57,925 bases of DNA from an uncultured virus (IMG/VR IMGVR_UViG_3300050821_019438) (lineage: Duplodnaviria > Heunggongvirae > Uroviricota > Caudoviricetes): the IMG/VR virus record IMGVR_UViG_3300050821_019438. One strand, given 5' to 3'. Positions 1 to 57,925 of this stretch are shown here, one piece after another. The stretch's first letter is position 1; each line of letters begins with the position of its first letter. The position numbers and the translations under genes were made by a program. The notes under the pieces are model-generated. The model was not told where the DNA came from and made no database searches. It saw only the letters and a list, made by a program, of their open reading frames with translations.

Positions 1-127
1 CACAGACCCAAAAGACGCACTGCCCTAACGGCCACGAGTACGCAGGCTATAACTTGATATTACACGGAAGGCGCAGATATTGTCGCACCTGCATGAATGA
101 GCATAAACGTAACTTCCGTGCGCGGAG

Positions 128-682
128 CTAACGTGTTGCGACCGGCGCCATGTACGGGTGCTTCGACCACCAGGAAAAGGCTCTTTCCATGCGTCGCCGC
201 GCTTGCGGTTCCCCTGGTTCGCAGTGGCCAACGGTGTAGCCGGTGATGCGGTCGGCTGGCGGCCCGAACTTGCACATGGCCCACGAGTCCCGGAGCGCGC
301 GGAGCATCCCGCGGAAGCATGAGACGCGGTCGGTGAGCCCGCGAGCGTAGTGCGACGGCTCCTCGTCGTGTAGCTGGGCGATGCACCAGGCGTGTCCTCC
401 GTCGCCGGTAGGCTTGTCCTGGCGGTCCACGTCGGAGCGAAACTGTCCTGACTCGTAGCTTGCGATGGCCAGCATGACGAGCGCGGTCTGAGCTCGACCT
501 ATTTCGCCCCCGGCGAATAGCGGAACCTCGTCCGGGTCGAGTGCAACGGTCGCCAGATCGGAAGCGATGCTCTCGTAGCGTGCCTCTGTCTCGGCTCGAG
601 GTGTCTTGGTGTAGTCGTGGACCGAAGGCGGTGCCCAGAGTGACATGGCGGCGAGCAGGTAAGCAGCGAGTCCGTGAAGCAT
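128..682 (-). CDS. Secreted lysozyme-like / lytic transglycosylase-like protein
   Basis: N-terminal hydrophobic signal; LAIASYESGQF and GGHAWCIAQL resemble SLT motifs I (catalytic Glu in ES) and II. Confidence 0.55.
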   Translation of the reverse strand: MLHGLAAYLLAAMSLWAPPSVHDYTKTPRAETEARYESIASDLATVALDPDEVPLFAGGEIGRAQTALVMLAIASYESGQFRSDVDRQDKPTGDGGHAWCIAQLHDEEPSHYARGLTDRVSCFRGMLRALRDSWAMCKFGPPADRITGYTVGHCEPGEPQARRRMERAFSWWSKHPYMAPVATR

Positions 683-819
683 GCGAGACCTCCGTGGTTC
701 TGCGTTCGAAGGAAGGCGGAGGTTCTAGCGCAGACAGAGACTCAAGCGCAAACTTCAATCCTATTCAGCTCATGCGATATGCAGGTTGTGCGCCACGCTG
801 ATGAAGATAAAGTAGACGC

Positions 820-1047
820 ATGGCCACCCTCATCTACTTCTTCATCCAGCTCCTCGTCCTCATCTGCGTGTTCTCGCTATTTTACTACATCATCCAGCTG
901 ATCGTCGGAGAGATCCCAGTGCCGGCAAAGTCGAAGGTAAGAGCAGCGCTGCTCATCCTCCTCTGCCTCATCGCGATTTGCTGCCTGCTCGGTAGCGTCG
1001 GTTTATGGGACGCGCCGTGGGCGTTCAGCCATCGTCCGAAGTGGTAG
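820..1047 (+). CDS. Small two-TM membrane protein
   Basis: 75 aa, two long hydrophobic helices; lone plus-strand gene between minus-strand genes. Confidence 0.7.
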   Translation: MATLIYFFIQLLVLICVFSLFYYIIQLIVGEIPVPAKSKVRAALLILLCLIAICCLLGSVGLWDAPWAFSHRPKW

Positions 1048-1078
1048 TGGCGCTACGACCTAGCGCTTGCGCTTCGCC

Positions 1079-1621
1079 TCAGTTGAGTTGTGATGTTGAG
1101 CCTTGCGGACCGGGCACGCGTCCCATTCCCGCGGCAGGACCTGTGAGACCGACAGCGCCTCCGGTACCTCCGGTCGCGCCCGTGGCACCCGTGGGTCCTG
1201 ATGTCGTGCTCGCGGAGGCGGTCGACGACATGATGACAGAGCCGACTACGAAGAGGACCGCGGCACCTGCGGCGGCGATGGCGACTTTCTGGCCGGTGGA
1301 GAGACCACTGCTGCTGCTTCTGGAGCTCTTACGTCTTCGCATGGGATTGTTTCCTCCGTATTCGAGTAGACCCTTGCGGACCTTCTCGAAGTGAGCTTTG
1401 GCTTCGGCGCGGCTTCCCGCTCTCGTTGTGAAGGTTCTACCAGACTCCTCGTCATACCACTCGTAGACCGGAGCTCCAGAGCCGAAGTATTTTCCCTCCC
1501 ACGTGTAGCCGTTGCGATCGAGCCGTACACGTTGAAAGTCGATTCGACCCAAGGGAGCAACAGGTGGACTCACACGATTGTAGGAGCCCGTTCTAGGGTC
1601 TAGTTCGAACCTGACAGCCAT
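1079..1621 (-). CDS. NP-TM family protein (soluble N-domain, NNP, basic patch, TM, G/T/A-rich tail)
   Basis: ...GGNNPMRRRKSS...GLSTGQKVAIAAAGAAVLFVVGSVIM. Confidence 0.7.
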   Translation of the reverse strand: MAVRFELDPRTGSYNRVSPPVAPLGRIDFQRVRLDRNGYTWEGKYFGSGAPVYEWYDEESGRTFTTRAGSRAEAKAHFEKVRKGLLEYGGNNPMRRRKSSRSSSSGLSTGQKVAIAAAGAAVLFVVGSVIMSSTASASTTSGPTGATGATGGTGGAVGLTGPAAGMGRVPGPQGSTSQLN

Positions 1622-1630
1622 TCGGAGAGA

Positions 1631-2719
1631 TTAGACCCGCTCCCGACAGAAGTCGAGATTCCGCTGCACGCGCTCCCGCTCGTTCTCGGGCAGCCCTTGT
1701 CCGCTCAAGAGCTCCTCGTTTAGCGAAAAAGCCTCATCGTACCGACCGGTCCAGTAGGCCGCTACGGCGTGCTCGTCCTTCGCGCGCCACGCGTAGACCG
1801 AGTCGTCGATGAACAGGATGTCGTCGGGCCGTGGCAACTTACTCGCGAGACGGGCGAACGGGTAGCCCGCGGCGACGCGGTCCTGTTCGCGCATGTACAT
1901 CGCCAAGTAGCAGAGGGACTCGGCACGTGTCGGTCGGCGCTCGTACGCGTGCAGGAAGGCGTTGATGACGGTGGGGGTGCTGAGCTTCAGCTTCGCGTTG
2001 ATCTTGGCGACTTCGAGCAGTGAGTACCACGTCTCCTCTTCGAACCCGTTCATTGCGGCCCGCTGGGAGTAAACGTCCCACGCTCTCTTGAGCAACCCAG
2101 CATCGCGGTAGCTTTGGGCAAGATAGAACATGTAGCGAGCGCGCAGGTGAGCCGGAGCGTTAGCGAGAGCAGCTTGGAGAACCGCGGCGTCTTTTTCGAA
2201 CTTCTTCGGATCGGACGAGCGTGATCCTCTTGCTCCATTGAACGAGCACCGGTAAGTGAGTTCTTCCAGGCGCTCTTCCGTGCGTTCAGGAGCCGACAGT
2301 AGAACCTCGTGCAGGACGCCCTCGTAGTGGAAGTCGAGGTCGGGACGAAAGAGTTGCGTCCGATAGTACGTCGTACCCGCGTACTCGATGCGGAGCTTGT
2401 AAGAATCGGCCGTGAGAGGAGGCAGGGTGAAGCCCTCTGACGTAGAGAGAATATCGTCGGCATCCATCACGAGGACGTAATCGGCTTTGCCGCGGGCAAG
2501 CTCGATAGCCTCATTGCGGTTGCTTGCAAAGTCCTTCCACGGGCGTTCGTGAAGCTCGCCGGGGATGGCCTGCATGCATAAGCCGATGAGGGCTTGTGTG
2601 TTATCGGTCGAGCCGGTGTCGACGATGACCCACGAGTCGATAAATGGCTTTACCGACGCGAGGCAGCGCGCGATGACGCTCGCCTCGTTCTTCACGATCA
2701 TGCTGAGGCAGACGGTCAT
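1631..2719 (-). CDS. Glycosyltransferase family 2 with C-terminal TPR repeats
   Basis: CLSMIVKNEA, VDTGSTD, DFASNRN, MDADD (DxD), YEGVLHE; TPR-like FYLAQSYRDAG. Confidence 0.9.
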   Translation of the reverse strand: MTVCLSMIVKNEASVIARCLASVKPFIDSWVIVDTGSTDNTQALIGLCMQAIPGELHERPWKDFASNRNEAIELARGKADYVLVMDADDILSTSEGFTLPPLTADSYKLRIEYAGTTYYRTQLFRPDLDFHYEGVLHEVLLSAPERTEERLEELTYRCSFNGARGSRSSDPKKFEKDAAVLQAALANAPAHLRARYMFYLAQSYRDAGLLKRAWDVYSQRAAMNGFEEETWYSLLEVAKINAKLKLSTPTVINAFLHAYERRPTRAESLCYLAMYMREQDRVAAGYPFARLASKLPRPDDILFIDDSVYAWRAKDEHAVAAYWTGRYDEAFSLNEELLSGQGLPENERERVQRNLDFCRERV

Positions 2720-2910
2720 GCCTGCGCCCCGTCTGGGCAGTTGGCGTGTCCTGTTGCAAACGATGTCGTTCTACGCCATTTCTCGTGTTCGGTGCAAACG
2801 CGAACGCAGCCGCGGTGGTCGTGCACGGTTGCCGTGGCAGGGACCTCCTTCCCAAGTCCCTGCCGGCAATAGAAGCAGACGTTCGCAGCGTTGGCTTCCG
2901 AGATGCTCAT
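2716..2910 (-). CDS. Small Cys/His-rich hypothetical protein
   Basis: CxxC...CxxH; stop overlaps the GT2 start (ATGA). Confidence 0.5.
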   Translation of the reverse strand: MSISEANAANVCFYCRQGLGKEVPATATVHDHRGCVRVCTEHEKWRRTTSFATGHANCPDGAQA

Positions 2911-4233
2911 TCACTTTGGCCAGTGATTCTTGAGGCCGAGTGACGCCCACTCCTGAGCCTGTTCGAGCGTCACGGGCGGAGACCAGTGATTGCGGATTCC
3001 GTCGACAGCCCATATCTCTGCCTGACCGAGCGAGACGTTGGATGCTGGCGCGGGAGGTGGAGGCAGAACAGGAGGAGGAATCGGTGGGGTGGGAGCCGGG
3101 CCAGTGGTGGGCGGTGCCGGTGGTGCAACGCTCGAGATCGCGCTGATGAACGCATCGCCGTTGGGCGAGCCAAGGCCCGTCGCCGGGTCCCATCCTGCCG
3201 CTGCGGGGTCGCCGTTCGAACCCTCGGTGATGTCGTTGCACGCTGTTGCTCGAGCCGAGTAGACGTCCGCCGTGAGTCGTCCGCTGATCGCGCCCTTCGC
3301 GACGCCTCGAGCGACCGCGACGAGCGCAGCCGTGAAGGGGGACGATGCGCTCGTGCCACCGATGACGGTCCACGAGCCGTTGGCGCTCATCTGCCAGCCG
3401 CTGTTCGGGTCGGCGTTCGCCGAGGTGTCCGGGACGCCGCGGACCGTACCGGGCACGATGCCGCTCTGGAAAGAAGGCTGAGGTACGGTTGGGTCGAACC
3501 CACCGCCGCCGCCCTCGTCGCCCGCGTTTCCGTCCCCCCAGGCGGCCTCGTCGGAGCGAGCTCCGGTCGAGTCGATGACGAGGCGTGTACCACCGACGGC
3601 CCAGACGTTCGGATCGGAGCACGGGTAGTCCGCCGAGGGGGAAGAGGTCCCGTCGTCGACGGAGTTATCGCCCGCCGCCGCGAAGAACGTGACGCCCTTG
3701 GTGACCCCGTCGGCGAATGCCTTGGCAAGAGCGGCGCGGTCGGATGCGGCCCATTGGTCTGCGGCCGAGCCCCACGACCAGCTCATGACTTCGATCCCTG
3801 CCGAGATGAGGTCTTCGGTCACGAGCGCCATGCCGGCGCCGACGTTGGGACCGAAGCAGATCGTGATGTCGGCCGGCGTGCCGGTGAGCCACCACCAAGC
3901 GAAGGACATGGTCGGCACGATGTCGAGCATGTTCTCGATGTTCGAGTCTTGATCGGATGACGGGTCGTTGACCGCACCGTCGACGGTTCGCACGGTCAGG
4001 TTCGGCGCCGCCATGCCCCAGCGCGCGACCGAGTTGTCGATGTCGGACTGCACGACGCCACCACCGAGACTACCGATGCCGAGCTTGACGCTCGGAATGC
4101 CGGCGAACTGGTTTTGCTTGAACCCGTACGCGGTGAGAATCTGCGCGGGCGAGAGCGAGCCGGCGGGGAAGCTCGGTGAGGAGGCGAGGCGAACTCCACG
4201 AAGGCGCGGATGGTGACGATGATAGTGGTGCAC
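2911..4233 (-). CDS. Sedolisin/kumamolisin-like S53 serine peptidase lacking the pro-domain
   Basis: ENMLD (catalytic E/D), SWSWG, AAAGDN (oxyanion Asp), RGVPD, GGTSASSP (catalytic Ser), GWDPATGLGSP Ca site; Pro-rich linker and small C-domain. Confidence 0.9.
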   Translation of the reverse strand: MHHYHRHHPRLRGVRLASSPSFPAGSLSPAQILTAYGFKQNQFAGIPSVKLGIGSLGGGVVQSDIDNSVARWGMAAPNLTVRTVDGAVNDPSSDQDSNIENMLDIVPTMSFAWWWLTGTPADITICFGPNVGAGMALVTEDLISAGIEVMSWSWGSAADQWAASDRAALAKAFADGVTKGVTFFAAAGDNSVDDGTSSPSADYPCSDPNVWAVGGTRLVIDSTGARSDEAAWGDGNAGDEGGGGGFDPTVPQPSFQSGIVPGTVRGVPDTSANADPNSGWQMSANGSWTVIGGTSASSPFTAALVAVARGVAKGAISGRLTADVYSARATACNDITEGSNGDPAAAGWDPATGLGSPNGDAFISAISSVAPPAPPTTGPAPTPPIPPPVLPPPPAPASNVSLGQAEIWAVDGIRNHWSPPVTLEQAQEWASLGLKNHWPK

Positions 4234-4244
4234 GGCTTTCTCCT

Positions 4245-4460
4245 TTAGGTTACGACAACGTGGTTGTACGCCGCGTCAGCCGCCGCGCGCCACGCTTCTT
4301 TGTACTCATGGGCGAGGTCTTCCCACGTGGGAGCCTCGATGCTCTCCCAGGCGTTGAGCGCTCTCAAGTAGACCGTGTACGCTTCCTTCGCGCGAGCTTC
4401 GCGCGCGTCATCGTCCCCTGTAATTGAAGCTGAGCATCTCTGAGTATCGTCCGGGCTCAC
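4245..4460 (-). CDS. Hypothetical protein
   Basis: 71-aa ORF in operon; PTWEDL..EYKEAWRAAA helical motif. Confidence 0.6.
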   Translation of the reverse strand: MSPDDTQRCSASITGDDDAREARAKEAYTVYLRALNAWESIEAPTWEDLAHEYKEAWRAAADAAYNHVVVT

Positions 4461-4464
4461 GACG

Positions 4465-4920
4465 TTACTTTGCGGCGGGCGCGGGAGCCGGAGGTGCGGA
4501 AACAGAAGCGCTCGGAGGAATGACGACGTGTTGCATCACGAGCGCGGCAGCGTGAACCTTGTTCAGGCGGGCCTTGTTGAGTGCGACGGAGCCGCCGTCG
4601 AGCCCTGGGGCCCCAGCGAGAGCTTGTTCGATCCACGCGATGATTTGCTCGACCGTGGCCGTGCCGTACTGCGAGCACGCGGCGAGAATTGCCGAGATCA
4701 AACTGGCGGGGTCCGAGATGGCTTCGACGATGTCGCCGATCGCGGCCTGGACCACGCAGATTCCGAGCGGAGGGAGCGAGCCCAGGATCGGAGTCGGTGA
4801 AGGGAGGGTCGCCCCGCACCCCTCCTCTACTGCGGCCGTGACCGCGACGCCTCCGACGGGTGCCGCAGCGACGAGAAGGGGGAGGGTGACGGCGAGGAGG
4901 GTCTTGCGAGTGCGGGTCAT
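4465..4920 (-). CDS. Secreted or lipoprotein-like hypothetical protein
   Basis: Basic N-terminus, hydrophobic signal, three Cys, Pro/Ala tail. Confidence 0.65.
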   Translation of the reverse strand: MTRTRKTLLAVTLPLLVAAAPVGGVAVTAAVEEGCGATLPSPTPILGSLPPLGICVVQAAIGDIVEAISDPASLISAILAACSQYGTATVEQIIAWIEQALAGAPGLDGGSVALNKARLNKVHAAALVMQHVVIPPSASVSAPPAPAPAAK

Positions 4921-5093
4921 GCGGCCTCTTTTTGCGCGGGTGGCGTAGGTGGGTCGAGAAAGGCGGACTTTTTCTCGGGGATGATCTCCTTACCACCTCT
5001 CATGCCCTCGACCAAGGTTTCGTGGCCGAAGACGGCCAAGATGCTGGACTGGACGCCGTCGATGATGGCCTGTCCGAGAGGTTTGCCTGCGCA
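4917..5093 (-). pseudogene. 5'-truncated gene remnant, possibly a holin-like C-terminus
   Basis: CAGKPLGQAIIDGVQSSILAVFGHETLVEGMRGGKEIIPEKK...* has coding-like codon usage and an ATGA overlap with the next gene, but is directly preceded by TAA TAG. Confidence 0.4.
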
Positions 5094-5132
5094 CTATTAC
5101 CTCGAAGCTCCCTTGCGTTGCGCGCACGTCCG

Positions 5133-5318
5133 TCACGGGTGCGCCTTCGCCTTTGCGAGCTGCCCGATGCAGACGTCGCAGTAGTAGTACGTGAAAGCTT
5201 CGGAGCGAACGTCCACGCGCACCCCGCGAACCGCACGCGGTCCCCGCTCACGCGCGCAGCACGCACACGGCTCACCGATTCGGTTGACCGGCGTGAACGT
5301 GATCTTGGTCTTCACCAT
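5133..5318 (-). CDS. Small Zn-finger-like hypothetical protein
   Basis: MVKTKITF...CACC...CDVC; lies between junction motifs; exact start approximate. Confidence 0.45.
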   Translation of the reverse strand: MVKTKITFTPVNRIGEPCACCARERGPRAVRGVRVDVRSEAFTYYYCDVCIGQLAKAKAHP

Positions 5319-5348
5319 TCCAGCGATCTCCCACGAAAAGCGCGCACG

Positions 5349-5502
5349 GTCATCGCCGTCCGCTCTCGTACTTCTCCGCTGCCGCACACCTCTCGCATGA
5401 GCACTCGCACTTTCCTCCAGACCGTCGGAAGCACCCGCAGTACGCCCGACGACAGTGCACCCGGACCCTCACGGCCTTCGGCTTCCCTTTCTTGGCGCGC
5501 AT
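5349..5502 (-). CDS. Small Cys-rich hypothetical protein (~50 aa, not in ORF track)
   Basis: MRAKKGKPKAVRVRVHCRRAYCGC...CECSCERC...; starts in one RTGCGCGC motif and stops next to the following one; ends approximate. Confidence 0.4.
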
Positions 5503-5511
5503 TTCTGGGAG

Positions 5512-6528
5512 TCACTTTCCCACGGTTCCCGAACACGGTCCGGTGTAGGCCGTCGCCCCGCAATCGTCGCAAATTCCGCCCCTGTCGAAGTGGTGCACCC
5601 GCAGGTGCGCGAGGCCATCCACTGCGTCCATAGGACCTTCGATCACGCCGACGCGCCTCTCGGCGAGGGCTCGATAGTCGCCATTCAATTCGATGCCGAC
5701 GAAGCCTCGTCCCAATTGACTGGCGACGGCCAGCGTCGTCCCGCTGCCCGCGAATGGGTCTAGGACGATGTCGTCAACGCGCGTGCCAGCCAAGATGCAG
5801 CGCCGCGGTAGCTCGGGTGGGAAGACAGCGAAGTGCGCTCCCTTGTAGGGTTGGGTCGGGATCGTCCAGACGGAACGGGCGTGCCGCATTGTCCGCTCGA
5901 CCCTGACTAGCTGAGAGACTCGCCCTAAGCCGGCCGCCGCCGTCTTCCCCTTCGTGAAAAGGCTACCTCGCGCCCCGACAACGGCGGGCTCCTCAATAGC
6001 CTTCTCGTCGTAGAAATACCGGAGCGACTTCGTCAGCAAGAAGATGTACTCGTGAGCACGAGTAGGACGGTCCTTCACGCTCTCGGGCATCGTGTTCGGC
6101 TTGCTCCAAACGATGTCCGCTCGTAGGTACCACCCATCATCTTGAAGCGCGAAGGCCGTACGCCACGGGATGCCGGCGAGATCCTTGCGCTTGTAGCCGG
6201 GGACAGACACGTCGTTCGGACGCAGTCCGAAACGGCGGGCACTCTGTTTCGGGTCCACGCCGTGTGCCCGACCCTTCGCGTTGATGAGCGTGTCGCCGAG
6301 ATTGAGCCAAAGCGTCCCGTCGTCGCGGAGCACCCGGCGCACCTCGGCGAAGATCGTCACCAGCTTGGCGACGTACTCCCGAGGCAACTTCTCGGTTCCG
6401 AGCTGGCCTGGAGTGCCGTAGTCGCGCAGGCCCCAATAGGGCGGGCTGGTGACGCAGCACTGAACCGAAGCCTCGGGCAGAGTACGGAGGACGGCGAGGG
6501 CGTCCCCGGTGTGGATGACCCCGTTCAT
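5512..6528 (-). CDS. Orphan N4-cytosine/N6-adenine DNA methyltransferase (beta class)
   Basis: VTSPPYWGLRDY (motif IV) precedes VLDPFAGSGTT (motif I); HFAVFP; extra C-terminal CxxC tail. Confidence 0.92.
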   Translation of the reverse strand: MNGVIHTGDALAVLRTLPEASVQCCVTSPPYWGLRDYGTPGQLGTEKLPREYVAKLVTIFAEVRRVLRDDGTLWLNLGDTLINAKGRAHGVDPKQSARRFGLRPNDVSVPGYKRKDLAGIPWRTAFALQDDGWYLRADIVWSKPNTMPESVKDRPTRAHEYIFLLTKSLRYFYDEKAIEEPAVVGARGSLFTKGKTAAAGLGRVSQLVRVERTMRHARSVWTIPTQPYKGAHFAVFPPELPRRCILAGTRVDDIVLDPFAGSGTTLAVASQLGRGFVGIELNGDYRALAERRVGVIEGPMDAVDGLAHLRVHHFDRGGICDDCGATAYTGPCSGTVGK

Positions 6529-6740
6529 TGCAGAACGAGACACACCACGGCCGCCAGGACGGGCGCGATCCGAAACCGGGTGCTCCGGTACCCCAGCCCG
6601 TGCGGGGTGCTCAGCGACACCCTAGCGGCCCGGCGCATGGCCTCCTCGGCCCGGTCGACGTTGGCGTAGACCGTCGTGCCGAACTGCACCCACCGATGAA
6701 TCCCAGCCGCGTCGACCACCTGCTTCATCACCTTGAACAT
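6525..6740 (-). CDS. Hypothetical protein
   Basis: GAGGAGG RBS; ATGA overlap with the methyltransferase. Confidence 0.65.
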   Translation of the reverse strand: MFKVMKQVVDAAGIHRWVQFGTTVYANVDRAEEAMRRAARVSLSTPHGLGYRSTRFRIAPVLAAVVCLVLQ

Positions 6741-6798
6741 CGTCCTACCTCCTCACTTGACAGAGCCGATTCCCCACGAAAAGCGCGCACGTGCGCGG

Positions 6799-7095
6799 TC
6801 ACGACTTTCGACTTCTCGGCGGCGGTGCCGTCACACGCCGAACCTGGTCATCGTTCATCTGCGTCCAGCAGCTTCCTTCGTAGACGAACACGCGACCGTG
6901 TTGGTCGAGCCCGTACAGCGTGCGGTCGTGGTTGCCATCGGACGCTGGTATCACCGCTATCTGCCGCAGCCGCACATGGCAGTCCTTGTCGTGGCATTCG
7001 GTCAACGTCTTCCCGTGACCGCAGAGGGACACCGGGGTCGGCTTGTCTGAGCAAACGCACTGCACGCTCCTGCAATCGGGGCACTCTCCGCTCAT
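6799..7095 (-). CDS. Cys-rich hypothetical cassette protein
   Basis: GGAGG RBS within the repeat motif; CxxC motifs. Confidence 0.65.
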   Translation of the reverse strand: MSGECPDCRSVQCVCSDKPTPVSLCGHGKTLTECHDKDCHVRLRQIAVIPASDGNHDRTLYGLDQHGRVFVYEGSCWTQMNDDQVRRVTAPPPRSRKS

Positions 7096-7104
7096 CGCCT
7101 CCGC

Positions 7105-7290
7105 CTACCCTTTCATCGCGCGCACCGGCCCGCACTCGGGACAATGCTCTCCGGCAAGTACCCACCGAGCGTGGCAAGCGGCGTGGATCTCGCTGAAGAT
7201 GTCATCGGCGACCACGAGTAGACGCGCAGCTTCGCCCGCCTCACTCGTGCCCATCTCTCGCAGCTTCACCATCATCTCGTCACGCCCCAT
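7105..7290 (-). CDS. Hypothetical cassette protein (C-terminal CPEC)
   Basis: Bounded by motifs; last codons VRAMKG* are supplied by the motif. Confidence 0.6.
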   Translation of the reverse strand: MGRDEMMVKLREMGTSEAGEAARLLVVADDIFSEIHAACHARWVLAGEHCPECGPVRAMKG

Positions 7291-7316
7291 GCGTCTTCCT
7301 CTGAATCGCGCGCACG

Positions 7317-7532
7317 TCAGTGCGCTCCCTTCTGGAATTCACGCCCACGAATCGGGTTCTTCTCGCACCACTCGGGACTCGACAGACAGACGTATACGAC
7401 GCGCCCATCTTCGGTCCGTTCATCCGTGTCGCCGACAGAGGATCCGCACCGCGCGCATTGGACATCCTCCTCGTCCCCTACGCGGAAAAACTCCACACCG
7501 TCGACGACCCTGATAGTCTTCACCTTGTCCAC
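7317..7532 (-). CDS. Hypothetical cassette protein (Zn-ribbon-like)
   Basis: GGAGGAGG RBS, GTG start, CARC...C..C. Confidence 0.6.
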   Translation of the reverse strand: MDKVKTIRVVDGVEFFRVGDEEDVQCARCGSSVGDTDERTEDGRVVYVCLSSPEWCEKNPIRGREFQKGAH

Positions 7533-7644
7533 GTCGTCCTCCTCCGAATCGCGCGCACAGGCGCTCTTCCAAATCGGCGACGTAAAACCCGGCTTGCTCC
7601 GCCATCTCCACCAACGTATCCCTGGTCACCACGATCTTCGACAT
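7420..7644 (-). CDS. Short cassette ORF reading through the next junction motif
   Basis: Motif-borne RBS then MSKIVVTRDTLVEMAEQAG; no stop at the 7551 motif, so it overlaps the next gene. Confidence 0.4.
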   Translation of the reverse strand: MSKIVVTRDTLVEMAEQAGFYVADLEERLCARFGGGRRGQGEDYQGRRRCGVFPRRGRGGCPMRAVRILCRRHG

Positions 7645-7688
7645 CGCCTCCGCCTACCCTTTCATTCGCGCGCACGATCACTCCGCGT

Positions 7689-7913
7689 TCATGGCATCGC
7701 CTTCGCCGCGAGCTCACGGAACTCGCGCTCTGCGGCAGCGTCAGCCGCCTCGTATGCGCTCATCCACCGTGCGAGGATGCGGCTCACCTCGGCAGTGTCG
7801 GGCTTCTCCTCGACGATAGCGGCCCAGATGCGGGCGGCCTTGCCGTGCTTGTAGCGCTGGTCCCACGCTTCGGCCTCGCGCGACCGAGCAGCCTCTGCGA
7901 CGCTCATGCTCAT
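7689..7913 (-). CDS. Hypothetical helical protein
   Basis: MSMSVAEAAR...; ATGA overlap with the upstream gene. Confidence 0.6.
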   Translation of the reverse strand: MSMSVAEAARSREAEAWDQRYKHGKAARIWAAIVEEKPDTAEVSRILARWMSAYEAADAAAEREFRELAAKAMP

Positions 7914-8167
7914 GGTCGCCTCATGGTGACTGTTGGTTCTGGTGGAGCTGGCGCCCAAAGCGCACAGAAGGTCGCATGCGGTCGCGCGTCGCACGTGCAG
8001 ACGTTCATCGGCGTCTGTACGAAGTGGCATGAGCACGCGCCCTCGCACATGCAAAGGTTACTCGGGTGGTTGTCGCACGGATGGGTAGCCATCTCGTCTT
8101 CATGGTCGCGGTCGTAGTCCCATGCGCCACGAGTGATCTCCTCCGGCTTGATTCCCGTCATCGGCAT
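7910..8167 (-). CDS. Cys/His-rich hypothetical cassette protein
   Basis: AAGGAGGGCTAGACGATG start; many Cys and His. Confidence 0.6.
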   Translation of the reverse strand: MPMTGIKPEEITRGAWDYDRDHEDEMATHPCDNHPSNLCMCEGACSCHFVQTPMNVCTCDARPHATFCALWAPAPPEPTVTMRRP

Positions 8168-8193
8168 CGTCTAGCCCTCCTTCGCGCGCACGG

Positions 8194-8409
8194 TCACGCG
8201 CTCGATTTCGAGTCCACGCGGGGCGTTGCCCACGCAAACGTCGGTTGTGCTGCTGTCCGCGCCACGTAGGTCTTCGTCCCCGGCTTGCGGTCGTAGTAGC
8301 GAGCGGCCCTCCACTCGTAGAGGAAGGGCCACAAGTGTCCCACCTTCTCACGCCGGACCTCCCGACCGTCCCTCTCCACAAGTCGCACGACGTACACCCG
8401 CTTCCCCAT
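8194..8409 (-). CDS. Hypothetical cassette protein
   Basis: AAGGAGGGCTAGACGATG start; stop lies in the next motif. Confidence 0.65.
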   Translation of the reverse strand: MGKRVYVVRLVERDGREVRREKVGHLWPFLYEWRAARYYDRKPGTKTYVARTAAQPTFAWATPRVDSKSSA

Positions 8410-8461
8410 CGTCTAGCCCTCCTTCGCGCGCACGGTGGCGCTCACGATTTCGACTCCACGA

Positions 8462-8677
8462 TTACAGCAACCCAGCTTCGCGCAGCTCTCGCTCTGCATC
8501 GTTACTCGCCGCACATGCGACCCGGATTGCCTCGTCTCTCTCGGCCCTCGCCTTCCGCACTTCGGCGACAAGCTCCCGGATGACGCGACCCGTACGACCG
8601 AGACCTTCGAGTCCGGCGTACTCGCGAAGGATGGTCGCAAGCGGGTCTTCCTGCTCAGCTTCTTTCGTTTCCGTCAT
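8462..8677 (-). CDS. Hypothetical coiled-coil cassette protein
   Basis: AAGGAGGGCTAGATG start. Confidence 0.65.
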   Translation of the reverse strand: MTETKEAEQEDPLATILREYAGLEGLGRTGRVIRELVAEVRKARAERDEAIRVACAASNDAERELREAGLL

Positions 8678-8700
8678 CTAGCCCTCCTTCGCGCGCATTT

Positions 8701-8877
8701 TCAGTGATTCACTGCCCGGCGTTTCAGCTCTCGAACAAGCCGGCGGACAACCTCTCGCATGTAGGCGACGACCTCCGCGTCTGTCGAAAACGACTCGTCC
8801 TCGGTATCAGACTCCAACACCTCAGCGGCCCAGAGCAGTGCATCAATCCGAGCCCTTCTCCTCTTCGCTCGCTTCAC
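8701..8877 (-). CDS. Hypothetical cassette protein (58 aa, not in ORF track)
   Basis: GTG start MKRAKRRRARIDALLWAAEVLE...; flanked by two ATCACnGAAAATGCGCGCGA copies. Confidence 0.55.
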   Translation of the reverse strand: MKRAKRRRARIDALLWAAEVLESDTEDESFSTDAEVVAYMREVVRRLVRELKRRAVNH

Positions 8878-8922
8878 CTGTCACCGCCCTTTCTTGATTG
8901 CCTCGCGCGCATTTTCGGTGAT

Positions 8923-9462
8923 CTACCGCTCGGCCTTCTTGGCCATCAGGAAGGCGTACAGGTCCCTGTTCCACCGGGCATCGACGAGCGCGTTGTGCTC
9001 ACCTTCGGGGTCGGGCGGATGGGTCGGACTCCCGACGTCGACCGACAGTTGCTTCAGGTCCCTACAGAACATCGGGAAGCCCTTGGGGAGCCCCATCATG
9101 GTTCCGTAGAGCTGGCAGAGCGCGACCCAATCGTAGTCCGCGTAGTAGGCCCAGACCTCCGGCTTCGTCCCGTTCTTCTGCATGAAAGTCTGAATTTCTT
9201 TGGCCATGAAGGCCCGGTCCATCCACGCTGCGTCTCCGTACCGCGGGAGGTGCGGCAGGACGTTGGCGCGCACCCACAGGCTCACGCGGTGGAGTTGAGC
9301 GTCCTGGCTCACGGCATAGAACTCGCGCCCATCCTCGGCGACGATTCCAATCGAGATGAGGTCGATGGTTGTCCCGTCCTCGTAAAACTCTGTGTCGAGA
9401 AAGAATCTCATGACATTGACCTCGCGCGCGAGCATCGCGGTTCGCTCTTTGTAGTTCATCAC
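8923..9462 (-). CDS. DEDDh 3'-5' exoribonuclease, Rv2179c/RNase AS-like
   Basis: FFLDTEF, LISIG, YADYDW, HNALVDARW. Confidence 0.85.
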   Translation of the reverse strand: MMNYKERTAMLAREVNVMRFFLDTEFYEDGTTIDLISIGIVAEDGREFYAVSQDAQLHRVSLWVRANVLPHLPRYGDAAWMDRAFMAKEIQTFMQKNGTKPEVWAYYADYDWVALCQLYGTMMGLPKGFPMFCRDLKQLSVDVGSPTHPPDPEGEHNALVDARWNRDLYAFLMAKKAER

Positions 9463-9629
9463 TTGATGAGCTTATCGTACTTCAGCTTCTTCAGCGCGGC
9501 ACGTAGACGCGTTTTCGAGTGGGCGCTCTGGAGCGAATCTATCCCTCGTTCGATAGCGCGCTTCACGGTGCGCGGATCGATCTGAGCTTCCAGTGCGATC
9601 CGCGCAATCGTAGTTCGGTCGATTTCCAT
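9459..9629 (-). CDS. Small helix-turn-helix DNA-binding protein (56 aa, not in ORF track)
   Basis: AGGAGG RBS; MEIDRTTIARIALEAQIDPRTVKRAIERG resembles a LacI/Cro-type HTH. Confidence 0.6.
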   Translation of the reverse strand: MEIDRTTIARIALEAQIDPRTVKRAIERGIDSLQSAHSKTRLRAALKKLKYDKLIK

Positions 9630-9656
9630 CGGTTCCACCTCCTAGACCGGGCGCGA

Positions 9657-10073
9657 CTACTCGTCGAGCGCCTTGATGCGCCGCTGGAGCTCCTTCTCCG
9701 AGAGCTCGCTGAGCTTGCCTGCCTGTTTCTCGGCGAGAATCGAGAGCAACTTCTCTTTCTCGATCTTGTTGTCCGCCCGCTTCTTCTCGACCTCTTCCTC
9801 GGCGAGTTTCGTGTCGATGACGTATTTGACGATCTCGAGCACGGTCTCGCGACGGACGTGCTCCGGGGTCTTCGTAGTTTCCACGAAGCTCTCCTCGGAG
9901 ATGTCCTTCCACGCCTTGTTCGCGGCCTTGGCCACGGCGTTGAGGTTGAAGTCGTCCCGCGATCCGTTCGATCGCAGAGGGACGTCCCAGAGCTGTTCGA
10001 GGGTCAGCTCGCCCCGCACGGACTGGAAACGAACCTTGTTGCGTGCCGCGTACTCGAAGATGTTCATGGCCAT
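9657..10073 (-). CDS. Phage-type hypothetical protein, likely partner of the upstream gene
   Basis: MNIFEYAARNKVRF..GELTLEQLWDVPL; coiled-coil C-terminus LSELSEKEL. Confidence 0.8.
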   Translation of the reverse strand: MAMNIFEYAARNKVRFQSVRGELTLEQLWDVPLRSNGSRDDFNLNAVAKAANKAWKDISEESFVETTKTPEHVRRETVLEIVKYVIDTKLAEEEVEKKRADNKIEKEKLLSILAEKQAGKLSELSEKELQRRIKALDE

Positions 10074-10091
10074 GGTCTTTTCTCCTGCCGG

Positions 10092-12191
10092 CTAAGCGCC
10101 GACGTGAACGTGGAACACTCGCTGCTTCTTGCCCTGCTGGGCCCGAACGATGAACGACTCGCGCTTCGTGGACGAGAACCCGAGGCCCGAGAGCTGCTCA
10201 TTCGCAGGCGCGGGCTGGCACTTGGTCTTGTCGCCGATGACCTCGAACACCTTGCGATGAGGTTCGAGGCGCGGGTGCAAAAACTCATTGTAGAACCCGC
10301 GCGTCGGTTCGTCGTTCTTCGCACCCTCGATGACGAAGAAGGTGTGTTTGTTGCCCACGGCGTTGCCGCCCCAGTAGTTGGGGCTGAGCGTGACGGCGCT
10401 GACCTTGACGTACTGCTCGGTCTTGAGGCCCCACTTCTCCTGGGAGATGTTGGCCGCCGAGATGGCCGGGTCTCCGGCCTCGACGTGTTCCACGACACCG
10501 TTCTTCACGTGGAGAACAGCAACGACGACGTCCTGCTGATGGCGCACGGCCTTGTTGTATGAGTAGTGCTGGAGCTTCCCCCCAGTCTCCACCTCGACGA
10601 CGAACCCTGGATCTGCGGTCTCGCGAAAACAGTAGTTGTTGACCACGACCCGATAGGCGCCGTCCGGAGGCTTCGTCGTCCAGACCACGTTCTCGACCGC
10701 CTCGCGCGTGCGTCCGCTGCCAGCGTTCATGTCCACGTCGAGGGTCCCGCCCGTCCATCCTCGCCTGGCGCCGAAGAAGATTTTGCCGTAGACGCCTCGC
10801 GCTCCTCCGCCGTTGGGTTCGATGATGTGCAAGTCGAGGTCGTCGTAGTTGAACCACGACAGCGACACGCGCAGCACTGCGCCTTCGACCTTGCCGCCGG
10901 CTTTCTTGACGCGCTCTCGGATAGAGTCGGCGACGTTGCCGCCGTAGGACCACGCGAAGTCGTTACTCCATCGAAAGAGCTGCTTCGGTTCGGGATGACA
11001 TGGCGCCGTCAACGACATCAGGTTGCCGGCGTGCTCGTTCTTGAAGAGCAGCTCCAGGCTCGTCGTCTCAGGCAGAACCTTCGCCACGAACTCGTCGAGG
11101 CCGATCTCTTCCGCGCGCTGCTCGTCGACTTCTGTGCTCCGGCTCGACGCGACGTGCTGCATGAGCACGTCTCCGATGCCGCCTTTCATCAGAGGCTTGA
11201 CGGTCCCGTTGACCCACTTCACGTCGTTCACGGAGATGTCGCCGATCACGGCGAACCGGCGTTCGAGCGCGGACTCCAAATCAAGAGCCACGATCGTCTC
11301 CATGGCCTTCTTGACCATGCCGGGCGTGATGAGGGCGGTCGTACGCTTGTAGTTCTGCGGCGCGACCTTGGTTTCGAAGCTTTTGACGGCGTGCTCGAGA
11401 TCCTGGCCTTCGGAGAGATCCTGCACCAGGGTGCCGATGACGGTGTTGCGGAACCGCGCCGCGGGGCTACCTGCGTTCGCCCACACGAAGATTTTTCGCG
11501 CAAGGTCGTATCCTTCCAGAGCAAGAAACGCGCGATGCATCTGCATGAAGTTGAGCACCGCGGCCTTGTGCTCCTCGCCTCGGTAGAGCGCGTTCGACTC
11601 GATGAGCGACAGCACGGTCTCGACCGCGCTCGGAGCGAGCTCGACGAGCCCGCGTTCGAAGACCTGCACCGTGGTCCGGTAGTCGCCGCGGACCTGATCC
11701 GGCGACGCGACTCGAAGGGTCTTCGGGATCTCCTCGGTGTAGAAGTGCTGCCACGTGCGGGCCTGCTGCGTCTCCTTGTCGAGGGAGTGCGACTGGACAG
11801 CGCCGAAGCTCGTCTCCTTTTCGCCCACGCGGTACAAGTCGCAAACGTTCGCGGCGCGCACGACATCGCGCAGGCGAGATGCCACGTCGCGGTAGGGACC
11901 ATGCAGCGCCTCGGAGGCTGCATCCCAGATGGTGCGAAACGTGCCGTCACCGTTGATGGTGATGACGTTTCCCGCTCGACGGATGAACTGTCGGCAGCAG
12001 CGACAGTCGTGCTCCGTGGTCTTCTTGAAGAGAGGATTGGAACCAGGGGGGAAGGAAGCGAGATACGCGTTCCACAGCGTGTCGCGGTCCAGCTCGACGA
12101 CGAAGACGCCTCCATGTGAAACGGGTGTCTTGACCAAGCTTTGGAACGACGCCGCAACCATCTTCGTGAACGCCGGAAATTCGTTCGACAC
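10092..12191 (-). CDS. Large (699 aa) phage-type protein with HDCxCC motif and C-terminal YfaP/DUF2135-like domain
   Basis: Start moved to GTG 12191 after GAGGAGG (track start lies inside the tRNA-like gene); EHDCRCC; RVSLSW..DDLDLH..EP, LDVDMN, VENVVW. Confidence 0.8.
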   Translation of the reverse strand: MSNEFPAFTKMVAASFQSLVKTPVSHGGVFVVELDRDTLWNAYLASFPPGSNPLFKKTTEHDCRCCRQFIRRAGNVITINGDGTFRTIWDAASEALHGPYRDVASRLRDVVRAANVCDLYRVGEKETSFGAVQSHSLDKETQQARTWQHFYTEEIPKTLRVASPDQVRGDYRTTVQVFERGLVELAPSAVETVLSLIESNALYRGEEHKAAVLNFMQMHRAFLALEGYDLARKIFVWANAGSPAARFRNTVIGTLVQDLSEGQDLEHAVKSFETKVAPQNYKRTTALITPGMVKKAMETIVALDLESALERRFAVIGDISVNDVKWVNGTVKPLMKGGIGDVLMQHVASSRSTEVDEQRAEEIGLDEFVAKVLPETTSLELLFKNEHAGNLMSLTAPCHPEPKQLFRWSNDFAWSYGGNVADSIRERVKKAGGKVEGAVLRVSLSWFNYDDLDLHIIEPNGGGARGVYGKIFFGARRGWTGGTLDVDMNAGSGRTREAVENVVWTTKPPDGAYRVVVNNYCFRETADPGFVVEVETGGKLQHYSYNKAVRHQQDVVVAVLHVKNGVVEHVEAGDPAISAANISQEKWGLKTEQYVKVSAVTLSPNYWGGNAVGNKHTFFVIEGAKNDEPTRGFYNEFLHPRLEPHRKVFEVIGDKTKCQPAPANEQLSGLGFSSTKRESFIVRAQQGKKQRVFHVHVGA

Positions 12192-12243
12192 GTCGACCTC
12201 CTCGCCTCTCGACAGGCGCTCTGCGTGAGTGACACTACGTTTA

Positions 12244-12318
12244 GGACCCACCGGATGGATTCGAACCACCGACTTCCGGCTTAGCCGGCCGGCGCTCTAC
12301 CACTGAGCTACGAGGGTC
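12244..12318 (-). tRNA. tRNA-like RNA 1 (nominal anticodon GCT, non-canonical)
   Basis: GACCCTCG-TA-GCTC-AGTGGTA-GAGC-G-CCGGC-CGGCTAA-GCCGG-AAGTC-GGTGG-TTCGAAT-CCATC-CGGTGGGTC; G at position 33, no long variable arm, bulged acceptor stem, no CCA. Confidence 0.75.
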
Positions 12319-12338
12319 AAAATGAAAAGTAAGATGTC

Positions 12339-12413
12339 GGACCCACCGGACCGATTCGAACGGTCGACCTCCGGCTCCGGATGCCGATGCTCTACCACTG
12401 AGCTACGAGGGTC
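12339..12413 (-). tRNA. tRNA-like RNA 2 (nominal anticodon CCG, Arg)
   Basis: Same acceptor and D arm as copy 1; anticodon arm TCGGC-ATCCGGA-GCCGG; T arm GACCG-TTCGAAT-CGGTC; bulged acceptor stem, no CCA. Confidence 0.78.
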
Positions 12414-12417
12414 GAAG

Positions 12418-12462
12418 TAGATCTACAACTTGCTGCAACTTGCGTCAAGTTGTTTCAACTTG
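12418..12462 (-). promoter_or_regulatory. Sigma70-like promoter overlapped by four 10-bp-phased CAA(C/G)TTG boxes
   Basis: CAASTTG at 12426, 12436, 12446, 12456; minus strand TTGACG-N17-TAGATC just upstream of the tRNA-like genes. Confidence 0.65.
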
Positions 12463-12495
12463 CTCAAGGCGATTTTTGTCTCGCCTCCCCCTTCA

Positions 12496-12825
12496 TCAAG
12501 TAGACGATGACGGGTCGAGAGGCATGAGTCTTCGGCAATTTGCACACGTCGGCATGACGGTCGTGATGAACGCCACGTGGTGCATTTCGCCCTTCAGGAT
12601 CTGGACGTGCCTGTTCCGGTAGATGGCCCACTCGGGGATTGTGCAGTTGCATAGCGTCTTCTTCGCTCCAACGTGAAATGCGTGTTCGAGTCGTTCGCCG
12701 GGAACCATGTACCGGCCTTCACGAGAAATGACGACGAGTTGGTCGGCGAGCGCAGGGGGTACAGGAGGTAGCCAGGGGCTGGGTTTCAGCTTGCCGCGTG
12801 GCCCCTTCAGAATGCCCTTAGGCAT
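12496..12825 (-). CDS. Hypothetical protein
   Basis: MPKGILKG...; H..TLC...CANC. Confidence 0.55.
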   Translation of the reverse strand: MPKGILKGPRGKLKPSPWLPPVPPALADQLVVISREGRYMVPGERLEHAFHVGAKKTLCNCTIPEWAIYRNRHVQILKGEMHHVAFITTVMPTCANCRRLMPLDPSSST

Positions 12826-13114
12826 TCTTGTCCTCGACCGGCTCCTCTTCTCCGGCACGTTCTCGCGCCCGTCGGCAGAACGGGCACGAGTTTTCGTTGC
12901 AGACCCCGAACGAGTGCTCGCGCTCGATCGTGAACGCCTTCGAAACCTTGTAGTAGGCGATGGCGGCCTCATCGAGCTCCCGCAAGGTCTCGGGGCTTCG
13001 AACGCGTCCGCGGGCGATAGCGGCCTCGATCATCAAATCGAGCTTGGCGGTTACGTCCGAGCTGACGGCGCGAGCTTGGCCGTTGGCGCGGGGGAGGTTG
13101 TGATCTCTAGGCAT
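12818..13114 (-). CDS. Hypothetical protein (start uncertain)
   Basis: Helical segment plus C..CPFC. Confidence 0.45.
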   Translation of the reverse strand: MPRDHNLPRANGQARAVSSDVTAKLDLMIEAAIARGRVRSPETLRELDEAAIAYYKVSKAFTIEREHSFGVCNENSCPFCRRARERAGEEEPVEDKNA

Positions 13115-13341
13115 CGGTGCTTCTTTCTGGCGTGCACTCTGAACAGTGAGCTTTGACAGGCGCAATGAATTTGTCCCTCTCGGTCCAATGTGACCATCCT
13201 TTGCACGTGGTGTCCGCATTGAAGACGAACCCACAAACACGCACGTCCGTAGCTCACTCGACGACCACGCATCCCGCCTTGAACGCGACGTGTGGATGTC
13301 CGTCATTCCTCTTCGAAGCTCTCCACCTGAACTACCGTCAT
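13051..13341 (-). pseudogene. Small Cys-rich ORF with an internal TGA
   Basis: ATG overlaps the lysin stop: MTVVQVESFEEE*RTSTRRVQGG...VRLQCGH; single in-frame TGA at 13303-13305. Confidence 0.35.
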
Positions 13342-14165
13342 GACGTTGGTGGTCGACCGGTGGAAGCGACTGGCGAGATATCCGCGATAGCAGACGCGGC
13401 CTGAGCTCGCTGCTCGAGGAGCGCCCAGATGGTGTCAGGACAATGTTGCCACGACCACAAAGCGCATGTCTCTTGCCGGTCGAGGAAGTTCGTGACGTCG
13501 GACGGCCGAAGAGGTTGACCGCCCTGCGTGCTGCCATCGAAAGCGCTGCCTATGGGAATGAGCGTCTTGTAGGCCCCGGCGTTCATCGGGTCGGCCCACT
13601 CCTTCTCGCTCTCGTCGAGCGCAGCCGAGGCAGGCTCTGTAGAGGAGAACATCGTCCAGTATTTTTCCGGCAAACCTGCGTCCCAGAACGAGCCGAACGC
13701 GTGGTCCGGGTAGATCGGGTGCCGGTCGGGCCATTGCCAGGCGCCGCAGTTGCCGATGAAGCAATCGTCGCCGAGGGCGGCGCGGAGTTGGTCAGCGAAG
13801 GCTTTTGCTTCAGGTCGGCGGTCGCTCGGGACAAGGTTGCCGTCTGGGTCCTTGCGTGTTTCCCATTCGATTTCGCAGTCGGGGAGGATGGCGTCGAGCT
13901 GGTCAGGCCCAGGTCGGCGGCACGCGACGGCGTTGGCGATCCACTCTTTGGCCTCTTGCGCGCCGGGGACGCAGTACATCCACCCAGCAACGTAGAGACC
14001 CGCCGCCTTGAGTGCGGCGGCATGCTGGAGGCAGTCCCAGGTCATGTGGATCGCGACCCAAGAAACGCCGCAGCGCTTGGCCTTGGTGATGATGGCGTTG
14101 ACGTCGCCGCCTTCGCACGCGGACCACTGCCAGATGAAGATGCCGAGACCGGAGGGAGCACTCAT
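13338..14165 (-). CDS. Putative endolysin, TIM-barrel glycoside hydrolase (GH25-like)
   Basis: GIFIWQ..CEGG...KAKRCGVSWVAIH, VAGWMYC, DCEIEW (DxE), PEKYW, LWSWQH. Confidence 0.6.
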   Translation of the reverse strand: MSAPSGLGIFIWQWSACEGGDVNAIITKAKRCGVSWVAIHMTWDCLQHAAALKAAGLYVAGWMYCVPGAQEAKEWIANAVACRRPGPDQLDAILPDCEIEWETRKDPDGNLVPSDRRPEAKAFADQLRAALGDDCFIGNCGAWQWPDRHPIYPDHAFGSFWDAGLPEKYWTMFSSTEPASAALDESEKEWADPMNAGAYKTLIPIGSAFDGSTQGGQPLRPSDVTNFLDRQETCALWSWQHCPDTIWALLEQRAQAASAIADISPVASTGRPPTS

Positions 14166-14374
14166 TTCAATCCTGCTTTCTTTGCGTTCTTGAACCAGAC
14201 ACTGCGCCACCGCTCCGGAACGAGCTGGCTGATTTCTTTGAGTTGCAATTTCAGCTCGGCACCGGGGAGCTTCAGCGACCGCCGGTATCTACCGACTTGC
14301 CATGCGTTGCGCAGTACTTGTCGGCGGCAGGTGAGCGCAGCGAAACGTCGGCGGGCGCGGTCGTCGGGGGTCAT
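14162..14374 (-). CDS. Hypothetical basic protein
   Basis: ATGA overlaps at both ends. Confidence 0.55.
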   Translation of the reverse strand: MTPDDRARRRFAALTCRRQVLRNAWQVGRYRRSLKLPGAELKLQLKEISQLVPERWRSVWFKNAKKAGLK

Positions 14375-14889
14375 GTGTGGGCTCCTACCGGCACGAACGG
14401 CGTCGAGTACGCGAGCATGAGCGGGTGCTTGGGTGTCGAGTCTGCGTTCTGTCCTAAGGTGCCCGCCTTCGCCAGCGACCGGATGATTTCCCACTGGGGT
14501 TTCAGATGGGTCTTCAGAATCAGGTCGCGGAGCTGAGCTGAATGTCCGGCATGACTTCCCCAGGCGAGGACGACGCGGCTGGCGTAGTAGACCGCTTCCG
14601 TGACGTACCGCTCGTTTTCACGACCTTCTGGATTGGTCGTTTCGAGCAGCCCCTGTGGTTTGGTAGCGCGCCACGCAAAGAGGTTCACGACGTCGACGTA
14701 TCCGAATTCCCAGCGCTGCGCGAACCCGATGCACTTGCGGACGGTCGGGTCGTTGATGCGTTCATCGGCCGTCGATGGATTGAGCATGATGAAGACGCAG
14801 CGCTTTGGAATGTCGTGAGCGATGCATCGCCAGAACACGTATCGGTACAGGCGGTCTGGGCTCAAGATGGCGCCGTTGCCGTATCTCAC
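14371..14889 (-). CDS. DUF1643 family protein
   Basis: YRY..WR, FIMLNPSTAD, DPTVRKC, VVNLFAWRAT.P, LAWG, PKHPL. Confidence 0.88.
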   Translation of the reverse strand: MRYGNGAILSPDRLYRYVFWRCIAHDIPKRCVFIMLNPSTADERINDPTVRKCIGFAQRWEFGYVDVVNLFAWRATKPQGLLETTNPEGRENERYVTEAVYYASRVVLAWGSHAGHSAQLRDLILKTHLKPQWEIIRSLAKAGTLGQNADSTPKHPLMLAYSTPFVPVGAHT

Positions 14890-15413
14890 GACTTCTCCAG
14901 CTTGAAGAAATCATCGCCGAGCTCGGCAAGTCTTGCTTCGGCGCGTTCGGCTCTCTCGGCTTGAAGCCGCACGCCTTTGCTGAGCTGTTCGTTGAGTCCT
15001 TTGAGCGCTCGTGCTTCGATGAGCAGCTCCGTGCATCGAGCTTGCGTGACGGTCAGCTGCTGGAACATCGCCCCGTACTGCTGCTGGAGACTTACGATGT
15101 CGTGAACGAGAGGAGCGCCGACCGGGATGACTTCGAAGGAGTGCGTCGGGTAGTTCTTGCGGAGGTACTCGGCCTCGGACATTGCGTCGGCAAAGGGTAG
15201 CTCGTCCGGTACCGGTTCGTCGTCGTAGCCGGCCTCAACGTACTTCACCGTCCACCGTGTCTGCCGGATGCGATAGAGCTTGACCGATTCGGCCGGTCTA
15301 GGCGTACCGCAGAATCGGCAGACCTTTTGGTTTTCCTTCGCAGTGCCCGTCCAGCCCTTGCATTCCGGGTTCGAGCAGTCGAAGCCGGGGAGGACGATGT
15401 TGCCGTCGGTCAT
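14886..15413 (-). CDS. Hypothetical protein (Zn ribbon plus coiled coil)
   Basis: CSNPEC...CRFC; C-terminal heptad repeats. Confidence 0.6.
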   Translation of the reverse strand: MTDGNIVLPGFDCSNPECKGWTGTAKENQKVCRFCGTPRPAESVKLYRIRQTRWTVKYVEAGYDDEPVPDELPFADAMSEAEYLRKNYPTHSFEVIPVGAPLVHDIVSLQQQYGAMFQQLTVTQARCTELLIEARALKGLNEQLSKGVRLQAERAERAEARLAELGDDFFKLEKS

Positions 15414-15622
15414 CGCATCACCCGCGGCCACACGCGCACGCCGAGGAACGGATACGTCTTCGTCTGTGCCTCGGGGTTGCGCGCGAACGAGAGCGATGGG
15501 AACGGCAGTGTTTCAGCCGCGTCGAGGTCTAAAAGGTCGAGGTGCTCGTCGTAGTCGTCGAGGCGTGATTCTCGATAGGAGTCTGCGGCGCCCTCGTCGA
15601 GTAGTTTGCCGAGATTGTTCAC
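15410..15622 (-). CDS. Hypothetical protein
   Basis: GTGA overlap with the upstream stop. Confidence 0.45.
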   Translation of the reverse strand: MNNLGKLLDEGAADSYRESRLDDYDEHLDLLDLDAAETLPFPSLSFARNPEAQTKTYPFLGVRVWPRVMR

Positions 15623-15915
15623 TTCCGCATTCCCCAGGCCAAGATGGTTAGTGTTGGAATAGGCCCAGTGAGTTGCACCTTCATTCCGCGCGGTTTCTTG
15701 GAGACCAGGAGTCGTTGGGTTGCTTTGAAGGCTTTCTCCTTCGAGGAGAAGTTCCACTCGTGGTCACGAGTCCACTTGCCGATGTCGTAGCCGCTTCCCT
15801 CGCTTATGCTGCCCACGGTCTTGAAGAGCTGTGGGTCGACCTTGCCTGGATCGTTTCGAAAGTAGTTGTACTGGACCGTGAGCCGATACGGCTTTTGACG
15901 CGGCGGATTTTTCAT
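15619..15915 (-). CDS. Hypothetical protein
   Basis: GGAGG RBS, MKNPPRQ start. Confidence 0.55.
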   Translation of the reverse strand: MKNPPRQKPYRLTVQYNYFRNDPGKVDPQLFKTVGSISEGSGYDIGKWTRDHEWNFSSKEKAFKATQRLLVSKKPRGMKVQLTGPIPTLTILAWGMRK

Positions 15916-15944
15916 TTGAACCTCCCATTCACACAACGACAGCG

Positions 15945-16601
15945 TCACGCCCGATGAAATCGTCTCCAGGCGAAGAAGCTGATGATTCCGGTGATGAGCC
16001 CACCCCACACCATTGTCGTGGTCGAGGGAAGGATGCCGCCGGCCGCGTAGATTTGGCCTTGCAGGTAGGACCATAGGTCGGGGTTGTTCGCGCGCATGTT
16101 GTCGAGGCGAATCTGCAAGTCGCCGGCCGTGATGTAGCCCTTTCCTCCGATGTCGAGATCGGCGGAGTAGTAGGGGTCGCCCTGGTTTTGGATGACGTAC
16201 GAATCGGACGAACCGGCGACGTAGAGCGCAGGCACCCAGTTGAGCCAGTAGAGGTCGCGGCCCGAGATGCTGCTGAGGCCGGCGTTCTGCATCATCTGCG
16301 TCCAGTACGGGAAGACGCCGACTGTAAGCTGCTGGCTCACCGGAAGTGCCAGGTAGTCGCTCACGGAGTAGCCCTGGTTCGTGAACAGATTTTGGCTTCT
16401 GCCGCAGAGCTGATTGAGCCCGACGCAGCCTATCGAATTTTTCGCCGTGGGCGTCCAGCTCGACTCGCCGATGATGAGCGCCGCCGCGTCGCTTGGGTCG
16501 ACACCGAGTGCCTGGCAGCCTGCGACGAAGACCGAAGCCCAGCCGGCGTCGAAGTAGTCGGGGGGAGAGAACTGGCCGAGGCCGCGGATTTTTCTTCGCA
16601 T
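15945..16601 (-). CDS. Membrane-anchored lytic transglycosylase-like protein (possible virion entry enzyme)
   Basis: LIIGESSW.PTA.N...CVGLNQL (SLT motifs); C-terminal TM; basic N-terminus RRKIRGLG. Confidence 0.7.
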   Translation of the reverse strand: MRRKIRGLGQFSPPDYFDAGWASVFVAGCQALGVDPSDAAALIIGESSWTPTAKNSIGCVGLNQLCGRSQNLFTNQGYSVSDYLALPVSQQLTVGVFPYWTQMMQNAGLSSISGRDLYWLNWVPALYVAGSSDSYVIQNQGDPYYSADLDIGGKGYITAGDLQIRLDNMRANNPDLWSYLQGQIYAAGGILPSTTTMVWGGLITGIISFFAWRRFHRA

Positions 16602-16616
16602 GGAAGGATTCTACCG

Positions 16617-17099
16617 CTACTTGCGGCGTGCGGCGTGGCTTTCCATGACGCGGCGGATGCCACCCATTCGCCGTCGCTCGGCCTTGTCCTCGGTCTCGCC
16701 TTTGCGAGTCGCTTTGTTCAGCGCGAGCTGCACCTCCACGATGGCCCGAGCATCGTTGACGTAGTTTTCGGCGCCGCGCGCTTCGGCCGCGTCACGCAGC
16801 CCGAGGTTGTCCAGCGGGACGGGCGGGTCTTGACGAACGAAGAGAGGAGCCTCGGCGGTGCCGATGCCGTGGACAGCTTGGATGAGCCGTTCGCCGACGG
16901 ACTCTTCACCTGTAGCGTCAGATGCGCTCCACGGCGCTTCGCCGCCGTCTTGGAGTTTGTCGGCGAGTGCTTCCGCGCGGGAGATGGTAAGGTCGAGGAA
17001 TTCCTCGAACTCGTCGGTCTGCGTTCCTAACAGCCGACCGTCCAGCGCTCCGAATCGAGCGAGGACCGCTCGTTGGATGAATTCAGATCGGGTCATCAC
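16617..17099 (-). CDS. Hypothetical protein
   Basis: 160-aa ORF in operon. Confidence 0.6.
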   Translation of the reverse strand: MMTRSEFIQRAVLARFGALDGRLLGTQTDEFEEFLDLTISRAEALADKLQDGGEAPWSASDATGEESVGERLIQAVHGIGTAEAPLFVRQDPPVPLDNLGLRDAAEARGAENYVNDARAIVEVQLALNKATRKGETEDKAERRRMGGIRRVMESHAARRK

Positions 17100-17458
17100 A
17101 CCACTCCTTGAGCAATTTTCCGCAGCGCGTCTCTGCGCTGGCCGCTGTCGCTTTCGAGGTGTTGTTCGGCCAGCTCACGCACCCTCTTCAGCTCGGCGCG
17201 GAGCGACGCTTCGGTGTTGTCCACTACCGCGGGAGCCACTCGCAGGTCCGCCGCGAGTTTGACCTCGACGATTTGACGCGCGCAACCACCGCAGACGCTG
17301 TAGTTGACGGTGAAGACCGGCTTTTTGCCGGTATCCCAGATGAGACCCTTGGTGCACGAGATGTGGATCTCGTGCGTGGCCTGCTCTTTCGCACACGTCA
17401 TGCAGAGCGAGACGTTGTCGTCGAAGGGACCATTGGCGTTTTCGCTGAGCTTCTTCAT
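17096..17458 (-). CDS. Hypothetical Zn-binding protein
   Basis: CMTC...CGGC. Confidence 0.55.
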   Translation of the reverse strand: MKKLSENANGPFDDNVSLCMTCAKEQATHEIHISCTKGLIWDTGKKPVFTVNYSVCGGCARQIVEVKLAADLRVAPAVVDNTEASLRAELKRVRELAEQHLESDSGQRRDALRKIAQGVV

Positions 17459-17691
17459 GGCTTCTTCTCGTTGATTGGTTCTATCGCGGACCATCGTCCG
17501 TTGGTGACACGGGCTATTGTTTCGGCTGATGGTTCCCAATCGTCGGCAATCAAATCCTCGAACTGAAGACGGTAGACGAACTTCTCATCTTCCCAGGCGA
17601 TCCATCCGACAGTACCGTGCTTCGGATGGGCTCTCGATACGTGGCGCCCGCCGTTTGCCCGCGACCATTCCAGTGCTTCTTTGACGTTCAC
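17455..17691 (-). CDS. DUF2829/Tad2-like small protein
   Basis: MNVKEALEW...G.HVSR...EDLIADDWE matches the family's terminal signatures. Confidence 0.5.
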   Translation of the reverse strand: MNVKEALEWSRANGGRHVSRAHPKHGTVGWIAWEDEKFVYRLQFEDLIADDWEPSAETIARVTNGRWSAIEPINEKKP

Positions 17692-17901
17692 TCCCGCCTC
17701 TTCTCAAATACCTTCGCCAGCGCCGCGCTCTTGCGCTTTTCCTGCTCGACCTCGGCCTTGTGACCAAGCCAGCCGACGAGAGCCCCGAGGGCGAAGCAGA
17801 GGGCGAGGGTCATCGCGCGCTCACTCTCACGCCTGTTCGCGTCGCTGCGTAGAGTGTCCGGTGCTCGTTCGGCTGGCGGGACCTTTCGACGAATCCGAGC
17901 T

Positions 17902-18120
17902 TCACGAGCCCTCGTTTTCCGTCGGCAAGGTCGACCACCACGTGTGCCCGCAGTCGAGGCATTCCACGTGAGTCATCGTGCGGACGACGGCACCGGGACG
18001 CCGCTTACGATCCTTCGGAGGGTCGGGCATGGTACGCACGCCCTTCTCGGGGCGGTCGTATCCATACTTTCCGCGTTTGCAATTCGGGCATTTCGTGCAA
18101 ATGGGACGACCCTTACTCAT
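17902..18120 (-). CDS. Zn-ribbon hypothetical protein
   Basis: CPNC...CLDCGHTW. Confidence 0.6.
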   Translation of the reverse strand: MSKGRPICTKCPNCKRGKYGYDRPEKGVRTMPDPPKDRKRRPGAVVRTMTHVECLDCGHTWWSTLPTENEGS

Positions 18121-18317
18121 TCGGCCTCCTCAAATTTCTTGCACCCGCAGCCCTCTTCGTTGCACTCACTGGAGTCGTCGTCGAGGTCGTGGATTTTACA
18201 AGGATGCTTGCACGTACAGAGAATGTCGCAGTCGGCCGGGTCGCCCCAGTGACGACAGAACGGCCCGGTGTTCCATTCGCCGCTGTCTTCGGCCTCGCTG
18301 TCGTCCTCCTCGGGCAC
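18117..18317 (-). CDS. Cys-rich acidic hypothetical protein
   Basis: C.C.H....H...C....C.C..F. Confidence 0.5.
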   Translation of the reverse strand: MPEEDDSEAEDSGEWNTGPFCRHWGDPADCDILCTCKHPCKIHDLDDDSSECNEEGCGCKKFEEAE

Positions 18318-18577
18318 TAGACCCTGCCCTCGCGCTTCGCCTGCTCCTGCGCGTCGTGCTCGGCCTTGTCCCGGACCCGTACGAGGACCGGGTACTCCTT
18401 CATCCACCGGTAGATGCTCGCGCGGATGACGCCGAGCTCCTCGGCGGTCTCGGTGACGCTGCCGTCGTTGTTTCGGAGCGCTTCGGCAACGACGCCGAGA
18501 GCTTCGTCCTTGGCGCCGTCGTCGCCCGAGCGCGCGAGCAGGAAGAGCGCCGAAAGGCGCGGGTTACCGGAGGGCAT
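18317..18577 (-). CDS. Fis-type HTH DNA-binding protein
   Basis: ALRNNDGSVTETAEELGVIRASIYRWMKEY. Confidence 0.75.
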   Translation of the reverse strand: MPSGNPRLSALFLLARSGDDGAKDEALGVVAEALRNNDGSVTETAEELGVIRASIYRWMKEYPVLVRVRDKAEHDAQEQAKREGRV

Positions 18578-19656
18578 TAGCCGGTCCCTCGAGCATCGCG
18601 CTTCTCTCGCATCTTGCTGAGCTCGATGCGCGCCGCTTCGGCATGGAGCGTGTCGGAAACACGCTGGAGCCACGCCCGGAACTCGGGGCTGTAGACCGTC
18701 TCCTTCGACAGGTCGTAGAACTTGATGCCCATCTCGTTGAGCGGCGCGCTCGGAGCGTGAGGAGAGACCTTTGCCTTCATCGCCGGCTTGGGGAGCTGGT
18801 CCACGGGAATCAAGATCGGCGGCGTAGGGAACGCTGGCGGGGTGCCGATGTGGGTGCCGGCGTCGTGGGTGCCGTTTTTTCGCTCTGAGTGCAGGCGGTT
18901 ACCGACCGGCTGTACGTCCGGAAATGCCGGGCGAGTTGGCTCGCCGTCTCCGAGCCAGATGGCCGCGACGCCTCCGGTCGGATGCATTTCGATGGGAGCG
19001 TCGGCGCGTGTTTTGTAGCGCGCACGCATGGCGTCGTGATTGGTGATGTCGAGAGACGAGAACGCCCAGGCGTCTTGACCCATCTTGCTAGCTGCCGCGT
19101 AAGCTGCGTCCGACTCGGCGCGCTTGATAGCGGCGTTCCGAGCGGTCGCCTCACTCTCCGCGTCGAAGTCACGGACGCTGTGGTCGTTCAGGCCAGTACC
19201 TCCAGCGAAAGCGACCGCGCCCTCTTTCGTCGGCTCGCCCGGCGTCTGCGCTTTGGCGTACTCGGCCGCGCGCTGCTCGACACCAAGCCGAGCCTGTAGG
19301 CCCTTCAGAAACTCGCTCCCGGGTCCCTGGTCGACGGGCATGTACTCGGGGAATGCCTCGATCGTCGGCTCGCCGTCGCCGGACCAGACCGCCCAGACAC
19401 CGTCCTTGTGCGTCACGGCGGCCGTGTCGGGCTGGCTGAAGAACTTCCGGATGAAGGAGACCTCACCGCCGGCCTCGGTGATGTCCTGGCGGGTCACGTT
19501 CTCGCCGGTGAGCGACAGGTACTGCCACTTGCGCTTTTTCGCGATGGTGCGGATGTGTCCCATCGCACCGAGCGTGCGCTCCACAGGGTACTGCTCTTCT
19601 TTGGCTCCGGCAGTCGGGTCGATCTTGTCTTCGGGGAAGATTTCGGTGGTCGTCAT
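18577..19656 (-). CDS. Hypothetical protein with internal domain duplication
   Basis: GVWAVWSGDGEPTIEAFPEYMPV vs GVAAIWLGDGEPTRPAFPDVQPV. Confidence 0.65.
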   Translation of the reverse strand: MTTTEIFPEDKIDPTAGAKEEQYPVERTLGAMGHIRTIAKKRKWQYLSLTGENVTRQDITEAGGEVSFIRKFFSQPDTAAVTHKDGVWAVWSGDGEPTIEAFPEYMPVDQGPGSEFLKGLQARLGVEQRAAEYAKAQTPGEPTKEGAVAFAGGTGLNDHSVRDFDAESEATARNAAIKRAESDAAYAAASKMGQDAWAFSSLDITNHDAMRARYKTRADAPIEMHPTGGVAAIWLGDGEPTRPAFPDVQPVGNRLHSERKNGTHDAGTHIGTPPAFPTPPILIPVDQLPKPAMKAKVSPHAPSAPLNEMGIKFYDLSKETVYSPEFRAWLQRVSDTLHAEAARIELSKMREKRDARGTG

Positions 19657-19674
19657 GGGGCTGACTCGTCTTTC

Positions 19675-19703
19675 GTAATACGCGTGTGTGCAGGTCGAAT
19701 CAA
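19675..19703 (-). promoter_or_regulatory. Possible sigma70 promoter
   Basis: TTGATT-N17-TATTAC in the intergenic gap. Confidence 0.4.
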
Positions 19704-19715
19704 GAACTTCGTGGG

Positions 19716-20090
19716 CTACTTCTTGCGAGGCTTTGCGGCAGGCTTCGGAGGGGCAGGCGCGGCGGCGATTCGCGCACCGCTGGTACGGGCGGCCTGGCGC
19801 TTGACCATTTCCTCTCGGATTTCCTTCAAGGTGTCGATGGCCTCGTCGACGTCTTCGATGGAAAGGGCGATGGCGACGTCCTTCGTGTTGCCTTTTTCGT
19901 CTTCCTCGACGACGAGCACTTCGTCGTGTACCGGACTGTCGGCGTCTGCGGGACACTCGACGATCTCGAAGACGAGACCGTTTTCGGTCTCCCAGGACTC
20001 GTTCTCGTCCTCCTCGTCGCCCTCTTCTTCTTCTTCGTCGCCTTCCTCGTCCAGCTCTTCCTCGTGCGGGTCGTCAATCACGTCACTCAT
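19716..20090 (-). CDS. Highly acidic hypothetical protein
   Basis: D/E tract at N-terminus, basic C-tail; AAGGAG RBS. Confidence 0.7.
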   Translation of the reverse strand: MSDVIDDPHEEELDEEGDEEEEEGDEEDENESWETENGLVFEIVECPADADSPVHDEVLVVEEDEKGNTKDVAIALSIEDVDEAIDTLKEIREEMVKRQAARTSGARIAAAPAPPKPAAKPRKK

Positions 20091-20169
20091 GGGATTCTCC
20101 TTTTGGGGTCGGACCAGGCGATAGAGCCCGGCGGCAGAAGTACATCGGCGCGGCGTCGCAGGTGCGTCA

Positions 20170-20547
20170 TCAGTATTCGCCGCCTATCAAGTCGAACACA
20201 CCGATCAGGTCGTGGCCGTTTTTGTACGGGATGGGATTGATGGTCACTTGAATCTTCGTTGGAGGGACCGTTTGCCAGCGTAAAAACGTGTCCTGTTCCA
20301 GATCGCAGTGAATGCCGTAGTCCAAACCTAGGGAGGTATCCGGATCCTGTTCGGGGGAAATGACGGATTCCAGTAGCAGAAATTCTTCGTTGGGCGCCAG
20401 ACTCGCCCAGGGCGGCGCCGGAGTCTGTGCTCGGTAGTACAATCGCCATATGAGCTGAATCGGCGAGATGTTCTTTACGCGAACGGTCCCGACGTGAACG
20501 GGACCTTCGAACTCTCCTCTTTCGTCACATTGCGTTTGCGAGATCAT
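20170..20547 (-). CDS. Hypothetical protein
   Basis: GAGGAG RBS; beta-rich sequence. Confidence 0.55.
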   Translation of the reverse strand: MISQTQCDERGEFEGPVHVGTVRVKNISPIQLIWRLYYRAQTPAPPWASLAPNEEFLLLESVISPEQDPDTSLGLDYGIHCDLEQDTFLRWQTVPPTKIQVTINPIPYKNGHDLIGVFDLIGGEY

Positions 20548-20873
20548 GCTCTCCTCGTTATTCGCGTTCCTGGCATCTGCGGCACGCGAGGCGGCACGCG
20601 CAGCGCCCAACAGAGGTTCTTGACGTTGGCGTTGGATTTGTCGCCGTCGAGGAACTTGCAGCGGTAGCGGAGCGAAGGCCGGCGGCTGACGAAAGCTTCG
20701 AGGACGATCACATTTACCCTGCGGTCATGTGCCTTGCCGTCGCGAATGAGCCGCACGCGTTGGAAGCCGTAATTGGCGACGGCGGCGATGCGCAGGCCGG
20801 TGAGCTTGCTACGCACGAGCCCTTCGTTCGAGACCTCGTACGCGGGAAAGTCTACGACGGGTTTCCAGATCAT
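20544..20873 (-). CDS. NUMOD4-HNH endonuclease-like protein, catalytically degenerate
   Basis: WKPVVDFPAYEVSNEGLVRS (NUMOD4); KFLDGDKSNANVKNLCW lacks the usual His. Confidence 0.75.
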   Translation of the reverse strand: MIWKPVVDFPAYEVSNEGLVRSKLTGLRIAAVANYGFQRVRLIRDGKAHDRRVNVIVLEAFVSRRPSLRYRCKFLDGDKSNANVKNLCWALRVPPRVPQMPGTRITRRA

Positions 20874-21130
20874 TTGGGCACCTTGGTGGGGTCGACCGCT
20901 TTTCGCCACCGTCGGTCGAGGTCCGCGGCAATCCAGTTGAGGTGCGTGTAGTCGTCAATGGTTTTGGCGCGGGCACTCTCGACACGGCAGAGATGCGCGA
21001 GGTCGCCGAGAAGTCGAGGACTCAGCTCGGGTGCGCGCGTGACCGGGATAACCGGTCCAGTTGCAGGAACCGTCTTGAAGTGCGCGCGGATGTGCGGCAC
21101 CGGCAGTTGAGGGAAGGCAAAATCTTTCAC
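20870..21130 (-). CDS. Hypothetical protein
   Basis: Overlapping start/stop codons with both neighbours. Confidence 0.55.
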   Translation of the reverse strand: MKDFAFPQLPVPHIRAHFKTVPATGPVIPVTRAPELSPRLLGDLAHLCRVESARAKTIDDYTHLNWIAADLDRRWRKAVDPTKVPK

Positions 21131-21693
21131 GGGTCCTCACACGTCACGAGCGGAGCGCCGCCGACCATACTGCACCCGGCGTAGACTTGGGTCGATTTGC
21201 AGAGCTGCGAGACGATCGTCACGGATGCTTCGATGCAAGAGCAGTCGTACGTGCTCTTGCACTGGCACTCTGCCGGCGTTGCAGCGAGCGTGCTGACGCC
21301 CGACGTGCTGTCGTAGACGCAGTAGTTGGTAGGGGTCGTGGACGCCGCCGTCATGTCGGGACATAGAACCGTCGCGGTCCCGAACGGCGTGCAGCCGGTA
21401 TCCGGCGGCGGAGCCGCCTCTTTGGGAGGTGTCGCGTCTTTGGGTGCGTCATGGCCGGCGTCGACCGGTGGTAGGACGACGTCGTGGCTAGCGTCGGTCA
21501 CGTCGACCGTGGGTGCGTCGACCGGCGGCGCCGCTTCGCCCTTCGCGTCCCGAGTGTCCGAAGCGTCCTTGTCGGCTTCTGGCGTAGACCCCTCGGGTCG
21601 GTTCGCTTCGGATCCACTTTCGGGCACGAGGTGGTGTCCGGTTTCGAATGGAGAGCCGCAGGCGGCGAGACAGAGAAAAAGTACGTACCTCAT
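21127..21693 (-). CDS. Lipoprotein with D/A/P-rich linker and Cys-rich C-domain (myxobacterial style)
   Basis: Lipobox LAAC-GSPF; DA/EA repeats; about 8 C-terminal Cys. Confidence 0.75.
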   Translation of the reverse strand: MRYVLFLCLAACGSPFETGHHLVPESGSEANRPEGSTPEADKDASDTRDAKGEAAPPVDAPTVDVTDASHDVVLPPVDAGHDAPKDATPPKEAAPPPDTGCTPFGTATVLCPDMTAASTTPTNYCVYDSTSGVSTLAATPAECQCKSTYDCSCIEASVTIVSQLCKSTQVYAGCSMVGGAPLVTCEDP

Positions 21694-22013
21694 CGCTTTA
21701 CCTTTCTCATCTCGGACCAGTTGCTGACCAGCTCGCCGAACGTCGCGCGCAGTGTCGGCTTGCCGGCGGCTCGGTCCTGCTCGTCTTGCTTGCGCTTGTC
21801 CATGAGCGCCTGGTGGGCTGCGCGCTCGACACGCTCCGCAGCAATCTTGCGAGCGCGCTTCTCGCCGTCTTCGAGAGCCTGGACGAGAATGGCGTCTTCT
21901 TCATGTCTGGAGAGCCTCGCTCCTTTGCCGAGCTTGGCGAGTCGCGCTTCGCGCAGGTTGAGCGCGTGTTCGGTCATCCATTCAATATCGGCGGGGGTCG
22001 GATCGAAGCTCAT
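21690..22013 (-). CDS. Hypothetical protein
   Basis: MSFDPTPADIEW...; ATGA overlap. Confidence 0.55.
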   Translation of the reverse strand: MSFDPTPADIEWMTEHALNLREARLAKLGKGARLSRHEEDAILVQALEDGEKRARKIAAERVERAAHQALMDKRKQDEQDRAAGKPTLRATFGELVSNWSEMRKVKR

Positions 22014-22465
22014 GATCCCATCCCCAGCATCGGCGGCATCTTGCCGGTCCGGTACGCTTCGTCGATATGCGGGATGACGGTCTCGCCCACGGTCCGGCCA
22101 TCCGGTAAGACGGTTTGCATACCAAATTCGTGCTCGAACAGTGCCACGCCGCTTTCGACGGCCTCGAGTTTGGCTTTGATGACGAGCGCGAGCGCCCGCC
22201 ACTGTGAGCGGCAGCCCTGTTCCCAGGCCAGCTCGATCATGTCGGCCTTGTGACGAGTCTTCCCCTCGGGGGTCTTCGTGTACTCGTCCTTCGGCGGCAG
22301 CGGCAGGATGAACTTGATGCGGCGCTTGTGCGCTTCGAAGAGGACGGTCGCTCGGGTGTCGTCCCATCCGGAGGCGAAGCACGTGGCGCCGTAGCGCCGG
22401 AGAATGCGCTCGATTTCCATCTTGCTCTTCTCGACGGAGACGGACGTGTTCTCGGCGTACTTCAC
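22010..22465 (-). CDS. Phage-type hypothetical protein
   Basis: YAENTSVSVEKSKMEIERILRRYGA...WRALALVIKAKLEAVESG..FEHEF. Confidence 0.8.
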   Translation of the reverse strand: MKYAENTSVSVEKSKMEIERILRRYGATCFASGWDDTRATVLFEAHKRRIKFILPLPPKDEYTKTPEGKTRHKADMIELAWEQGCRSQWRALALVIKAKLEAVESGVALFEHEFGMQTVLPDGRTVGETVIPHIDEAYRTGKMPPMLGMGS

Positions 22466-23193
22466 TTGAGACCTCGTAGCGTATCGAGAGTAGTGGTGGT
22501 GAGACCTCGTAGAGCGTCGAGAACGAGACAGGCGAACTTCGCCTCGCGCTCGGTCAGACCAATCTCAGCACCGTCAGCGGTCGCCTTAGAGGCGACGATG
22601 TTGCCGACGATGAAGCTGTTGGTACCGTTGGGGAGATTCGGCTTCAGGCCGAGCGCGGGGTTGGCGCCGTTCTCGTTGATGTAGCAGTGGATCCCTTCCG
22701 ATCGCAGGGCCGAGGGTCGGAAGAGCTCCAGGTCGCCGGCCACTTCCTTCTGGGGCGCTTCCAACGTGTCCGGGACCATTTTGACGATGGCGCGGGTCCG
22801 CGGTGCGGCGACCACGATGCGGATCTCCTTGAACAGCTGGGGGTGAGTCGTGACACGTGAATTGGTTCGGATGACGCCGTAGGGCTTGGTCATTTCGACT
22901 CTCTTTCTTTGCGCAGCTCGGCGCGAGTGACTTTCCCGTCTTCGGTGAGCGCGTTCCAGCCCTCTTGGAGAAGACGGAATGCCGTAGGCGATGTCGGGAT
23001 CATGAATCGTGCGACAGTTGGGACACGATGCCGACACGATGAGCCGGTCGATAGCCTCGCGACCCAGGGAGATGCGGCACGCGCGGACCTCAGCGTCGGT
23101 CGGCGTGTCGATCTTCGCGAGCGCAGCGTGGACGACGCGGCGTGCGCGAATGCGGCTGAGGAGGAAGGGTCCTAGAAGACGGCCGGCGCTCAT
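22462..23193 (-). CDS. Hypothetical protein with DUF3846-like C-domain (possible internal start at 22893)
   Basis: TLEAPQKEVAGDLE...INENG...L.PN...IVGNIV...GLT. Confidence 0.5.
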   Translation of the reverse strand: MSAGRLLGPFLLSRIRARRVVHAALAKIDTPTDAEVRACRISLGREAIDRLIVSASCPNCRTIHDPDIAYGIPSSPRGLERAHRRRESHSRRAAQRKRVEMTKPYGVIRTNSRVTTHPQLFKEIRIVVAAPRTRAIVKMVPDTLEAPQKEVAGDLELFRPSALRSEGIHCYINENGANPALGLKPNLPNGTNSFIVGNIVASKATADGAEIGLTEREAKFACLVLDALRGLTTTTLDTLRGLK

Positions 23194-23537
23194 CGACGTG
23201 TCTCGGTAGGATGTGTGTCGTTCTCGTCCCAATACTCCGCCCACGTCTCGTACGGCTCCAGCGGGCGTGCGAGAGGTTTGCAGCCGTGTTGCACGAGCCA
23301 CTCGCTGAACTCTTCGTCTGACAGCTTGACGTGTAAGTCGTAGTTTCGTCGAATGAGATCCTCGCGAGCAGCAAGATTCTTGTGCTCCCATTGAATGGGA
23401 TCTTGCTCTCGAAGCAAGTCCAGATACGTTTTGCCCTCCGGTAGCGTCGGGGGGACTCCGATGGCGCGACCTTTTCGCGAGAGCTGAACTGCTCCTCGGG
23501 CGATGTAGTCGGCAATCTTCGCTTTGATGTCGTTCAT
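23190..23537 (-). CDS. Hypothetical protein
   Basis: MNDIKAKIA...; ATGA overlap. Confidence 0.55.
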   Translation of the reverse strand: MNDIKAKIADYIARGAVQLSRKGRAIGVPPTLPEGKTYLDLLREQDPIQWEHKNLAAREDLIRRNYDLHVKLSDEEFSEWLVQHGCKPLARPLEPYETWAEYWDENDTHPTETRR

Positions 23538-23785
23538 AGTCCCGTCTTCCTGAGCGCCGCCGAGGCAAGTCCGTTGATTTGCCGGAGCACGAACTTCGCG
23601 CCGGACGCACTCAGCTCGGCCGTCTTCTTTCCTGTGGCCGTCTCGATGGTCCGCAGCACCTTGACGCATTCGGCGAGCTGAGCTTTCTCGTCGGCATTCA
23701 CCCCTTGAACCTCCGACAAGATTTCGACGATGCCTTTCGCGTGGAGGAGTGCCGTTCCGATTCGCTGGTGGGCAAGGCGACTCAT
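23534..23785 (-). CDS. Hypothetical helical protein
   Basis: 83-aa ORF in operon. Confidence 0.55.
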   Translation of the reverse strand: MSRLAHQRIGTALLHAKGIVEILSEVQGVNADEKAQLAECVKVLRTIETATGKKTAELSASGAKFVLRQINGLASAALRKTGL

Positions 23786-24180
23786 TAGAACCCCATTCTT
23801 GATTGAATGGGCTCTGGAATGGGCTCGGTGGCGGGGGCAGGCTTCTCCGTCTCGTCTCTTTCCTCACCGTCGGCGAGCACCGTGTTGCACTTTTTGCACG
23901 CCACCTGTGTCCAGCCGATGTCCCCGTCGCCGCCGAACTCGGAGGAAGCCATTTCGTCGAAGGTGACCTCGTTGTCGCCTTCGATGGACATGTCGCGCGT
24001 CATGCACGAGTATTCCGCGCCCCACATGGCGCCCGGTTGCGTCAGGTCCGCTCCACACTCTTTGTTGGGGCAGACTGACGGGAACTCGACGACGCGGTGC
24101 TTGTAGACGATGTCCACCACCATGACGCTGAGGGTGATGGGTTTCGGCGCGGCGGGCTTCTTCATGTTCGACCTTTTCAT
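23785..24180 (-). CDS. Zn-binding hypothetical protein
   Basis: CPNKEC...CKKC. Confidence 0.6.
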   Translation of the reverse strand: MKRSNMKKPAAPKPITLSVMVVDIVYKHRVVEFPSVCPNKECGADLTQPGAMWGAEYSCMTRDMSIEGDNEVTFDEMASSEFGGDGDIGWTQVACKKCNTVLADGEERDETEKPAPATEPIPEPIQSRMGF

Positions 24181-25148
24181 GCTTTCCCTCCTCGAATAGC
24201 CACAAGTCGTGGTTTGCCTGCTGGTGTGGCTACACCTGCGGTGCTAATGAGCCATTGCCGCGCCATGTCGGCCCATTCGCCGTGGGGCAACAGGTCGATA
24301 TAGCTCTGCCAGTGACCGCGCGCGGCGCTTACGTTGCCTGTTTCGTCCAGCGCGACGGCGAGATTGTAGTGAATGTCCGCTAAGAGCTGTTTATCCAGCG
24401 TTGCGCCGGACTGCGTAAGCCCGAAAATGTACAGCGCTTGCTCGTAATGCCGTACGGCTTTCGTAGGAGTGCCGTTTTCGGCGTAGACACAGCCGATATT
24501 GTAATAAGGCTCCACCTGTTTGCCGTCGATCCGGAGCGCGGTCTGGTAGCATTCGATGGCCTCGAACGAATCGCGACGACGGTGCCGGAGGTTTCCGAGG
24601 TTGATCCACGCTTCGGAAAAGCGCGGGTCCAGGCTGAGAGCCTTGCGATAGAGCTTCTCAGCGTCTTCGTACGTCTTCGGGTCCGAGTCCAGCTCCGACG
24701 CGCGGTTGAATGCCTCGGTCGCGCCCACGTGATCGAATTGACCGTGGACGACGTTACCGTCCGGTGGCGGTAGCTTTGCTTGTCTCGCGACGTGCTGGCA
24801 GTTACCGCAGTCGGCCGTCGTGCCCGCCGGTTGCTGACAGAACTTGCAAAGAGGATGACCGGGTGGCGGTTGCGGTTGGCCTATCTCGGCGTCGATGTAG
24901 ACCGGGATGGATAGGTGACATTCGTTGCAGAGGACCGGTCCGGTCCAGCCGTGCGAGCCCTCTTCCCAGACGTCGACCTCATCGGAGCTGATGTCCGTGT
25001 CGAGTGGCATGCAGTCGGAGCAAAGAAAACCGGCGGTACCAGCACGACGTGAGCCGTCCGGTAGTGCGATGAAGATGCCCTTGAACCGCGCGCGACGCTG
25101 GCGGTCCGTGAGCGGTTTGGTCTCGCCGGGGAAGAGACGTTTTTTCAT
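24177..25148 (-). CDS. TPR-repeat protein with N-terminal Cys clusters
   Basis: AEKLYRKALSLDP..EAWINLGNL, YYNIGCVY, HYNLAVAL. Confidence 0.85.
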   Translation of the reverse strand: MKKRLFPGETKPLTDRQRRARFKGIFIALPDGSRRAGTAGFLCSDCMPLDTDISSDEVDVWEEGSHGWTGPVLCNECHLSIPVYIDAEIGQPQPPPGHPLCKFCQQPAGTTADCGNCQHVARQAKLPPPDGNVVHGQFDHVGATEAFNRASELDSDPKTYEDAEKLYRKALSLDPRFSEAWINLGNLRHRRRDSFEAIECYQTALRIDGKQVEPYYNIGCVYAENGTPTKAVRHYEQALYIFGLTQSGATLDKQLLADIHYNLAVALDETGNVSAARGHWQSYIDLLPHGEWADMARQWLISTAGVATPAGKPRLVAIRGGKA

Positions 25149-25429
25149 GACCTCGCGGCAAACGCCGCCTCCTGCACGAACACGTGCCAGACGAATGGCG
25201 GTATGTGTACCGTGCCGACGAACCGCGCGCCGTCCGAGGTAACGTGGTCGGCCGGATTACCCGTGCCGACGATATAGAACTTGACCGGTACCTTTCCCTT
25301 TGTTTCGTCGACGCCAGCCCATACGAACAATTGACCGTTCTGCGCGCCGACCGAAAGTGCGTGATGGTTGCTCGGCATGAGCACGTCTTGTTCGTCCGTG
25401 ATGTCGAGCGAGTACTTGAAGATTTTCAC
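25145..25429 (-). CDS. Small phage-type protein
   Basis: KIFKY.L...MP....LSV..Q...L.VWA.VD...VGTG...FVGTV...FVWHVF. Confidence 0.75.
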   Translation of the reverse strand: MKIFKYSLDITDEQDVLMPSNHHALSVGAQNGQLFVWAGVDETKGKVPVKFYIVGTGNPADHVTSDGARFVGTVHIPPFVWHVFVQEAAFAARS

Positions 25430-25617
25430 GGCTGGCGCTTCTTCGTCGAAACACGTCTGTTACCGTCCCCCTCGAATTGGGCCAAGTTTTGAATGAAGCG
25501 AATGTCTTGGCGATCCTCGCGTACGCGAAAGCCCTTGTTGCGGCCGGTCTGAGGGATGGGGCGCTGGCCGAAGATTTCCCGGATGGTGTTCCAGAGAATG
25601 GCGTCTTCGCGGGTCAT
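25426..25617 (-). CDS. Hypothetical protein
   Basis: Overlapping start/stop codons. Confidence 0.5.
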   Translation of the reverse strand: MTREDAILWNTIREIFGQRPIPQTGRNKGFRVREDRQDIRFIQNLAQFEGDGNRRVSTKKRQP

Positions 25618-26978
25618 GGCTTCACCCGGAACGTGAGCGCCTCAGACATGTGCGACTCGGCGATGGTGTCCTTGCCGTCGAGCGCGGCGATGGTGCGCGC
25701 CAGAATGAGCGCACCGGGGACGCGGGAAGGTTTGTCCGGGAGAGCTTCCACGTGAATGGCTCCCGGCGTTGTTGCCAAAATCTTCCGCGCCGCCTCGACG
25801 CGCGCCCGTACGACCTCGCTCGTTTCCATTCCGCTTGGGATGCGCCCAGACGTGACGGCGGCGATGCGGTAGTCGGGGACCTCGACGCGCATCGCGAACA
25901 GTGACTCGTAGGACGCGGCTCGATCTCGGAAGCGCTTCAGTTGCTCGGGGGAGCACTTGCACCCGGTGATGTACGATGGCCCGCACTCGCACTTGTTCGT
26001 CGCGCCGATGAGCAGCGGCGAGGCCGGCATCGTCGCCGTGCGGCGCAGTGTGACCTTGCCTTCGGACAAGACGCGGGCGAGCGCTTCGAGCGCGCTCTTT
26101 CGAAACTCCTGCACTTCGTCGAGGAAGAGCACGCCGTGATGCCCGAGCGTGACCTCTCCCGGGCGCGGGTGATCGCCACCGCCGAGCAGGCCCAGCTCGC
26201 TCACGGTGTGATGGGGAGCGCGGAAGGGTCGGCCGATGCCGTAGTGGTCGCGACCGCCGCGTAGGCCCGCCGCGTCGTGAATGGTGAGCACGTCGAGCGC
26301 TTCGTCGGCCGTGAGACTCGGCAGGATGCCGGCGAGGCGCCGTGCCGCCGCGGTCTTGCCCGTACCGGGACCTCCGACCAGTAGAAGAGGGTGCCGACCC
26401 GCGGCGGAGATTTCGAGCGCGCGACGAACCGCGGGGGAGGGCAGGTCGGCGATGCTGAGATCGGAGACCTCCTCTTTGATGCCGGGGCTTCCTACGAGCC
26501 GCAGGTTCCCGTTGACGGCCGCGTCGGCGAGAGATTCGCAAGAAAGCACCTTTGCGCTCGTCGCGGTAGCGTCGAAAGCGTTGCCAGCCGGGACTACGAT
26601 CTCTCCCTTCCCAACGGCGCGAGCGTGCGCGACGACGCCGCGCACGGCATGCAGTCGGCCGTCGAGGGCTAGCTCGCCGATGTAGACGGCGTCGCCGCGC
26701 CAGATTCCGTTGTTGCGCAGCCCCGTTATGGCGAGCGCAATCGCCAGGTCGAGGCTCCCAGGATAGCCGGTGACCTCGGGCGTCACGGTGACGTAGACGT
26801 TGCCGGCCTCGATGCCGCACTGAGCGAGCGCCGACTTGACCCGCACTCGGGTCTCGCGCATTGCGGGCGCCGACAGTCCGGTGATCACGATGCCGCCGGG
26901 AGACATGCTGGTCTCGGCTGTGACGGTGACCGGGAGAGATTCGATGCCTACGAGGACGGCGGAACGGACGGTGATCAT
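25614..26978 (-). CDS. comM: ComM/YifB-family Mg-chelatase/MCM-like AAA+ ATPase
   Basis: ITGL...RETRVRVKSAL, LDLAIAL, GELALDG, GGPGTGKT (Walker A), RPFRAPHHT, PGEVTLGHHGVLFLDE, ARTIAAL. Confidence 0.88.
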   Translation of the reverse strand: MITVRSAVLVGIESLPVTVTAETSMSPGGIVITGLSAPAMRETRVRVKSALAQCGIEAGNVYVTVTPEVTGYPGSLDLAIALAITGLRNNGIWRGDAVYIGELALDGRLHAVRGVVAHARAVGKGEIVVPAGNAFDATATSAKVLSCESLADAAVNGNLRLVGSPGIKEEVSDLSIADLPSPAVRRALEISAAGRHPLLLVGGPGTGKTAAARRLAGILPSLTADEALDVLTIHDAAGLRGGRDHYGIGRPFRAPHHTVSELGLLGGGDHPRPGEVTLGHHGVLFLDEVQEFRKSALEALARVLSEGKVTLRRTATMPASPLLIGATNKCECGPSYITGCKCSPEQLKRFRDRAASYESLFAMRVEVPDYRIAAVTSGRIPSGMETSEVVRARVEAARKILATTPGAIHVEALPDKPSRVPGALILARTIAALDGKDTIAESHMSEALTFRVKP

Positions 26979-27424
26979 GAAGCCTCTTTCTGGTAGACGC
27001 CTGTTTTGGAATAGATGCTTCGAATGGGCTTCCCCTCTTCCCAGTCGAGTATCTGGTCTGCACTTCGGCCCCACGCGATGAGGGCCTCGCGCGCCGTGTC
27101 GAATGCGGAAACGTCGAAACCAATCCCGGTAGGAGCGTCGGGGGAATGAGTCCAGTACAGCTCGCGCGTCGATGCGTGCCAGCGCGGCTTGCCGGCGGCT
27201 GTCGTACCGTAGGTCAAACTACGAATCAGAATGCCGGCGCGCTTGCCTTGGTAGAGAATGGGCCACTGGTCGCTCCAGTGAACATCGTTCTTGTAGTGCT
27301 CCAAATGCTCGCCGCGCGAAAGCGTGAATTGACGTTTTCCGATAGATACAAAGCGATTGACAGGCGCTGATATCTTACGGATACGCGGCGGTGGAGGCGC
27401 TTTCATCAGCGGCGGGTTACTCAC
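26975..27424 (-). CDS. Hypothetical protein
   Basis: GTGA overlap start MSNPP. Confidence 0.55.
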   Translation of the reverse strand: MSNPPLMKAPPPPRIRKISAPVNRFVSIGKRQFTLSRGEHLEHYKNDVHWSDQWPILYQGKRAGILIRSLTYGTTAAGKPRWHASTRELYWTHSPDAPTGIGFDVSAFDTAREALIAWGRSADQILDWEEGKPIRSIYSKTGVYQKEAS

Positions 27425-29400
27425 GACGGACCCCGAATCGTGAGCAGGACCGCGCGCACGCCGGTCCCGTCGAACGTGCCGGCCGGTAGCTCTTCCCACG
27501 TCTCGGCCAGCGGCTTGAGCTTCTCCGCTTGCCGCGGACCTCCGGCGCAGATAGCGACGAGTCGGCCGCCGGGCTTCAGGAACGTTCGAGCGTGGAGAAT
27601 GTGTTTGATGTCGGCGCCGTCTTTGAAAGGCGGGTTCATGATGACGGCGTCGAACGGTTCATCAGGCAAATTCAGTTCGAGGAAATCCGTGTTGATTGCC
27701 CCCGTGATGGGCGCGAGTCGACCGCTGATCTCCACCGCGGTAACGACGCCACCGCGCGCTCGAATCGCCTGGACGATGTTTCCCGTACCGGCGCTAGGCT
27801 CGAGTACGCTTTCGCCTTCCCCGATACCGGCGAGACGCACCATGCGCGCCGCCAGGTCGGGCGGCGTCGGGAAGAGCTGGTCCGCCGAGACGACTTGAAC
27901 GCCTGCCTTGAGCGTTTCTTTCATGGCGTCCATCTTCTCGTCGATAACCGGACGTAGAGTGATGCTGGTTGGCAGTGTTGCGATTAGTCCGCGCTCGCGC
28001 GGTTCCGGCGGCTGCGCTTGCGGCAGCTCCGGCTTTTCGCCGCCCGGCGGCGGTGGGTCCTTCCGCGGCGCGTCGGTGATGTAGACGCCGATCGTCTTGA
28101 AGCCGCCCACCGGGAACATGCGGAGCCGGTGAGCGCCGTACTTCTCGGTCGCGGCAATCCGACGCGCTCTACTGATGTCGCTTCCTTCGTACTTCGCCCA
28201 TTCCGCTTTCGTCATTTCCCGGAAGCCTTCGCCGGGATAGTTGACGAGCGGCGCGAGCTTCGTTGCGGCCTTGACCTTGGCGGCATCCTCCTCGCTCGGA
28301 GGCTGGTAGTCTTTGACCTCCTCGATACCGACCTTCTGTTTTCCCCAGCGACCCTTGACGGTGTACGAGTTGACTTCGCCGCCGGTCTTGTTCACGCGCA
28401 GGACTACGCACCACCCGTGGCGCTCTAGCACCTGTCCGCCGGGCTTTACGTCGAATCCCTCGCGGTGGACAGCGATGTCGCCGGTCTCCCCGAGCATCGC
28501 GCGCTCGTACGTGAGTCGGTTTTGAATGTGCGCGATCCATCGCTCGCGCCATTCGGCGTTACGGGTATGCGCCTCGACGGCGCGTTTGGTCGCTTCCTCG
28601 ACGGTGATCTCGTTCTTGTCGAGTGCCGACCACGTGCCGAAAGGAAGCGCGCGATCGTAGTTCGCAATCTTGAGCGCCTGATCGCGCGTGAGCGTGCTCG
28701 ACCAGAATTGAATCCCTCCGATCGACTTGCTGCGCTCCTTCTCGTGCTTGCGCAGGTCGGCCTCCAGTCCCTTGATTCGCCGGTGACGCACGCCGGGGTC
28801 CTCTTTGTACTTGGCGAGGCGCAGCGCACCCGCGGCGCGGCGCTCCCAATATTTCGACGTCTCCCAGAGCTTGATCGCCTTGCGCATGCCGGATTTGATC
28901 CGCTCGGCGTCTTTGCGGGCGTGGCGCTCGGAATGGTGGCCGACCAGGATCGGCTGACCGAGAGGGATATTGTCCGCAATTGCCGCCACCGCTTCGTGTG
29001 CGCGCTCGGCGTCGTCGGCTCGCTTCTCCTGGTATCCCTCGAATCGCTCGGCGCGTTCCTCGGCGCGCTCGACGAGCGATGTATCTTCGTCGCCGATGTC
29101 GCCGCACAGCTCGAACGCCAGATCGGCGCGCTCCGGGGTCCACATGGGCGCGACGAACAGCTCTTGACGCGGTGCCCAGTGGAAGCCGGCGGCCTTGACG
29201 CGGTCGTATAGTTCTTTGGGTAGACGCGCGACCGAGCGCAGGCGGATTTTGTTGTCCTCGGGACTATACGAGGCGTCTATGGTGGGGAGCGCGGAGCTAA
29301 ACGGTCCCGACTCGCCGGCAGGATTGACACATACGCAGCTCTCGGACGTGAGACCGCAGCGGGCGCAGGTTTCGACTTCGGTGTCTGTAGTGGCGTTCAT
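27421..29400 (-). CDS. DUF3560 domain fused to a class I SAM-dependent (N6-adenine-type) methyltransferase
   Basis: ASYSPEDNKIRL, IPLGQPILVGHHSERHARKD (DUF3560); FPTP, VLEPSAGTG, MNPPF. Confidence 0.88.
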   Translation of the reverse strand: MNATTDTEVETCARCGLTSESCVCVNPAGESGPFSSALPTIDASYSPEDNKIRLRSVARLPKELYDRVKAAGFHWAPRQELFVAPMWTPERADLAFELCGDIGDEDTSLVERAEERAERFEGYQEKRADDAERAHEAVAAIADNIPLGQPILVGHHSERHARKDAERIKSGMRKAIKLWETSKYWERRAAGALRLAKYKEDPGVRHRRIKGLEADLRKHEKERSKSIGGIQFWSSTLTRDQALKIANYDRALPFGTWSALDKNEITVEEATKRAVEAHTRNAEWRERWIAHIQNRLTYERAMLGETGDIAVHREGFDVKPGGQVLERHGWCVVLRVNKTGGEVNSYTVKGRWGKQKVGIEEVKDYQPPSEEDAAKVKAATKLAPLVNYPGEGFREMTKAEWAKYEGSDISRARRIAATEKYGAHRLRMFPVGGFKTIGVYITDAPRKDPPPPGGEKPELPQAQPPEPRERGLIATLPTSITLRPVIDEKMDAMKETLKAGVQVVSADQLFPTPPDLAARMVRLAGIGEGESVLEPSAGTGNIVQAIRARGGVVTAVEISGRLAPITGAINTDFLELNLPDEPFDAVIMNPPFKDGADIKHILHARTFLKPGGRLVAICAGGPRQAEKLKPLAETWEELPAGTFDGTGVRAVLLTIRGPS

Positions 29401-29585
29401 GTCTCTGTCCTCGGCTCGCATCGCTGCGCGTGACGCTCGGCGCCTTCGGCGCTCTTGAGCGCATGGCGTACACGGTCGGCCGATTTCTTCGCGCCGGCCA
29501 CGCGTAGCAGGTTGCGAGCGCTGCGTAGGAGACGGATCGCGGCTTGAATGTCCGCGACGTCGCCGGGTTTTCCGGTTTCGGAGCT

Positions 29586-29876
29586 TCATGACAATGCCTC
29601 GGGTCCGCCGACGCGAACAATCTCGTTCAAGGTCTCAACTAGTCCGTTCGCGTTGAAGTAATCAGCGGCGCGGACCTGATTAGCCCATGAGATCGAAACG
29701 TACTCAGGGTCTTCGGAGCGTTGGTATTCGCGCGCTAGCGTCAAGACTGCGCGCTCGTCTGTCGGTGGAGTCTGCCCTACCTCACCGTGCGCCATTGCGT
29801 ACGGATCTACGGGTAACTCGATCCCTCGTTTGAGGGCCTCTAGTTTCTGACTTGTAGTCGACACGTGACGCCTCAT
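29586..29876 (-). CDS. Hypothetical protein
   Basis: MRRHVSTTSQKLEAL; ATGA overlap. Confidence 0.5.
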   Translation of the reverse strand: MRRHVSTTSQKLEALKRGIELPVDPYAMAHGEVGQTPPTDERAVLTLAREYQRSEDPEYVSISWANQVRAADYFNANGLVETLNEIVRVGGPEALS

Positions 29877-30301
29877 GACTCGACCTCCAACGCGTCGCGG
29901 CCGATGGTCCCGTCTCCGACGTTGACCCGTACCGCCTCGCGGAGCACTTCGACCGTTTCGTGTTCGTAGCATTGGATACTGACGTTTTCGAGCAGGCGGA
30001 CGCACGCCTCGCGGGAGAGGTGATAAATAACTCTCTCGTACGTTCGCCGGTTCGTATCGTCGCTTGGAACGTAGCCGCAGTGATTGCAAGTAATCTTGCC
30101 GTTGCGGTCGACCCAATTGATTTCCTCGCCGCATTCTTCGCACGTCATCTCCGACGCGGCGTCGGCGAGCTTTTGCGTGAACTCGGCTTGCGCCTTGTCG
30201 TCCTCGTGCGGCTCGACCATGACGGCGAATTCGCCGATTCGGAACGAGCGTCGCCGGCCGTTGCTTGTCATCATGTAGGCGGTAATCTTGGGCGTGCTCA
30301 T
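29873..30301 (-). CDS. Hypothetical protein with Zn ribbon
   Basis: CEECG...CNHCG. Confidence 0.6.
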   Translation of the reverse strand: MSTPKITAYMMTSNGRRRSFRIGEFAVMVEPHEDDKAQAEFTQKLADAASEMTCEECGEEINWVDRNGKITCNHCGYVPSDDTNRRTYERVIYHLSREACVRLLENVSIQCYEHETVEVLREAVRVNVGDGTIGRDALEVES

Positions 30302-31112
30302 GTCTGGTCCCAGGTCCGACGCCAAACGGCGCGAGCGTTTTGCCACCGTTGCCAAATGGCGACGAAGGCCGGATCGCGAAAACGCCACTGATGAGACCGC
30401 GTGACGTCCTCGTGCGGTTCGGGCTGTGGATTGACACTCACGGTTTGACCTCTTTCGGCTCGTGCGATTCGACCGAGATCCACGCGCGGTCACGCGGCGA
30501 TGTACCGTCCGGCCCTTCGGTGACCCAGTGCTTATCGCAATAGTAGAAAACCCCGCCGCCGCGGTAGTGTTCACACCGGGTGGCGTCGGCGCCGCAGTAG
30601 TGCGCGGAGCATTGGCACTTGATCCCAGGGCGGGTCACGACGTGACCTCTCGGGTACCGCTTCGCGACCCGGACCTTGCCTACGCACCCCCGGAAAAGGT
30701 CAATAAACCAGACGTGCGTAGGCAAGGTGCGAGGCGCGACGGCAGGGCCGGCGGGCTTGACTCGGGACACTGTAGACGGACGACGGCGGGTTGTCACGAT
30801 GCCTCGCTTTCGGCGCAACCTTCGACGTGAAATCCACGCCCGCCGCACTTCGGGCAAACGTCCGTGTGCGAGACGCCGCACTCCGTGCAGCACCCGTCGG
30901 CGCCTACGTTGCAATCGGAGTCTTTCGTATGAGGCTTCATGATGCCACCATGTGATAGATGCGCCCGCGAATGTGGCGCGTGTTACTTGCCGGTGCGCCG
31001 AGCACGCGCGACCATCGGCCGGACAGTAGGCGCACGAAGTTGTGTTTCTTCGCGAGCCACGGAGCAAACTCGCACCGCGTGCTCGTCATGATTGCGTGGA
31101 GTGTGGGCCAGG

Positions 31113-31394
31113 TCACGACAAGCTCACTTTCCCGCCGACGACTACGCTTTTATTATCCGCGCCCCAGAATCGAAGCGAGCTATCCCGCGCACCGTCGCGG
31201 TCGGTGTACTTGGCGAGCAGCTCTAGGAGAGGCAGGTAGGAAATCTCGATTACGGTAGCGGGTCCGCCGCCATGTTTGGCGTTGTCCAGGCGTACGACCG
31301 CGATGCGCTGGCGTCCGGGCTTTCGGGGCGGTAGCAGCTCGACCCGCTTACCGCCGACTAGGATCGACTCCGGTTTGCGTGACGGCGTGCTCAC
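31113..31394 (-). CDS. Hypothetical protein
   Basis: GTGA overlap. Confidence 0.55.
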   Translation of the reverse strand: MSTPSRKPESILVGGKRVELLPPRKPGRQRIAVVRLDNAKHGGGPATVIEISYLPLLELLAKYTDRDGARDSSLRFWGADNKSVVVGGKVSLS

Positions 31395-32029
31395 GGTGAC
31401 ACCGGCCCGGCGAACGTCGGGCGCTCGGCCAGCTCCGCGGCGTCGCGGTCGTCGGCCGGATCGTCGCTATTCTCGGCGGCGGTCTTTGCTTCGCTACGGC
31501 AATACTCCAAGTCGTCGATTCCCCAGCACGACTCTAGGTCATCGCCCGCGCGGCCTTCGACTTCGTAGCCGTAGATTTGGCCGGTGAGGTAGTTGTCATA
31601 CGCGGTAACCTCTTGCTGAACGTAGCGTGTAAGCTCCTCGGTCGATGGGATGGGCTCGGCGCCCATCATCTTCTCCGCGTTTGAACGGGTGACGTATCCC
31701 CACCCGACTTGTCCCGAGTCGAACCGGTCCGTAAACGGGTTTGCGTCGCCGGTGCGAAGTGTGATGTCCCCGTGCTCGTAGGCGTAGATCGCCAGCACCG
31801 CGAGGATTTCGTCACCCTCGGCCGTAACCGTCTCGCGCAGCGTATCGAGATCCATCCCGTCGATACGCTTGTCGCCCAGATTGCGCCGACGATGCCAGCA
31901 CGCGAGCGTGGCCCAGTTATCGTACTCCCGCGGCGACATGGGGTCGGGGTCGCGGAAAATCTTGACCGTCCGTCCCGCGTGCTTGAAGTCGTCGACGAGA
32001 TACTCCCGATCGAATGTGGCGCTACTCAT
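31391..32029 (-). CDS. Phage/mobile-element-type hypothetical protein
   Basis: SPREYDN..LACWHRR.NLGD, YAYEHG, FDSGQVG, YDNYLTGQIYGY, SCWG. Confidence 0.8.
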   Translation of the reverse strand: MSSATFDREYLVDDFKHAGRTVKIFRDPDPMSPREYDNWATLACWHRRRNLGDKRIDGMDLDTLRETVTAEGDEILAVLAIYAYEHGDITLRTGDANPFTDRFDSGQVGWGYVTRSNAEKMMGAEPIPSTEELTRYVQQEVTAYDNYLTGQIYGYEVEGRAGDDLESCWGIDDLEYCRSEAKTAAENSDDPADDRDAAELAERPTFAGPVSP

Positions 32030-32210
32030 GACCTTTTTGACCTTTCCGTATCGAAGCGCACCGGTTCGGGAAGCGAGGCTAGGCTTTCCCGTTCTTTGAC
32101 CTCACGTCTCACCCGTTGCCGGTTTGATCAAGCCGTCCGAGTGAACCGCGTGGCTTCCCGAGCTAGTGCGCTCTTCTGTCTCGTGCATGATACGCATGCC
32201 GCGTCGATCG

Positions 32211-32726
32211 TCAAGCTCTTTTCGTCTCGGCCTCGTGACGCGCTTTCAGCGCGCGAATCGCGTCCGCCGCGGTCTCGGGGGTCTGATGCTTGCGCAGGTA
32301 GCGGCCGTCCCACGTGTAAATGAGGCACGCGTGCGGCGTGAAAATCCGCGGTACGCTTTCCGCGAAATGCACCGCGGTGTGGCCTACGCCGTCGACATAC
32401 GTAACGTCGTTTAGGTGCGTCCCGTGCTCGCGAAGAATCCAAACGAACGGTATCGACGGGTCTAGTTGATTGAGATACGCACGATCGTGGACGTACAAAT
32501 CGCGCCGGTACCGTAGCGGCCAACCTACGCGTTCGGCCTCCGCGACGATTGCGTCCCAGTGTGGTGCAGCCGTACAGCGCGCATCTCCTCCGCTGTAAAT
32601 GTTCTCCCCGGACCATTCGCCCCACGCACATTTTGGCGTAGTGCAATCGTAGGTTCCGTGCGTAGCGATGACGGGAGCGCCCCACGGAGCATGGGGAACG
32701 GTAGGCGGCAACGGTCGGCGCTTCAT
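32211..32726 (-). CDS. Hypothetical protein
   Basis: DLYVHDR...FVWILREHGTHL. Confidence 0.65.
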   Translation of the reverse strand: MKRRPLPPTVPHAPWGAPVIATHGTYDCTTPKCAWGEWSGENIYSGGDARCTAAPHWDAIVAEAERVGWPLRYRRDLYVHDRAYLNQLDPSIPFVWILREHGTHLNDVTYVDGVGHTAVHFAESVPRIFTPHACLIYTWDGRYLRKHQTPETAADAIRALKARHEAETKRA

Positions 32727-33091
32727 CGCTTCACCCGGAAATCGGTGGATACCAGATTGCCACCTTCGGGGACGTCCAGCTCCGCGCGTGACGTCGGCGA
32801 GAAGACGAGCGCTCGTTTGCTAGCGTAGCGCTTGTCCACGTCGATCACGTCGACGATAAGTACCTCTTCCCCGTCGCGCTTTGGGATGAAGGAGATATTC
32901 ACCTGTGCGAGACGTACGCCTCTAGCGTCTACCAGATCAATCGATCCGGTATCTCCGTCGCCGACGACGAGCGCCGTACGGGTGAACGTGCCGTCGTCGT
33001 AAACGGCCGTTTGCGTGAACGCGTCCCTGCTTTGCGGGACGGCCGGCGCTCGTTCACGGTCGCGATGTCTGGGATTGCGAGGGTAGTTCAT
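32723..33091 (-). CDS. Hypothetical protein
   Basis: ATGA overlaps. Confidence 0.55.
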   Translation of the reverse strand: MNYPRNPRHRDRERAPAVPQSRDAFTQTAVYDDGTFTRTALVVGDGDTGSIDLVDARGVRLAQVNISFIPKRDGEEVLIVDVIDVDKRYASKRALVFSPTSRAELDVPEGGNLVSTDFRVKR

Positions 33092-33339
33092 GAATGCAAG
33101 CTCCATCCGTCTTCGAATCCGTTGCCGTGGTAGCAGAGCCCCACCGTCATGTGTCCGAGTCGCGTGGCGCAGCTCGCGACCCAAAGGCTCGGTGCGAGCG
33201 CTTCCCAGGGGAAGCCGTCCGGTCGGATACGGGTCATGCCGAGACGGTGAAGCTGCGCCCACATACGGCGGGCGCTCGGGTAGACCGAGAGTATCCACGC
33301 CAGCGTGGCGCGGTCCTCGGGGCGAATGTCGGCTTTCAT
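33088..33339 (-). CDS. Hypothetical protein
   Basis: ATGA overlaps; ends WSLHS. Confidence 0.55.
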   Translation of the reverse strand: MKADIRPEDRATLAWILSVYPSARRMWAQLHRLGMTRIRPDGFPWEALAPSLWVASCATRLGHMTVGLCYHGNGFEDGWSLHS

Positions 33340-33629
33340 GGCGCCGCCTTTCCAACCTTCCCCGTCTTCGGGCAAGCCGTAACGGACGTCTGATGGGCAG
33401 GGCAATTCACGCCTTCCCATACGTGGCAAACGTCGTGCGCCGGCTTACCGGCGGCAAACGTGTATTGACCAGAGCCGTTTAGGACCCAATGGCCGGCGAC
33501 GGCGGGGAAGGATTCGAGGCAATGCACCTCAGTAGGTGGCGGTACGTACGCCTTTGATTCGCCGCCTGGTGTGAACGGCGATCCGCAAGCGGCGCACGCG
33601 AGGAGTGAGGCGAGGAGTAGCGTTTTCAT
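33336..33629 (-). CDS. Small Cys-rich lipoprotein
   Basis: MKTLLLASLLACAACGSPF lipobox. Confidence 0.7.
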   Translation of the reverse strand: MKTLLLASLLACAACGSPFTPGGESKAYVPPPTEVHCLESFPAVAGHWVLNGSGQYTFAAGKPAHDVCHVWEGVNCPAHQTSVTACPKTGKVGKAAP

Positions 33630-33651
33630 TTTGACCTTTCCGTGGCGTGAT

Positions 33652-33837
33652 TTACTTCGTTTCGTTGGCGAGTTTCGCCGCCAGCTCTCGCAAGCCTTTG
33701 CTAACTAGCTCGGCTTCCTCTTTCGTGTCGCAATAGGCGAGTATTGCATCGTTGCTAGGGTGCAAAACCCACCATTCCCCGCCTGAACCTGGCGACGCTT
33801 CGCGCACGTGGACGTGATCAATGGCAAGACGAATCAT
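33652..33837 (-). CDS. Hypothetical protein
   Basis: GAAAGGTCAA leader, MIRLA start. Confidence 0.55.
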   Translation of the reverse strand: MIRLAIDHVHVREASPGSGGEWWVLHPSNDAILAYCDTKEEAELVSKGLRELAAKLANETK

Positions 33838-33851
33838 GGCTTGACCTTTCA

Positions 33852-33915
33852 CTTCCCCCGAGTCTGACGCGCCGGGAAGGGACCAACCAACCACGCGCGC
33901 CAGACTCCGGGGAAG
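33852..33915. other. Intergenic 21-bp inverted repeat (stem-loop)
   Basis: CTTCCCCCGAGTCTGACGCGC ... GCGCGCCAGACTCCGGGGAAG, two mismatches. Confidence 0.7.
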
Positions 33916-33927
33916 CCCGGAGCGTTG

Positions 33928-34137
33928 CTAGTTCATGTTCGGGTCGGCCGGCGCTCGTGCGGGCGCTTGTGCGCACTCATCGCGGTCGCACTTCGTAATT
34001 AGCTCTGCGCCGATGACATTCTGATGTCCGTTCGCGAGCAGGATCAAGCCTAGTTGCTTGAGCACGCGATCGATGGTCTCGTCGCCGGACGGGTCTTCGG
34101 CGTCGATTGAGATTATGGCTCGTACGATACGAATCAT
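33928..34137 (-). CDS. Hypothetical protein
   Basis: GAAAGGTCAA leader, MIRIV start. Confidence 0.55.
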   Translation of the reverse strand: MIRIVRAIISIDAEDPSGDETIDRVLKQLGLILLANGHQNVIGAELITKCDRDECAQAPARAPADPNMN

Positions 34138-34160
34138 GGGTTGACCTTTTGACCTTTCGT

Positions 34161-34328
34161 TTAGTTCAGAGTGTCCGGTTCGATCCACTGTGCCGAGCAG
34201 TCATGGCACGTCACGTGTAATTGCCCACCTTCGGCCGCGTCTTCGTTGGCGATGTTATCGCTTCCACACTTCGGGCAGGTCTCTTGTGACGACGTTTCCG
34301 CCTTGACCGGTGCTAGTGCTTTTCCCAC
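34161..34328 (-). CDS. Small Zn-ribbon protein (not in ORF track)
   Basis: CPKCGSDNI...CHDCSAQW. Confidence 0.5.
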   Translation of the reverse strand: MGKALAPVKAETSSQETCPKCGSDNIANEDAAEGGQLHVTCHDCSAQWIEPDTLN

Positions 34329-34645
34329 GTCTTCCCCCCATCATGCGAATGGTGACCTTCGGCGACCGCCCGCGCGTTCACCTTGCGGCCGGACATGGCC
34401 TCCGCGCGCATGACCGCCGAGCGCAGGGCGACCGAGTTACCGGCCGAGAGCGTACGGTAAGCGCACGCGTCCGTGACGTTGTCTCGATCGCCCCACCCCG
34501 CGAACGCGACCGCGCCATTCGGCGCGATGTTGACGCGCACCTTCCCCGCGCGGATTTGCGCCTCCAAGCGTAGGAGCGCTTTTTTCACCTGGTCAATCCG
34601 TTCCGAGAGCGTTTGCCCAGGTTGCCGCATGGATTCGCATGCCAT
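34313..34645 (-). CDS. Small protein of the AAA ATPase module
   Basis: AAGGGACC leader; GAVAFAGW..RDNVTDACAYR. Confidence 0.7.
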   Translation of the reverse strand: MACESMRQPGQTLSERIDQVKKALLRLEAQIRAGKVRVNIAPNGAVAFAGWGDRDNVTDACAYRTLSAGNSVALRSAVMRAEAMSGRKVNARAVAEGHHSHDGGKTWEKH

Positions 34646-34675
34646 GATTAGGTCCCTTTCGTAGCGTTCACCTTC

Positions 34676-34710
34676 CGAGCCCTAGCCTAGCCTAAGCCGG
34701 CTAGGGCTCG
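34676..34710. other. Perfect 12-bp inverted repeat
   Basis: CGAGCCCTAGCC-N11-GGCTAGGGCTCG, intergenic. Confidence 0.7.
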
Positions 34711-34728
34711 ACGGGCGAGCCCTTCGCG

Positions 34729-35595
34729 TTACTGAGCGCTCGCGGCGATCGACTCATCCGAGCGCGGCGACTCTCCCGCGACGTCTCCCGCGGGGCTCGG
34801 CTCGGGGCTCGGCTCGGGGCTCGACTCGACGGCGGGCGAATCCTCGCCCATGTCGGCAAAGCGCTGGACGTTCGCCTGTGCGGTCGGCTCCGCAATGACG
34901 GCGGGCGAGTCGTCTGTGTCCAGAAAGGCGAAGCGCGCGCGCTCGATTGCGCCACGCTGGATTGACGCCAGGACGATCGCCGCGTCTTCGCCCTTCTTAC
35001 CGATCCGGCGCGTAATATCACGCGCGGCCTTTTTGGCTTGCTCGACGGCCTCCGAAACGGCCTTGACTTGCTCCTCCCCGAGCATGCCGGCGACTTCGAT
35101 CGCCCGCTTGTTTGCCTCGCGAATCGCCTCCGGATCCATGCGATCGATACCGCGCGACATTTCGGCGAAAAGCTCCGTCATTTCCCGCGCAATCTTGCGC
35201 GTGGCTTGCTCGTCGGTTGCGGCGACTTGTCCTAGAAAGGTGAAAAGCTCGACTCGCGTGCACGTCGCGTCGGCATTGTGCGCGGAGACGATCGCCTGTG
35301 CGCGCCCGATCGCCTCCTCCAATTCACCGGCGCGATCGGTCGGGCAGAGGCGCGCAAATTTCGACTGAACGCAGACCGCGTCAATCTCGGCGAGAGCCTT
35401 GCCACGCGCCTTGACGGCGCGATCGTGCTCCTCCGGATCGTCAACAACCTTCGTGGTCTCCCATCGCGTGACCTCCACGCCGACCGGACGATCGGCGCCG
35501 CTGGCGTCCAAGTCGACGCGGCGGTATTGGACGCCTCCGATGACATGGGAATTGACGACGACGAGCAGGCCCGGGCGAAGAATTGAGAGTCGCAT
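34729..35595 (-). CDS. Helical hypothetical protein, AAA ATPase partner
   Basis: 288 aa, AAGGGACC leader, directly downstream of the ATPase. Confidence 0.75.
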   Translation of the reverse strand: MRLSILRPGLLVVVNSHVIGGVQYRRVDLDASGADRPVGVEVTRWETTKVVDDPEEHDRAVKARGKALAEIDAVCVQSKFARLCPTDRAGELEEAIGRAQAIVSAHNADATCTRVELFTFLGQVAATDEQATRKIAREMTELFAEMSRGIDRMDPEAIREANKRAIEVAGMLGEEQVKAVSEAVEQAKKAARDITRRIGKKGEDAAIVLASIQRGAIERARFAFLDTDDSPAVIAEPTAQANVQRFADMGEDSPAVESSPEPSPEPSPAGDVAGESPRSDESIAASAQ

Positions 35596-35636
35596 GGTAA
35601 TGGTCCCTTCGGAAAATGGTTTTCGGTGTCTCGCCC

Positions 35637-35665
35637 ATGATCCGCATGGGCACGGCGTCTGTCAA
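35637..35665 (-). promoter_or_regulatory. Sigma70-like promoter
   Basis: TTGACA-N17-GATCAT. Confidence 0.55.
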
Positions 35666-35686
35666 GTGATAGGCAACTAGCGGCGA

Positions 35687-37264
35687 CTACAAATCCGCGA
35701 GTCGTGAGCTAGCGTTACTGGTCTCCTCCGGAGTCGACGCGGGACGTGCACGTCCCTTCGCCCATGCGCGCAAGCGATCGATCTTCTCGCCCGCGGTCTT
35801 TGAGAGCGGGACGACGTCGCGCGATGCGGCGACAAGATCCGCTGTGGTGATTGCGCGCTTCCCGTCGGCGAACGCCACCAGCATCGCGCTCGGGACCAGT
35901 GACGCGATTTCGGCGCCCACGAATCCCGCGCACGCGCGGGCGACTTCGGCCGCGTCGATCGTGCTCGCGTCGCGCCGGTACTGACCGAGCGCGGCCCTGA
36001 CGACCTCCACGCGTTCACGCTGTGTCGGAAGATCCAAAAACCAGACATCGTCAAAGCGTCCTTTTCGGAGCATTTCCGGGGGAAGCGCGGAAACATCGTT
36101 AGCCGTCGCAATCACGAAGACTTCGGATTTGCTTTCCTGGCGCCATGACAGAAATTGACCGAGGCGATCCGCCGAGACTCCCCCATCGGCGCCCGCGGGG
36201 CCGCTTGAGAACATTTTTTCGATTTCGTCGAGTAGGAGCACGCACCGGCCGACCGCGTCCACGGTCGCGAATAGGCGCCTGATACCTTTCTCAGAGTCGC
36301 CCACGAACTTCCCAGCGGTCGCGTTCAAGTCGCCGCGCAGTAGTGGGCAACCGAGCACAGCGGCAACGCATTTTGCGAAAAGCGTTTTACCGGTACCAGG
36401 GGGGCCGACTACCACGTAGCCCTTCGGCATAGGTAGGTCATACGCCCGCGCGTCTGGCGAGTAGCACAGCGCGAGAAGCGCCGTAGCAGGCTTGAGCAAA
36501 TCCCCGCCCCCCATGGCCCCCAAGCCGCGCGGGTCCACGTCGAGCCATTCGAGACCAGGCACGCCCGAAATCAGGCGGCGCTTCTCGCCCGCGACGATTG
36601 CCGGATCGATCGACTTGGTAGTTGCAAACGACTTGGCGAAGCAATTTTCGGCGCCCTTCAGAGTCAAGCCGCATGCCGCGCCGATTGCCGCGTCCCGCGC
36701 GCCGTTGCTCGGGGCCATGTCGGGCCGCGCCGAGACGATCGTGTCGAGCATGGCGCCGATTTCGGCGCGGTCCGGTAGAGGAAGCTCGACGAGCGTAACG
36801 CACCCGGTTAGCTCGGGGGCCACGTCGGCAGAGTACGAGAGCACGCACATAGCGCGAAATTCAGACTTCGGCGCGCTTTCCAGCTGGCGGGCGAGGTTTT
36901 TTAGTTGCCGCTGGACCTTGGGATCCGGCAACATCTTGTGAAAATCGAGGAGAACGTACAGCGCGCGATCCTTCGTGGCTGCGATGTAGTCGAGCGCGAC
37001 CGTGGGATCGGTGGCATCGGCCACAACGCGCCCAGACGCATTTGTGATGCCGCGGGCGAAATCCCACACGCGAAGCTCAAGTGTGGCGCCCGCGGCGGCA
37101 TCCTGGAGGAGGTCGAGCGCTCGCGACTCTTCTACGGTCGAAAGCCAAAGGGCTGTGTTGCGCGCTTTTAGAAGCGCCGTCACGTCGCCCGCGACGATCG
37201 CGCCTTTTGTCTTACTCGCGAGCGCGGGAATATCCGCCGCACGCGTGGTCCCTTGCGTGTTCAT
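35687..37264 (-). CDS. Ycf46-like AAA+ ATPase
   Basis: N-domain EESR...LLDFH; GPPGTGKT (Walker A), LLDEIEK (Walker B), ATAN..LPPEMLRKGRFD. Confidence 0.88.
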   Translation of the reverse strand: MNTQGTTRAADIPALASKTKGAIVAGDVTALLKARNTALWLSTVEESRALDLLQDAAAGATLELRVWDFARGITNASGRVVADATDPTVALDYIAATKDRALYVLLDFHKMLPDPKVQRQLKNLARQLESAPKSEFRAMCVLSYSADVAPELTGCVTLVELPLPDRAEIGAMLDTIVSARPDMAPSNGARDAAIGAACGLTLKGAENCFAKSFATTKSIDPAIVAGEKRRLISGVPGLEWLDVDPRGLGAMGGGDLLKPATALLALCYSPDARAYDLPMPKGYVVVGPPGTGKTLFAKCVAAVLGCPLLRGDLNATAGKFVGDSEKGIRRLFATVDAVGRCVLLLDEIEKMFSSGPAGADGGVSADRLGQFLSWRQESKSEVFVIATANDVSALPPEMLRKGRFDDVWFLDLPTQRERVEVVRAALGQYRRDASTIDAAEVARACAGFVGAEIASLVPSAMLVAFADGKRAITTADLVAASRDVVPLSKTAGEKIDRLRAWAKGRARPASTPEETSNASSRLADL

Positions 37265-37419
37265 TGGTTCGTGGTCCCTTCCGCGGGCGAAGCTCGCCCG
37301 CGCTCATCCTGGTGTCTCGCGCACGATCCGTCAAGGTGCGCGACCCGTCTCCTACCCCGTCCCTTTCGGCCTCCGTTCCCCACCCCGCGCTACCGCTTTG
37401 GTAGACGAGTCTCGCGCGC

Positions 37420-38003
37420 GATACATTCAATTTTCACGCGGGAAAGATTTGGGCCAAATTCAAGCTCGCGCCGGCCGGCGGGCGAGTGCCATATGTGCCA
37501 CTACATGACTTGTGGGTGGATCGTGCGTGACACGACTTGTCCACAAATGACCATACGATATCCACATTGTGACGTAGTGTCGTGACCCTACGTCTACCAG
37601 GCGCGACCCTTCGGCCGCACCATTGGCGGGGCCTTCCGCGGGGCCCACGGCGGGGCCACAAGGGGCCTTCGGACGCGTGGATCGTGGGCCCCTGGTACCG
37701 TGGCGCCCCGCCGGTCGTGCGGTCGACTTGTGGCCAGCTGGCGCCAGCTGGCGCGCTCGCGGTCGACTTGTGGATTGCGCCTACGGTAGACGGCCGATTT
37801 GTGGTCATACGTGGCCCTATGTGGAGGCAAGGCCGCGACTTGTGGCGCCTTTATGGTGCGCCCTCCGGGCCGCCGTCGGGCCGCACCGGGCCGGTGTGGC
37901 TCGGGGCTCGGGTGCGGTCCGCCGGCCGCGATAGCTCGGCGGATAGCTCGTGGAGCTATTCGAGCTATTTACGAAGCTATTCGATAGCTTGTGGAGCTGT
38001 TCG
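37420..38003. other. Non-coding region with iteron-like repeats and DnaA-box-like motifs (candidate replication origin)
   Basis: GACTTGTGG-like motifs several times, TTGTCCACA 37537-37545, ATATCCACA 37558-37566, clustered ATAGCT/AGCTAT at 37930-38003. Confidence 0.5.
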
Positions 38004-38055
38004 CCGGGCTGTTCTGGAGTGCGTCAGGTTCGCGACCGGCACGCGGGCCCTCTTC

Positions 38056-38370
38056 TTACGCAGGTCGAGCGCGATGCAACGCGAGTTCCGCGGTCACGTG
38101 GACGTCGCAGAGGTGACCGTGACCCTTCGCGCCCGGGTAGGGGAGCGAATTCGGGCACGGCGTGCCGTCTTCGACCCACGCGCAGCCCCTCGAAAACGCC
38201 TCGCGCGGCGCCTGTACGGCCTTCAGAACAGCCGATCGCCGCTCGGGGGACCTCCCGGCGCGGAGCTTCTGCCGGTCCTCGGTGGAGAGCTTCTGGTAGC
38301 AGGCGCCGCAGTTCTCCGGGTTCGAACAGCCGGGGCACGGTGGGACGCGGACGGGATAGCTGGATTTCAT
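38056..38370 (-). CDS. Cys-rich hypothetical protein
   Basis: CPGC...CGAC...C...C...LCDVH. Confidence 0.55.
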   Translation of the reverse strand: MKSSYPVRVPPCPGCSNPENCGACYQKLSTEDRQKLRAGRSPERRSAVLKAVQAPREAFSRGCAWVEDGTPCPNSLPYPGAKGHGHLCDVHVTAELALHRARPA

Positions 38371-38651
38371 GGCTTTTTCGCCTCCTTCGGCCACGTGCAC
38401 GGCACCGAAAAGCTGGGCATCATGTACCTGGATAGGTCGAACGGCGCCGGGTTCAGAGCTTCGGCCGCTGCGGCGACCTCGGCCACGCGCTTTCGGATGC
38501 GCTGAAGCTCCAGATCGCGGTCTTCGAGCTCCAAAACGAACCCCTCGATCGCGTTCGCCACGACCTCCGGCGGTACGGGTGCTCCGGCGCGCAGTCGTGC
38601 GATGACCTCGCGAGCGATGGGATCCTGCACTTCGCGCTTTTTATCAGTCAT
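38367..38651 (-). CDS. Hypothetical protein coupled to the recombinase
   Basis: ATGA overlap with the recombinase stop. Confidence 0.6.
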   Translation of the reverse strand: MTDKKREVQDPIAREVIARLRAGAPVPPEVVANAIEGFVLELEDRDLELQRIRKRVAEVAAAAEALNPAPFDLSRYMMPSFSVPCTWPKEAKKP

Positions 38652-39676
38652 TTCGGTCCGATCCCCTTCGTCGCCTCGTTGTCGAACAGCCGCGCCGGAC
38701 GAATGTAGCCCATGAGCGTCTCTACGGTGGCGTGCCCGGAGACCCCCTGGATGCTGTGCACCGGCTTTCCGGCCTCTGCGGCGGCCGTGATGCCTCCTGC
38801 GCGCATCGAATGGGCTCCGTACAAGTCCGCGTCGAGCCCGACGGCCGCGCAGCGAGCTTTGACGATCGACCAGATAGCCATTCCGGACAGCCCGCGGTCC
38901 CCAACGACCGTCCCGCGCGCCGGGATAGCTCGGAAAACGAGGCCCTTTGGTTCGTCGCCGATGCCGGCGCGCTCAATCCATGCTCGCGTCGTACTCACGG
39001 CGCAGTAGCGCACGGACTCGTTGAAATAGATGGGCTTTTCGAAGCCTTTGCCGGCCTGGTCTTGCTTGGACGAGCGGATTTTCACACGGAGCCCGTCGGG
39101 TACGAACACGAGATCGCGCACTTCGAGGTCGGCAAGCTCGCTCCGGCGCATCATCGCGAACCACCCGAGCAGAAGGATCGCTCGATCGCGTAGTCCGCGG
39201 AGGTCTTCGCCGCACGGCTCGACGATGCGCGCCAGCTCTGACGTGGAAATAGCTCGTTTTTTCGTGGGGGCCTCTTTTCGGAGGCGTTCGATTCCGTCGA
39301 GCGTCTTCGCGATGACCTCGGGGGGCACTTTCTCGCGCGCCCACGGGTGCATAGCTCGCAGCACGTACTTCACACCGAACCACGCGCGCTCGATTGAGGA
39401 AAAACGACGTGGTTCTCCGATGTGCGGGCCCCTGGTGACCTTCTGGAGCTCCAGATGGGTCAGGAACGCCGCGACGTCGCCGGGAGTGACCTCTGCAACA
39501 GCCCTCGAGCGCGCAGAAAGCCAGCTCTCGAAGGCTTTCCAGTCCTGCTTGTAGGCCGCGAAGGTGTTCGGCGCGTGCTCGGCGGAGAGGATCTCGACGA
39601 ACCGGGCTCGAAGTAGCTCGTCTTGGATCGCGAGCGCGGTGGAATCGAGGGGGGCGAGTAGAGCGGTTCGGGGCAC
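38648..39676 (-). CDS. Tyrosine recombinase (Cre/resolvase-like)
   Basis: SAM-like N-domain (NTFAAYKQDW); LRDRAILLLG..MRRSEL, SKQDQ, HSMRAG, SGH, GYIR. Confidence 0.93.
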   Translation of the reverse strand: MPRTALLAPLDSTALAIQDELLRARFVEILSAEHAPNTFAAYKQDWKAFESWLSARSRAVAEVTPGDVAAFLTHLELQKVTRGPHIGEPRRFSSIERAWFGVKYVLRAMHPWAREKVPPEVIAKTLDGIERLRKEAPTKKRAISTSELARIVEPCGEDLRGLRDRAILLLGWFAMMRRSELADLEVRDLVFVPDGLRVKIRSSKQDQAGKGFEKPIYFNESVRYCAVSTTRAWIERAGIGDEPKGLVFRAIPARGTVVGDRGLSGMAIWSIVKARCAAVGLDADLYGAHSMRAGGITAAAEAGKPVHSIQGVSGHATVETLMGYIRPARLFDNEATKGIGPK

Positions 39677-39683
39677 GCTGCAA

Positions 39684-39711
39684 GCGTATCATAATCCAGT
39701 TTATGATTGGT
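39684..39711. other. dif/lox-like recombination site (11-6-11)
   Basis: GCGTATCATAA-TCCAGT-TTATGATTGGT with 7-bp inverted arms, 7 bp upstream of the recombinase start. Confidence 0.75.
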
Positions 39712-39865
39712 AGCGCGCCGGCAAGGCCCCTCGTCGGCCGCTCTCCCCCGAGGTCTCCCTCGGCGCGGATCTGTGCGAACAGGCCCCCTCGGCGCTCCTC
39801 CCATCGAACAGCTCCGTTCGCACGCACGAGACGCGAAGAAGCACGAGAGGGCGTAGAATGGGCGC

Positions 39866-39952
39866 GTGAACGTCGAGCAGACCGAGAGCCGGTACCCGCG
39901 AGCCGGAAAATACGTCGACGGGCTTCTCGTGCGCGACCACGTGCCGAACCTC
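39866..39952 (+). pseudogene. Probable separated 5' part of the ParB-like NP-TM gene
   Basis: MNVEQTESRYPRAGKYVDGLLVRDHVPNL then loses protein-like character. Confidence 0.35.
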
Positions 39953-40123
39953 CTCAGACTGACATCACGCGGCCCCGGCAGCGATGACCAAGCTCCTCTA
40001 CGGACTGCGCTACCTCAGGCGCCGACTGATCCTTGCCTTCCTCCCTGATTCGCTCCTGAGGCGACTCCAATGCCCCAAGCCCTGGGAGGAGTGTCGGGGC
40101 GTCCACTGCCTATGGCATGAACC

Positions 40124-40336
40124 ATGACTACCCGACACTGGACCCTCCTAGCCCAAGAAGCTCTCGAAGAGTTCAAGCGCGGCGCCATCACCGAACGCCA
40201 GCTCCTCATGGTCCTCGACGTCACCCTCCCCACGTGCTCAGCCAAAAGCGGCAAGCACAAGTGCATGCTCCGGCCCGAACATACCGGGTCCTCCCACCGC
40301 TACTGGGATTCCACCACGTCCCTGGCCTGGCGCTGA
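40124..40336 (+). CDS. Hypothetical protein (within putative insert)
   Basis: C...C.L...H.G..H motif. Confidence 0.6.
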   Translation: MTTRHWTLLAQEALEEFKRGAITERQLLMVLDVTLPTCSAKSGKHKCMLRPEHTGSSHRYWDSTTSLAWR

Positions 40337-40377
40337 AAAGCTACTGCGCGCTGAGACCCTGAGGTAGAATCAACTCC

Positions 40378-40830
40378 ATGAACCGCCGTACCCTCATCAA
40401 GGCTCTCGCCGTTACCCCGCTCGCCTGGCTCTTCCCGAGCCTTCGAGCTGCGGCCAAGCCGTCCTCCATGGAGCTGCCTCCCAGCATACGTTCCGGCCAG
40501 ACGTTTCAGCGTGGGCAATCGCTCGAACGGGGCGACCTCGCGATCCTTCTCAAGGACAAGCAGGGCACCCCGACCAACGCCCATGAGGTTTCCTACGCCC
40601 TTTACGACGTCACGACGGGCCAAGCGGTGCTCCTCGGGTCCGTGGTACGCAAGCCCTACAACCCAGCCGACGGGGAATACTACGCAAGGATGATCGTACC
40701 GCTCGATGCCAACCTCGGGACCTATCACATCTTCTGGTCATTCTCCGAGAAACCGGGATACACGGTCGGGCAGACAATCGTTCAGGAGTTCACGGTCGTA
40801 TCGAGGCTGGCGGCCGTAAGCGAGCCATGA
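40378..40830 (+). CDS. Beta-rich protein with Tat-like leader (within putative insert)
   Basis: MNRRTLIKALAV; GAGG RBS. Confidence 0.7.
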   Translation: MNRRTLIKALAVTPLAWLFPSLRAAAKPSSMELPPSIRSGQTFQRGQSLERGDLAILLKDKQGTPTNAHEVSYALYDVTTGQAVLLGSVVRKPYNPADGEYYARMIVPLDANLGTYHIFWSFSEKPGYTVGQTIVQEFTVVSRLAAVSEP

Positions 40831-41231
40831 CCCTCGACGGGGCGTTGGAGAAGCTCCGAGCGGTAGGTTTGGCTGTCCAGAAGTACCCCAACCTCACGGA
40901 CCTGTGTGTCGGGGCCAAGACCCCGACGGGGTTCTACCTCCACGGGGGGATCGGCCATTCGGCGCCTGACGGCATTCTGGAGTGGACGGACCCCTCGTTC
41001 ATGATCGAGCCGGAGGGCGAGAGGTTTCGGGCGGCCACGACGCTCATGGCTCTGCGCATGGCGCATGCCCTTGATGAAGAACGTGGGGACCTTCCGGCGA
41101 GTTCGAGGAGTCCGAAACGCTCCGGGGCGTTCGAGCGGTACCGATGGCCGACTTCGGTGGTCCGCGTTCGGTGTTCTACGCCACCGACGACTTCGAGCGC
41201 AGCGAACGCCTCGCGCGCACCATCGCAGTGA
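40827..41231 (+). CDS. Hypothetical protein, probably 3'-truncated near 41090
   Basis: ATGA overlap; the tail runs out of frame over the next gene. Confidence 0.45.
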   Translation: MTLDGALEKLRAVGLAVQKYPNLTDLCVGAKTPTGFYLHGGIGHSAPDGILEWTDPSFMIEPEGERFRAATTLMALRMAHALDEERGDLPASSRSPKRSGAFERYRWPTSVVRVRCSTPPTTSSAANASRAPSQ

Positions 41232-41605
41232 CCGAGGAGATCAACCCGCTCATCGTCGGTGTCGACGCCGAGGGGCCGTTCATCATCGAGGGCGCGCACC
41301 GCTTCGTCGCGCTTTGCTACTTGAAGAAGAAGGAATTCCCGGCGATCGTGGTAGTAGAGGAACCTGTGAGCCGTCGAAACCCAGCGCGCAGGTCCCCCGA
41401 GCTCTTCGACTACTCGAGCCGCGTCGCCGTCGGTGGAAGCCAGCTCTCCCCCTGGGAAGCCACTGCGGCCGTCGCCGGGGTCACCGTCGTGCTGGCCGTG
41501 CTCGCGTACTGGTCGATCAAATCGAGCGTCGCAGCGGTCGCTCCAGTGCCGGCGCCGGGACCCGTGCAGCCCGTGCCGGTGCCCCCGAACAGCCCAGGGT
41601 ACTGA
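41093..41605 (+). CDS. ParB/Srx-like domain plus NP-TM (possibly 5'-truncated; ATG at 41144)
   Basis: INPLIVG...IIEGAHRFVAL...FPAIVV; then SRRNP...LSPWE-TM; frame stays open upstream of the ATG (SGEFEESETLRGVRAVP). Confidence 0.65.
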   Translation, partial: SGEFEESETLRGVRAVPMADFGGPRSVFYATDDFERSERLARTIAVTEEINPLIVGVDAEGPFIIEGAHRFVALCYLKKKEFPAIVVVEEPVSRRNPARRSPELFDYSSRVAVGGSQLSPWEATAAVAGVTVVLAVLAYWSIKSSVAAVAPVPAPGPVQPVPVPPNSPGY

Positions 41606-42108
41606 TGCCCTTCACCCCCGAGCAGCGCCGCAGGATCATCGAAGGGCCCGGCCCGGAGATCTTCATCGGTCGGTGCTCGGCGTGCCGGCGCACCGTGCGC
41701 GACGAAGCGCGTCTCGATCCGACGTACGGCAGGTACCGCATTTTCGGCGGCATGATTCCTAGGAAAGGCGATAGGGACGAAAACGAGTTTTGGTTCGATT
41801 GCACGTTCGTGCCAGGCGGCCCGCCCGACTGCCCTGGGAAAATCATCTTCAAGAGGATTCGGTTCAAGAGCACCGCAACTCCGACGAAGTGTGGAGGCGC
41901 GTGTCGAGCGGCGCGCGGACCGAACTGCGACTGCGAGTGCGGTGGAGCGCACCACGGCGAGGTCTATAGCCAGAGCAATCCCCTCTTCGGCGAGCTCTCT
42001 CCGCTCGAAACCGTCGGCGTCATCGTGTTCGGTGGAGGCGTGCTCATCGGGCTCACGCTGCTGCTCGTGAAAGCTGCGACGCCGGCAGTGTCTACGTCCG
42101 GAGGGTGA
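41605..42108 (+). CDS. Cys-rich domain plus NP-TM protein
   Basis: CGGACRAARGPNCDCECGGAHHG; SNPLFGELSPLE-TM. Confidence 0.7.
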   Translation: MPFTPEQRRRIIEGPGPEIFIGRCSACRRTVRDEARLDPTYGRYRIFGGMIPRKGDRDENEFWFDCTFVPGGPPDCPGKIIFKRIRFKSTATPTKCGGACRAARGPNCDCECGGAHHGEVYSQSNPLFGELSPLETVGVIVFGGGVLIGLTLLLVKAATPAVSTSGG

Positions 42109-42345
42109 CTCGCGCCCCCGAGGGGTGTACGTTGAGGGTCATGCGTAGCCAACACCGTCACCGGTCGCAGGAAATCACCTTCCGCGGCAAGGTCGCCGAC
42201 ACGATCCAGAAGTTCTCCGGCGGCACTGGAAACCAGACGCCGCTGAACGCCCGCGCGATCACGTCGGCGTTCTTCGCGCTCGGCTCGCCGCGACCTTTGT
42301 ACGCGCGCTTCCTCGAGAAGCCGTCCACCGGCGGGGGAGGCTGAC

Positions 42346-42573
42346 ATGCACAAGCACGGCAAACACAAGCAAGCGACCGCAGCCTACGCCGCCTTGGCGA
42401 AGGCAGAGGACGTGCTCCAGCGCACGTACGGCAACACCGGCGCTCCGGCGGTCGCTCGGGCCCAGCGGGCGATGGGAGCGACGATCGTGCTCAGCTCGAC
42501 GGTGGGGGCAGCGCCGCTACCTCCCGGCGTGGACGACCTCTTCCTGGGGTCACCGTTCGCCGCAGGTAGTTGA
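42346..42573 (+). CDS. Hypothetical protein
   Basis: GGAGG RBS. Confidence 0.5.
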   Translation: MHKHGKHKQATAAYAALAKAEDVLQRTYGNTGAPAVARAQRAMGATIVLSSTVGAAPLPPGVDDLFLGSPFAAGS

Positions 42574-42938
42574 TGTCCGTCGACCGCGCGAAGCTTCGGG
42601 GGTGGGCTCAAGTCCTCGCGCAGGTCGCGGCCGTCCTGCTCGCTCTCGCCGCACTTGTGACGGCGCTCAAAGGCAATGCCACCACGAAGGCCGCCTACGA
42701 GGAGCACGACCGATCGATCGTACAGAATCAGCAGGCTGTCTCGACGACGCACGAACAGCTCGAAGCGCTCCAGCACTACGTCGACGAGCACCAGAACGCG
42801 CATCAGGCCATCATCGTCGAGCTCCCTGAGGCGGGGACAGGTCGCGCGGCGATCCTTGCGGTCGACGTCGACGGCGGGCCCCCGAAGGTCGCGCCGCTGC
42901 CGCCCCCGGCGATGTCCAGGCCGTTCAACGCCCTCTGA
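42573..42938 (+). CDS. TM plus coiled-coil protein
   Basis: N-terminal TM, heptad region, Pro-rich tail. Confidence 0.6.
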   Translation: MSVDRAKLRGWAQVLAQVAAVLLALAALVTALKGNATTKAAYEEHDRSIVQNQQAVSTTHEQLEALQHYVDEHQNAHQAIIVELPEAGTGRAAILAVDVDGGPPKVAPLPPPAMSRPFNAL

Positions 42939-42943
42939 CGCGA

Positions 42944-43276
42944 CTAGAAGCCCGCGCGGTAGCGGTGCAGCAGAAACATCGCGAACGCGGTGACCCCGAG
43001 CCCGACGGCCGCGCCGATCATGTAGAACGCGAAGTCCATGGTCGAGTTCGCGAGCGAATCGCTCTCCGGGGGTCGGCGGTCGAGCACAAACTCTTTGACG
43101 GCCGCCGCGACGATGCCCACGCCGAGCGTGATGAGGATGGGGAGCCACCCGGCTCCGCACACGATCGAGAACAACGTCGCGAGCACGATGACGATCGCGC
43201 CGCCTAGGAAGTGCCCGACTTGGGCGAGGTACTGCTCGTTTTCTTCCCAGTTACTTGGCAATTTGAAACCACTCAT
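42944..43276 (-). CDS. Three-TM membrane protein (H...KE..D...D motif), paralog B
   Basis: WEENEQYLAQVGHFLGG...KEFVLD...MDFAFY. Confidence 0.75.
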   Translation of the reverse strand: MSGFKLPSNWEENEQYLAQVGHFLGGAIVIVLATLFSIVCGAGWLPILITLGVGIVAAAVKEFVLDRRPPESDSLANSTMDFAFYMIGAAVGLGVTAFAMFLLHRYRAGF

Positions 43277-43905
43277 TGGGTAATTCTCTTGAGCCAGCGC
43301 ATCGGGTCGGGCTCGCTGAAAGCGTCGTTCGGGTCCCATTGCTGACCGCACGCGGGACAGACGAGAGTCGGGTCATTCCCGCTACCGCGGACCACGTCTG
43401 TCGAGCCGCAGTCCGGGCATCCCGCGTACACGTGACCGTTGTTGTTGTTACGGGCCATCTTGATGGCGCGAACCTGCGCTTCGGTCAGCTTCGGTAATTC
43501 ACCGATAGGATTCTCTCTCGATCCGCCTCCCGCATACGACATCGCAAGCGCCGCGAGACCGAGTCCGACCGCGCCGCCCAGCATGTAGAACGAAAAGTCC
43601 ATCAAGCTATCGGGCATCGTGTCGTTCTCGGGCTTACGCAAGTCGAGGACGAATTCCTTGAACGCCGCCACGGTGGTTCCGGCCCCGAACGTAATGAGGA
43701 TAGGGTTCCATCCGGCGTCGAGCGCGATAGAGAACATAGCCGCGGTCAAAATGATGGACGCGCCGCCGAGGAAGTGCCCCGCTTGGCTGAGGTACTGCGG
43801 GTTTTCCTCCCACGATACGACGCTCTGCTGCACTTGAGCGATAGCTGTGGCCGGATCGCTCGACAGCGGCGGCAGGGTGGGCAGGCCCGGGCTGGTCGTG
43901 TTCAT
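43273..43905 (-). CDS. Three-TM membrane protein paralog A with NP-linked Zn ribbon
   Basis: WEENPQYLSQAGHFLGG...KEFVLD...MDFSFY; SRENP; CPDC...CPAC. Confidence 0.75.
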   Translation of the reverse strand: MNTTSPGLPTLPPLSSDPATAIAQVQQSVVSWEENPQYLSQAGHFLGGASIILTAAMFSIALDAGWNPILITFGAGTTVAAFKEFVLDLRKPENDTMPDSLMDFSFYMLGGAVGLGLAALAMSYAGGGSRENPIGELPKLTEAQVRAIKMARNNNNGHVYAGCPDCGSTDVVRGSGNDPTLVCPACGQQWDPNDAFSEPDPMRWLKRITQ

Positions 43906-44273
43906 GAGTCACTCCCTAGTAGCAAGAGCCCCCCGACGAGCCCCAGACCGAAGCCGGCTATCCCGCACACGAGTGTCGTGGCGAGCGGGACGTCGAGGAT
44001 CGCATGCTCGAGGGCGTGGTCCGCGGGATTCGCTTCGTCGAGGTGATCGATCACGAACGAGCCGTTGCGGTAGATCATCAGGTGCATCGCGTCGTACTCG
44101 GTCGCTTCGCGGTACTGCGCGACGACGCCCGAGTAGAGCGGCCAGGCCCACGTCGCGCGTCGGAACGTCGTGCCACCGATCTGCACTTCGTGAGGGAAGA
44201 AGTTGAGCGGCCACGTCCCGGTGATGGCCGGGATGACGGGGATTTTTCCGAGTCCTTTCACGGAAGGGGTCAT
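43902..44273 (-). CDS. Small protein with C-terminal TM
   Basis: HLDEANP...H; Gly-rich TM. Confidence 0.65.
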   Translation of the reverse strand: MTPSVKGLGKIPVIPAITGTWPLNFFPHEVQIGGTTFRRATWAWPLYSGVVAQYREATEYDAMHLMIYRNGSFVIDHLDEANPADHALEHAILDVPLATTLVCGIAGFGLGLVGGLLLLGSDS

Positions 44274-45280
44274 GACCACGCGATTCCTCCCGCCCCGTCC
44301 GCGCGAGGCAAGGTCCCGAGAGCGGCGTTGGTCCCGTCAGGCTTCTTGGAGTTGAGACCGACGAGGGGGGAGACTCCTACGGGTGGCGCGGCGCCTCCGA
44401 CGAGCGTGACGACGTTCGGGATGCCTCCTGCACTGGCCGTGTACGAGGTGTGGCCGTCACCGCCGTCCGTCAGCGTGAGCGTCCCCGTCGGGTTCGTCGG
44501 AACGTTGCCCGACGGGCCCCATCCAGTGCCCTGCATGGCTACGGTTACATCTTGACCCGCCGAGGCGTTGATCGTGACGTTCGACACAATGCTGTCGTTG
44601 CTCGATGTCCATGCCGCGACTTGGGCTGCACTCGAGGCAATCGTGATCGTATTTCCAGGAACACCGAGACCCGCCATTACGGAAGTAACGGTGAACAGAA
44701 ACGCCCCGGTGACGGTCGTGTTCCCTCCAACCTCCATCGTGGTCGCACTGAGACCGCCACCTTGTACAGAATCGCCAGTCGCCGTGACGTTGCCAGTCAC
44801 GGACACTGATTCCATGAGAAAGAAGCCGAAGCTGGCCGCACCGGTAAAGTCGAGGGTACAACTGCCAGTCACGAATACAGCGTCGAGACCGCCCGTCGGA
44901 CTTGCGCCTGACGCGATCCATCCGGCTGACAGTGTGACGTTGCCAGCGATGATAGTACCGCCCGTCCCGCCGGATTCCGCAGCGGTCACCCACACGAACG
45001 GGGCCCACGCGACATTCTCCGTGTAGGTGCCAGGGCCGACCAGAATGAGCGCAGGCAGCGCGGCGGATGGCGACAGACCCGCCGCCACCGTCATCGCCTT
45101 GCCGATGGTCAGGTAGGGCTTCTCGTCGGTCCCGTTACCGGTCGTGTCGTTTCCGCCCTTGTTCACGTTGATCGTGAACGACGCGGCAGGCAACACACCG
45201 GCTGCGCTACCCGCGAGCGCCAAGACACGCGACAGCGCTTCATCCGCTACGTTGACTCTACGGGCAAGAGGGTTTCGCAC
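44270..45280 (-). CDS. Spike/fibre-like beta-solenoid protein, paralog 1
   Basis: VNKGGNDTTGNGTDEKPYLTIGKA (DUF1565-like cap), VGPGTYTEN; G/T/S-rich. Confidence 0.7.
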   Translation of the reverse strand: MRNPLARRVNVADEALSRVLALAGSAAGVLPAASFTINVNKGGNDTTGNGTDEKPYLTIGKAMTVAAGLSPSAALPALILVGPGTYTENVAWAPFVWVTAAESGGTGGTIIAGNVTLSAGWIASGASPTGGLDAVFVTGSCTLDFTGAASFGFFLMESVSVTGNVTATGDSVQGGGLSATTMEVGGNTTVTGAFLFTVTSVMAGLGVPGNTITIASSAAQVAAWTSSNDSIVSNVTINASAGQDVTVAMQGTGWGPSGNVPTNPTGTLTLTDGGDGHTSYTASAGGIPNVVTLVGGAAPPVGVSPLVGLNSKKPDGTNAALGTLPRADGAGGIAWS

Positions 45281-45293
45281 GTTGCACTCCTGT

Positions 45294-45518
45294 TTACGTC
45301 GCTGAACGCCATCCTAGCAGAAACAGCGTCTTGTAGAGCTCGTCGTAGGGTTCCTGCTTGCGCCGTGCTTCGAGGTATTCCTGACCCTCTCTTGTCGATG
45401 CGCGGGTCGGGCGAACGCCCACGACGCGCAGCACGCGCCCGTCCGAGAGCTCCGCAGTCACGACGACCGAGCCGTCCGGGTGCTCGTGCGTAATGATCTC
45501 CCTCTTCTTCGACGTCAC
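45294..45518 (-). CDS. Hypothetical protein
   Basis: 74-aa ORF in operon. Confidence 0.55.
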   Translation of the reverse strand: MTSKKREIITHEHPDGSVVVTAELSDGRVLRVVGVRPTRASTREGQEYLEARRKQEPYDELYKTLFLLGWRSAT

Positions 45519-45522
45519 GGCA

Positions 45523-46188
45523 TCACGCCGGACGTCGTGCAGGTTTGGTCCGTTTCCGCACGGCGATATGCGGGTGTCCGGTCTCGTTCGGATAGACGCT
45601 TCCGTGACTTCCCCAGAGGTGCCGACCGAAGATCGGATGATCGCCGGGGGCCAGAGTGAATCCGTCGTAGTGCACCGGGTTGAAAGTCCGCGCCGGGAAG
45701 ACGAAGACCTCTGGGTGCTTCGCGGCTATCTCGGTCAGAAATCCGGGCCCGGTCGCTTGCCACGCGTGACGTCCCTTCACCGCTCGGTACGGTAGCGCTT
45801 TGATCAGGTCGTCCCATAGAGACTCGCCCGGGAGAGACCCTAAGTGGCCGTTGGCGACGAGTCCCGGTCGACGACTCTCGCTTTCGTAGCAAGCCCATAC
45901 CCGCGGCTCGAGGAACCGATCGTCTAGAGGTTTCAACAGGCGCGTGTCTGCGTCGATATAAATCCCTCCGTACGCGAGAAGGATTTCATAGCGCATGATG
46001 TCCGCTTTTCCGGACAGCTCACTTACTTGATCGATGAGGTACTGGAGGGTCCATTTCCGAGAATTCTCGGACCAGAGGACGTATTCTCCGCCCGGAGACG
46101 TGAACGCGCGCTCCTTCCACTCGTTCATCAGCGCACGAGGCGGTTCACGATCTCCTATCCAGATCTGGTGAAGCAGACGCGGAATCAT
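45523..46188 (-). CDS. Glycosyltransferase family 32 (OCH1-like, DxD)
   Basis: MIPRLLHQIW, ADIMRYEIL..YGGIYIDAD, TGPGFLT, HLWGS. Confidence 0.88.
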   Translation of the reverse strand: MIPRLLHQIWIGDREPPRALMNEWKERAFTSPGGEYVLWSENSRKWTLQYLIDQVSELSGKADIMRYEILLAYGGIYIDADTRLLKPLDDRFLEPRVWACYESESRRPGLVANGHLGSLPGESLWDDLIKALPYRAVKGRHAWQATGPGFLTEIAAKHPEVFVFPARTFNPVHYDGFTLAPGDHPIFGRHLWGSHGSVYPNETGHPHIAVRKRTKPARRPA

Positions 46189-46533
46189 TCACGACGTCCC
46201 GTCACCTTCCGTGACCGCGGCGCCGCCCTGGACCGATGCACCAGGGCCGAGCTCGGCGGTGTCACCGTAGGGCGTAGGCGATTCGACTTTTTGGCCCTGA
46301 CCGGGAAAGAGCGAGCTCGCCCAAAAAGACGACTCGTCCGCGATAGCTTGTCCGATTTGATTCCCGAGACTCTGGCCGGCGTCCGTGGACTTCTTGTAGA
46401 CGAGGTAAAGAACGCCGCCGACGACTGCGCAGCCGAGCAAAGCCAGGACGACATCCTGAGACGTGTTGACTGCGATCTGCCCGAGAACACTGTTGGGGTT
46501 TCGGCGGCTTCGGTGCGAACGGCGACGTCTCAT
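46189..46533 (-). CDS. NP-TM family protein
   Basis: MRRRRSHRSRRNP...TM (VVLALLGCAVVGGVLYLVYKK). Confidence 0.7.
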   Translation of the reverse strand: MRRRRSHRSRRNPNSVLGQIAVNTSQDVVLALLGCAVVGGVLYLVYKKSTDAGQSLGNQIGQAIADESSFWASSLFPGQGQKVESPTPYGDTAELGPGASVQGGAAVTEGDGTS

Positions 46534-46733
46534 CCGTGCACCAGTCGCCCGTCAGGCACCTTCACGATCTCGTGATTGAGCCCTCGAGCCTCGCTCTTCG
46601 CGCACTCGATGCACGCGATGAACACGTGCGCGGGCGAGACGTAAAGAATCGCTCGTGCGGCGTTCTCCGGGACCGGCTTACGGCAAGTCGAGCACGTCGC
46701 TTCGCCGCGGAGGATTTGCGCGTCGGTTATCAT
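46530..46733 (-). CDS. Small Zn-finger protein
   Basis: CSTC...CIEC. Confidence 0.6.
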   Translation of the reverse strand: MITDAQILRGEATCSTCRKPVPENAARAILYVSPAHVFIACIECAKSEARGLNHEIVKVPDGRLVHG

Positions 46734-47389
46734 ACTTGACCGTAGGATCCTGGGATAGGTGGCGGTCCTGATTTGCCCAATACGGGTAGTGGCTGAAGGG
46801 GATACGTTGAGGGTGGCGATAATGGCGTCAACAGAGCTGGGTCTAACCCTCCGGTGCTCGAAGCGGGTCCGAGTGGCGCGTTTCCGGTATTTACGAATTG
46901 TCCCTGCTCAGAAGTATTGGCTTCCGGCGATGCTACTCCTCCTGTTTCGGCCGCAGCCGCATCGACTTGAGCCGCCCAGATGAGGTACCCGACGAGCCCC
47001 AGCGCTACAACGCCGCCAGCGATCAGTAGGAGATCCGTTCCGGTGATCTTGGCATCGACCTCGATTGGATTTTCATCCGGAAGTTCGCTCCATTCGTAAG
47101 GTCCCTGCGGAACGTACTCGCGGTTCATCTTGAGAAAGTCTTTGATGTCTTCCTGCTGCTCTTTGTTGTAGTGCCCCCACCATCCGGGTGACCCGAGCCA
47201 AATCCAGTCGGCGATGCTGGTCTGCTTCGAGCCGTAGTGCCCGTAGCGGGGCGGAACGTAGTCGTGGTGCGCGTCCTGGAGATCTCGAGGCTGCTGCCCC
47301 GGTCGCATCTTGTACGGGATGCCCCAGAGCTGCATCTCGCGGTCCCGGTAGAGCACCTGGACGGTGTCGAGCGGGAGTGCGTCGCTCAT
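46730..47389 (-). CDS. NP-TM family protein with aromatic N-domain
   Basis: DENPIEVDAKITGTDLLLIAGGVVALGLVGYLIW. Confidence 0.7.
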   Translation of the reverse strand: MSDALPLDTVQVLYRDREMQLWGIPYKMRPGQQPRDLQDAHHDYVPPRYGHYGSKQTSIADWIWLGSPGWWGHYNKEQQEDIKDFLKMNREYVPQGPYEWSELPDENPIEVDAKITGTDLLLIAGGVVALGLVGYLIWAAQVDAAAAETGGVASPEANTSEQGQFVNTGNAPLGPASSTGGLDPALLTPLSPPSTYPLQPLPVLGKSGPPPIPGSYGQV

Positions 47390-47898
47390 GCTGCGCTCAC
47401 ATACGAAAGCGGCAGGGTGATCGCCTGACCGTACGACACGCCGCTGTTCGGGTCGTCGGGTGATTGTCCGGTCACGAAGAACGACACGTTGCCGGCCGGT
47501 GACAGGGGAATGTAGACCGTCCCGGTGATCGTCGACGCGAGTCCATAGGAGGTCATCGCGAGGGCTTTCACCGTGCTGAGCAGGGCCGGGGTCGTCGTGT
47601 TGCTCTGGTCGCCCCAAAAGTAGCCGGCGCCGAGAAACGCCCCAGTCCAGGTGGGCGGCGTGACGGTGCCGGGCTCCCCCGCCGCGACGCTGACGGGCGG
47701 GCTCGAGGGGGCTTGGCTGGCGCTGAGAAGCAGGTACGCGACGTAGCCCGCTGCGCCGACGCCCGCCACGATGAGTCCGAGCTCGAGGGGGGTTAGCCCG
47801 AGCGGCAGAGGATTCCGCTCCCAGCGCCGGCCGACCTTTCGGTAGCGGACCGTACGGCCGCCGGGACGAACCGAAATGAAGGTCTGCGGGCGGTTCAT
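47386..47898 (-). CDS. NP-TM family protein
   Basis: ERNPLPLGLTPLELGLIVAGVGAAGYVAYLLL. Confidence 0.7.
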   Translation of the reverse strand: MNRPQTFISVRPGGRTVRYRKVGRRWERNPLPLGLTPLELGLIVAGVGAAGYVAYLLLSASQAPSSPPVSVAAGEPGTVTPPTWTGAFLGAGYFWGDQSNTTTPALLSTVKALAMTSYGLASTITGTVYIPLSPAGNVSFFVTGQSPDDPNSGVSYGQAITLPLSYVSAA

Positions 47899-47902
47899 GG
47901 TG

Positions 47903-48907
47903 TCACGGAATCGGATGAGCGTTCGTTGTGTTCGCTGCGATGCGGTCGAAGGCTTCCTGCTCGGTCGTCGGCGGAGGCGCGACCCAGTTGCCGGGGACCG
48001 CAGGCGTGTAGCCGATACCGTGCGCGTCCGTGAGCAGGATGGGAGGTGGAGCTCCTCCAGCCAAAGTGATGACGGGAGGAACGCCTCCAGCGGTAGCAGA
48101 GTAACTCGTACCGGCTCCGTTGAGGTGAAGTGGACCGGTGCAGCCAGACGAGACTGTTGCTGTAACCGGCATACCCGCTGTCGAATCGACGGTGACCGAA
48201 GACTGGACCACGTCTCCTTGTGAATTCCAAACAGCAGGCTGAGCTGCCGTAGATACGATACTGATCGGAGACCCTGTCCCATACTCGACGCCCTGAGATA
48301 TAAAACTAGCGCCAGATATGCTTACTGGTGCACCAAGGATAGTACCGGGAGGCAGATAAACGTCGCCGCCGTTGACTGGATCACCAATAACTGACAGCGC
48401 CCCTCCGAACACAACTGGTTGTCCGAAAACGAATTCGCCGAAAGAAGCTGCGCCGGTAAAGTTGATCGTGACGTCTCCTGCGGTAATTACGCTCTCCACG
48501 CCACCGACAGTGAACCCGCTAGTATCGGCTAACCAGCTCGGTGCTAGTGAAATAGACGATCCTGCTCCTGTTCCGACCGTAACTGTGTTACCGGCCTCGA
48601 AGCCGGCCACCCATACAAATGGTGGCATAACGAGGTTTTCGACGTAGGCTCCCGGACCTACGAGAATGAGAGCAGGGTTCGCAAACGTTGGACTATACGT
48701 CGGTGCGACCGCCAGCGCTTTTCCGATTGTCAGATACGGCCTCTCGTCCGTACCGTCGCCGGTTGCGTCGTTACCTCCCTTACTGACGTTGAGCGTCAGC
48801 GACGCGTTGGGAAGCACGCCTCCGCCTGCGCCGCCGGCCAGGGCCTGTACTCGCAGAAGCGCTTCATCAGCTACGGTCTTGGCTCTTCTGGCAAGGACAC
48901 TTCTCAT
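47903..48907 (-). CDS. Spike/fibre-like beta-solenoid protein, paralog 2
   Basis: MRSVLARRAKTVADEALLRV...VSKGGNDATGDGTDERPYLTIGKA; homologous to 44270-45280. Confidence 0.72.
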   Translation of the reverse strand: MRSVLARRAKTVADEALLRVQALAGGAGGGVLPNASLTLNVSKGGNDATGDGTDERPYLTIGKALAVAPTYSPTFANPALILVGPGAYVENLVMPPFVWVAGFEAGNTVTVGTGAGSSISLAPSWLADTSGFTVGGVESVITAGDVTINFTGAASFGEFVFGQPVVFGGALSVIGDPVNGGDVYLPPGTILGAPVSISGASFISQGVEYGTGSPISIVSTAAQPAVWNSQGDVVQSSVTVDSTAGMPVTATVSSGCTGPLHLNGAGTSYSATAGGVPPVITLAGGAPPPILLTDAHGIGYTPAVPGNWVAPPPTTEQEAFDRIAANTTNAHPIP

Positions 48908-49329
48908 GCGCTTGGTGCCACCGGCAGCGGTGACCCTCCTGGAACGTAGGGTTGCGGCGTTGGGGTTCCCCCGAGAATGTTCGTCGCGCTCAGAAGAACC
49001 GAGGCGTTCGGTGCGGGATTCGGCGTACCAGGATATCCGTTCGCAGCGGCCGTCGCCTGCTCCTGATTGGCCTGCTGCTGGTTCCAGATGAGGTAGCCGA
49101 CGAGACCGACCGCGGCGATACCGCCGATAGCGAGCAGAATGTCGGTGCCGGAGAGACCGAACGGATTGCGCGAGGTCTTCTGAAGTGACTGGCCGGTTCG
49201 TAGACGCCAGTCGAGCTCCGCCGGACCGATGCCTTCGCTTTGAAGTCGCGTCGCGACGTGCACCGGATCGCGATAACCCGCACGTCGCAGCATGCCGGCC
49301 ATCCGCACGCGTTCTTGCTGCGAATTCAC
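48904..49329 (-). CDS. NP-TM family protein
   Basis: SRNPFGLSGTDILLAIGGIAAVGLVGYLIW. Confidence 0.7.
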   Translation of the reverse strand: MNSQQERVRMAGMLRRAGYRDPVHVATRLQSEGIGPAELDWRLRTGQSLQKTSRNPFGLSGTDILLAIGGIAAVGLVGYLIWNQQQANQEQATAAANGYPGTPNPAPNASVLLSATNILGGTPTPQPYVPGGSPLPVAPSA

Positions 49330-49739
49330 AGGACTCCGGCAATCGCGGTCAGCGCCGCGGTGTTCTGGAGCGTGTCCGAGGTGTTCGCTCCGTCGGGATT
49401 GAGGGCCTTGTACGCCATCGTCACGCCCAAGCCGATCAAGACGACCGACGCGACGCCCCCGACGATGAGCTCGGTCGTCGATGGGGCAGGATTGGGTTTG
49501 TAGTGATTTGCGGTGAGCTGCGTGTTGAGCTCTCGTTTTGCACCTTTCGGCACCGACCTGAGCCACGGATCGCGTGAGTCAGGACGAACGGCGTACCAAA
49601 CACCTCGAGTGCTGCGCTTCATGTACTCGACGCTTCCGTCCGGCTGGGTCGACGCCGAATAACGCGTCCCCCCGTACTCGACTTCGGCGTGGTCCTGCCA
49701 GAAACCGGACGGCGCGTAGTAGGTCTTTCCCTCGCTCAT
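49326..49739 (-). CDS. NP-TM family protein
   Basis: KPNPAPSTTELIVGGVASVVLIGLGVTMAYK. Confidence 0.7.
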   Translation of the reverse strand: MSEGKTYYAPSGFWQDHAEVEYGGTRYSASTQPDGSVEYMKRSTRGVWYAVRPDSRDPWLRSVPKGAKRELNTQLTANHYKPNPAPSTTELIVGGVASVVLIGLGVTMAYKALNPDGANTSDTLQNTAALTAIAGVL

Positions 49740-50008
49740 CGACGCCCGCGCCGCTTCGCGCGCCTCTTCGCTCGGCGCTTCACGCGCTTCACGCGCTTCG
49801 CCGGTTTCGCCTTCTCGGGCGGCACGTACTTGAGCCGCGTGCCCTTGATGGTGAGGCTCCGGCCCCCGGTCTTGTCCAGACGAGCTCCTGCGAATCGCTG
49901 CGCGGTCTCCATCTTTCGAAACCGTTTGATCGTTCGCCCGCCCTTCGTGCAAACGACGTAGCCGTTCGGCTCGATGTGAATGACCAGTCCACTGCCGCGC
50001 TTCTTCAT
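49736..50008 (-). CDS. Very basic protein (possible DNA-condensing core protein)
   Basis: C-terminus KRVKRVKRRAKRRAKRRGRR. Confidence 0.65.
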   Translation of the reverse strand: MKKRGSGLVIHIEPNGYVVCTKGGRTIKRFRKMETAQRFAGARLDKTGGRSLTIKGTRLKYVPPEKAKPAKRVKRVKRRAKRRAKRRGRR

Positions 50009-50022
50009 GAGCTCTCTCCCTT

Positions 50023-50193
50023 TCAGGTGCCCGCACCTGTCATCGGCGCGGCGGGCGGCGCTGCTGCCGCTGCGTTCTCTTGCGACTTCATCCAAAAGGA
50101 GAAGCCGAGTGCCCCGACCGCAATGATCCCGACGGCGATGCGGAGCATGTCCTCCGCTTCGCCGGAGAAGGGATTACGCCGGTTGCGTCGCAT
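50023..50193 (-). CDS. Minimal NP-TM protein (56 aa, not in ORF track)
   Basis: GGAGG RBS; MRRNRRNPFSGEAEDMLRIAVGIIAVGALGFSFWMK. Confidence 0.7.
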   Translation of the reverse strand: MRRNRRNPFSGEAEDMLRIAVGIIAVGALGFSFWMKSQENAAAAAPPAAPMTGAGT

Positions 50194-50218
50194 GGATGAC
50201 CTCCGTGCCGCAAGGCGT

Positions 50219-50503
50219 TCAGGACGAGAGGCCGACCTGCTGGAGCGGAGCTCCCGGAATCGGGTTGCCCTGCGCGTCGAAGAGCGGTGCGGCGCTGCCG
50301 TACGCGCCAGACGCCGCCACCTGTGCGCCCGCGGGAAGAGCTCCCGCTGCGGCCGGCGTTCCGTACTTCTGGTAGATCAGGTACCCGCCGAGACCCAGCA
50401 CGGCGACGCCCACGGCGATGCCTCCGTAGAGCTCCATCGGGGTGAGCGGGTTCGCGCGGTAGTAGCTCGCGGGCCTGAGCAGCTTGTGACGTCGTCGTGC
50501 CAT
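50219..50503 (-). CDS. NP-TM family protein
   Basis: MARRRH...RANPLTPMELYGGIAVGVAVLGLGGYLIYQK. Confidence 0.75.
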   Translation of the reverse strand: MARRRHKLLRPASYYRANPLTPMELYGGIAVGVAVLGLGGYLIYQKYGTPAAAGALPAGAQVAASGAYGSAAPLFDAQGNPIPGAPLQQVGLSS

Positions 50504-50560
50504 GGGCGGGTCTCTCCTATAGGTCTTGACCGCCTCTGCGGCCGTGCTTAGCAGCGTACC

Positions 50561-50935
50561 CTAGTCCAGGAAAATCGTCATCTTCTGACCTACAGTGACT
50601 CCGTGCCTGACGGCCCACCCTCCGTTGACCTCCAAGACCGTCGTCGACGGCCTGCCGACGCCCTGCCGGCGCTCGTCCATGGGTTCGAGGGTGAGCACAC
50701 CAACGACCAGGTCTCGATCTGCGAAGATGAGGTCGAGTGGAATTTTCGTGTGTCTCATCCAAAATAAATGCGTGTCTCTTCGGCCCATCCAAAAGATCAT
50801 ACCCGAGTCTTCTGCAAGAGACGTCCGACCCATCAAGCCGCGCGCCATCTCCTCCGGTTCGGTCGCAATCTCCACACGCACGGTCGGGCCCTGCTGCACG
50901 CACCCTTTCGTGAACCTCACAAGCCCCGGCGTCAC
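50561..50935 (-). CDS. DUF192 family protein
   Basis: VEIA....ARGLMGR......GMIF, FWMRHT.IPLDLIF, VLEVNGG. Confidence 0.85.
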   Translation of the reverse strand: MTPGLVRFTKGCVQQGPTVRVEIATEPEEMARGLMGRTSLAEDSGMIFWMGRRDTHLFWMRHTKIPLDLIFADRDLVVGVLTLEPMDERRQGVGRPSTTVLEVNGGWAVRHGVTVGQKMTIFLD

Positions 50936-51169
50936 GTGTCCACCGCGACGATGGCACCGATACACGGAGCAGAGCCACACCTCATACAGCCTAGCTCCGA
51001 CCAAATACCTCCGAGTACCTTGTCGGTGGCGTCGTCGACGCACTCCAGACAAACACGCTCACGCTTGCCTCGGTCGCGCGCGTCGCGCTCGGCCGCTTTC
51101 CTGTAGAGCGAGTCGGCTTGAAGCCCAACCTGACGGCCTCGTTCGCGCGGAGACACCGAAGCAGCCACG

Positions 51170-51526
51170 TCACCCTGCCTGCAAGAGGCGCTCGACCGTG
51201 TACATGTACTTCGCCGCAAGACTGTCGCCAGGAATCGCTCCGCCGGGCGGGAGTGAACCGAGACCAGTGGGTTGCGCAGGAGGTGTTGGTGTTGGAACCT
51301 CAGGCAGCGCCGCTACGGACTGTGTCGTCGCACGCGTCATCAGGTAGACGAGAAACCCCGCAGCGACCGCAGTGACACCGATGATGGCGACGAGCGCGAC
51401 CGGGGAGAGCTCGAGTGGGTTGGCGTGGTCCTGACCCTGTCCATAGACCTCCAAGACCGGGTTCTTTTTGCTCTTGCCAGAGCCGTAGACCTTCACCTTG
51501 TACGCCACGCCCGAAGCGTACCTCAA
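51170..51526 (-). CDS. NP-TM family protein
   Basis: HANPLELSPVALVAIIGVTAVAAGFLVYLM. Confidence 0.7.
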   Translation of the reverse strand: MRYASGVAYKVKVYGSGKSKKNPVLEVYGQGQDHANPLELSPVALVAIIGVTAVAAGFLVYLMTRATTQSVAALPEVPTPTPPAQPTGLGSLPPGGAIPGDSLAAKYMYTVERLLQAG

Positions 51527-54500
51527 CGACGCCGACGTTTCACCGGTTTCCGTGGCTTCTTCGCAGGCTTCTTCCGTCGCGTAGGATTCGCCTTCGGAAG
51601 CACGCGCACGCGCACGTCCGGCTTCGGCTGCGTCAGAGCCACGCCAATTGCGATGCCGGCGGCAAGGACGAGCGCACCTCCGGCGACCCAGACCCAGAGC
51701 GGGATCTTCGACGAGAAGAACGTCGTCGGCGGCATCGGCTCGTTCAACTGCCCCAGGAACGCGTCGCTCGCCTCGAGAATCGCAAGTCGTTGCTCTTCGG
51801 TGAGCGCCGACGGGTCGATGATAGGCGGCAAATCGAACGGCGCGTACTCAACGACGGGTCCGTCTGACTCGGCCGGAACTTCGATGACCGTGAACGTCTC
51901 GCGGCCCTTGGTCTCGACGGCAACGTAGACCGGCTTCTCGACGACGTAGTATTCGGCCTCGAATGCCGGTTCCTCTGCATAACCCGAATCCCCCGTCTCT
52001 TCATTGACCTGCCTCCGGAGAGACTCGAGTTTGTCGTAGTCCGGCGGGCTGAACGGGTGCTTCCACGCCTCTTCGACTTTCTCGCGCCACCAGTTGCCGA
52101 ACCCGGTCGCGGCTCCACCTGCCTGAGCGCGCGTGGGCTGAGGCGGAGGCGGCGGGGGAGGAGGCGGCGGAGTCGGCTTCTTCGGGAGAATCTCTTCCTG
52201 GGGACCAATGAGCGAGATATAGAGCTTGAGGAAAACCGGAGCCGGAAACCCGTGCTCTTCGATGAACGTCGTCGTAGGCGTGAAAACGATGTCTTCGCCC
52301 GACGTCGGAATCGAGACCCAAAGCGGCTCGTGAATCCAAAGCACCGAGCCGTACTCGTCCACGATAGTCGGCGTAGTGGGTGGGACGAACTCCTCGGAGA
52401 CCGGCGGCGACGCAAAGAGCGCATCGACCGCGGTCCACTGCCACGCCGCGTACTCGTCCACAGGTAGACTCTGGATGAACTCCTCGTCGACGAACGGGAC
52501 CGCAACCCACACCGCCTCCGTCGGGGTCCAGATCCAACCCGGGGACTCCTCAAGTGGAAGTGCTCCGGCGAACTCTTCGTCGATGGTCACCGTAATCCAC
52601 GGAACTTCGATCGACGCCCATTGCCAGCCGGGCGGCTCTTCGAGCGGCAACGCTCCGGCGAACTCTTCGTCTCCCGCGAAGGCCGTCGACGCGAGCTCGG
52701 ACAGAATGAACGAAAACGTCGGTTGCTCGTCAATCGCGAACGATCCGGCAAACTCCTCGGGTACAGCGAGGAAGATCCCCTGCGGCTCCGGCGCAATCCA
52801 CGTGGGCTGATTTGGTTGCTCGTCGACGACGAACGGCGCCCAATATGCCTCTTCGATGGGGTAGGTGATCCACGGGACTTCAAGCGGGACCCACACCCAA
52901 CCGGGCGGCTCCTCGAACGGAAGAGAACCCTCGAAGTCCTCCGGGATGCTCGCGAAGATGCCGAATGGCTCCGGTGCAATCCACGTCGGCTGATTCGGCT
53001 GCTCGTCGACGAAGATGTTCGTTCCGACGGACACGTCTTCCGCGATGGACGGGAACTGCGCATCCGGAATCGTCGGCGTCCACGTCGGCAGCGTGGGCTG
53101 CTCGTCGACGACGAACGGTGCCCAGTACGCCTCTTCGATGGGCGCTGTGATCCACGGGGTCTCGAGCGTGAACGCGACCCAGCCAGGCGGCTCTTCGAGC
53201 GGCAACGCGCCGTTGAATTCCTCGGGTACGCTTGGCGCGAACGCGTCGGGGATCGTCGCTGTCCACTGCCACGCAGGAGATTCGTCGAAGGGTATTGAGC
53301 CGGCGAAGTCTTCCGGGATGCTTGCGAACTGCGCGTCAGGAATTGTCGGCGTCCAGATCCACGCCGGAGGCTCTTCGAGTGGGAGGCTGCCGGCGAAGTC
53401 TTCCGGGATGCTTGCGAACTGCGCGTCCGGAATCGTCGGCGTCCAGATCCACGCCGGAGGCTCCTCGAGAGGCAAGCTCCCTTGGAACTCTTCAGGTGAC
53501 GTCGGCGCTTGAGGAACGAGATCATTTGCAATCCATAGAAACGTCCCGGCTTCCTCCGTCGGGTGAGCTCCGCTGAAGTCTTCGCCGCCCGACGTTGCGA
53601 TGGGGAGAATGTCCAGGATGACGAGCGAGAACGTGGGCTGCTCGTCAAGTGGATTGAAGCCAGCAAACTCCTCGGGGATAGATGGAAATTGCGCATCCGG
53701 GATCGTCGGCGTCCACGTAGGAAGCGTCGGCTGCTCATCGACGACGAACGGCCCCCAGAAGAGCTCTTCAATGGGTCGAACGATCCAAGGCACCTCAAGC
53801 GGCACCCAGATCCAACCCGGCGGCTCTTCGAGCGGCAGGCTGCCTGCGAACTCCTCCGGAATCGACGGCGCGAACGCGTCTGGAATCGTAGGTGTCCACG
53901 TCGGCAGTGTGGGTTGTTCGTCGACGACGAACGGAGCCCAATAGGCTTCTTCGATAGGTGCTGTGATCCACGGCGTCTCAAGAGGCACCCAGATCCAACC
54001 CGGCGGCTCTTCAAGCGGGAGGCTGCCCGCGAACTCCTCCGGAATCGACGGCGCGAACGCGTCCGGAATCGTAGGTGTCCACGTCGGCAGCGTGGGCTGC
54101 TCATCGAGAAGGAAGAAGCCGGCGAAGTCCTCATTGATCGGGTACGTGATCCACGGAGTCTCAAGCGGCACCCAGATCCAACCGGGCGGCTCTTCGAGTG
54201 ACAAGCTCCCGGCAAACTCCTCCGGAATACTGGCGAAGATACCAAACGACTCTGGTGCAACCCACGTCGGCCACCCAGGAGCTTCGTCGAAAGGAATACT
54301 CCCTTGGAAATCTTCCGGGATGCTTGCAAAGATGCCAAACGGCTCCGGCGGAATCCAAGTAGGTTGATTGGGCTGCTCATCGACGTTGAAAGGACCCCAG
54401 AAGAGCTCTTCAATGGGTCGAACAATCCACGGCACTTCGAGCGGCACCCAAATCCAACCGGGAGGCTCTTCAAGAGGCAAGCTACCGGCGAAATCTTCCG

Positions 54501-55560
54501 GAATCGACGGCGCGAACGCGTCTGGAATCGTTGGCGTCCACGTCGGCAGTGTCGGTTGTTCATCAACGACAAACGGCGCCCAATAAGTCTCTTCAATTGG
54601 CGCAGTGATCCACGGCGTCTCGAGTGGCACCCAAATCCAACCGGGAGGCTCTTCGAGTGGCAGGCTGCCGGCGAAGTCTTCCGAAACGGACGGAGCGAAC
54701 GCGTCCGGGATCGTCGGCGTCCAAATCCAACCAGGAGGCTCTTCGAGCGGCAGACTTCCTTGGAATTCCTCTGTGACAGGGACCGTTAGCCACTGCGCCT
54801 CGGGCGTCGTCCACGGCGGCGGAGATGTCTCTTCGAGTGCCGCGAGCACGATGACCACGTCCTCGGGAATGCTCGGCGCGAACGCATCAGGAATCGTCGC
54901 AGTCCAGGTCGGCAGCATGGGCTGCTCGTCGACGGTGAACGGGCCCCAGAACGTTTCCTCGATTGGGGCCGTGATCCAAGGCACTTCAAGAGGCACCCAG
55001 ATCCAACCGGGCGGCTCTTCGAGAGGCAAGCTGCCGGCGAAGTCTTCCGGGATGCTCGCAAAAATGCCGAACGGCTCAGGTGCGATCCATGTCGGCTGAT
55101 TCGGTTGTTCGTCAACATTGAATGGGCCCCAAAAGAGCTCTTCAAGAGGACGAACAATCCACGGTGTCTCGAAAGGAACCCAGACTTGTCCGGGAGGCTC
55201 TTCAAGAGGAAGGCTCCCAGCGAATTCTTCGCCTTGCGCCAACGTAGTAACGGGCGTGTCAATGAAAATGACCTCGGAATTGAGCGAGGTCTCTTCCGAA
55301 GGATGTGCGCCCGCGAAATCCTCGGCATACGAAAGCGCATTGATAGGTACGTCGATGAAAACGACTTCAGAATTGAGCGACGTCTCTTCAAGTGCTGCTG
55401 TTACCGCCGCGGTTGCAACGAAATCTTCACCTGCATAGGTCGTCCCGATGACAACGGGAGCGTCGATGATCGCCGCAACACCGCCCGCCGTTTCCTCGTG
55501 AGGATGCCGCTGGATATCGCTGATGGACTGGCCGGATACCGGCTGGCCGGGAAGCGACAT
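51523..55560 (-). CDS. Giant (1345 aa) acidic Trp/Pro/Glu repeat protein with C-terminal TM and NP-basic tail
   Basis: ~30-aa units such as EDFAGSLPLEEPPGWIWVPLEVPWITAPI and EEAYWAPFVVDEQPTLPTWTPTIPDAFAPSIP; poly-Pro; TM; KANPTRRKKP. Confidence 0.85.
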   Translation of the reverse strand: MSLPGQPVSGQSISDIQRHPHEETAGGVAAIIDAPVVIGTTYAGEDFVATAAVTAALEETSLNSEVVFIDVPINALSYAEDFAGAHPSEETSLNSEVIFIDTPVTTLAQGEEFAGSLPLEEPPGQVWVPFETPWIVRPLEELFWGPFNVDEQPNQPTWIAPEPFGIFASIPEDFAGSLPLEEPPGWIWVPLEVPWITAPIEETFWGPFTVDEQPMLPTWTATIPDAFAPSIPEDVVIVLAALEETSPPPWTTPEAQWLTVPVTEEFQGSLPLEEPPGWIWTPTIPDAFAPSVSEDFAGSLPLEEPPGWIWVPLETPWITAPIEETYWAPFVVDEQPTLPTWTPTIPDAFAPSIPEDFAGSLPLEEPPGWIWVPLEVPWIVRPIEELFWGPFNVDEQPNQPTWIPPEPFGIFASIPEDFQGSIPFDEAPGWPTWVAPESFGIFASIPEEFAGSLSLEEPPGWIWVPLETPWITYPINEDFAGFFLLDEQPTLPTWTPTIPDAFAPSIPEEFAGSLPLEEPPGWIWVPLETPWITAPIEEAYWAPFVVDEQPTLPTWTPTIPDAFAPSIPEEFAGSLPLEEPPGWIWVPLEVPWIVRPIEELFWGPFVVDEQPTLPTWTPTIPDAQFPSIPEEFAGFNPLDEQPTFSLVILDILPIATSGGEDFSGAHPTEEAGTFLWIANDLVPQAPTSPEEFQGSLPLEEPPAWIWTPTIPDAQFASIPEDFAGSLPLEEPPAWIWTPTIPDAQFASIPEDFAGSIPFDESPAWQWTATIPDAFAPSVPEEFNGALPLEEPPGWVAFTLETPWITAPIEEAYWAPFVVDEQPTLPTWTPTIPDAQFPSIAEDVSVGTNIFVDEQPNQPTWIAPEPFGIFASIPEDFEGSLPFEEPPGWVWVPLEVPWITYPIEEAYWAPFVVDEQPNQPTWIAPEPQGIFLAVPEEFAGSFAIDEQPTFSFILSELASTAFAGDEEFAGALPLEEPPGWQWASIEVPWITVTIDEEFAGALPLEESPGWIWTPTEAVWVAVPFVDEEFIQSLPVDEYAAWQWTAVDALFASPPVSEEFVPPTTPTIVDEYGSVLWIHEPLWVSIPTSGEDIVFTPTTTFIEEHGFPAPVFLKLYISLIGPQEEILPKKPTPPPPPPPPPPQPTRAQAGGAATGFGNWWREKVEEAWKHPFSPPDYDKLESLRRQVNEETGDSGYAEEPAFEAEYYVVEKPVYVAVETKGRETFTVIEVPAESDGPVVEYAPFDLPPIIDPSALTEEQRLAILEASDAFLGQLNEPMPPTTFFSSKIPLWVWVAGGALVLAAGIAIGVALTQPKPDVRVRVLPKANPTRRKKPAKKPRKPVKRRRR

Positions 55561-55563
55561 GCA

Positions 55564-56679
55564 TCACCACCAAGCGATATAAACGAGACCGGGGCCGCCC
55601 TGCCCACCGACACCGCTCGAGACACCGTTACCGTTGTTGACGACGCCGCCTCCGCCGCCGCCGCCAGAACCAATCCCGCCTGCGCCTCCGTTGCCTCCGA
55701 CAGATGAGGTCGTCGAGTCCGAACAGGAACCACCGCCACATCCGCCCGTGGAGATCCAAATAGAACCGCCGAGAGGAGGGCTGTAACCGGCTGTCCCAGG
55801 ATTGCCCGGGGCCGTAGTCGTGGAACCTGTTCCCCCTGTAAGCGTTGCAAATAGCAACGACGGAGAGACGATGTTTCCACCCGCGGTCGCGGTACCCGCA
55901 GCGGCCTTGGATGAGCCTCCACCTGCGCCCCCGCTGCAAAACAACGACGTCGCCCACGTGATGTTGCTTCCTGCCGCGGGAGTGGTTCCGTTGCCGCCGG
56001 CAGCACCTCCTGAGCCGGCGAGCACATTGAAAATGGCGAAGCTCGTAGCTCCTGATCCTCCTGAGAAAGCGGTCTCAGCTCCACCACCCGCCGCCGCACC
56101 TCCGACCGTTCCTCCCGCCCCTCCAGAAGCGGCTACTCCGCCCGAGGAGACGATGACATCGGCATCCCCAGCGAAAGCGAGGTATGTCGCCGAAACGCTG
56201 GAGATCACGCCAGCCAATCCGGGATTGCCCGCTACGTTCGTCGTTGTTTGAGCGGCTCCGCCAGGACCGCCAGCTCCTGCAAAGAACCAAATCTGATCCG
56301 GGAAGAACTTCGCCGGAACCAAGAACCTCGTGATCGCTCCCGATGCTCCACCCCCTCCGCCTCCGGTCCCGTTTCCGTTCGTACCTGTCGCGCCGGACCC
56401 TCCACCCGATCCAGATCCGACCAAGACCAACATCACCATCGAAGCGTTCGACGGTTTCTTCCACGTCTCCACGGGTTGCCCGTTCGAAGCGAGGCCCGTC
56501 CCGATCGTATATACCTCTTGAGCTCGCCTCGGATTGAACATCCCAGGGTCGCCGTCAATCGCCTTGAGCCGGCGCATCTCCGCGAGCTGCTGATGGAGAA
56601 AGAACGACCGAAGAGGTTTAGTATGAACCTCTCGAATGATCTCTCTTCGTGGAACCCAGATAAGCGGGTGGCCCATCAC
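55564..56679 (-). CDS. Glycine-rich virion/fibre-like protein
   Basis: TWKKPSNA..V...LVGSGSGGGSG...GGGGG; ends GGQGGPGLVYIAWW. Confidence 0.75.
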   Translation of the reverse strand: MMGHPLIWVPRREIIREVHTKPLRSFFLHQQLAEMRRLKAIDGDPGMFNPRRAQEVYTIGTGLASNGQPVETWKKPSNASMVMLVLVGSGSGGGSGATGTNGNGTGGGGGGASGAITRFLVPAKFFPDQIWFFAGAGGPGGAAQTTTNVAGNPGLAGVISSVSATYLAFAGDADVIVSSGGVAASGGAGGTVGGAAAGGGAETAFSGGSGATSFAIFNVLAGSGGAAGGNGTTPAAGSNITWATSLFCSGGAGGGSSKAAAGTATAGGNIVSPSLLFATLTGGTGSTTTAPGNPGTAGYSPPLGGSIWISTGGCGGGSCSDSTTSSVGGNGGAGGIGSGGGGGGGVVNNGNGVSSGVGGQGGPGLVYIAWW

Positions 56680-56927
56680 GCCCTCTTGCGAGCAATATCG
56701 TGACTCATCTCATGAACCGCTTGGTCGACGGGCTTGAGGAGCTCTTTCCAGTGAGGCCCTCGTGCATAAGTCGCGTGCACCGAGGGTCGACAGAGAATGA
56801 CGATCGCCGTCGTGCCCGGCGGAAGCTCGGGGTCAGCAATGATCGCATCTACGAGATTCTTCGCGTGCGCTTGAAGACGATGCCCGAAGACCACGTCGGT
56901 CATCTCATCATGGGTCGCCGCGCTCAT
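56676..56927 (-). CDS. Hypothetical protein
   Basis: Abuts or overlaps both neighbours. Confidence 0.5.
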   Translation of the reverse strand: MSAATHDEMTDVVFGHRLQAHAKNLVDAIIADPELPPGTTAIVILCRPSVHATYARGPHWKELLKPVDQAVHEMSHDIARKRA

Positions 56928-57376
56928 CAGTAGCTCACCGCAAAGGGAACTGCGATCCACTGCGTGCTCGCTGCGGGAGCCGCGTGGTTCGTCACGAGGA
57001 GAAAGCCTCCGGACGGAACCTCGAAATCGAGAGGCCGATCAAAGCTAGGGAGCGACACAGTGGCGGAGTCCGCAGTAAGGGCGGGCAAATTGACCTCGTC
57101 GATCAGGAACGTGTTGGCGCTCGTCGTCGCGCCAGATCCAACCGTCGAGTAGAAAATTCGTCCAACCGTACCTGTACTTCCCGTTCCAGCGACCGACGCG
57201 GTGAGCTGCCAACGAATCTTCGACACGAGCGTGCCATTCGCTCCTCCCGTAACGCAAAGGAAGTTGCTCGTTCCGACCGTACCGCCGCCCTCCGAGCTCG
57301 TGTTCGCCGCGGTGACCGCGACGGGAGTACAGACAGCAGTGAGACCAAAACGCGGAAGGGTGTTCGGACTCGACAT
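56927..57376 (-). CDS. Putative virion beta-sandwich protein
   Basis: GANGTLVSKI...TVGRIF...LIDEVNLPA. Confidence 0.65.
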   Translation of the reverse strand: MSSPNTLPRFGLTAVCTPVAVTAANTSSEGGGTVGTSNFLCVTGGANGTLVSKIRWQLTASVAGTGSTGTVGRIFYSTVGSGATTSANTFLIDEVNLPALTADSATVSLPSFDRPLDFEVPSGGFLLVTNHAAPAASTQWIAVPFAVSY

Positions 57377-57380
57377 GGCT

Positions 57381-57725
57381 TCACTTCCTCAAGAGGTGCA
57401 TCGACATCGCAGCCGCGACTCCCTTGTCAGCGACCTGGAACGCAGCGTGCGTGACGAATACGACGCTGTTGCCGGTGAGCGAGACGAGTGCGCCCGCGTT
57501 GCTCGAGGCAAAGACAGAATCACGCGTCAACGTCGTCGACGCGGACAGCGTACCACGACCCACCTCCCATCCGGCCGGACCGTAAATGGCGTAGTAGACG
57601 ATCTGTCCGACCGCGAAGGCCGATGCCCATGTCTGGTACGTCTGATCGATGGCTCCAGCCAACGTCAGAGAGCCCGTGCCTGTCGTCGCGGTGTTCTCGG
57701 CGACTCTGTCGGCGTAGCCCGACAT
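57381..57725 (-). CDS. Putative virion structural (fibre-base-like) protein
   Basis: ADRVAE..ATTGTGSLTLAGA...YYAI...WEVGRGT...LTRDSV.ASSNAGALV. Confidence 0.7.
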   Translation of the reverse strand: MSGYADRVAENTATTGTGSLTLAGAIDQTYQTWASAFAVGQIVYYAIYGPAGWEVGRGTLSASTTLTRDSVFASSNAGALVSLTGNSVVFVTHAAFQVADKGVAAAMSMHLLRK

Positions 57726-57728
57726 GAC

Positions 57729-57925
57729 TCAGCGCCTCTTGGAGGGCGTTCTCCTCAGCACCACCACGCCGTCCGGCGACTCTTCGACAGTCGCTACGCC
57801 GACCTCGCGCAAGCGACCGCCCTTCGTGACGGCGTAGTCCACGATGGTGCCGGACGCGAACGCCAGCGAGAACGTCTCGTAAGACGTCCCCGCCAGCGTG
57901 ACCGTGCCGGTCGCTGCCCGCGACA
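57729..57925 (-). CDS. Partial ORF, paralog of 57381-57725
   Basis: TGTVTLAGTSYETFSLAFASGTIVDYAV...REVGVAT; runs off the window end. Confidence 0.55.
   Translation of the reverse strand, partial: SRAATGTVTLAGTSYETFSLAFASGTIVDYAVTKGGRLREVGVATVEESPDGVVVLRRTPSKRR

Follow-up and report, generated by a model that had tools for sequence, protein, structure and literature searches.

The window analysed here is a 57,925-nt stretch of DNA from an uncultured virus of the Caudoviricetes (IMG/VR IMGVR_UViG_3300050821_019438), and it carries an operon on the minus strand that opens with two tRNA-like RNAs. Each RNA is 75 nt long and lies on the same strand as all genes of the operon, copy 1 at 12339..12413 and copy 2 at 12244..12318, and they are separated by a U-rich spacer of 20 nt (12319..12338) that is the same in the relative locus L007. 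These positions (12413-12339 and 12318-12244 in reading direction) agree with the original prediction of two 75-nt cloverleaves 20 nt apart. The predicted set of downstream genes is also present, all on the minus strand: a 699-aa protein (10092..12191), a 138-aa partner (9657..10073), a small HTH protein (9459..9638; 59 aa from GTG, 56 aa from the first ATG), and a 179-aa RNase AS-like exonuclease (8923..9462).

The 699-aa protein was assigned to DUF8224 (PF26675, a precomputed Pfam assignment) and to phrog_1735 (PHROGs E 5.8e-227). The HDCxCC motif that had been noticed in it is found as HDCRCC at residues 61-66 (H61-C63-C66), but there is little to back the protein's description as YfaP-like: Pfam gave nothing at E <= 0.1 for the window protein, and only 8 of 39 relatives match DUF2135 (best E 0.012). 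The AF2 model of the DUF8224 protein (pLDDT 81.2) shows at residues 437-576 a beta-sandwich of the TerD type (Foldseek probability 1.0, TMt 0.47), which superposes on TerD structures PDB 2qz7 and 2kxt with VIA Z scores of 8.1 and 7.6 over 128-129 aligned residues. This domain is an insertion and is missing from a short 541-aa form of the protein. In the N-terminal 345 aa no fold was recognised, the best Z of the model (5.9) being at noise level, and the structure comparisons recognised no RNA-binding fold. The TerD-like domain is the only recognisable part of the DUF8224 protein.

The 138-aa partner (phrog_2018, PHROGs E 1.6e-34) has a helical, charged C-terminus and matches nothing in Pfam or PDB; tblastn placed it directly downstream of the large gene at 55 of 83 loci. 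The HTH protein matches HTH_29 with E 3.7e-4, below the cut-off, and its relatives occur only in loci that also have a tRNA-like RNA (L006, L007, L009/L010, L090, and L104). This small protein is likely the autoregulator of the operon. The start of the exoribonuclease gene overlaps the HTH stop. Its product, a DEDDh 3'-5' exoribonuclease (phrog_2259), scored 49.5 bits against Pfam Rv2179c-like (cut-off 27) and 186.3 bits against NCBIfam RNase_AS, just short of the cut-off of 200. No relative of it was found in any of the 83 loci, and the gene is specific to the window.

The two RNA copies agree completely over their first 25 nt (acceptor 5' strand and D arm) and their last 10 nt, so the common acceptor and D arms reported earlier are real. 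When copy 1 is folded to minimum energy, the 8-bp acceptor stem and its single bulged U (U69) are recovered, together with D and T arms. The 3' end of each copy reads ...GGGUCC, with G or U next to it, and therefore no CCA is encoded, again as first described. The T stems of the two copies (GACCG/CGGUC and GGUGG/CCAUC) differ by compensatory changes, in line with the earlier observation, and two compensatory pair changes separate the T stem of copy 2 from that of copy 2 of L007. Copy 1 has the anticodon CCG in the loop AUCCGGA. Meanwhile, copy 2 has the loop CGGCUAA (GCU, G33, A37), which bears out that one copy lacks U33; G36-G37 has become U36-A37, and yet the T stem underwent two compensatory changes. 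The anticodon loops had been called unrelated, which does not hold, because both keep C35 and A38 and both fit the arginine rule of C35 with G36 or U36. ARAGORN called copy 1 as Arg-CCG and copy 2 as Ser-GCT; the scores were 50.5 and 52.4 bits with the Rfam tRNA model (gathering score 29), and 102.2 and 95.1 bits with our family model R1. The pair arose by tandem duplication of an RNA gene derived from tRNA-Arg, and copy 2 is probably a diverged second version that still needs its fold.

The relatives found gave a family alignment of 15 distinct sequences. Standard pairs fill 96.4% of its paired cells, a value that none of 500 shuffles reached, and compensatory changes were seen in four of five T-stem pairs and two of five anticodon-stem pairs. 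In addition, the tertiary-contact nucleotides are all retained, and the 5' 16 nt are invariant in 15/15 RNAs although the linked proteins are only ~70% identical. The RNA has been kept under purifying selection in its soil-phage lineage, with the tRNA body and the arginine anticodon determinants kept; the predicted selection for structure is borne out by the T-stem covariation, and the acceptor end is non-canonical. The missing CCA, the acceptor mismatches in the canonical register, and the loss of U33 in copy 2 could suggest decaying tRNA pseudogenes without function, but this reading is contradicted by the covariation (six pairs, and a level of pairing unmatched by any shuffle) and by the invariant 5' end, and we regard it as hardly credible.

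The acceptor 3' strand is slipped by one base, with one pyrimidine bulged and no free NCCA end encoded; therefore, the G before position 1 (G-1) pairs with C74, and A1 with U73. Across the 15 sequences, the acceptor helix is paired at 90.8% in the slipped register versus 71.4% in the canonical one, where A1 pairs with position 72 in only 2 RNAs and 13 show one or two mismatches besides A1.G72. Positions 68/69 (GU, UG, UA, AU, CG or CA) invariably combine a pyrimidine with a purine that can pair with U5. At the discriminator, the RNAs have U or C in place of A or G, and every member has 'CC' after the acceptor stem. Furthermore, G-1 is kept in second copies too, where a transcription start at G-1 is impossible.

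With the arginine identity determinants as given in PMC9976931, C35 is present in all 15 RNAs and position 36 is G in 14 and U in one. The anticodon is NCG in 14 (ACG 10, GCG 2, CCG 1, UCG 1), and the same number keep U33, C35, G36, G37, and A38, the outlier being copy 2 of the window. A20 occurs in 10 of the 15, and the window copies have U20. Thus, of the claim that structure is conserved while decoding identity is not, the first half stands, and the second applies to copy 2 of the window and not to the family. The RNA family derives from tRNA-Arg. An 11-tRNA array contains a canonical tRNA-Arg(CCG) that shares the 5' half of the family and has A73 and CC; it is likely the ancestor type. Generic models score the family RNAs like ordinary tRNAs, the ranges of family members (45-57 bits) and array tRNAs (53-66 bits) overlapping.

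The RNAs could be ordinary tRNA-Arg genes that serve decoding and simply share a transcript with the next operon, the acceptor being a tolerated quirk and copy 2 drifting. The ARAGORN and Rfam calls, the complete tertiary contacts, the arginine anticodons, and the 'CC' after the stem all fit this, as does codon use, since CGN makes up 93% of Arg codons in 25 window ORFs (CGC, CGT and CGA 75%, CGG 18%). However, the mismatches of the canonical register in 13/15 and the pyrimidine discriminator do not, and the variation at positions 68/69 keeps the slipped register rather than the canonical one. In addition, A20 is missing in the window lineage, and copy 2 combines a class I body with a serine anticodon and G33 and yet shows compensatory T-stem change. 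We consider ordinary decoding rather unlikely.

Upstream of copy 1, a promoter-like site was found at 12420..12448 (minus strand), with TTGACG at 12448-12443, a 17-nt spacer, and TAGATC at 12425-12420; the end of the -10 hexamer is 6 nt upstream of the initial G of copy 1. The site has 8 of 12 consensus matches in our own scan, and a stricter scan of the window found no promoter there. Homologous sites in the relatives satisfy the strict criteria at 6 of 12 loci. A 17-nt spacer separates the two hexamers of the best -35/-10 pair at every locus, and at 10 of the 12 this pair stops 6-7 nt short of G-1. The exceptions are L107 and L093, whose best promoter is 21-34 nt upstream of G-1, and a flush 5' end is therefore not universal. 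The inverted repeat CAAGTTG-aaa-CAACTTG (12446..12462, minus strand) overlaps the -35 hexamer, and GCAAGTTG occurs three times in the window, all inside 12426-12463. In L091, the near-palindrome CAACTTGCAGCAAGTTG fills the promoter spacer. The operon's own HTH protein may use the inverted repeat as its operator.

Between copy 2 and the large gene lies a 52-nt leader (12192..12243, minus strand) with the Shine-Dalgarno sequence GAGGAGG at 12203-12197, 5 nt before the GTG start. The leader has no terminator-like site on the minus strand, and it folds no better than shuffles (z +0.74). In the loci of relatives, the start codon follows the RNA after ~17 to 90 nt with a Shine-Dalgarno sequence ahead of it. 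These features would suit a cis-acting 5'-UTR element, in which the fully paired 5' end (G-1:C74) and the buried 3' end would keep the tRNA-shaped fold attached to the message, where it would stabilise the mRNA or tune translation or processing. The predicted start at G-1 in 10/12 loci agrees with this, and so does the close spacing, the Shine-Dalgarno of L104 lying within 4 nt of the RNA and the start codon ~25-45 nt after it in most other loci. Furthermore, RNA, promoter, operator, and HTH gene move as one block while the genes upstream differ among loci, and the slip would take away the single-stranded end used by tRNA 3'-processing enzymes. Most loci lack a terminator-like site between RNA and gene, but L006 has a terminator-like hairpin there. 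A mere stabiliser would leave unexplained the conserved anticodon loop (14/15), the retained elbow nucleotides, and the second copies that keep G-1. In our view, such a cis-acting role is unlikely.

The results of locus comparison showed that a DUF8224-family ORF lies directly downstream of the RNA in each of the 11 lineages whose flank is long enough, including L104, although its short-form protein is only 26% identical. The RNA-bearing loci form one clade (9/9 rows, SH-aLRT 90), and therefore the RNA was gained once. One soil-phage lineage acquired it behind the promoter and ahead of the first gene of an operon that is widespread in phages and consists of the DUF8224 protein and its small partner. 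The expectation that homologs of the large gene would be preceded by tRNA-like RNAs is thus borne out in the lineages with flank but is not general. The linkage is absent from four distant named phages, and no nearby tRNA was found at the DUF8224 locus of L001-L004, CcrRogue, TsarBomba or RSL1. The strict adjacency could mean that the DUF8224 protein uses the RNA as a partner or cofactor or acts on it as a substrate, the RNA being for example an Arg-tRNA-like molecule dedicated to it, as the earlier RNP idea had it. Six loci outside the clade likewise have a same-strand tRNA or tRNA-containing RNA within ~700 nt upstream (L029, L064, L069, L112, L125, and L073, where it is a GOLLD RNA). However, beside the single gain, the protein is present in 544 phage records whose sampled loci mostly lack a nearby tRNA, and five sister-clade genomes have their closest tRNA 17-61 kb off or have none at all. 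Moreover, both RNAs persist in L007 and L092, where the protein breaks off near residue 519 and the partner is deleted, and no RNA-binding fold was recognised in the DUF8224 protein. Such a partnership seems to us improbable.

The best explanation, which we hold tentatively, is that the RNA is a non-standard tRNA-Arg stand-in or decoy that is co-expressed with the operon. Transcription would start at G-1, so that the RNA is proposed to be the 5' end of the operon transcript, and the small HTH protein would probably autoregulate this transcript via the promoter repeats. Enzymes of tRNA processing would then release the RNA, which may act in trans as a non-standard tRNA-Arg, a substitute or decoy for host tRNA-Arg with respect to arginyl-tRNA synthetase or to a nuclease aimed at tRNA-Arg; it would not work in elongation as a normal tRNA does. 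What links it to the DUF8224 module would be co-expression from one early promoter. In line with this explanation, the complete 127.5-kb relative carries no tRNA besides. Several observations sit against a stand-in or decoy. Generic models score the RNAs as ordinary tRNAs, wobble A, G, and C at position 34 also suit plain CGN decoding, and U20 of the window copies is not the A20 favoured by ArgRS. The stricter scan lacks the window promoter, and the start is not flush in L107 and L093.

Among known RNAs, tRNA-His has G-1:C73, and bacterial tRNA-Sec and allo-tRNAs have 8-bp acceptor stems. The phage RNA resembles them in the extra 5' G paired with C that gives an 8-bp acceptor helix, but it differs in its arginine-type body and anticodon, its short variable arm, and its conserved one-base bulge in the 3' strand. 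In tRNA-His, G-1 is described as a determinant for HisRS (PMC9976931). The original prediction had also drawn an analogy to YrlA RNAs. With bacterial Y RNAs that act with Rsr, the window RNAs share a tRNA-like D/T module, but they lack the Ro-binding stem. The YrlA model (RF02553) gave 25.4 bits against a gathering score of 69, with a match that only spans from the T arm of copy 1 into the D arm of its neighbour, and membership was rejected. As first noted, neither Rsr nor RtcB was seen, here among the 30 window ORFs scanned at 128-39676.

The CCA-adding enzyme tags unstable tRNAs and tRNA-like RNAs with CCACCA through a register slip and a bulge. There, too, the 3' strand slides by one base, the terminal Cs pair with 5' Gs, and one nucleotide is bulged; however, that slip is transient on the enzyme, whereas the slip of the phage RNA is hard-wired in the gene and conserved. 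Mimics of tRNA are also known from bacterial mRNA leaders, as in the thrS operator, and T4 has the small RNAs species 1 and 2 in its tRNA cluster. In these too, an RNA of tRNA shape heads or neighbours a coding transcript, but the thrS operator mimics an anticodon arm only, the T4 RNAs are no mRNA leaders, and neither is a slipped full cloverleaf. As for the calcium-binding beta-sandwich proteins of the TerD family, they are 14% identical to residues 437-576, and the rest of the DUF8224 protein has no recognised fold.

Previous studies reported that the tRNA-Lys of T5 counters PARIS (PMC11464382) and that phage tRNAs counter retron effectors (PMC11555353). The anti-defence tRNAs are chargeable, with normal acceptor ends, whereas the window RNAs are slipped, encode no CCA, head an mRNA, and have no known defence target. 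What the two have in common is that they are phage-borne, have a tRNA fold, vary mostly in the anticodon loop, and keep their isoacceptor identity.

We found that the two tandem tRNA-like RNAs at the head of the operon belong to a tRNA-Arg-derived family under structural selection, that their acceptor stem is re-registered, and that they are vertically inherited in this position. On the minus strand of the window, copy 1 occupies 12413..12339 and copy 2 occupies 12318..12244. Each is 75 nt long including G-1 (the G preceding position 1), and the gap between them is 20 nt. ARAGORN called them as Arg-CCG (12339-12412) and Ser-GCT (12244-12317); these were its only two tRNA genes in the 57.9-kb window, where it reported no tmRNA. 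The first 25 and the last 10 nucleotides are common to both copies, the T stems differ through compensatory changes, and the anticodon loops are AUCCGGA in copy 1 and CGGCUAA in copy 2. In the minimum-energy fold of copy 1, the acceptor stem has 8 bp and one bulged U. In addition, the CCA end is not encoded in either copy. The original prediction had described the length, spacing, bulged U and compensatory T stems of the two RNAs accurately.

The covariance model of the family, R1, was built from the first six sequences and run on 54 sources and on loci obtained by scanning metagenomes and viral contigs for a pattern. It yielded 15 distinct sequences, each scoring more than 88 bits. It should be noted that the metagenome pattern scan demanded a motif starting with G-1, so that family members lacking it would be missed; three lineages found via the protein instead (L006, L007, and L009, loci related to the window) all carry G-1. 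Standard pairs filled 96.4% of the cells in the 15 sequences, and none of 500 shuffles was as good. Compensatory changes were found in four of the five pairs of the T stem and two of the five pairs of the anticodon stem. With such strong covariation, these 15 sequences represent a candidate new RNA family, and the chance that they are pseudogenes is very slight.

The 5′ strand, GACCCUCGUAGCUCAG, is identical in all 15 sequences. The 3′ acceptor strand reads CG-NN-GGGUCC, in which NN is GU, UG, UA, AU, CG or CA; each combination supplies a purine able to pair with U5 and a spare pyrimidine. In the canonical 7-bp register, 71.4% of the acceptor cells are paired and the A1:72 pair forms in only two of the 15 sequences, whereas the slipped register, with the 3′ strand shifted by one base, has 90.8% of the cells paired. 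In the slipped register, 13 of the 15 sequences give eight pairs and one bulged pyrimidine, including the pairs G-1:C74 and A1:U73. Loci L009 and L090 have one G fewer, which leaves seven of the eight pairs and a C.U mismatch. The family offers a natural test of the acceptor-stem change tolerated by the tRNA machinery.

The Rfam tRNA model (RF00005, gathering score 29) gave 50.5 bits for copy 1 and 52.4 bits for copy 2, and the tertiary nucleotides U8, A14, G18 G19, G15/C48 and U54 U55 C56 A58 are all kept in the window RNAs. The scores of family members (45-57 bits) overlap those of array tRNAs (53-66 bits). Thus, generic scores cannot separate the two. One member of an 11-tRNA array (L095-L106) is a canonical tRNA-Arg(CCG) that shares the 5′ half of the family, has CGGGGGU as its 3′ strand and carries A73 and CC; it likely represents the ancestral state of the family. 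The original prediction had also offered YrlA as an analogue. The YrlA model (RF02553) gave 25.4 bits against a threshold of 69, and the match only bridges the junction of the copies, from the T arm of the first to the D arm of the second, and the analogue was rejected. The original prediction had seen no Rsr or RtcB, and neither Rsr (TROVE) nor RtcB is encoded by any of the 30 ORFs scanned at 128-39676 of the window.

PMC9976931 gives A20, C35, G36/U36 and A/G73 as the arginine identity set. All 15 sequences, both window copies included, have C35 together with G36 (n = 14) or U36 (n = 1). Ten of the 15 carry A20; both window copies have U20. Position 73 in canonical numbering is U in 13 sequences and C in two, without any purine discriminator, and it is paired in the slipped register. 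The anticodons are ACG in 10 members, GCG in two, and CCG, UCG and GCU in one each; in one relative, a comparison of DNA contigs showed ACG as the anticodon of copy 1. U33 is present in 14 of the 15 members, including copy 1. Copy 2 alone among the 15 lacks U33, having G33 instead, and it alone carries a non-arginine anticodon. The joint change of G36-G37 to U36-A37 in this copy leaves C35 plus U36 in agreement with the arginine rule. These features bear on two explanations. First, the RNAs could be ordinary decoding tRNAs, but this seems rather doubtful, because the slipped stem and copy 2 speak against it. Second, the RNA could be a cis-acting 5′ element, which we consider unlikely, since the conservation of the anticodon speaks against a purely cis-acting role.

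The results of the linkage analysis showed that an ORF of the DUF8224 family lies directly downstream of the RNA in all 11 lineages whose downstream sequence extends for 300 nt or more (the window, L007/L092, L006, L009, L090, L091, L093, L097, L100, L104, and L107); L088 and L103 were left out of this count because their sequence stops too soon. In L104, whose protein is 26% identical, a Shine-Dalgarno sequence follows 4 nt after the RNA. In a quick IQ-TREE search with 29 large-protein sequences, which excluded L100 as a fragment and L104 as too distant, the RNA-bearing loci formed one clade (9 rows, SH-aLRT 90). Thus, one gain of the RNA suffices. In the sister clades, R1 had no match in L008, L011-L014, L016-L018, L020-L023, L033, and L065, and each of five genomes from these clades either has no Rfam tRNA or has the closest one at a calculated distance of 17-61 kb from the gene. 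Four distant named phages have no tRNA upstream of the DUF8224 gene, and CcrRogue, TsarBomba, and RSL1 have no tRNA within 6 kb of it. A general link between DUF8224 and tRNAs is therefore unsupported. The expectation that tRNA-like RNAs precede homologs of the large gene held in the 11 lineages of the RNA family, but it failed in the sister clades and the distant phages.

The closest relative (89% identity) is L007:5548-5715 together with L092. In both, the large gene stops at about residue 519, having lost its last ~180 codons, and the gene of the 138-aa partner is deleted. Nevertheless, both tRNA-like RNAs and the HTH gene are retained. L007, whose 127.5-kb genome is rated complete, has no further tRNA beyond its two tRNA-like RNAs. 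An RNA partner of the DUF8224 protein would be another explanation for the linkage. We regard it as improbable, and the single gain and the truncated gene of L007 speak against an obligate RNP.

Outside the clade, same-strand tRNAs were found within about 700 nt upstream of the gene in six loci (L029, L064, L069, L112, L125, and L073), which may be no more than chance. L073, an IMG/VR locus, has at 3186-3653 a GOLLD RNA with an embedded tRNA (163.6 bits in Rfam against a threshold of 150); a DUF8224 homologue lies about 340 nt downstream of it, and a permuted tmRNA (64.4 bits) is on the opposite strand at 1604-1987. L064, from an AT-rich phage, has two weak tandem tRNA matches (3803-3964; 35.2 and 37.2 bits) immediately ahead of a DUF8224 gene of 43% identity, in a layout like that of the window but with unrelated sequences. 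L112, a contig binned as Saccharibacteria, has a cluster of three tRNAs (2459-2873), one with a CUA (amber-reading) anticodon, 128 nt before the DUF8224 gene. A 98-nt 'tRNA-Pro' called by ARAGORN before the gene in L019 was rejected, as it is without Rfam support.

At 10 of 12 loci, 6-7 nt separate the end of the best -35/-10 pair from G-1; in L107 and L093 the distances are 34 and 21 nt, respectively. The spacer of the pair is always 17 nt. Strict promoter criteria were passed at six of the 12 loci. In the window, the strict scan reports no promoter, and the pair TTGACG-17-TAGATC, with 8 of 12 consensus matches, is a candidate promoter. In addition, CAAGTTG repeats lie in the promoter spacer and the -35 region, and GCAAGTTG has three exact copies in the window, all in 12426-12463. 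The small HTH gene (9638..9459, minus strand, 59 aa) has a sub-threshold match to HTH_29 (E 3.7e-4), and its relatives were found only in RNA-bearing loci. We may reasonably infer from this arrangement that the HTH protein autoregulates the operon. At most loci, the stretch from the RNA to the gene has no terminator-like site. Among the lineages checked, only L006 has a terminator-like hairpin and T run there (3941-3975).

The large protein is encoded at 12191..10092 on the minus strand (699 aa) and matches phrog_1735 over residues 3-695 (E 5.8e-227). In tblastn searches, 55 of 83 loci have its partner (10073..9657, minus strand, 138 aa, phrog_2018) directly behind the large gene. The same method detects relatives of DUF8224 in 544 phage records, nearly full-length in 460, and the carriers include Ackermannviridae, phiCbK-like, Bastille-like, RSL1, and LMM01 phages. 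The large protein also matches more than 3,136 protein clusters, with no functional name among the 120 listed; PF26675 (DUF8224) is the precomputed Pfam label of the window protein and of all these 120. Our searches with the large protein gave no match in the Pfam copy used, NCBIfam, PADLOC or PDB sequences, and the Atlas search returned DUF8224 clusters alone and nothing for residues 1-430. The search for longer homologues returned only a beta-sandwich common to lectin and zinc-ribbon proteins. The YfaP-like label given by the original prediction did not hold up, as DUF2135 (PF09906) had no match at E <= 0.1 in the window protein and matched 8 of 39 relatives only weakly (best E 0.012). Furthermore, we found no publication naming DUF8224 or PF26675.

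The AlphaFold2 model of the large protein (pLDDT 81.2) has a single recognisable part. Residues 437-576 are predicted to form a TerD-like beta-sandwich (Foldseek probability 1.0, TMt 0.47; VIA Z 8.1 and 7.6). In the model the fold resembles that of the TerD family, but the two share 14% sequence identity and Pfam gives no TerD match for the large protein. The N-terminal 345 residues modelled alone (pLDDT 85.4) gave nothing above noise with Foldseek and VIA, the best being a helical bundle with Z 5.9. All BFVD matches of the large-protein model are uncharacterised. Fold-level relatives in BFVD include giant-virus proteins (a Megaviridae sample, E 4.7e-10; Indivirus, E 8.8e-6). L104:129-1754 encodes a 541-aa short form (26% identity) without the 138-aa partner and, judged by eye, without the TerD-like insert; it lies between the same promoter and tRNA-like RNA on one side and the HTH gene on the other. 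Phage matches spanning only residues ~24-425 (PaMx74, AXL_1, and Donnerlittchen) may represent this short form too.

The last gene of the operon (9462..8923, minus strand) encodes a predicted RNase AS-like exoribonuclease of 179 aa. Its Pfam Rv2179c-like DEDDh domain scored 49.5 bits against a cut-off of 27, and NCBIfam RNase_AS (NF033638) scored 186.3 bits, under its cut-off of 200. This gene has no relative in any of the 83 loci and is specific to the window. Thus, it cannot belong to the conserved system. The large protein is encoded on a 119,925-nt contig, the window sequence occurs in soil metagenomes, and the window is apparently a segment of a large phage. It also codes for methyltransferases, an HNH endonuclease, an integrase, and AAA ATPases. 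A Mg-chelatase/ChlI-type AAA protein (486 aa) adjoins a 722-aa protein with DUF3560 and methyltransferase domains at 25614-29589, and a separate N6/N4 DNA methylase is encoded at 5512-6543. A DUF1643 protein is found at 14371-14889, and a 1345-aa ORF on the minus strand (51523-55560) has no PHROG match at E <= 1e-5.

We tentatively read the RNA as a trans-acting, non-standard tRNA-Arg that may serve as a stand-in or decoy. There is also a small chance that it is a tRNA-Arg built for a non-ribosomal role, whose first base, a paired G with the 5′ triphosphate, lies at the transcription start. Such an RNA would be recognised by its arginine anticodon set and would act as a dedicated ligand or aminoacyl donor for the DUF8224 protein family, or as bait disarming a host enzyme that targets tRNA-Arg. 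If true, this would give a first functional handle on a protein family that large phages carry by the hundreds and that also occurs in some giant viruses. The RNA may provide a first lead on the function of DUF8224 (phrog_1735).

In the literature on phage tRNAs, we found no account of this RNA and no description of a re-registered form fused to a promoter and an mRNA. Phage tRNAs are weapons against tRNA-cleaving immunity. The RNA family presented here is a conserved derivative of tRNA-Arg, in which the acceptor end has been re-registered and the gene has been joined to a promoter and an mRNA.

What the first reader, a model, noticed from the sequence alone, without database searches (positions are those of the whole stretch)
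41093..55560. Family of 'variable domain - NP - capped TM helix' proteins: candidate virion sorting or processing signal
Seen: at least ten otherwise unrelated ORFs carry Asn-Pro, often after R/K/E, shortly before one Gly-rich TM helix that usually opens with L-[ST]-x-x-[ED]. Examples: RANP-LTPME (50219), RRNP-FSG (50023), KPNP-APSTTE (49326), SRNP-FGLSGTD (48904), ERNP-LPLGLTPLE (47386), DENP...ITGTD (46730), RRNP (46189), HANP-LELSP (51170), QSNP-LFGELSPLE (41605), RRNP...LSPWE (41144) and distant NNP...GLSTGQ (1079). Upstream of NP is either a short Arg-rich leader or an unrelated domain (ParB-like, Cys-rich, aromatic). NP also marks domain boundaries in 43273 (RENP before a Zn ribbon) and 51523 (KANP before a basic tail). 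Inference: NP-TM is a modular tag that anchors exchangeable cargo in the internal membrane of a lipid-containing virion, with NP a possible cleavage site. Many small TM proteins and a TM-anchored transglycosylase fit a tectivirus-like particle.
Basis: partly seen in the sequence, partly recalled or inferred. Interest (0 to 1): 0.85.

Follow-up and report, generated by a model that had tools for sequence, protein, structure and literature searches.

The report
Portable Asn-Pro membrane-anchor protein family
A small group of uncultured bacterial viruses carries ten to twenty small membrane proteins built on one shared 'Asn-Pro plus glycine-rich helix' anchor, with different front ends swapped on exactly at the Asn-Pro; the family is real and undescribed, but whether it serves the virus particle or the host membrane is still open.

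Summary
In the window, 12 of 16 single-helix proteins have Asn-Pro (NP) within 30 residues before the helix. Shuffles give a mean of 1.3, and 0 of 20,000 reach 12. Leave-one-out profiles recover 9 of 12 candidates as one family.

A syntenic, complete 127.5-kb relative (G001) has 21 profile matches. In 50 distinct modules NP is always present.

Related genomes join the same NP-helix module to unrelated front parts, with similarity starting at NP: 7-16% identity before it and 74-100% in the helix.

NP is not universal. In more distant 60-kb relatives, modules with no front part lack NP, and one ortholog reads N-A.

The tails after the helix hold 1% K+R, which fits front part inside, tail outside.

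No known family matches: not Pfam, NCBIfam or PHROGs, and no pilin or sorting signal.

'Modular anchor for exchangeable cargo' is supported. 'Cleavage at NP' is untested.

The parts
50219..50503 (-). 94-aa family member: conserved Arg-rich leader ending R-A-N-P, cap LTPME, Gly-rich helix, 51-aa uncharged tail
   Evidence: leave-one-out E 3e-6, rank 1; the leader is invariant in 5 orthologs. This type is a core gene shared with the 60-kb relatives.
50023..50193 (-). 56-aa member: MRRNRRNP leader, FSGEAED cap, helix
   Evidence: E 4e-4, rank 1; orthologs P0038, P0041, P0048 and P0050 keep NP.
49326..49739 (-). 137-aa protein: 82-aa N-domain, K-P-N-P, cap APSTTE, helix. A divergent member.
   Evidence: Leave-one-out fails (E 26). 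NP and helix are kept in P0061 and in G001 20335, where the N-domain is replaced by a short leader. Leaderless versions without NP occur in G002 and G004.
48904..49302 (-). 132-aa member: 45-aa N-part, S-R-N-P, cap FGLSGTD, helix, Pro-rich tail
   Evidence: E 3.7e-11; P0035, P0037, P0052. G001 18918 has a similar module behind a 109-aa Cys-rich domain, and the alignment starts 1 residue before NP.
47386..47898 (-). 170-aa member: basic leader ending E-R-N-P, cap LPLGLTPLE, helix, 112-aa C-terminal part
   Evidence: E 5.3e-8. Its leader recurs in P0009, P0020 and P0028 joined to the module of 46730.
46730..47389 (-). 219-aa member: aromatic N-domain (residues 1-103), D-E-N-P, cap ITGTD, helix, 81-aa tail
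   Evidence: E 5.1e-11. In the AF2 model the domain has pLDDT 92-97, NP at 107-108 lies in a low-confidence linker, and the helix spans 117-148.
46189..46533 (-). 114-aa member: MRRRRSHRSRRNP leader, 14-residue spacer, helix, 68-aa tail
   Evidence: E 8.6e-5; NP invariant in 6 orthologs. P0047 carries about 46 extra N-terminal residues ahead of the aligned basic stretch that ends in NP.
51170..51526 (-). 112-118-aa member: H-A-N-P, LELSP, helix, 57-aa tail
   Evidence: E 1.5e-3, rank 1; P0044, P0045.
41144..41605 (+). 153-aa member: weakly ParB-like N-domain, S-R-R-N-P, 26-residue spacer ending LSPWEA, helix, Pro-rich tail
   Evidence: (E 1.6e-4). The same module follows three other N-parts in P0046 (= G001 14433), P0062 and P0002.
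41605..42108 (+). 167-aa Cys-rich protein: Q-S-N-P, LFGELSPLE, helix, 12-aa tail. A marginal member.
   Evidence: Leave-one-out gives E 0.97, rank 3.
1079..1621 (-). It is the last gene of a second family cluster seen in G001 at 97-103 kb.
   Evidence: (E 6.7e-4). P0056 and P0057 have a different N-domain (14% identity) before a 95%-identical spacer.
43902..44279 (-). 125-aa protein with E-A-N-P before a C-terminal helix. NOT a family member. It belongs with the proteins that have an N-terminal x-G-L-G motif and a C-terminal anchor.
   Evidence: Leave-one-out E 88. The G001 ortholog has S-P at that place. N-terminal VKGLGK motif.
51523..55560 (-). 1345-aa acidic-repeat protein whose C-terminal helix is followed by K-A-N-P and a basic tail (NP on the basic side, after the helix)
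   Evidence: K-A-N-P plus the basic tail is kept in the 260-aa G001 counterpart at 22431-23213.
43273..43905 (-). 210-aa two-helix protein with R-E-N-P between the second helix and a zinc ribbon
   Evidence: Conservation could not be tested, because G001 has only the shorter paralog without the ribbon.
42573..42938 (+). 121-aa single-helix protein without NP (negative example)
   Evidence: No module profile hits it.

Best explanation
The element is a portable module of about 45 residues that defines an expanded paralogous family. Its order is:
- a basic residue or two;
- the Asn-Pro;
- a 4-26-residue polar, Ser/Thr-rich spacer that usually ends in an acidic residue;
- a helix of about 19 residues with Gly near positions 7, 12 and 15, then Tyr/Phe, then Trp/Tyr;
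- an uncharged Ala/Gly/Ser/Thr/Pro/Gln tail.

The window has about 10 members and the complete 127.5-kb relative about 20. The family is confined to one clade of uncultured 55-127-kb viruses.

Shown: the family is real, NP is kept at the protein level, and front parts are exchanged at NP.

Inferred:
- The helix anchors the protein with the front part (Arg-rich leader or folded domain) on the cytoplasmic side and the tail on the far side.
- NP is the fixed joint between front part and anchor. It would act as a rigid turn or docking point that a common partner or the insertion step needs, not as a cut site.
- The conserved small-residue face of the helix serves packing against a shared partner or other family members.

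Which membrane it works in (host inner membrane during infection, or a membrane taken into the particle) is not settled. I put it near even.
For: The family is real:
- The 12-row profile finds 21 places at E<1e-3 in G001, and 6, 6, 4, 0 and 2 in five further relatives.
- A database search returned only proteins from this contig and a handful of related contigs (32 hits among 8,000 candidates). The 'longer' search found only the window's own proteins.

NP is kept: 50 of 50 distinct modules collected with the NP-containing profile carry it. With a helix-only profile the figures are 11 of 11 in the window and 20 of 21 in G001.

NP is the joint. In five swapped pairs (W41144/G14433, W41144/P0062, W1079/P0056, W49326/G20335, W46730/P0028) identity is 7-16% before NP, 78-95% between NP and the helix, and 74-100% in the helix. 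P0009, P0020 and P0028 join the leader of 47386 to the module of 46730.

The joint role fits the more distant genomes. Modules that start at the helix with no front part have no NP (G002 25530, 26123 and 5829; G004 51782).

Topology. Tails hold 1.0% K+R against 70% A+G+S+T+P+Q, and 42 of 50 modules have R/K within 3 residues before NP. This is the positive-inside rule, which is established knowledge. Front domains rich in Cys (41605, G001 18918) fit the cytoplasm.

The front part is functional: the 50219 leader is the most conserved stretch of that protein.

In the AF2 model of 46730, NP lies in the linker just after the folded domain and 9 residues before the helix.
Against: - Nothing tests cleavage, so 'not cut' is a preference, not a result.
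- Leaderless paralogs that begin just before the same cap motif look like what a cut at NP would leave.
- A plain hinge would tolerate Ser, Thr or Asp in place of Asn, yet N and P are both kept across modules only about 25-30% identical. That degree of constancy suggests something reads the dipeptide.
- NP is not absolute. G004 17036 has R-A-N-A where G002 and G001 have NP. G004 51460 has R-R-N-E-S, and G002 6890 has an N-part without NP.
- The collection used a profile that contains NP, so it leans towards NP.
- The gene calls are my own (codon-usage scoring), and some starts are uncertain.
- No partner has been identified.
Confidence: 0.5

Rival explanations
1. NP is a processing site. The leader or front domain is a propeptide or targeting part that is removed at or next to NP, either by Asn cyclisation at the Asn-Pro bond or by a virus or host protease. 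What remains is a mature anchor that starts near the cap.
For: - Both residues of the dipeptide are kept while the flanks vary.
- Leaderless paralogs start within 0-10 residues of the same cap (G002 5829 against G002 4822).
- Asn-Pro self-cleavage exists: FlhB cuts between Asn269 and Pro270 (PMC3708937, passages read).
- The genomes encode candidate proteases: an S8/S53-like peptidase next to the second family cluster (window 2911-4233) and a transglutaminase-core protein in the structural block of G001.
- NP also stands at other domain borders in homologs of the aromatic domain (P0019, P0007).
Against: - There is no direct evidence of cutting.
- Known Asn-Pro self-cleavage needs a folded NPTH loop. 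Here the residues after NP vary (L/I/F/A/M/V in 36 of 50, D in 6), and in the one model NP lies in an unstructured linker.
- The leaders are strongly conserved, and folded cytoplasmic domains would be set free from the membrane, which makes the anchor pointless for them.
- An ortholog with N-A exists.
Confidence: 0.2
2. One reading: NP-helix is the sorting tag that places exchangeable cargo in the internal lipid membrane of a tailless, tectivirus-like icosahedral particle.
For: - G001 (complete, direct terminal repeats) and four relatives give no hit to TerL (PF03354, PF03237), portal (PF04860) or HK97 capsid (PF05065), while control genomes do. PHROGs and Pfam find no such family in their called proteins.
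- The late gene with the strongest codon bias (408 aa, 155 homologs) gives a confident model (pLDDT 89.5) of two beta-sandwiches, each with a helix after the fifth strand.
- At least eight proteins around that gene end in a membrane helix.
- One family member lies inside that block (G001 47978), and the first family cluster follows the late genes directly.
Against: - No A32 or FtsK/HerA-type ATPase was found (PF04665, PF01580), and there is no Walker-A protein in the structural block.
- Fibre-like proteins match tail-fibre N-termini of podoviruses and a 'tail protein' PHROG.
- If the membrane derives from the cell membrane as in PRD1 (recalled), the Arg-rich leaders would face the capsid, not the DNA.
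- Nothing links family members to particles.
Confidence: 0.2
3. The proteins are pilin-like or carry another known signal (prepilin class III leader, Tat or Sec signal peptide, sortase/exosortase-type sorting domain).
For: - A basic leader is followed by L-[ST]-x-x-E and a hydrophobic helix, which recalls the prepilin G|FTLIE pattern (recalled).
- Some members have Gly just before the Leu (47386, 48904, 1079, P0062).
Against: - No member hits the prepilin N-methylation domain or any sorting-signal model. All NCBIfam hits lie far below their cut-offs, and Pfam gives none.
- The residue before the Leu is Gly in only some members, and the acidic residue is not at a fixed distance.
- Front parts reach more than 100 folded residues.
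- The module is not at the extreme C-terminus followed by a basic tail, and RR lies 7-28 residues from the helix.
Confidence: 0.03
4. NP has no function of its own. It is only inherited from the ancestor of a recently duplicated gene family (or is a compositional accident), and the proteins are ordinary small phage membrane proteins such as exclusion or lysis factors.
For: - The members are paralogs in tandem clusters, so the counts are not independent.
- Clusters of small membrane proteins are common in phages (general knowledge).
- The first cluster sits where lysis genes often lie, near a possible Rz-like protein (42573-42938, weak LysB hit E 0.092).
- NP is lost in some distant members.
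Against: - Paralogs share only 26-38% identity to the first row over the module, yet N18 and P19 are the only invariant columns.
- The codons differ.
- Front-part exchanges end at NP in at least five independent pairs.
- NP tracks the presence of a front part.
Confidence: 0.07

Closest known systems
C-terminal protein-sorting domains (LPXTG/sortase, PEP-CTERM/exosortase and kin)
   Same: A short invariant motif lies next to a membrane helix, the pair is attached to many unrelated cargo domains, and it is expanded within one genome.
   Different: Here the cargo is N-terminal and probably cytoplasmic. An uncharged tail of up to 154 residues follows the helix, not a short basic tail at the very C-terminus. 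No sortase-like enzyme was seen, and no sorting-domain model matches. The features of those families are recalled.
Type IV prepilin / class III signal peptides
   Same: A basic leader, then [LF]-[ST]-x-x-E and a hydrophobic helix, in many small paralogs.
   Different: Gly at -1 and Glu at +5 are not fixed. There is no N-methylation-domain hit. Leaders can be folded domains of over 100 residues. The invariant element is NP, 4-26 residues upstream.
Capsid-targeting leaders of phage T4 internal proteins (recalled)
   Same: A conserved N-terminal tag joined to exchangeable cargo, ending at a defined site.
   Different: In T4 the tag is the leader itself and a head protease cuts it. Here the shared unit is the NP-helix anchor, the leaders differ between members, and no cutting is shown.
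Asn-Pro self-cleaving proteins (FlhB/YscU NPTH; PMC3708937, passages read)
   Same: An invariant Asn-Pro next to a membrane domain.
   Different: Those cut inside a folded NPTH loop in a cytoplasmic domain after four helices. Here no T-H follows, the context is a linker, and cutting is untested.
Small membrane proteins of lipid-containing phages such as PRD1 and PM2 (review PMC6356626, seen in a search listing only)
   Same: Many small single-helix proteins encoded next to a jelly-roll capsid candidate and a membrane-anchored transglycosylase.
   Different: No sequence or profile link was found. Those phages have genomes of 10-15 kb and an FtsK/HerA-type packaging ATPase, which was not found here. 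A shared NP-helix module is not known for them to my recollection.

Membership tests
Tectiviridae-like / double-jelly-roll virus lineage | Double-jelly-roll major capsid protein | tested here: inconclusive
Tectiviridae-like / double-jelly-roll virus lineage | FtsK/HerA (A32-like) packaging ATPase | tested here: not met
   PF04665 and PF01580 give no match at E<=1 in six frames of the complete relative G001, while control genomes ring. Walker A is present only in ComM-like, AAA, Sak4-like and primase proteins. A very divergent ATPase cannot be excluded, and the window's own contig beyond the window was not seen.
Tectiviridae-like / double-jelly-roll virus lineage | Internal lipid membrane in the particle | not testable with these tools
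   Needs particles.
Tectiviridae | Linear genome of about 15 kb with inverted terminal repeats and protein-primed family B polymerase (recalled) | tested here: not met
   The window's contig is 119,925 bp. Relatives are 55-127 kb with direct terminal repeats. The replication genes are primase, helicase, Sak4-like protein and exonuclease.
Caudoviricetes (tailed phages) | Large terminase subunit | tested here: not met
   PF03354 and PF03237 give 0 matches in G001 and in G002-G006, while controls ring. No terminase PHROG is found in 101 window, 60 G001 and 55 G004 proteins, apart from a weak small-subunit HTH hit at E 1.6e-4.
Caudoviricetes (tailed phages) | Portal protein and HK97-fold capsid protein | tested here: not met
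   PF04860 and PF05065 give 0 of 5 relatives. Pfam and PHROGs give none. No HK97 capsid protein is named among the structural rows for the 408-aa model. A feature-based lead to 'SU10_MCP/HK97' clusters (score 0.93, 129 shared features, below the tool's 170 guide) was not borne out.
Type IV pilin-like proteins | Prepilin N-terminal cleavage/methylation domain with Gly at -1 and Glu at +5 | tested here: not met
   No Pfam or NCBIfam hit to that domain in 16 proteins at E<=1. The residue before the Leu varies (G, Q, S, E, K, P, N), and the position of the acidic residue is not fixed.
Sortase/exosortase-type sorting signals | Motif, helix and short basic tail at the extreme C-terminus | tested here: not met
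   Tails after the helix are 4-154 residues with 1.0% K+R. Sorting-domain models score far below their cut-offs (for example srtB_sig 12.3 bits against 21.35).
Asn-Pro self-cleaving (NPTH) proteins | N-P-T-H in a folded loop | tested here: not met
   The residues after NP are mostly L/I/F/A/D then S/E/G/T, and none of the 50 modules listed has T-H directly after NP. In the model of 46730, NP lies in a linker at pLDDT 53-76. Whether the bond is cut was not tested.

The most novel reading that the evidence does not exclude
The window belongs to an unrecognised lineage of large (55-127 kb), tailless, membrane-containing bacterial viruses.
- The capsid would be built from a divergent two-jelly-roll protein.
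- These viruses would pack DNA without a recognisable terminase or A32-type ATPase.
- The NP-helix family would be the protein set of the particle membrane. The Arg-rich leaders and front domains, joined at NP, would be the parts that dock to the capsid or are trimmed on maturation.
- A second tag, x-G-L-G near the N-terminus of the capsid candidate, the transglycosylase and the tail-anchored structural proteins, would mark the other particle proteins.
Probability: 0.2. Interest if true: 0.9.

Novelty: new variant of a known kind. Interest (0 to 1): 0.7.

Why it matters
Short sorting or anchoring modules shared by unrelated cargo, such as LPXTG and PEP-CTERM, have each led to a dedicated machinery. 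A module with an invariant Asn-Pro joint, about twenty copies per genome and clean front-end swapping is a candidate for another such system, this time virus-encoded.

It is directly testable with tagged constructs and NP mutants.

It also flags a virus clade that lacks every hallmark gene used to class double-stranded DNA phages. Three members are complete by terminal repeats. If its particle is membrane-containing, it would be several-fold larger in genome than any known lipid-containing phage (to my recollection) and would widen the known range of jelly-roll viruses of bacteria.

If the particle turns out to be tailed, the family is still an unusually large, modular set of phage membrane proteins worth a functional screen.

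Tried and rejected
- **Whole genome and earlier notes:** not available.
- **Rest of the window's own contig:** an exact-match scan of IMG/VR found nothing. The one metagenome scan found only a 1,017-bp contig. The other 62 kb of the 119,925-bp contig stayed unseen, so all statements about structural genes rest on relatives.
- **Close relatives of 46733-47389 in IMG/VR:** none. **Megablast of 41-56 kb and tblastn of the aromatic-domain protein against GenBank phages:** no match. **tblastn of the 408-aa capsid candidate against GenBank phages:** no match, so no cultured relative is available to give the morphology.
- **DNA-level motif behind NP:** rejected, because the codons vary.
- **Profile search for longer family members:** only the window's own proteins. 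The tool calls this weak evidence.
- **Four copies of the 50219 protein in complex prediction:** no verdict (score 0.02, controls not run). This is no evidence either way.
- **Fold of the aromatic front domain:** no Foldseek row at E<=0.001, and the VIA list is filled by the long helix only. Its fold was not tested on its own.
- **Capsid-candidate profile and three other proteins against PDB sequences:** nothing below E 0.06.
- **ESM Atlas:** gave 'phage major capsid/HK97' clusters for the 408-aa protein with low shared-feature counts, and nothing named for the 557-aa protein. Treated as leads only.
- **P0061 as an N-domain swap of 49326:** withdrawn, because the alignment starts at residue 39, so the N-domains are partly homologous.
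- **43902 as a family member:** withdrawn.
- **Literature:** four full-text searches turned up no description of an NP-helix family or of this virus group. I read passages of PMC3708937 and PMC5894146 only. The other papers were seen as listings.


Full report
**What the window is.**
- The window has about 62% G+C, and nearly all genes lie on the minus strand.
- My own codon-usage gene caller gives 101 genes.
- Pfam and PHROGs name a tyrosine integrase (38651-39676), DNA methylases, an RNase H-like nuclease, an HNH endonuclease, AAA and ComM-like ATPases, glycosyltransferases, an S8-type peptidase, a borderline SLT transglycosylase and DUF192. They name no capsid, portal or terminase.
- Two tRNAs lie at 12244-12412.
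- No whole genome is held. One protein's database record shows the window's contig is 119,925 bp.
- An IMG/VR record of 127,529 bp with direct terminal repeats, rated 100% complete (handle G001), is syntenic at 70-99% nucleotide identity. Window 1-52 kb maps to G001 103-127.5 kb and then 0-23 kb.

*Chance tests:*
- NP occurs 46 times in 16,857 residues.
- 12 of the 16 proteins with one predicted helix carry NP in the 30 residues before it.
- Shuffles give a mean of 1.29 and a maximum of 7; 0 of 20,000 reach 12.
- NP is the top dipeptide in those stretches, in 12 proteins against 6 for the next.
- Nine unrelated loci give 1 of 37.
- Codons for NP differ between genes.

*Profile tests:*
- A profile of the segments finds only these proteins among 2,842 six-frame ORFs.
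- In leave-one-out runs, 9 of 12 are recovered at rank 1. 41605 is marginal, and 49326 and 43902 fail.
- 43902 is not a member, because its G001 ortholog has S-P there.
- 49326 is a divergent member, because its orthologs keep NP and the helix.

*Composition of 50 distinct modules:*
- R/K lies within three residues before NP in 42.
- The residue after NP is L/I/F/A/M/V in 36.
- The gap to the helix is 4-26 residues, median 9.
- [ST]xx[ED] is present in 32, and an acidic residue next to the helix in 42.
- The helix shows Gly near positions 7, 12 and 15, then Tyr/Phe, then Trp/Tyr.

**The family beyond the window.**
- The 12-row profile (A2) retrieved 32 proteins among 8,000 scored candidates of 23-165 residues. 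All come from this contig or a few related contigs of up to 127,529 bp.
- The 'longer' search found only the window's own proteins.
- In G001 the profile has 22 matches at E<=1, 21 of them below 1e-3. They lie in two clusters (14.5-22.3 kb and 97-103 kb), with isolated matches in the structural block near 48 and 50 kb. The window member at 1079 is the end of the second cluster.
- Five more IMG/VR relatives were found through the capsid-candidate protein. They have 6, 6, 4, 0 and 2 matches at E<=1e-3.
- With a helix-only profile that holds no NP columns, NP lies within 35 residues upstream in 11 of 11 window hits, 20 of 21 in G001, 3 of 6 in G004 and 2 of 7 in G002.
- The NP-less modules are mostly leaderless (the helix starts at residue 7-20) or are C-terminal anchors of other proteins.
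- Two NP-less modules have front parts without NP. One ortholog reads R-A-N-A where its relatives read NP.
- So NP goes with having a front part, and it is not absolutely fixed.

**Swapping at NP.**
- The module of 41144 is 82% identical in the NP-to-helix stretch to G001 14433 and to P0062, with helix identity of 100% and 74%. It follows a weakly ParB-like domain in the window, two unrelated short parts in P0046 (= G001 14433) and P0062, and the aromatic domain in P0002.
- The module of 1079 follows a different N-domain in P0056 and P0057 (14% against 95% identity) and a short Arg leader in P0063.
- The module of 49326 follows a short leader in G001 20335.
- The module of 48904 resembles that of G001 18918, which has a 109-residue Cys-rich front. 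The alignment starts one residue before NP.
- P0009, P0020 and P0028 join the leader of 47386 to the module and tail of 46730. In P0028 the similarity to 46730 starts exactly at NP.
- One case I first read as a swap (P0061) is not, because its N-domain is partly homologous.
- NP also stands at other domain borders in homologs of the aromatic domain (P0019, P0007).

**Anatomy and likely topology.**
- Tails after the helix are 4-154 residues with 1.0% K+R, 4.9% D+E, 70% A+G+S+T+P+Q and no Cys.
- Together with the basic residues before NP, the positive-inside rule puts the front part in the cytoplasm and the tail outside. This is inference.
- The leader of the 50219 type is the most conserved part of that protein, so front parts are functional.
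- In the AF2 model of 46730, the aromatic domain (1-103) is confident (pLDDT 92-97), NP (107-108) lies in a low-confidence linker, and the helix runs 117-148.
- No known fold was found for the domain, but the lists were dominated by the helix.

*Evidence against a tailed phage:*
- G001's late block (27-57 kb) has no Pfam or PHROG hit to terminase, portal or capsid.
- Six-frame searches find no TerL_ATPase or Terminase_6N in G001-G006, and no Phage_portal or Phage_capsid in G001-G004 and G006, while control genomes ring.
- G004, a complete 60-kb genome, likewise has none in 55 proteins.

*Evidence against a PRD1-like virus:*
- No Pox_A32 or FtsK_SpoIIIE match was found.
- No Walker-A protein lies in the late block.
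- Genes shared by G001, G002 and G004 include no candidate packaging ATPase.

*The capsid candidate:*
- The late gene with the strongest codon score (408 aa) has 155 relatives at E<=1e-3 and folds at pLDDT 89.5 and pTM 0.88.
- The model has two beta-sandwiches, each with a helix after the fifth strand, and no long spine helix.
- Foldseek gives only meaningless rows at TM 0.1.
- Three GH172 enzymes also rank high. I recall these as cellular double-jelly-roll proteins.
- So the fold is 'jelly-roll sandwiches, not HK97-like', and a double jelly roll is suggested but not shown.

*Other context:*
- Around this gene, at least eight proteins end in a membrane helix.
- Fibre-like proteins in the window match the N-termini of annotated podovirus tail fibres and a 'tail protein' PHROG. 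This keeps a tailed particle possible.

**Mechanism.**
- I commit to the module being a portable membrane anchor, with NP as the fixed joint to the front part (confidence 0.5).
- The family, the protein-level constancy of NP and the swaps at NP are shown. Topology, helix packing and 'not cut' are inferred.
- The main rival is cutting at or next to NP (0.2). Asn-Pro self-cleavage exists in FlhB (PMC3708937, passages read) and, as I recall, in reovirus mu1. Leaderless paralogs look like processed forms. However, the context here is an unstructured linker with no T-H after NP.
- Pilin-like and other known signals are rejected.
- 'Inherited only' is unlikely, given that N and P are the only invariant columns among modules 26-38% identical to the first row.

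**Comparison and novelty.**
- The element works like the short sorting or anchor domains that bacteria attach to many cargos, and like phage leader tags, but it meets the defining features of none (see the membership rows).
- No Pfam, NCBIfam or PHROG model covers it.
- Four literature searches found no description.
- I rate it a new variant of a known kind. If the virus proves to be a large membrane-containing jelly-roll phage, the whole system would be new.

**Limits.**
- The gene calls and helix predictions are simple methods of my own.
- Family counts are not independent, because the members are paralogs.
- The collection used an NP-bearing profile.
- The structural-gene evidence comes from relatives, not from the window's own contig.
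- Supplements of the papers were not consulted.

Noticed in passing
window 15945-16601 (-) and 43902-44279 (-); G001 loci L013-L014 (G001 38-55 kb): A second recurring motif, [ILVMFA]-x-G-[LVFI]-G, lies near the N-terminus of the SLT-like transglycosylase (MRRKIRGLGQF...), of 43902 (VKGLGK), of the 408-aa capsid candidate (MVGLG; G12 invariant and G14 kept in at least 90% of 60 homologs) and of at least seven tail-anchored structural-block proteins of G001. The G001 count is 58 against a shuffle mean of 25.7 and maximum of 38; the count includes Gly-rich helices. It resembles the adenain-type (M/I/L)XGX-G site (recalled), and a transglutaminase-core (papain-like) protein lies in the same block.
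   Followed up: partly
G001 (L012-L018), G002, G004 (L026-L032): This is a clade of 55-127-kb virus genomes, three of them complete by terminal repeats. They have no recognisable terminase, portal, HK97 capsid protein or A32/FtsK ATPase. They share a jelly-roll capsid candidate, about 33 genes shared by G001, G002 and G004, and many C-terminally anchored structural proteins.
   Followed up: partly
window 51523-55560 (-): A 1345-aa protein is made of about 30 acidic, aromatic repeats (…EEFAGSLPLEEPPGWIWVPLE…), followed by a Pro run, a C-terminal helix and a strongly basic tail. The G001 counterpart is only 260 aa and lacks the repeats.
   Followed up: no
window 46733-47041 (-) (aromatic domain of 46730); loci L002-L010: The aromatic domain (VLYRD..LWGIPY..DWIWLGSPGWWG) is a widespread family without a Pfam model and has a confident predicted fold. 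It occurs in IMG/VR contigs of 58-380 kb and in contigs of a Saccharibacteria MAG and a Gemmatimonadaceae MAG. Most copies have no NP-helix module.
   Followed up: partly
window 40378-40830 (+): A 150-aa protein begins MNRRTLIKALAV…RAAAKP, which looks like a twin-arginine export signal (recalled consensus; not tested).
   Followed up: no
window 42573-42938 (+): A 121-aa protein has an N-terminal helix, a coiled-coil-like middle and a Pro-rich end. It gives weak hits to MreC and to Rz-like LysB (E 0.0027 and 0.092, far below cut-offs). It may be a spanin-like lysis protein.
   Followed up: no
window 2911-4233 (-): A 440-aa peptidase hits Pfam Peptidase_S8 (E 6e-7). It looks to me like the sedolisin (S53) type (recalled). 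It lies next to the second NP-helix cluster, and its G001 ortholog is at 104082-105422.
   Followed up: no
window 44270-45223 (-), 47903-48817 (-), 55564-56577 (-), 57381-57725 (-): Fibre or spike-like genes are interleaved with the family. Two proteins share an N-terminal stretch with a 'tail protein' PHROG. One is a Gly_rich_2 protein. One is a 114-aa protein 46-48% identical over about 70 residues to the N-termini of annotated podovirus tail fibres.
   Followed up: partly
tails of family members, e.g. G001 98360, 99850, 102599; P0020, P0028, P0063: Several tails share a short motif, L-G-[SP]-G-G-S-x-x-P-L-G. It was seen by eye only and was neither counted nor tested.
   Followed up: no
G001 42300-43292 (+) (L014:2300-3292): A homing-endonuclease-like ORF (PHROG E 1.7e-6) lies on the opposite strand between two conserved structural genes of G001. 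It has atypical codon usage and my gene caller missed it.
   Followed up: partly
window 10095-12191 (-): A 699-aa protein belongs to PHROG 1735 (E 6e-227), a family of unknown function. It is 42-46% identical to proteins in 544 GenBank phage records from many hosts. It has no Pfam hit and no solved relative.
   Followed up: partly
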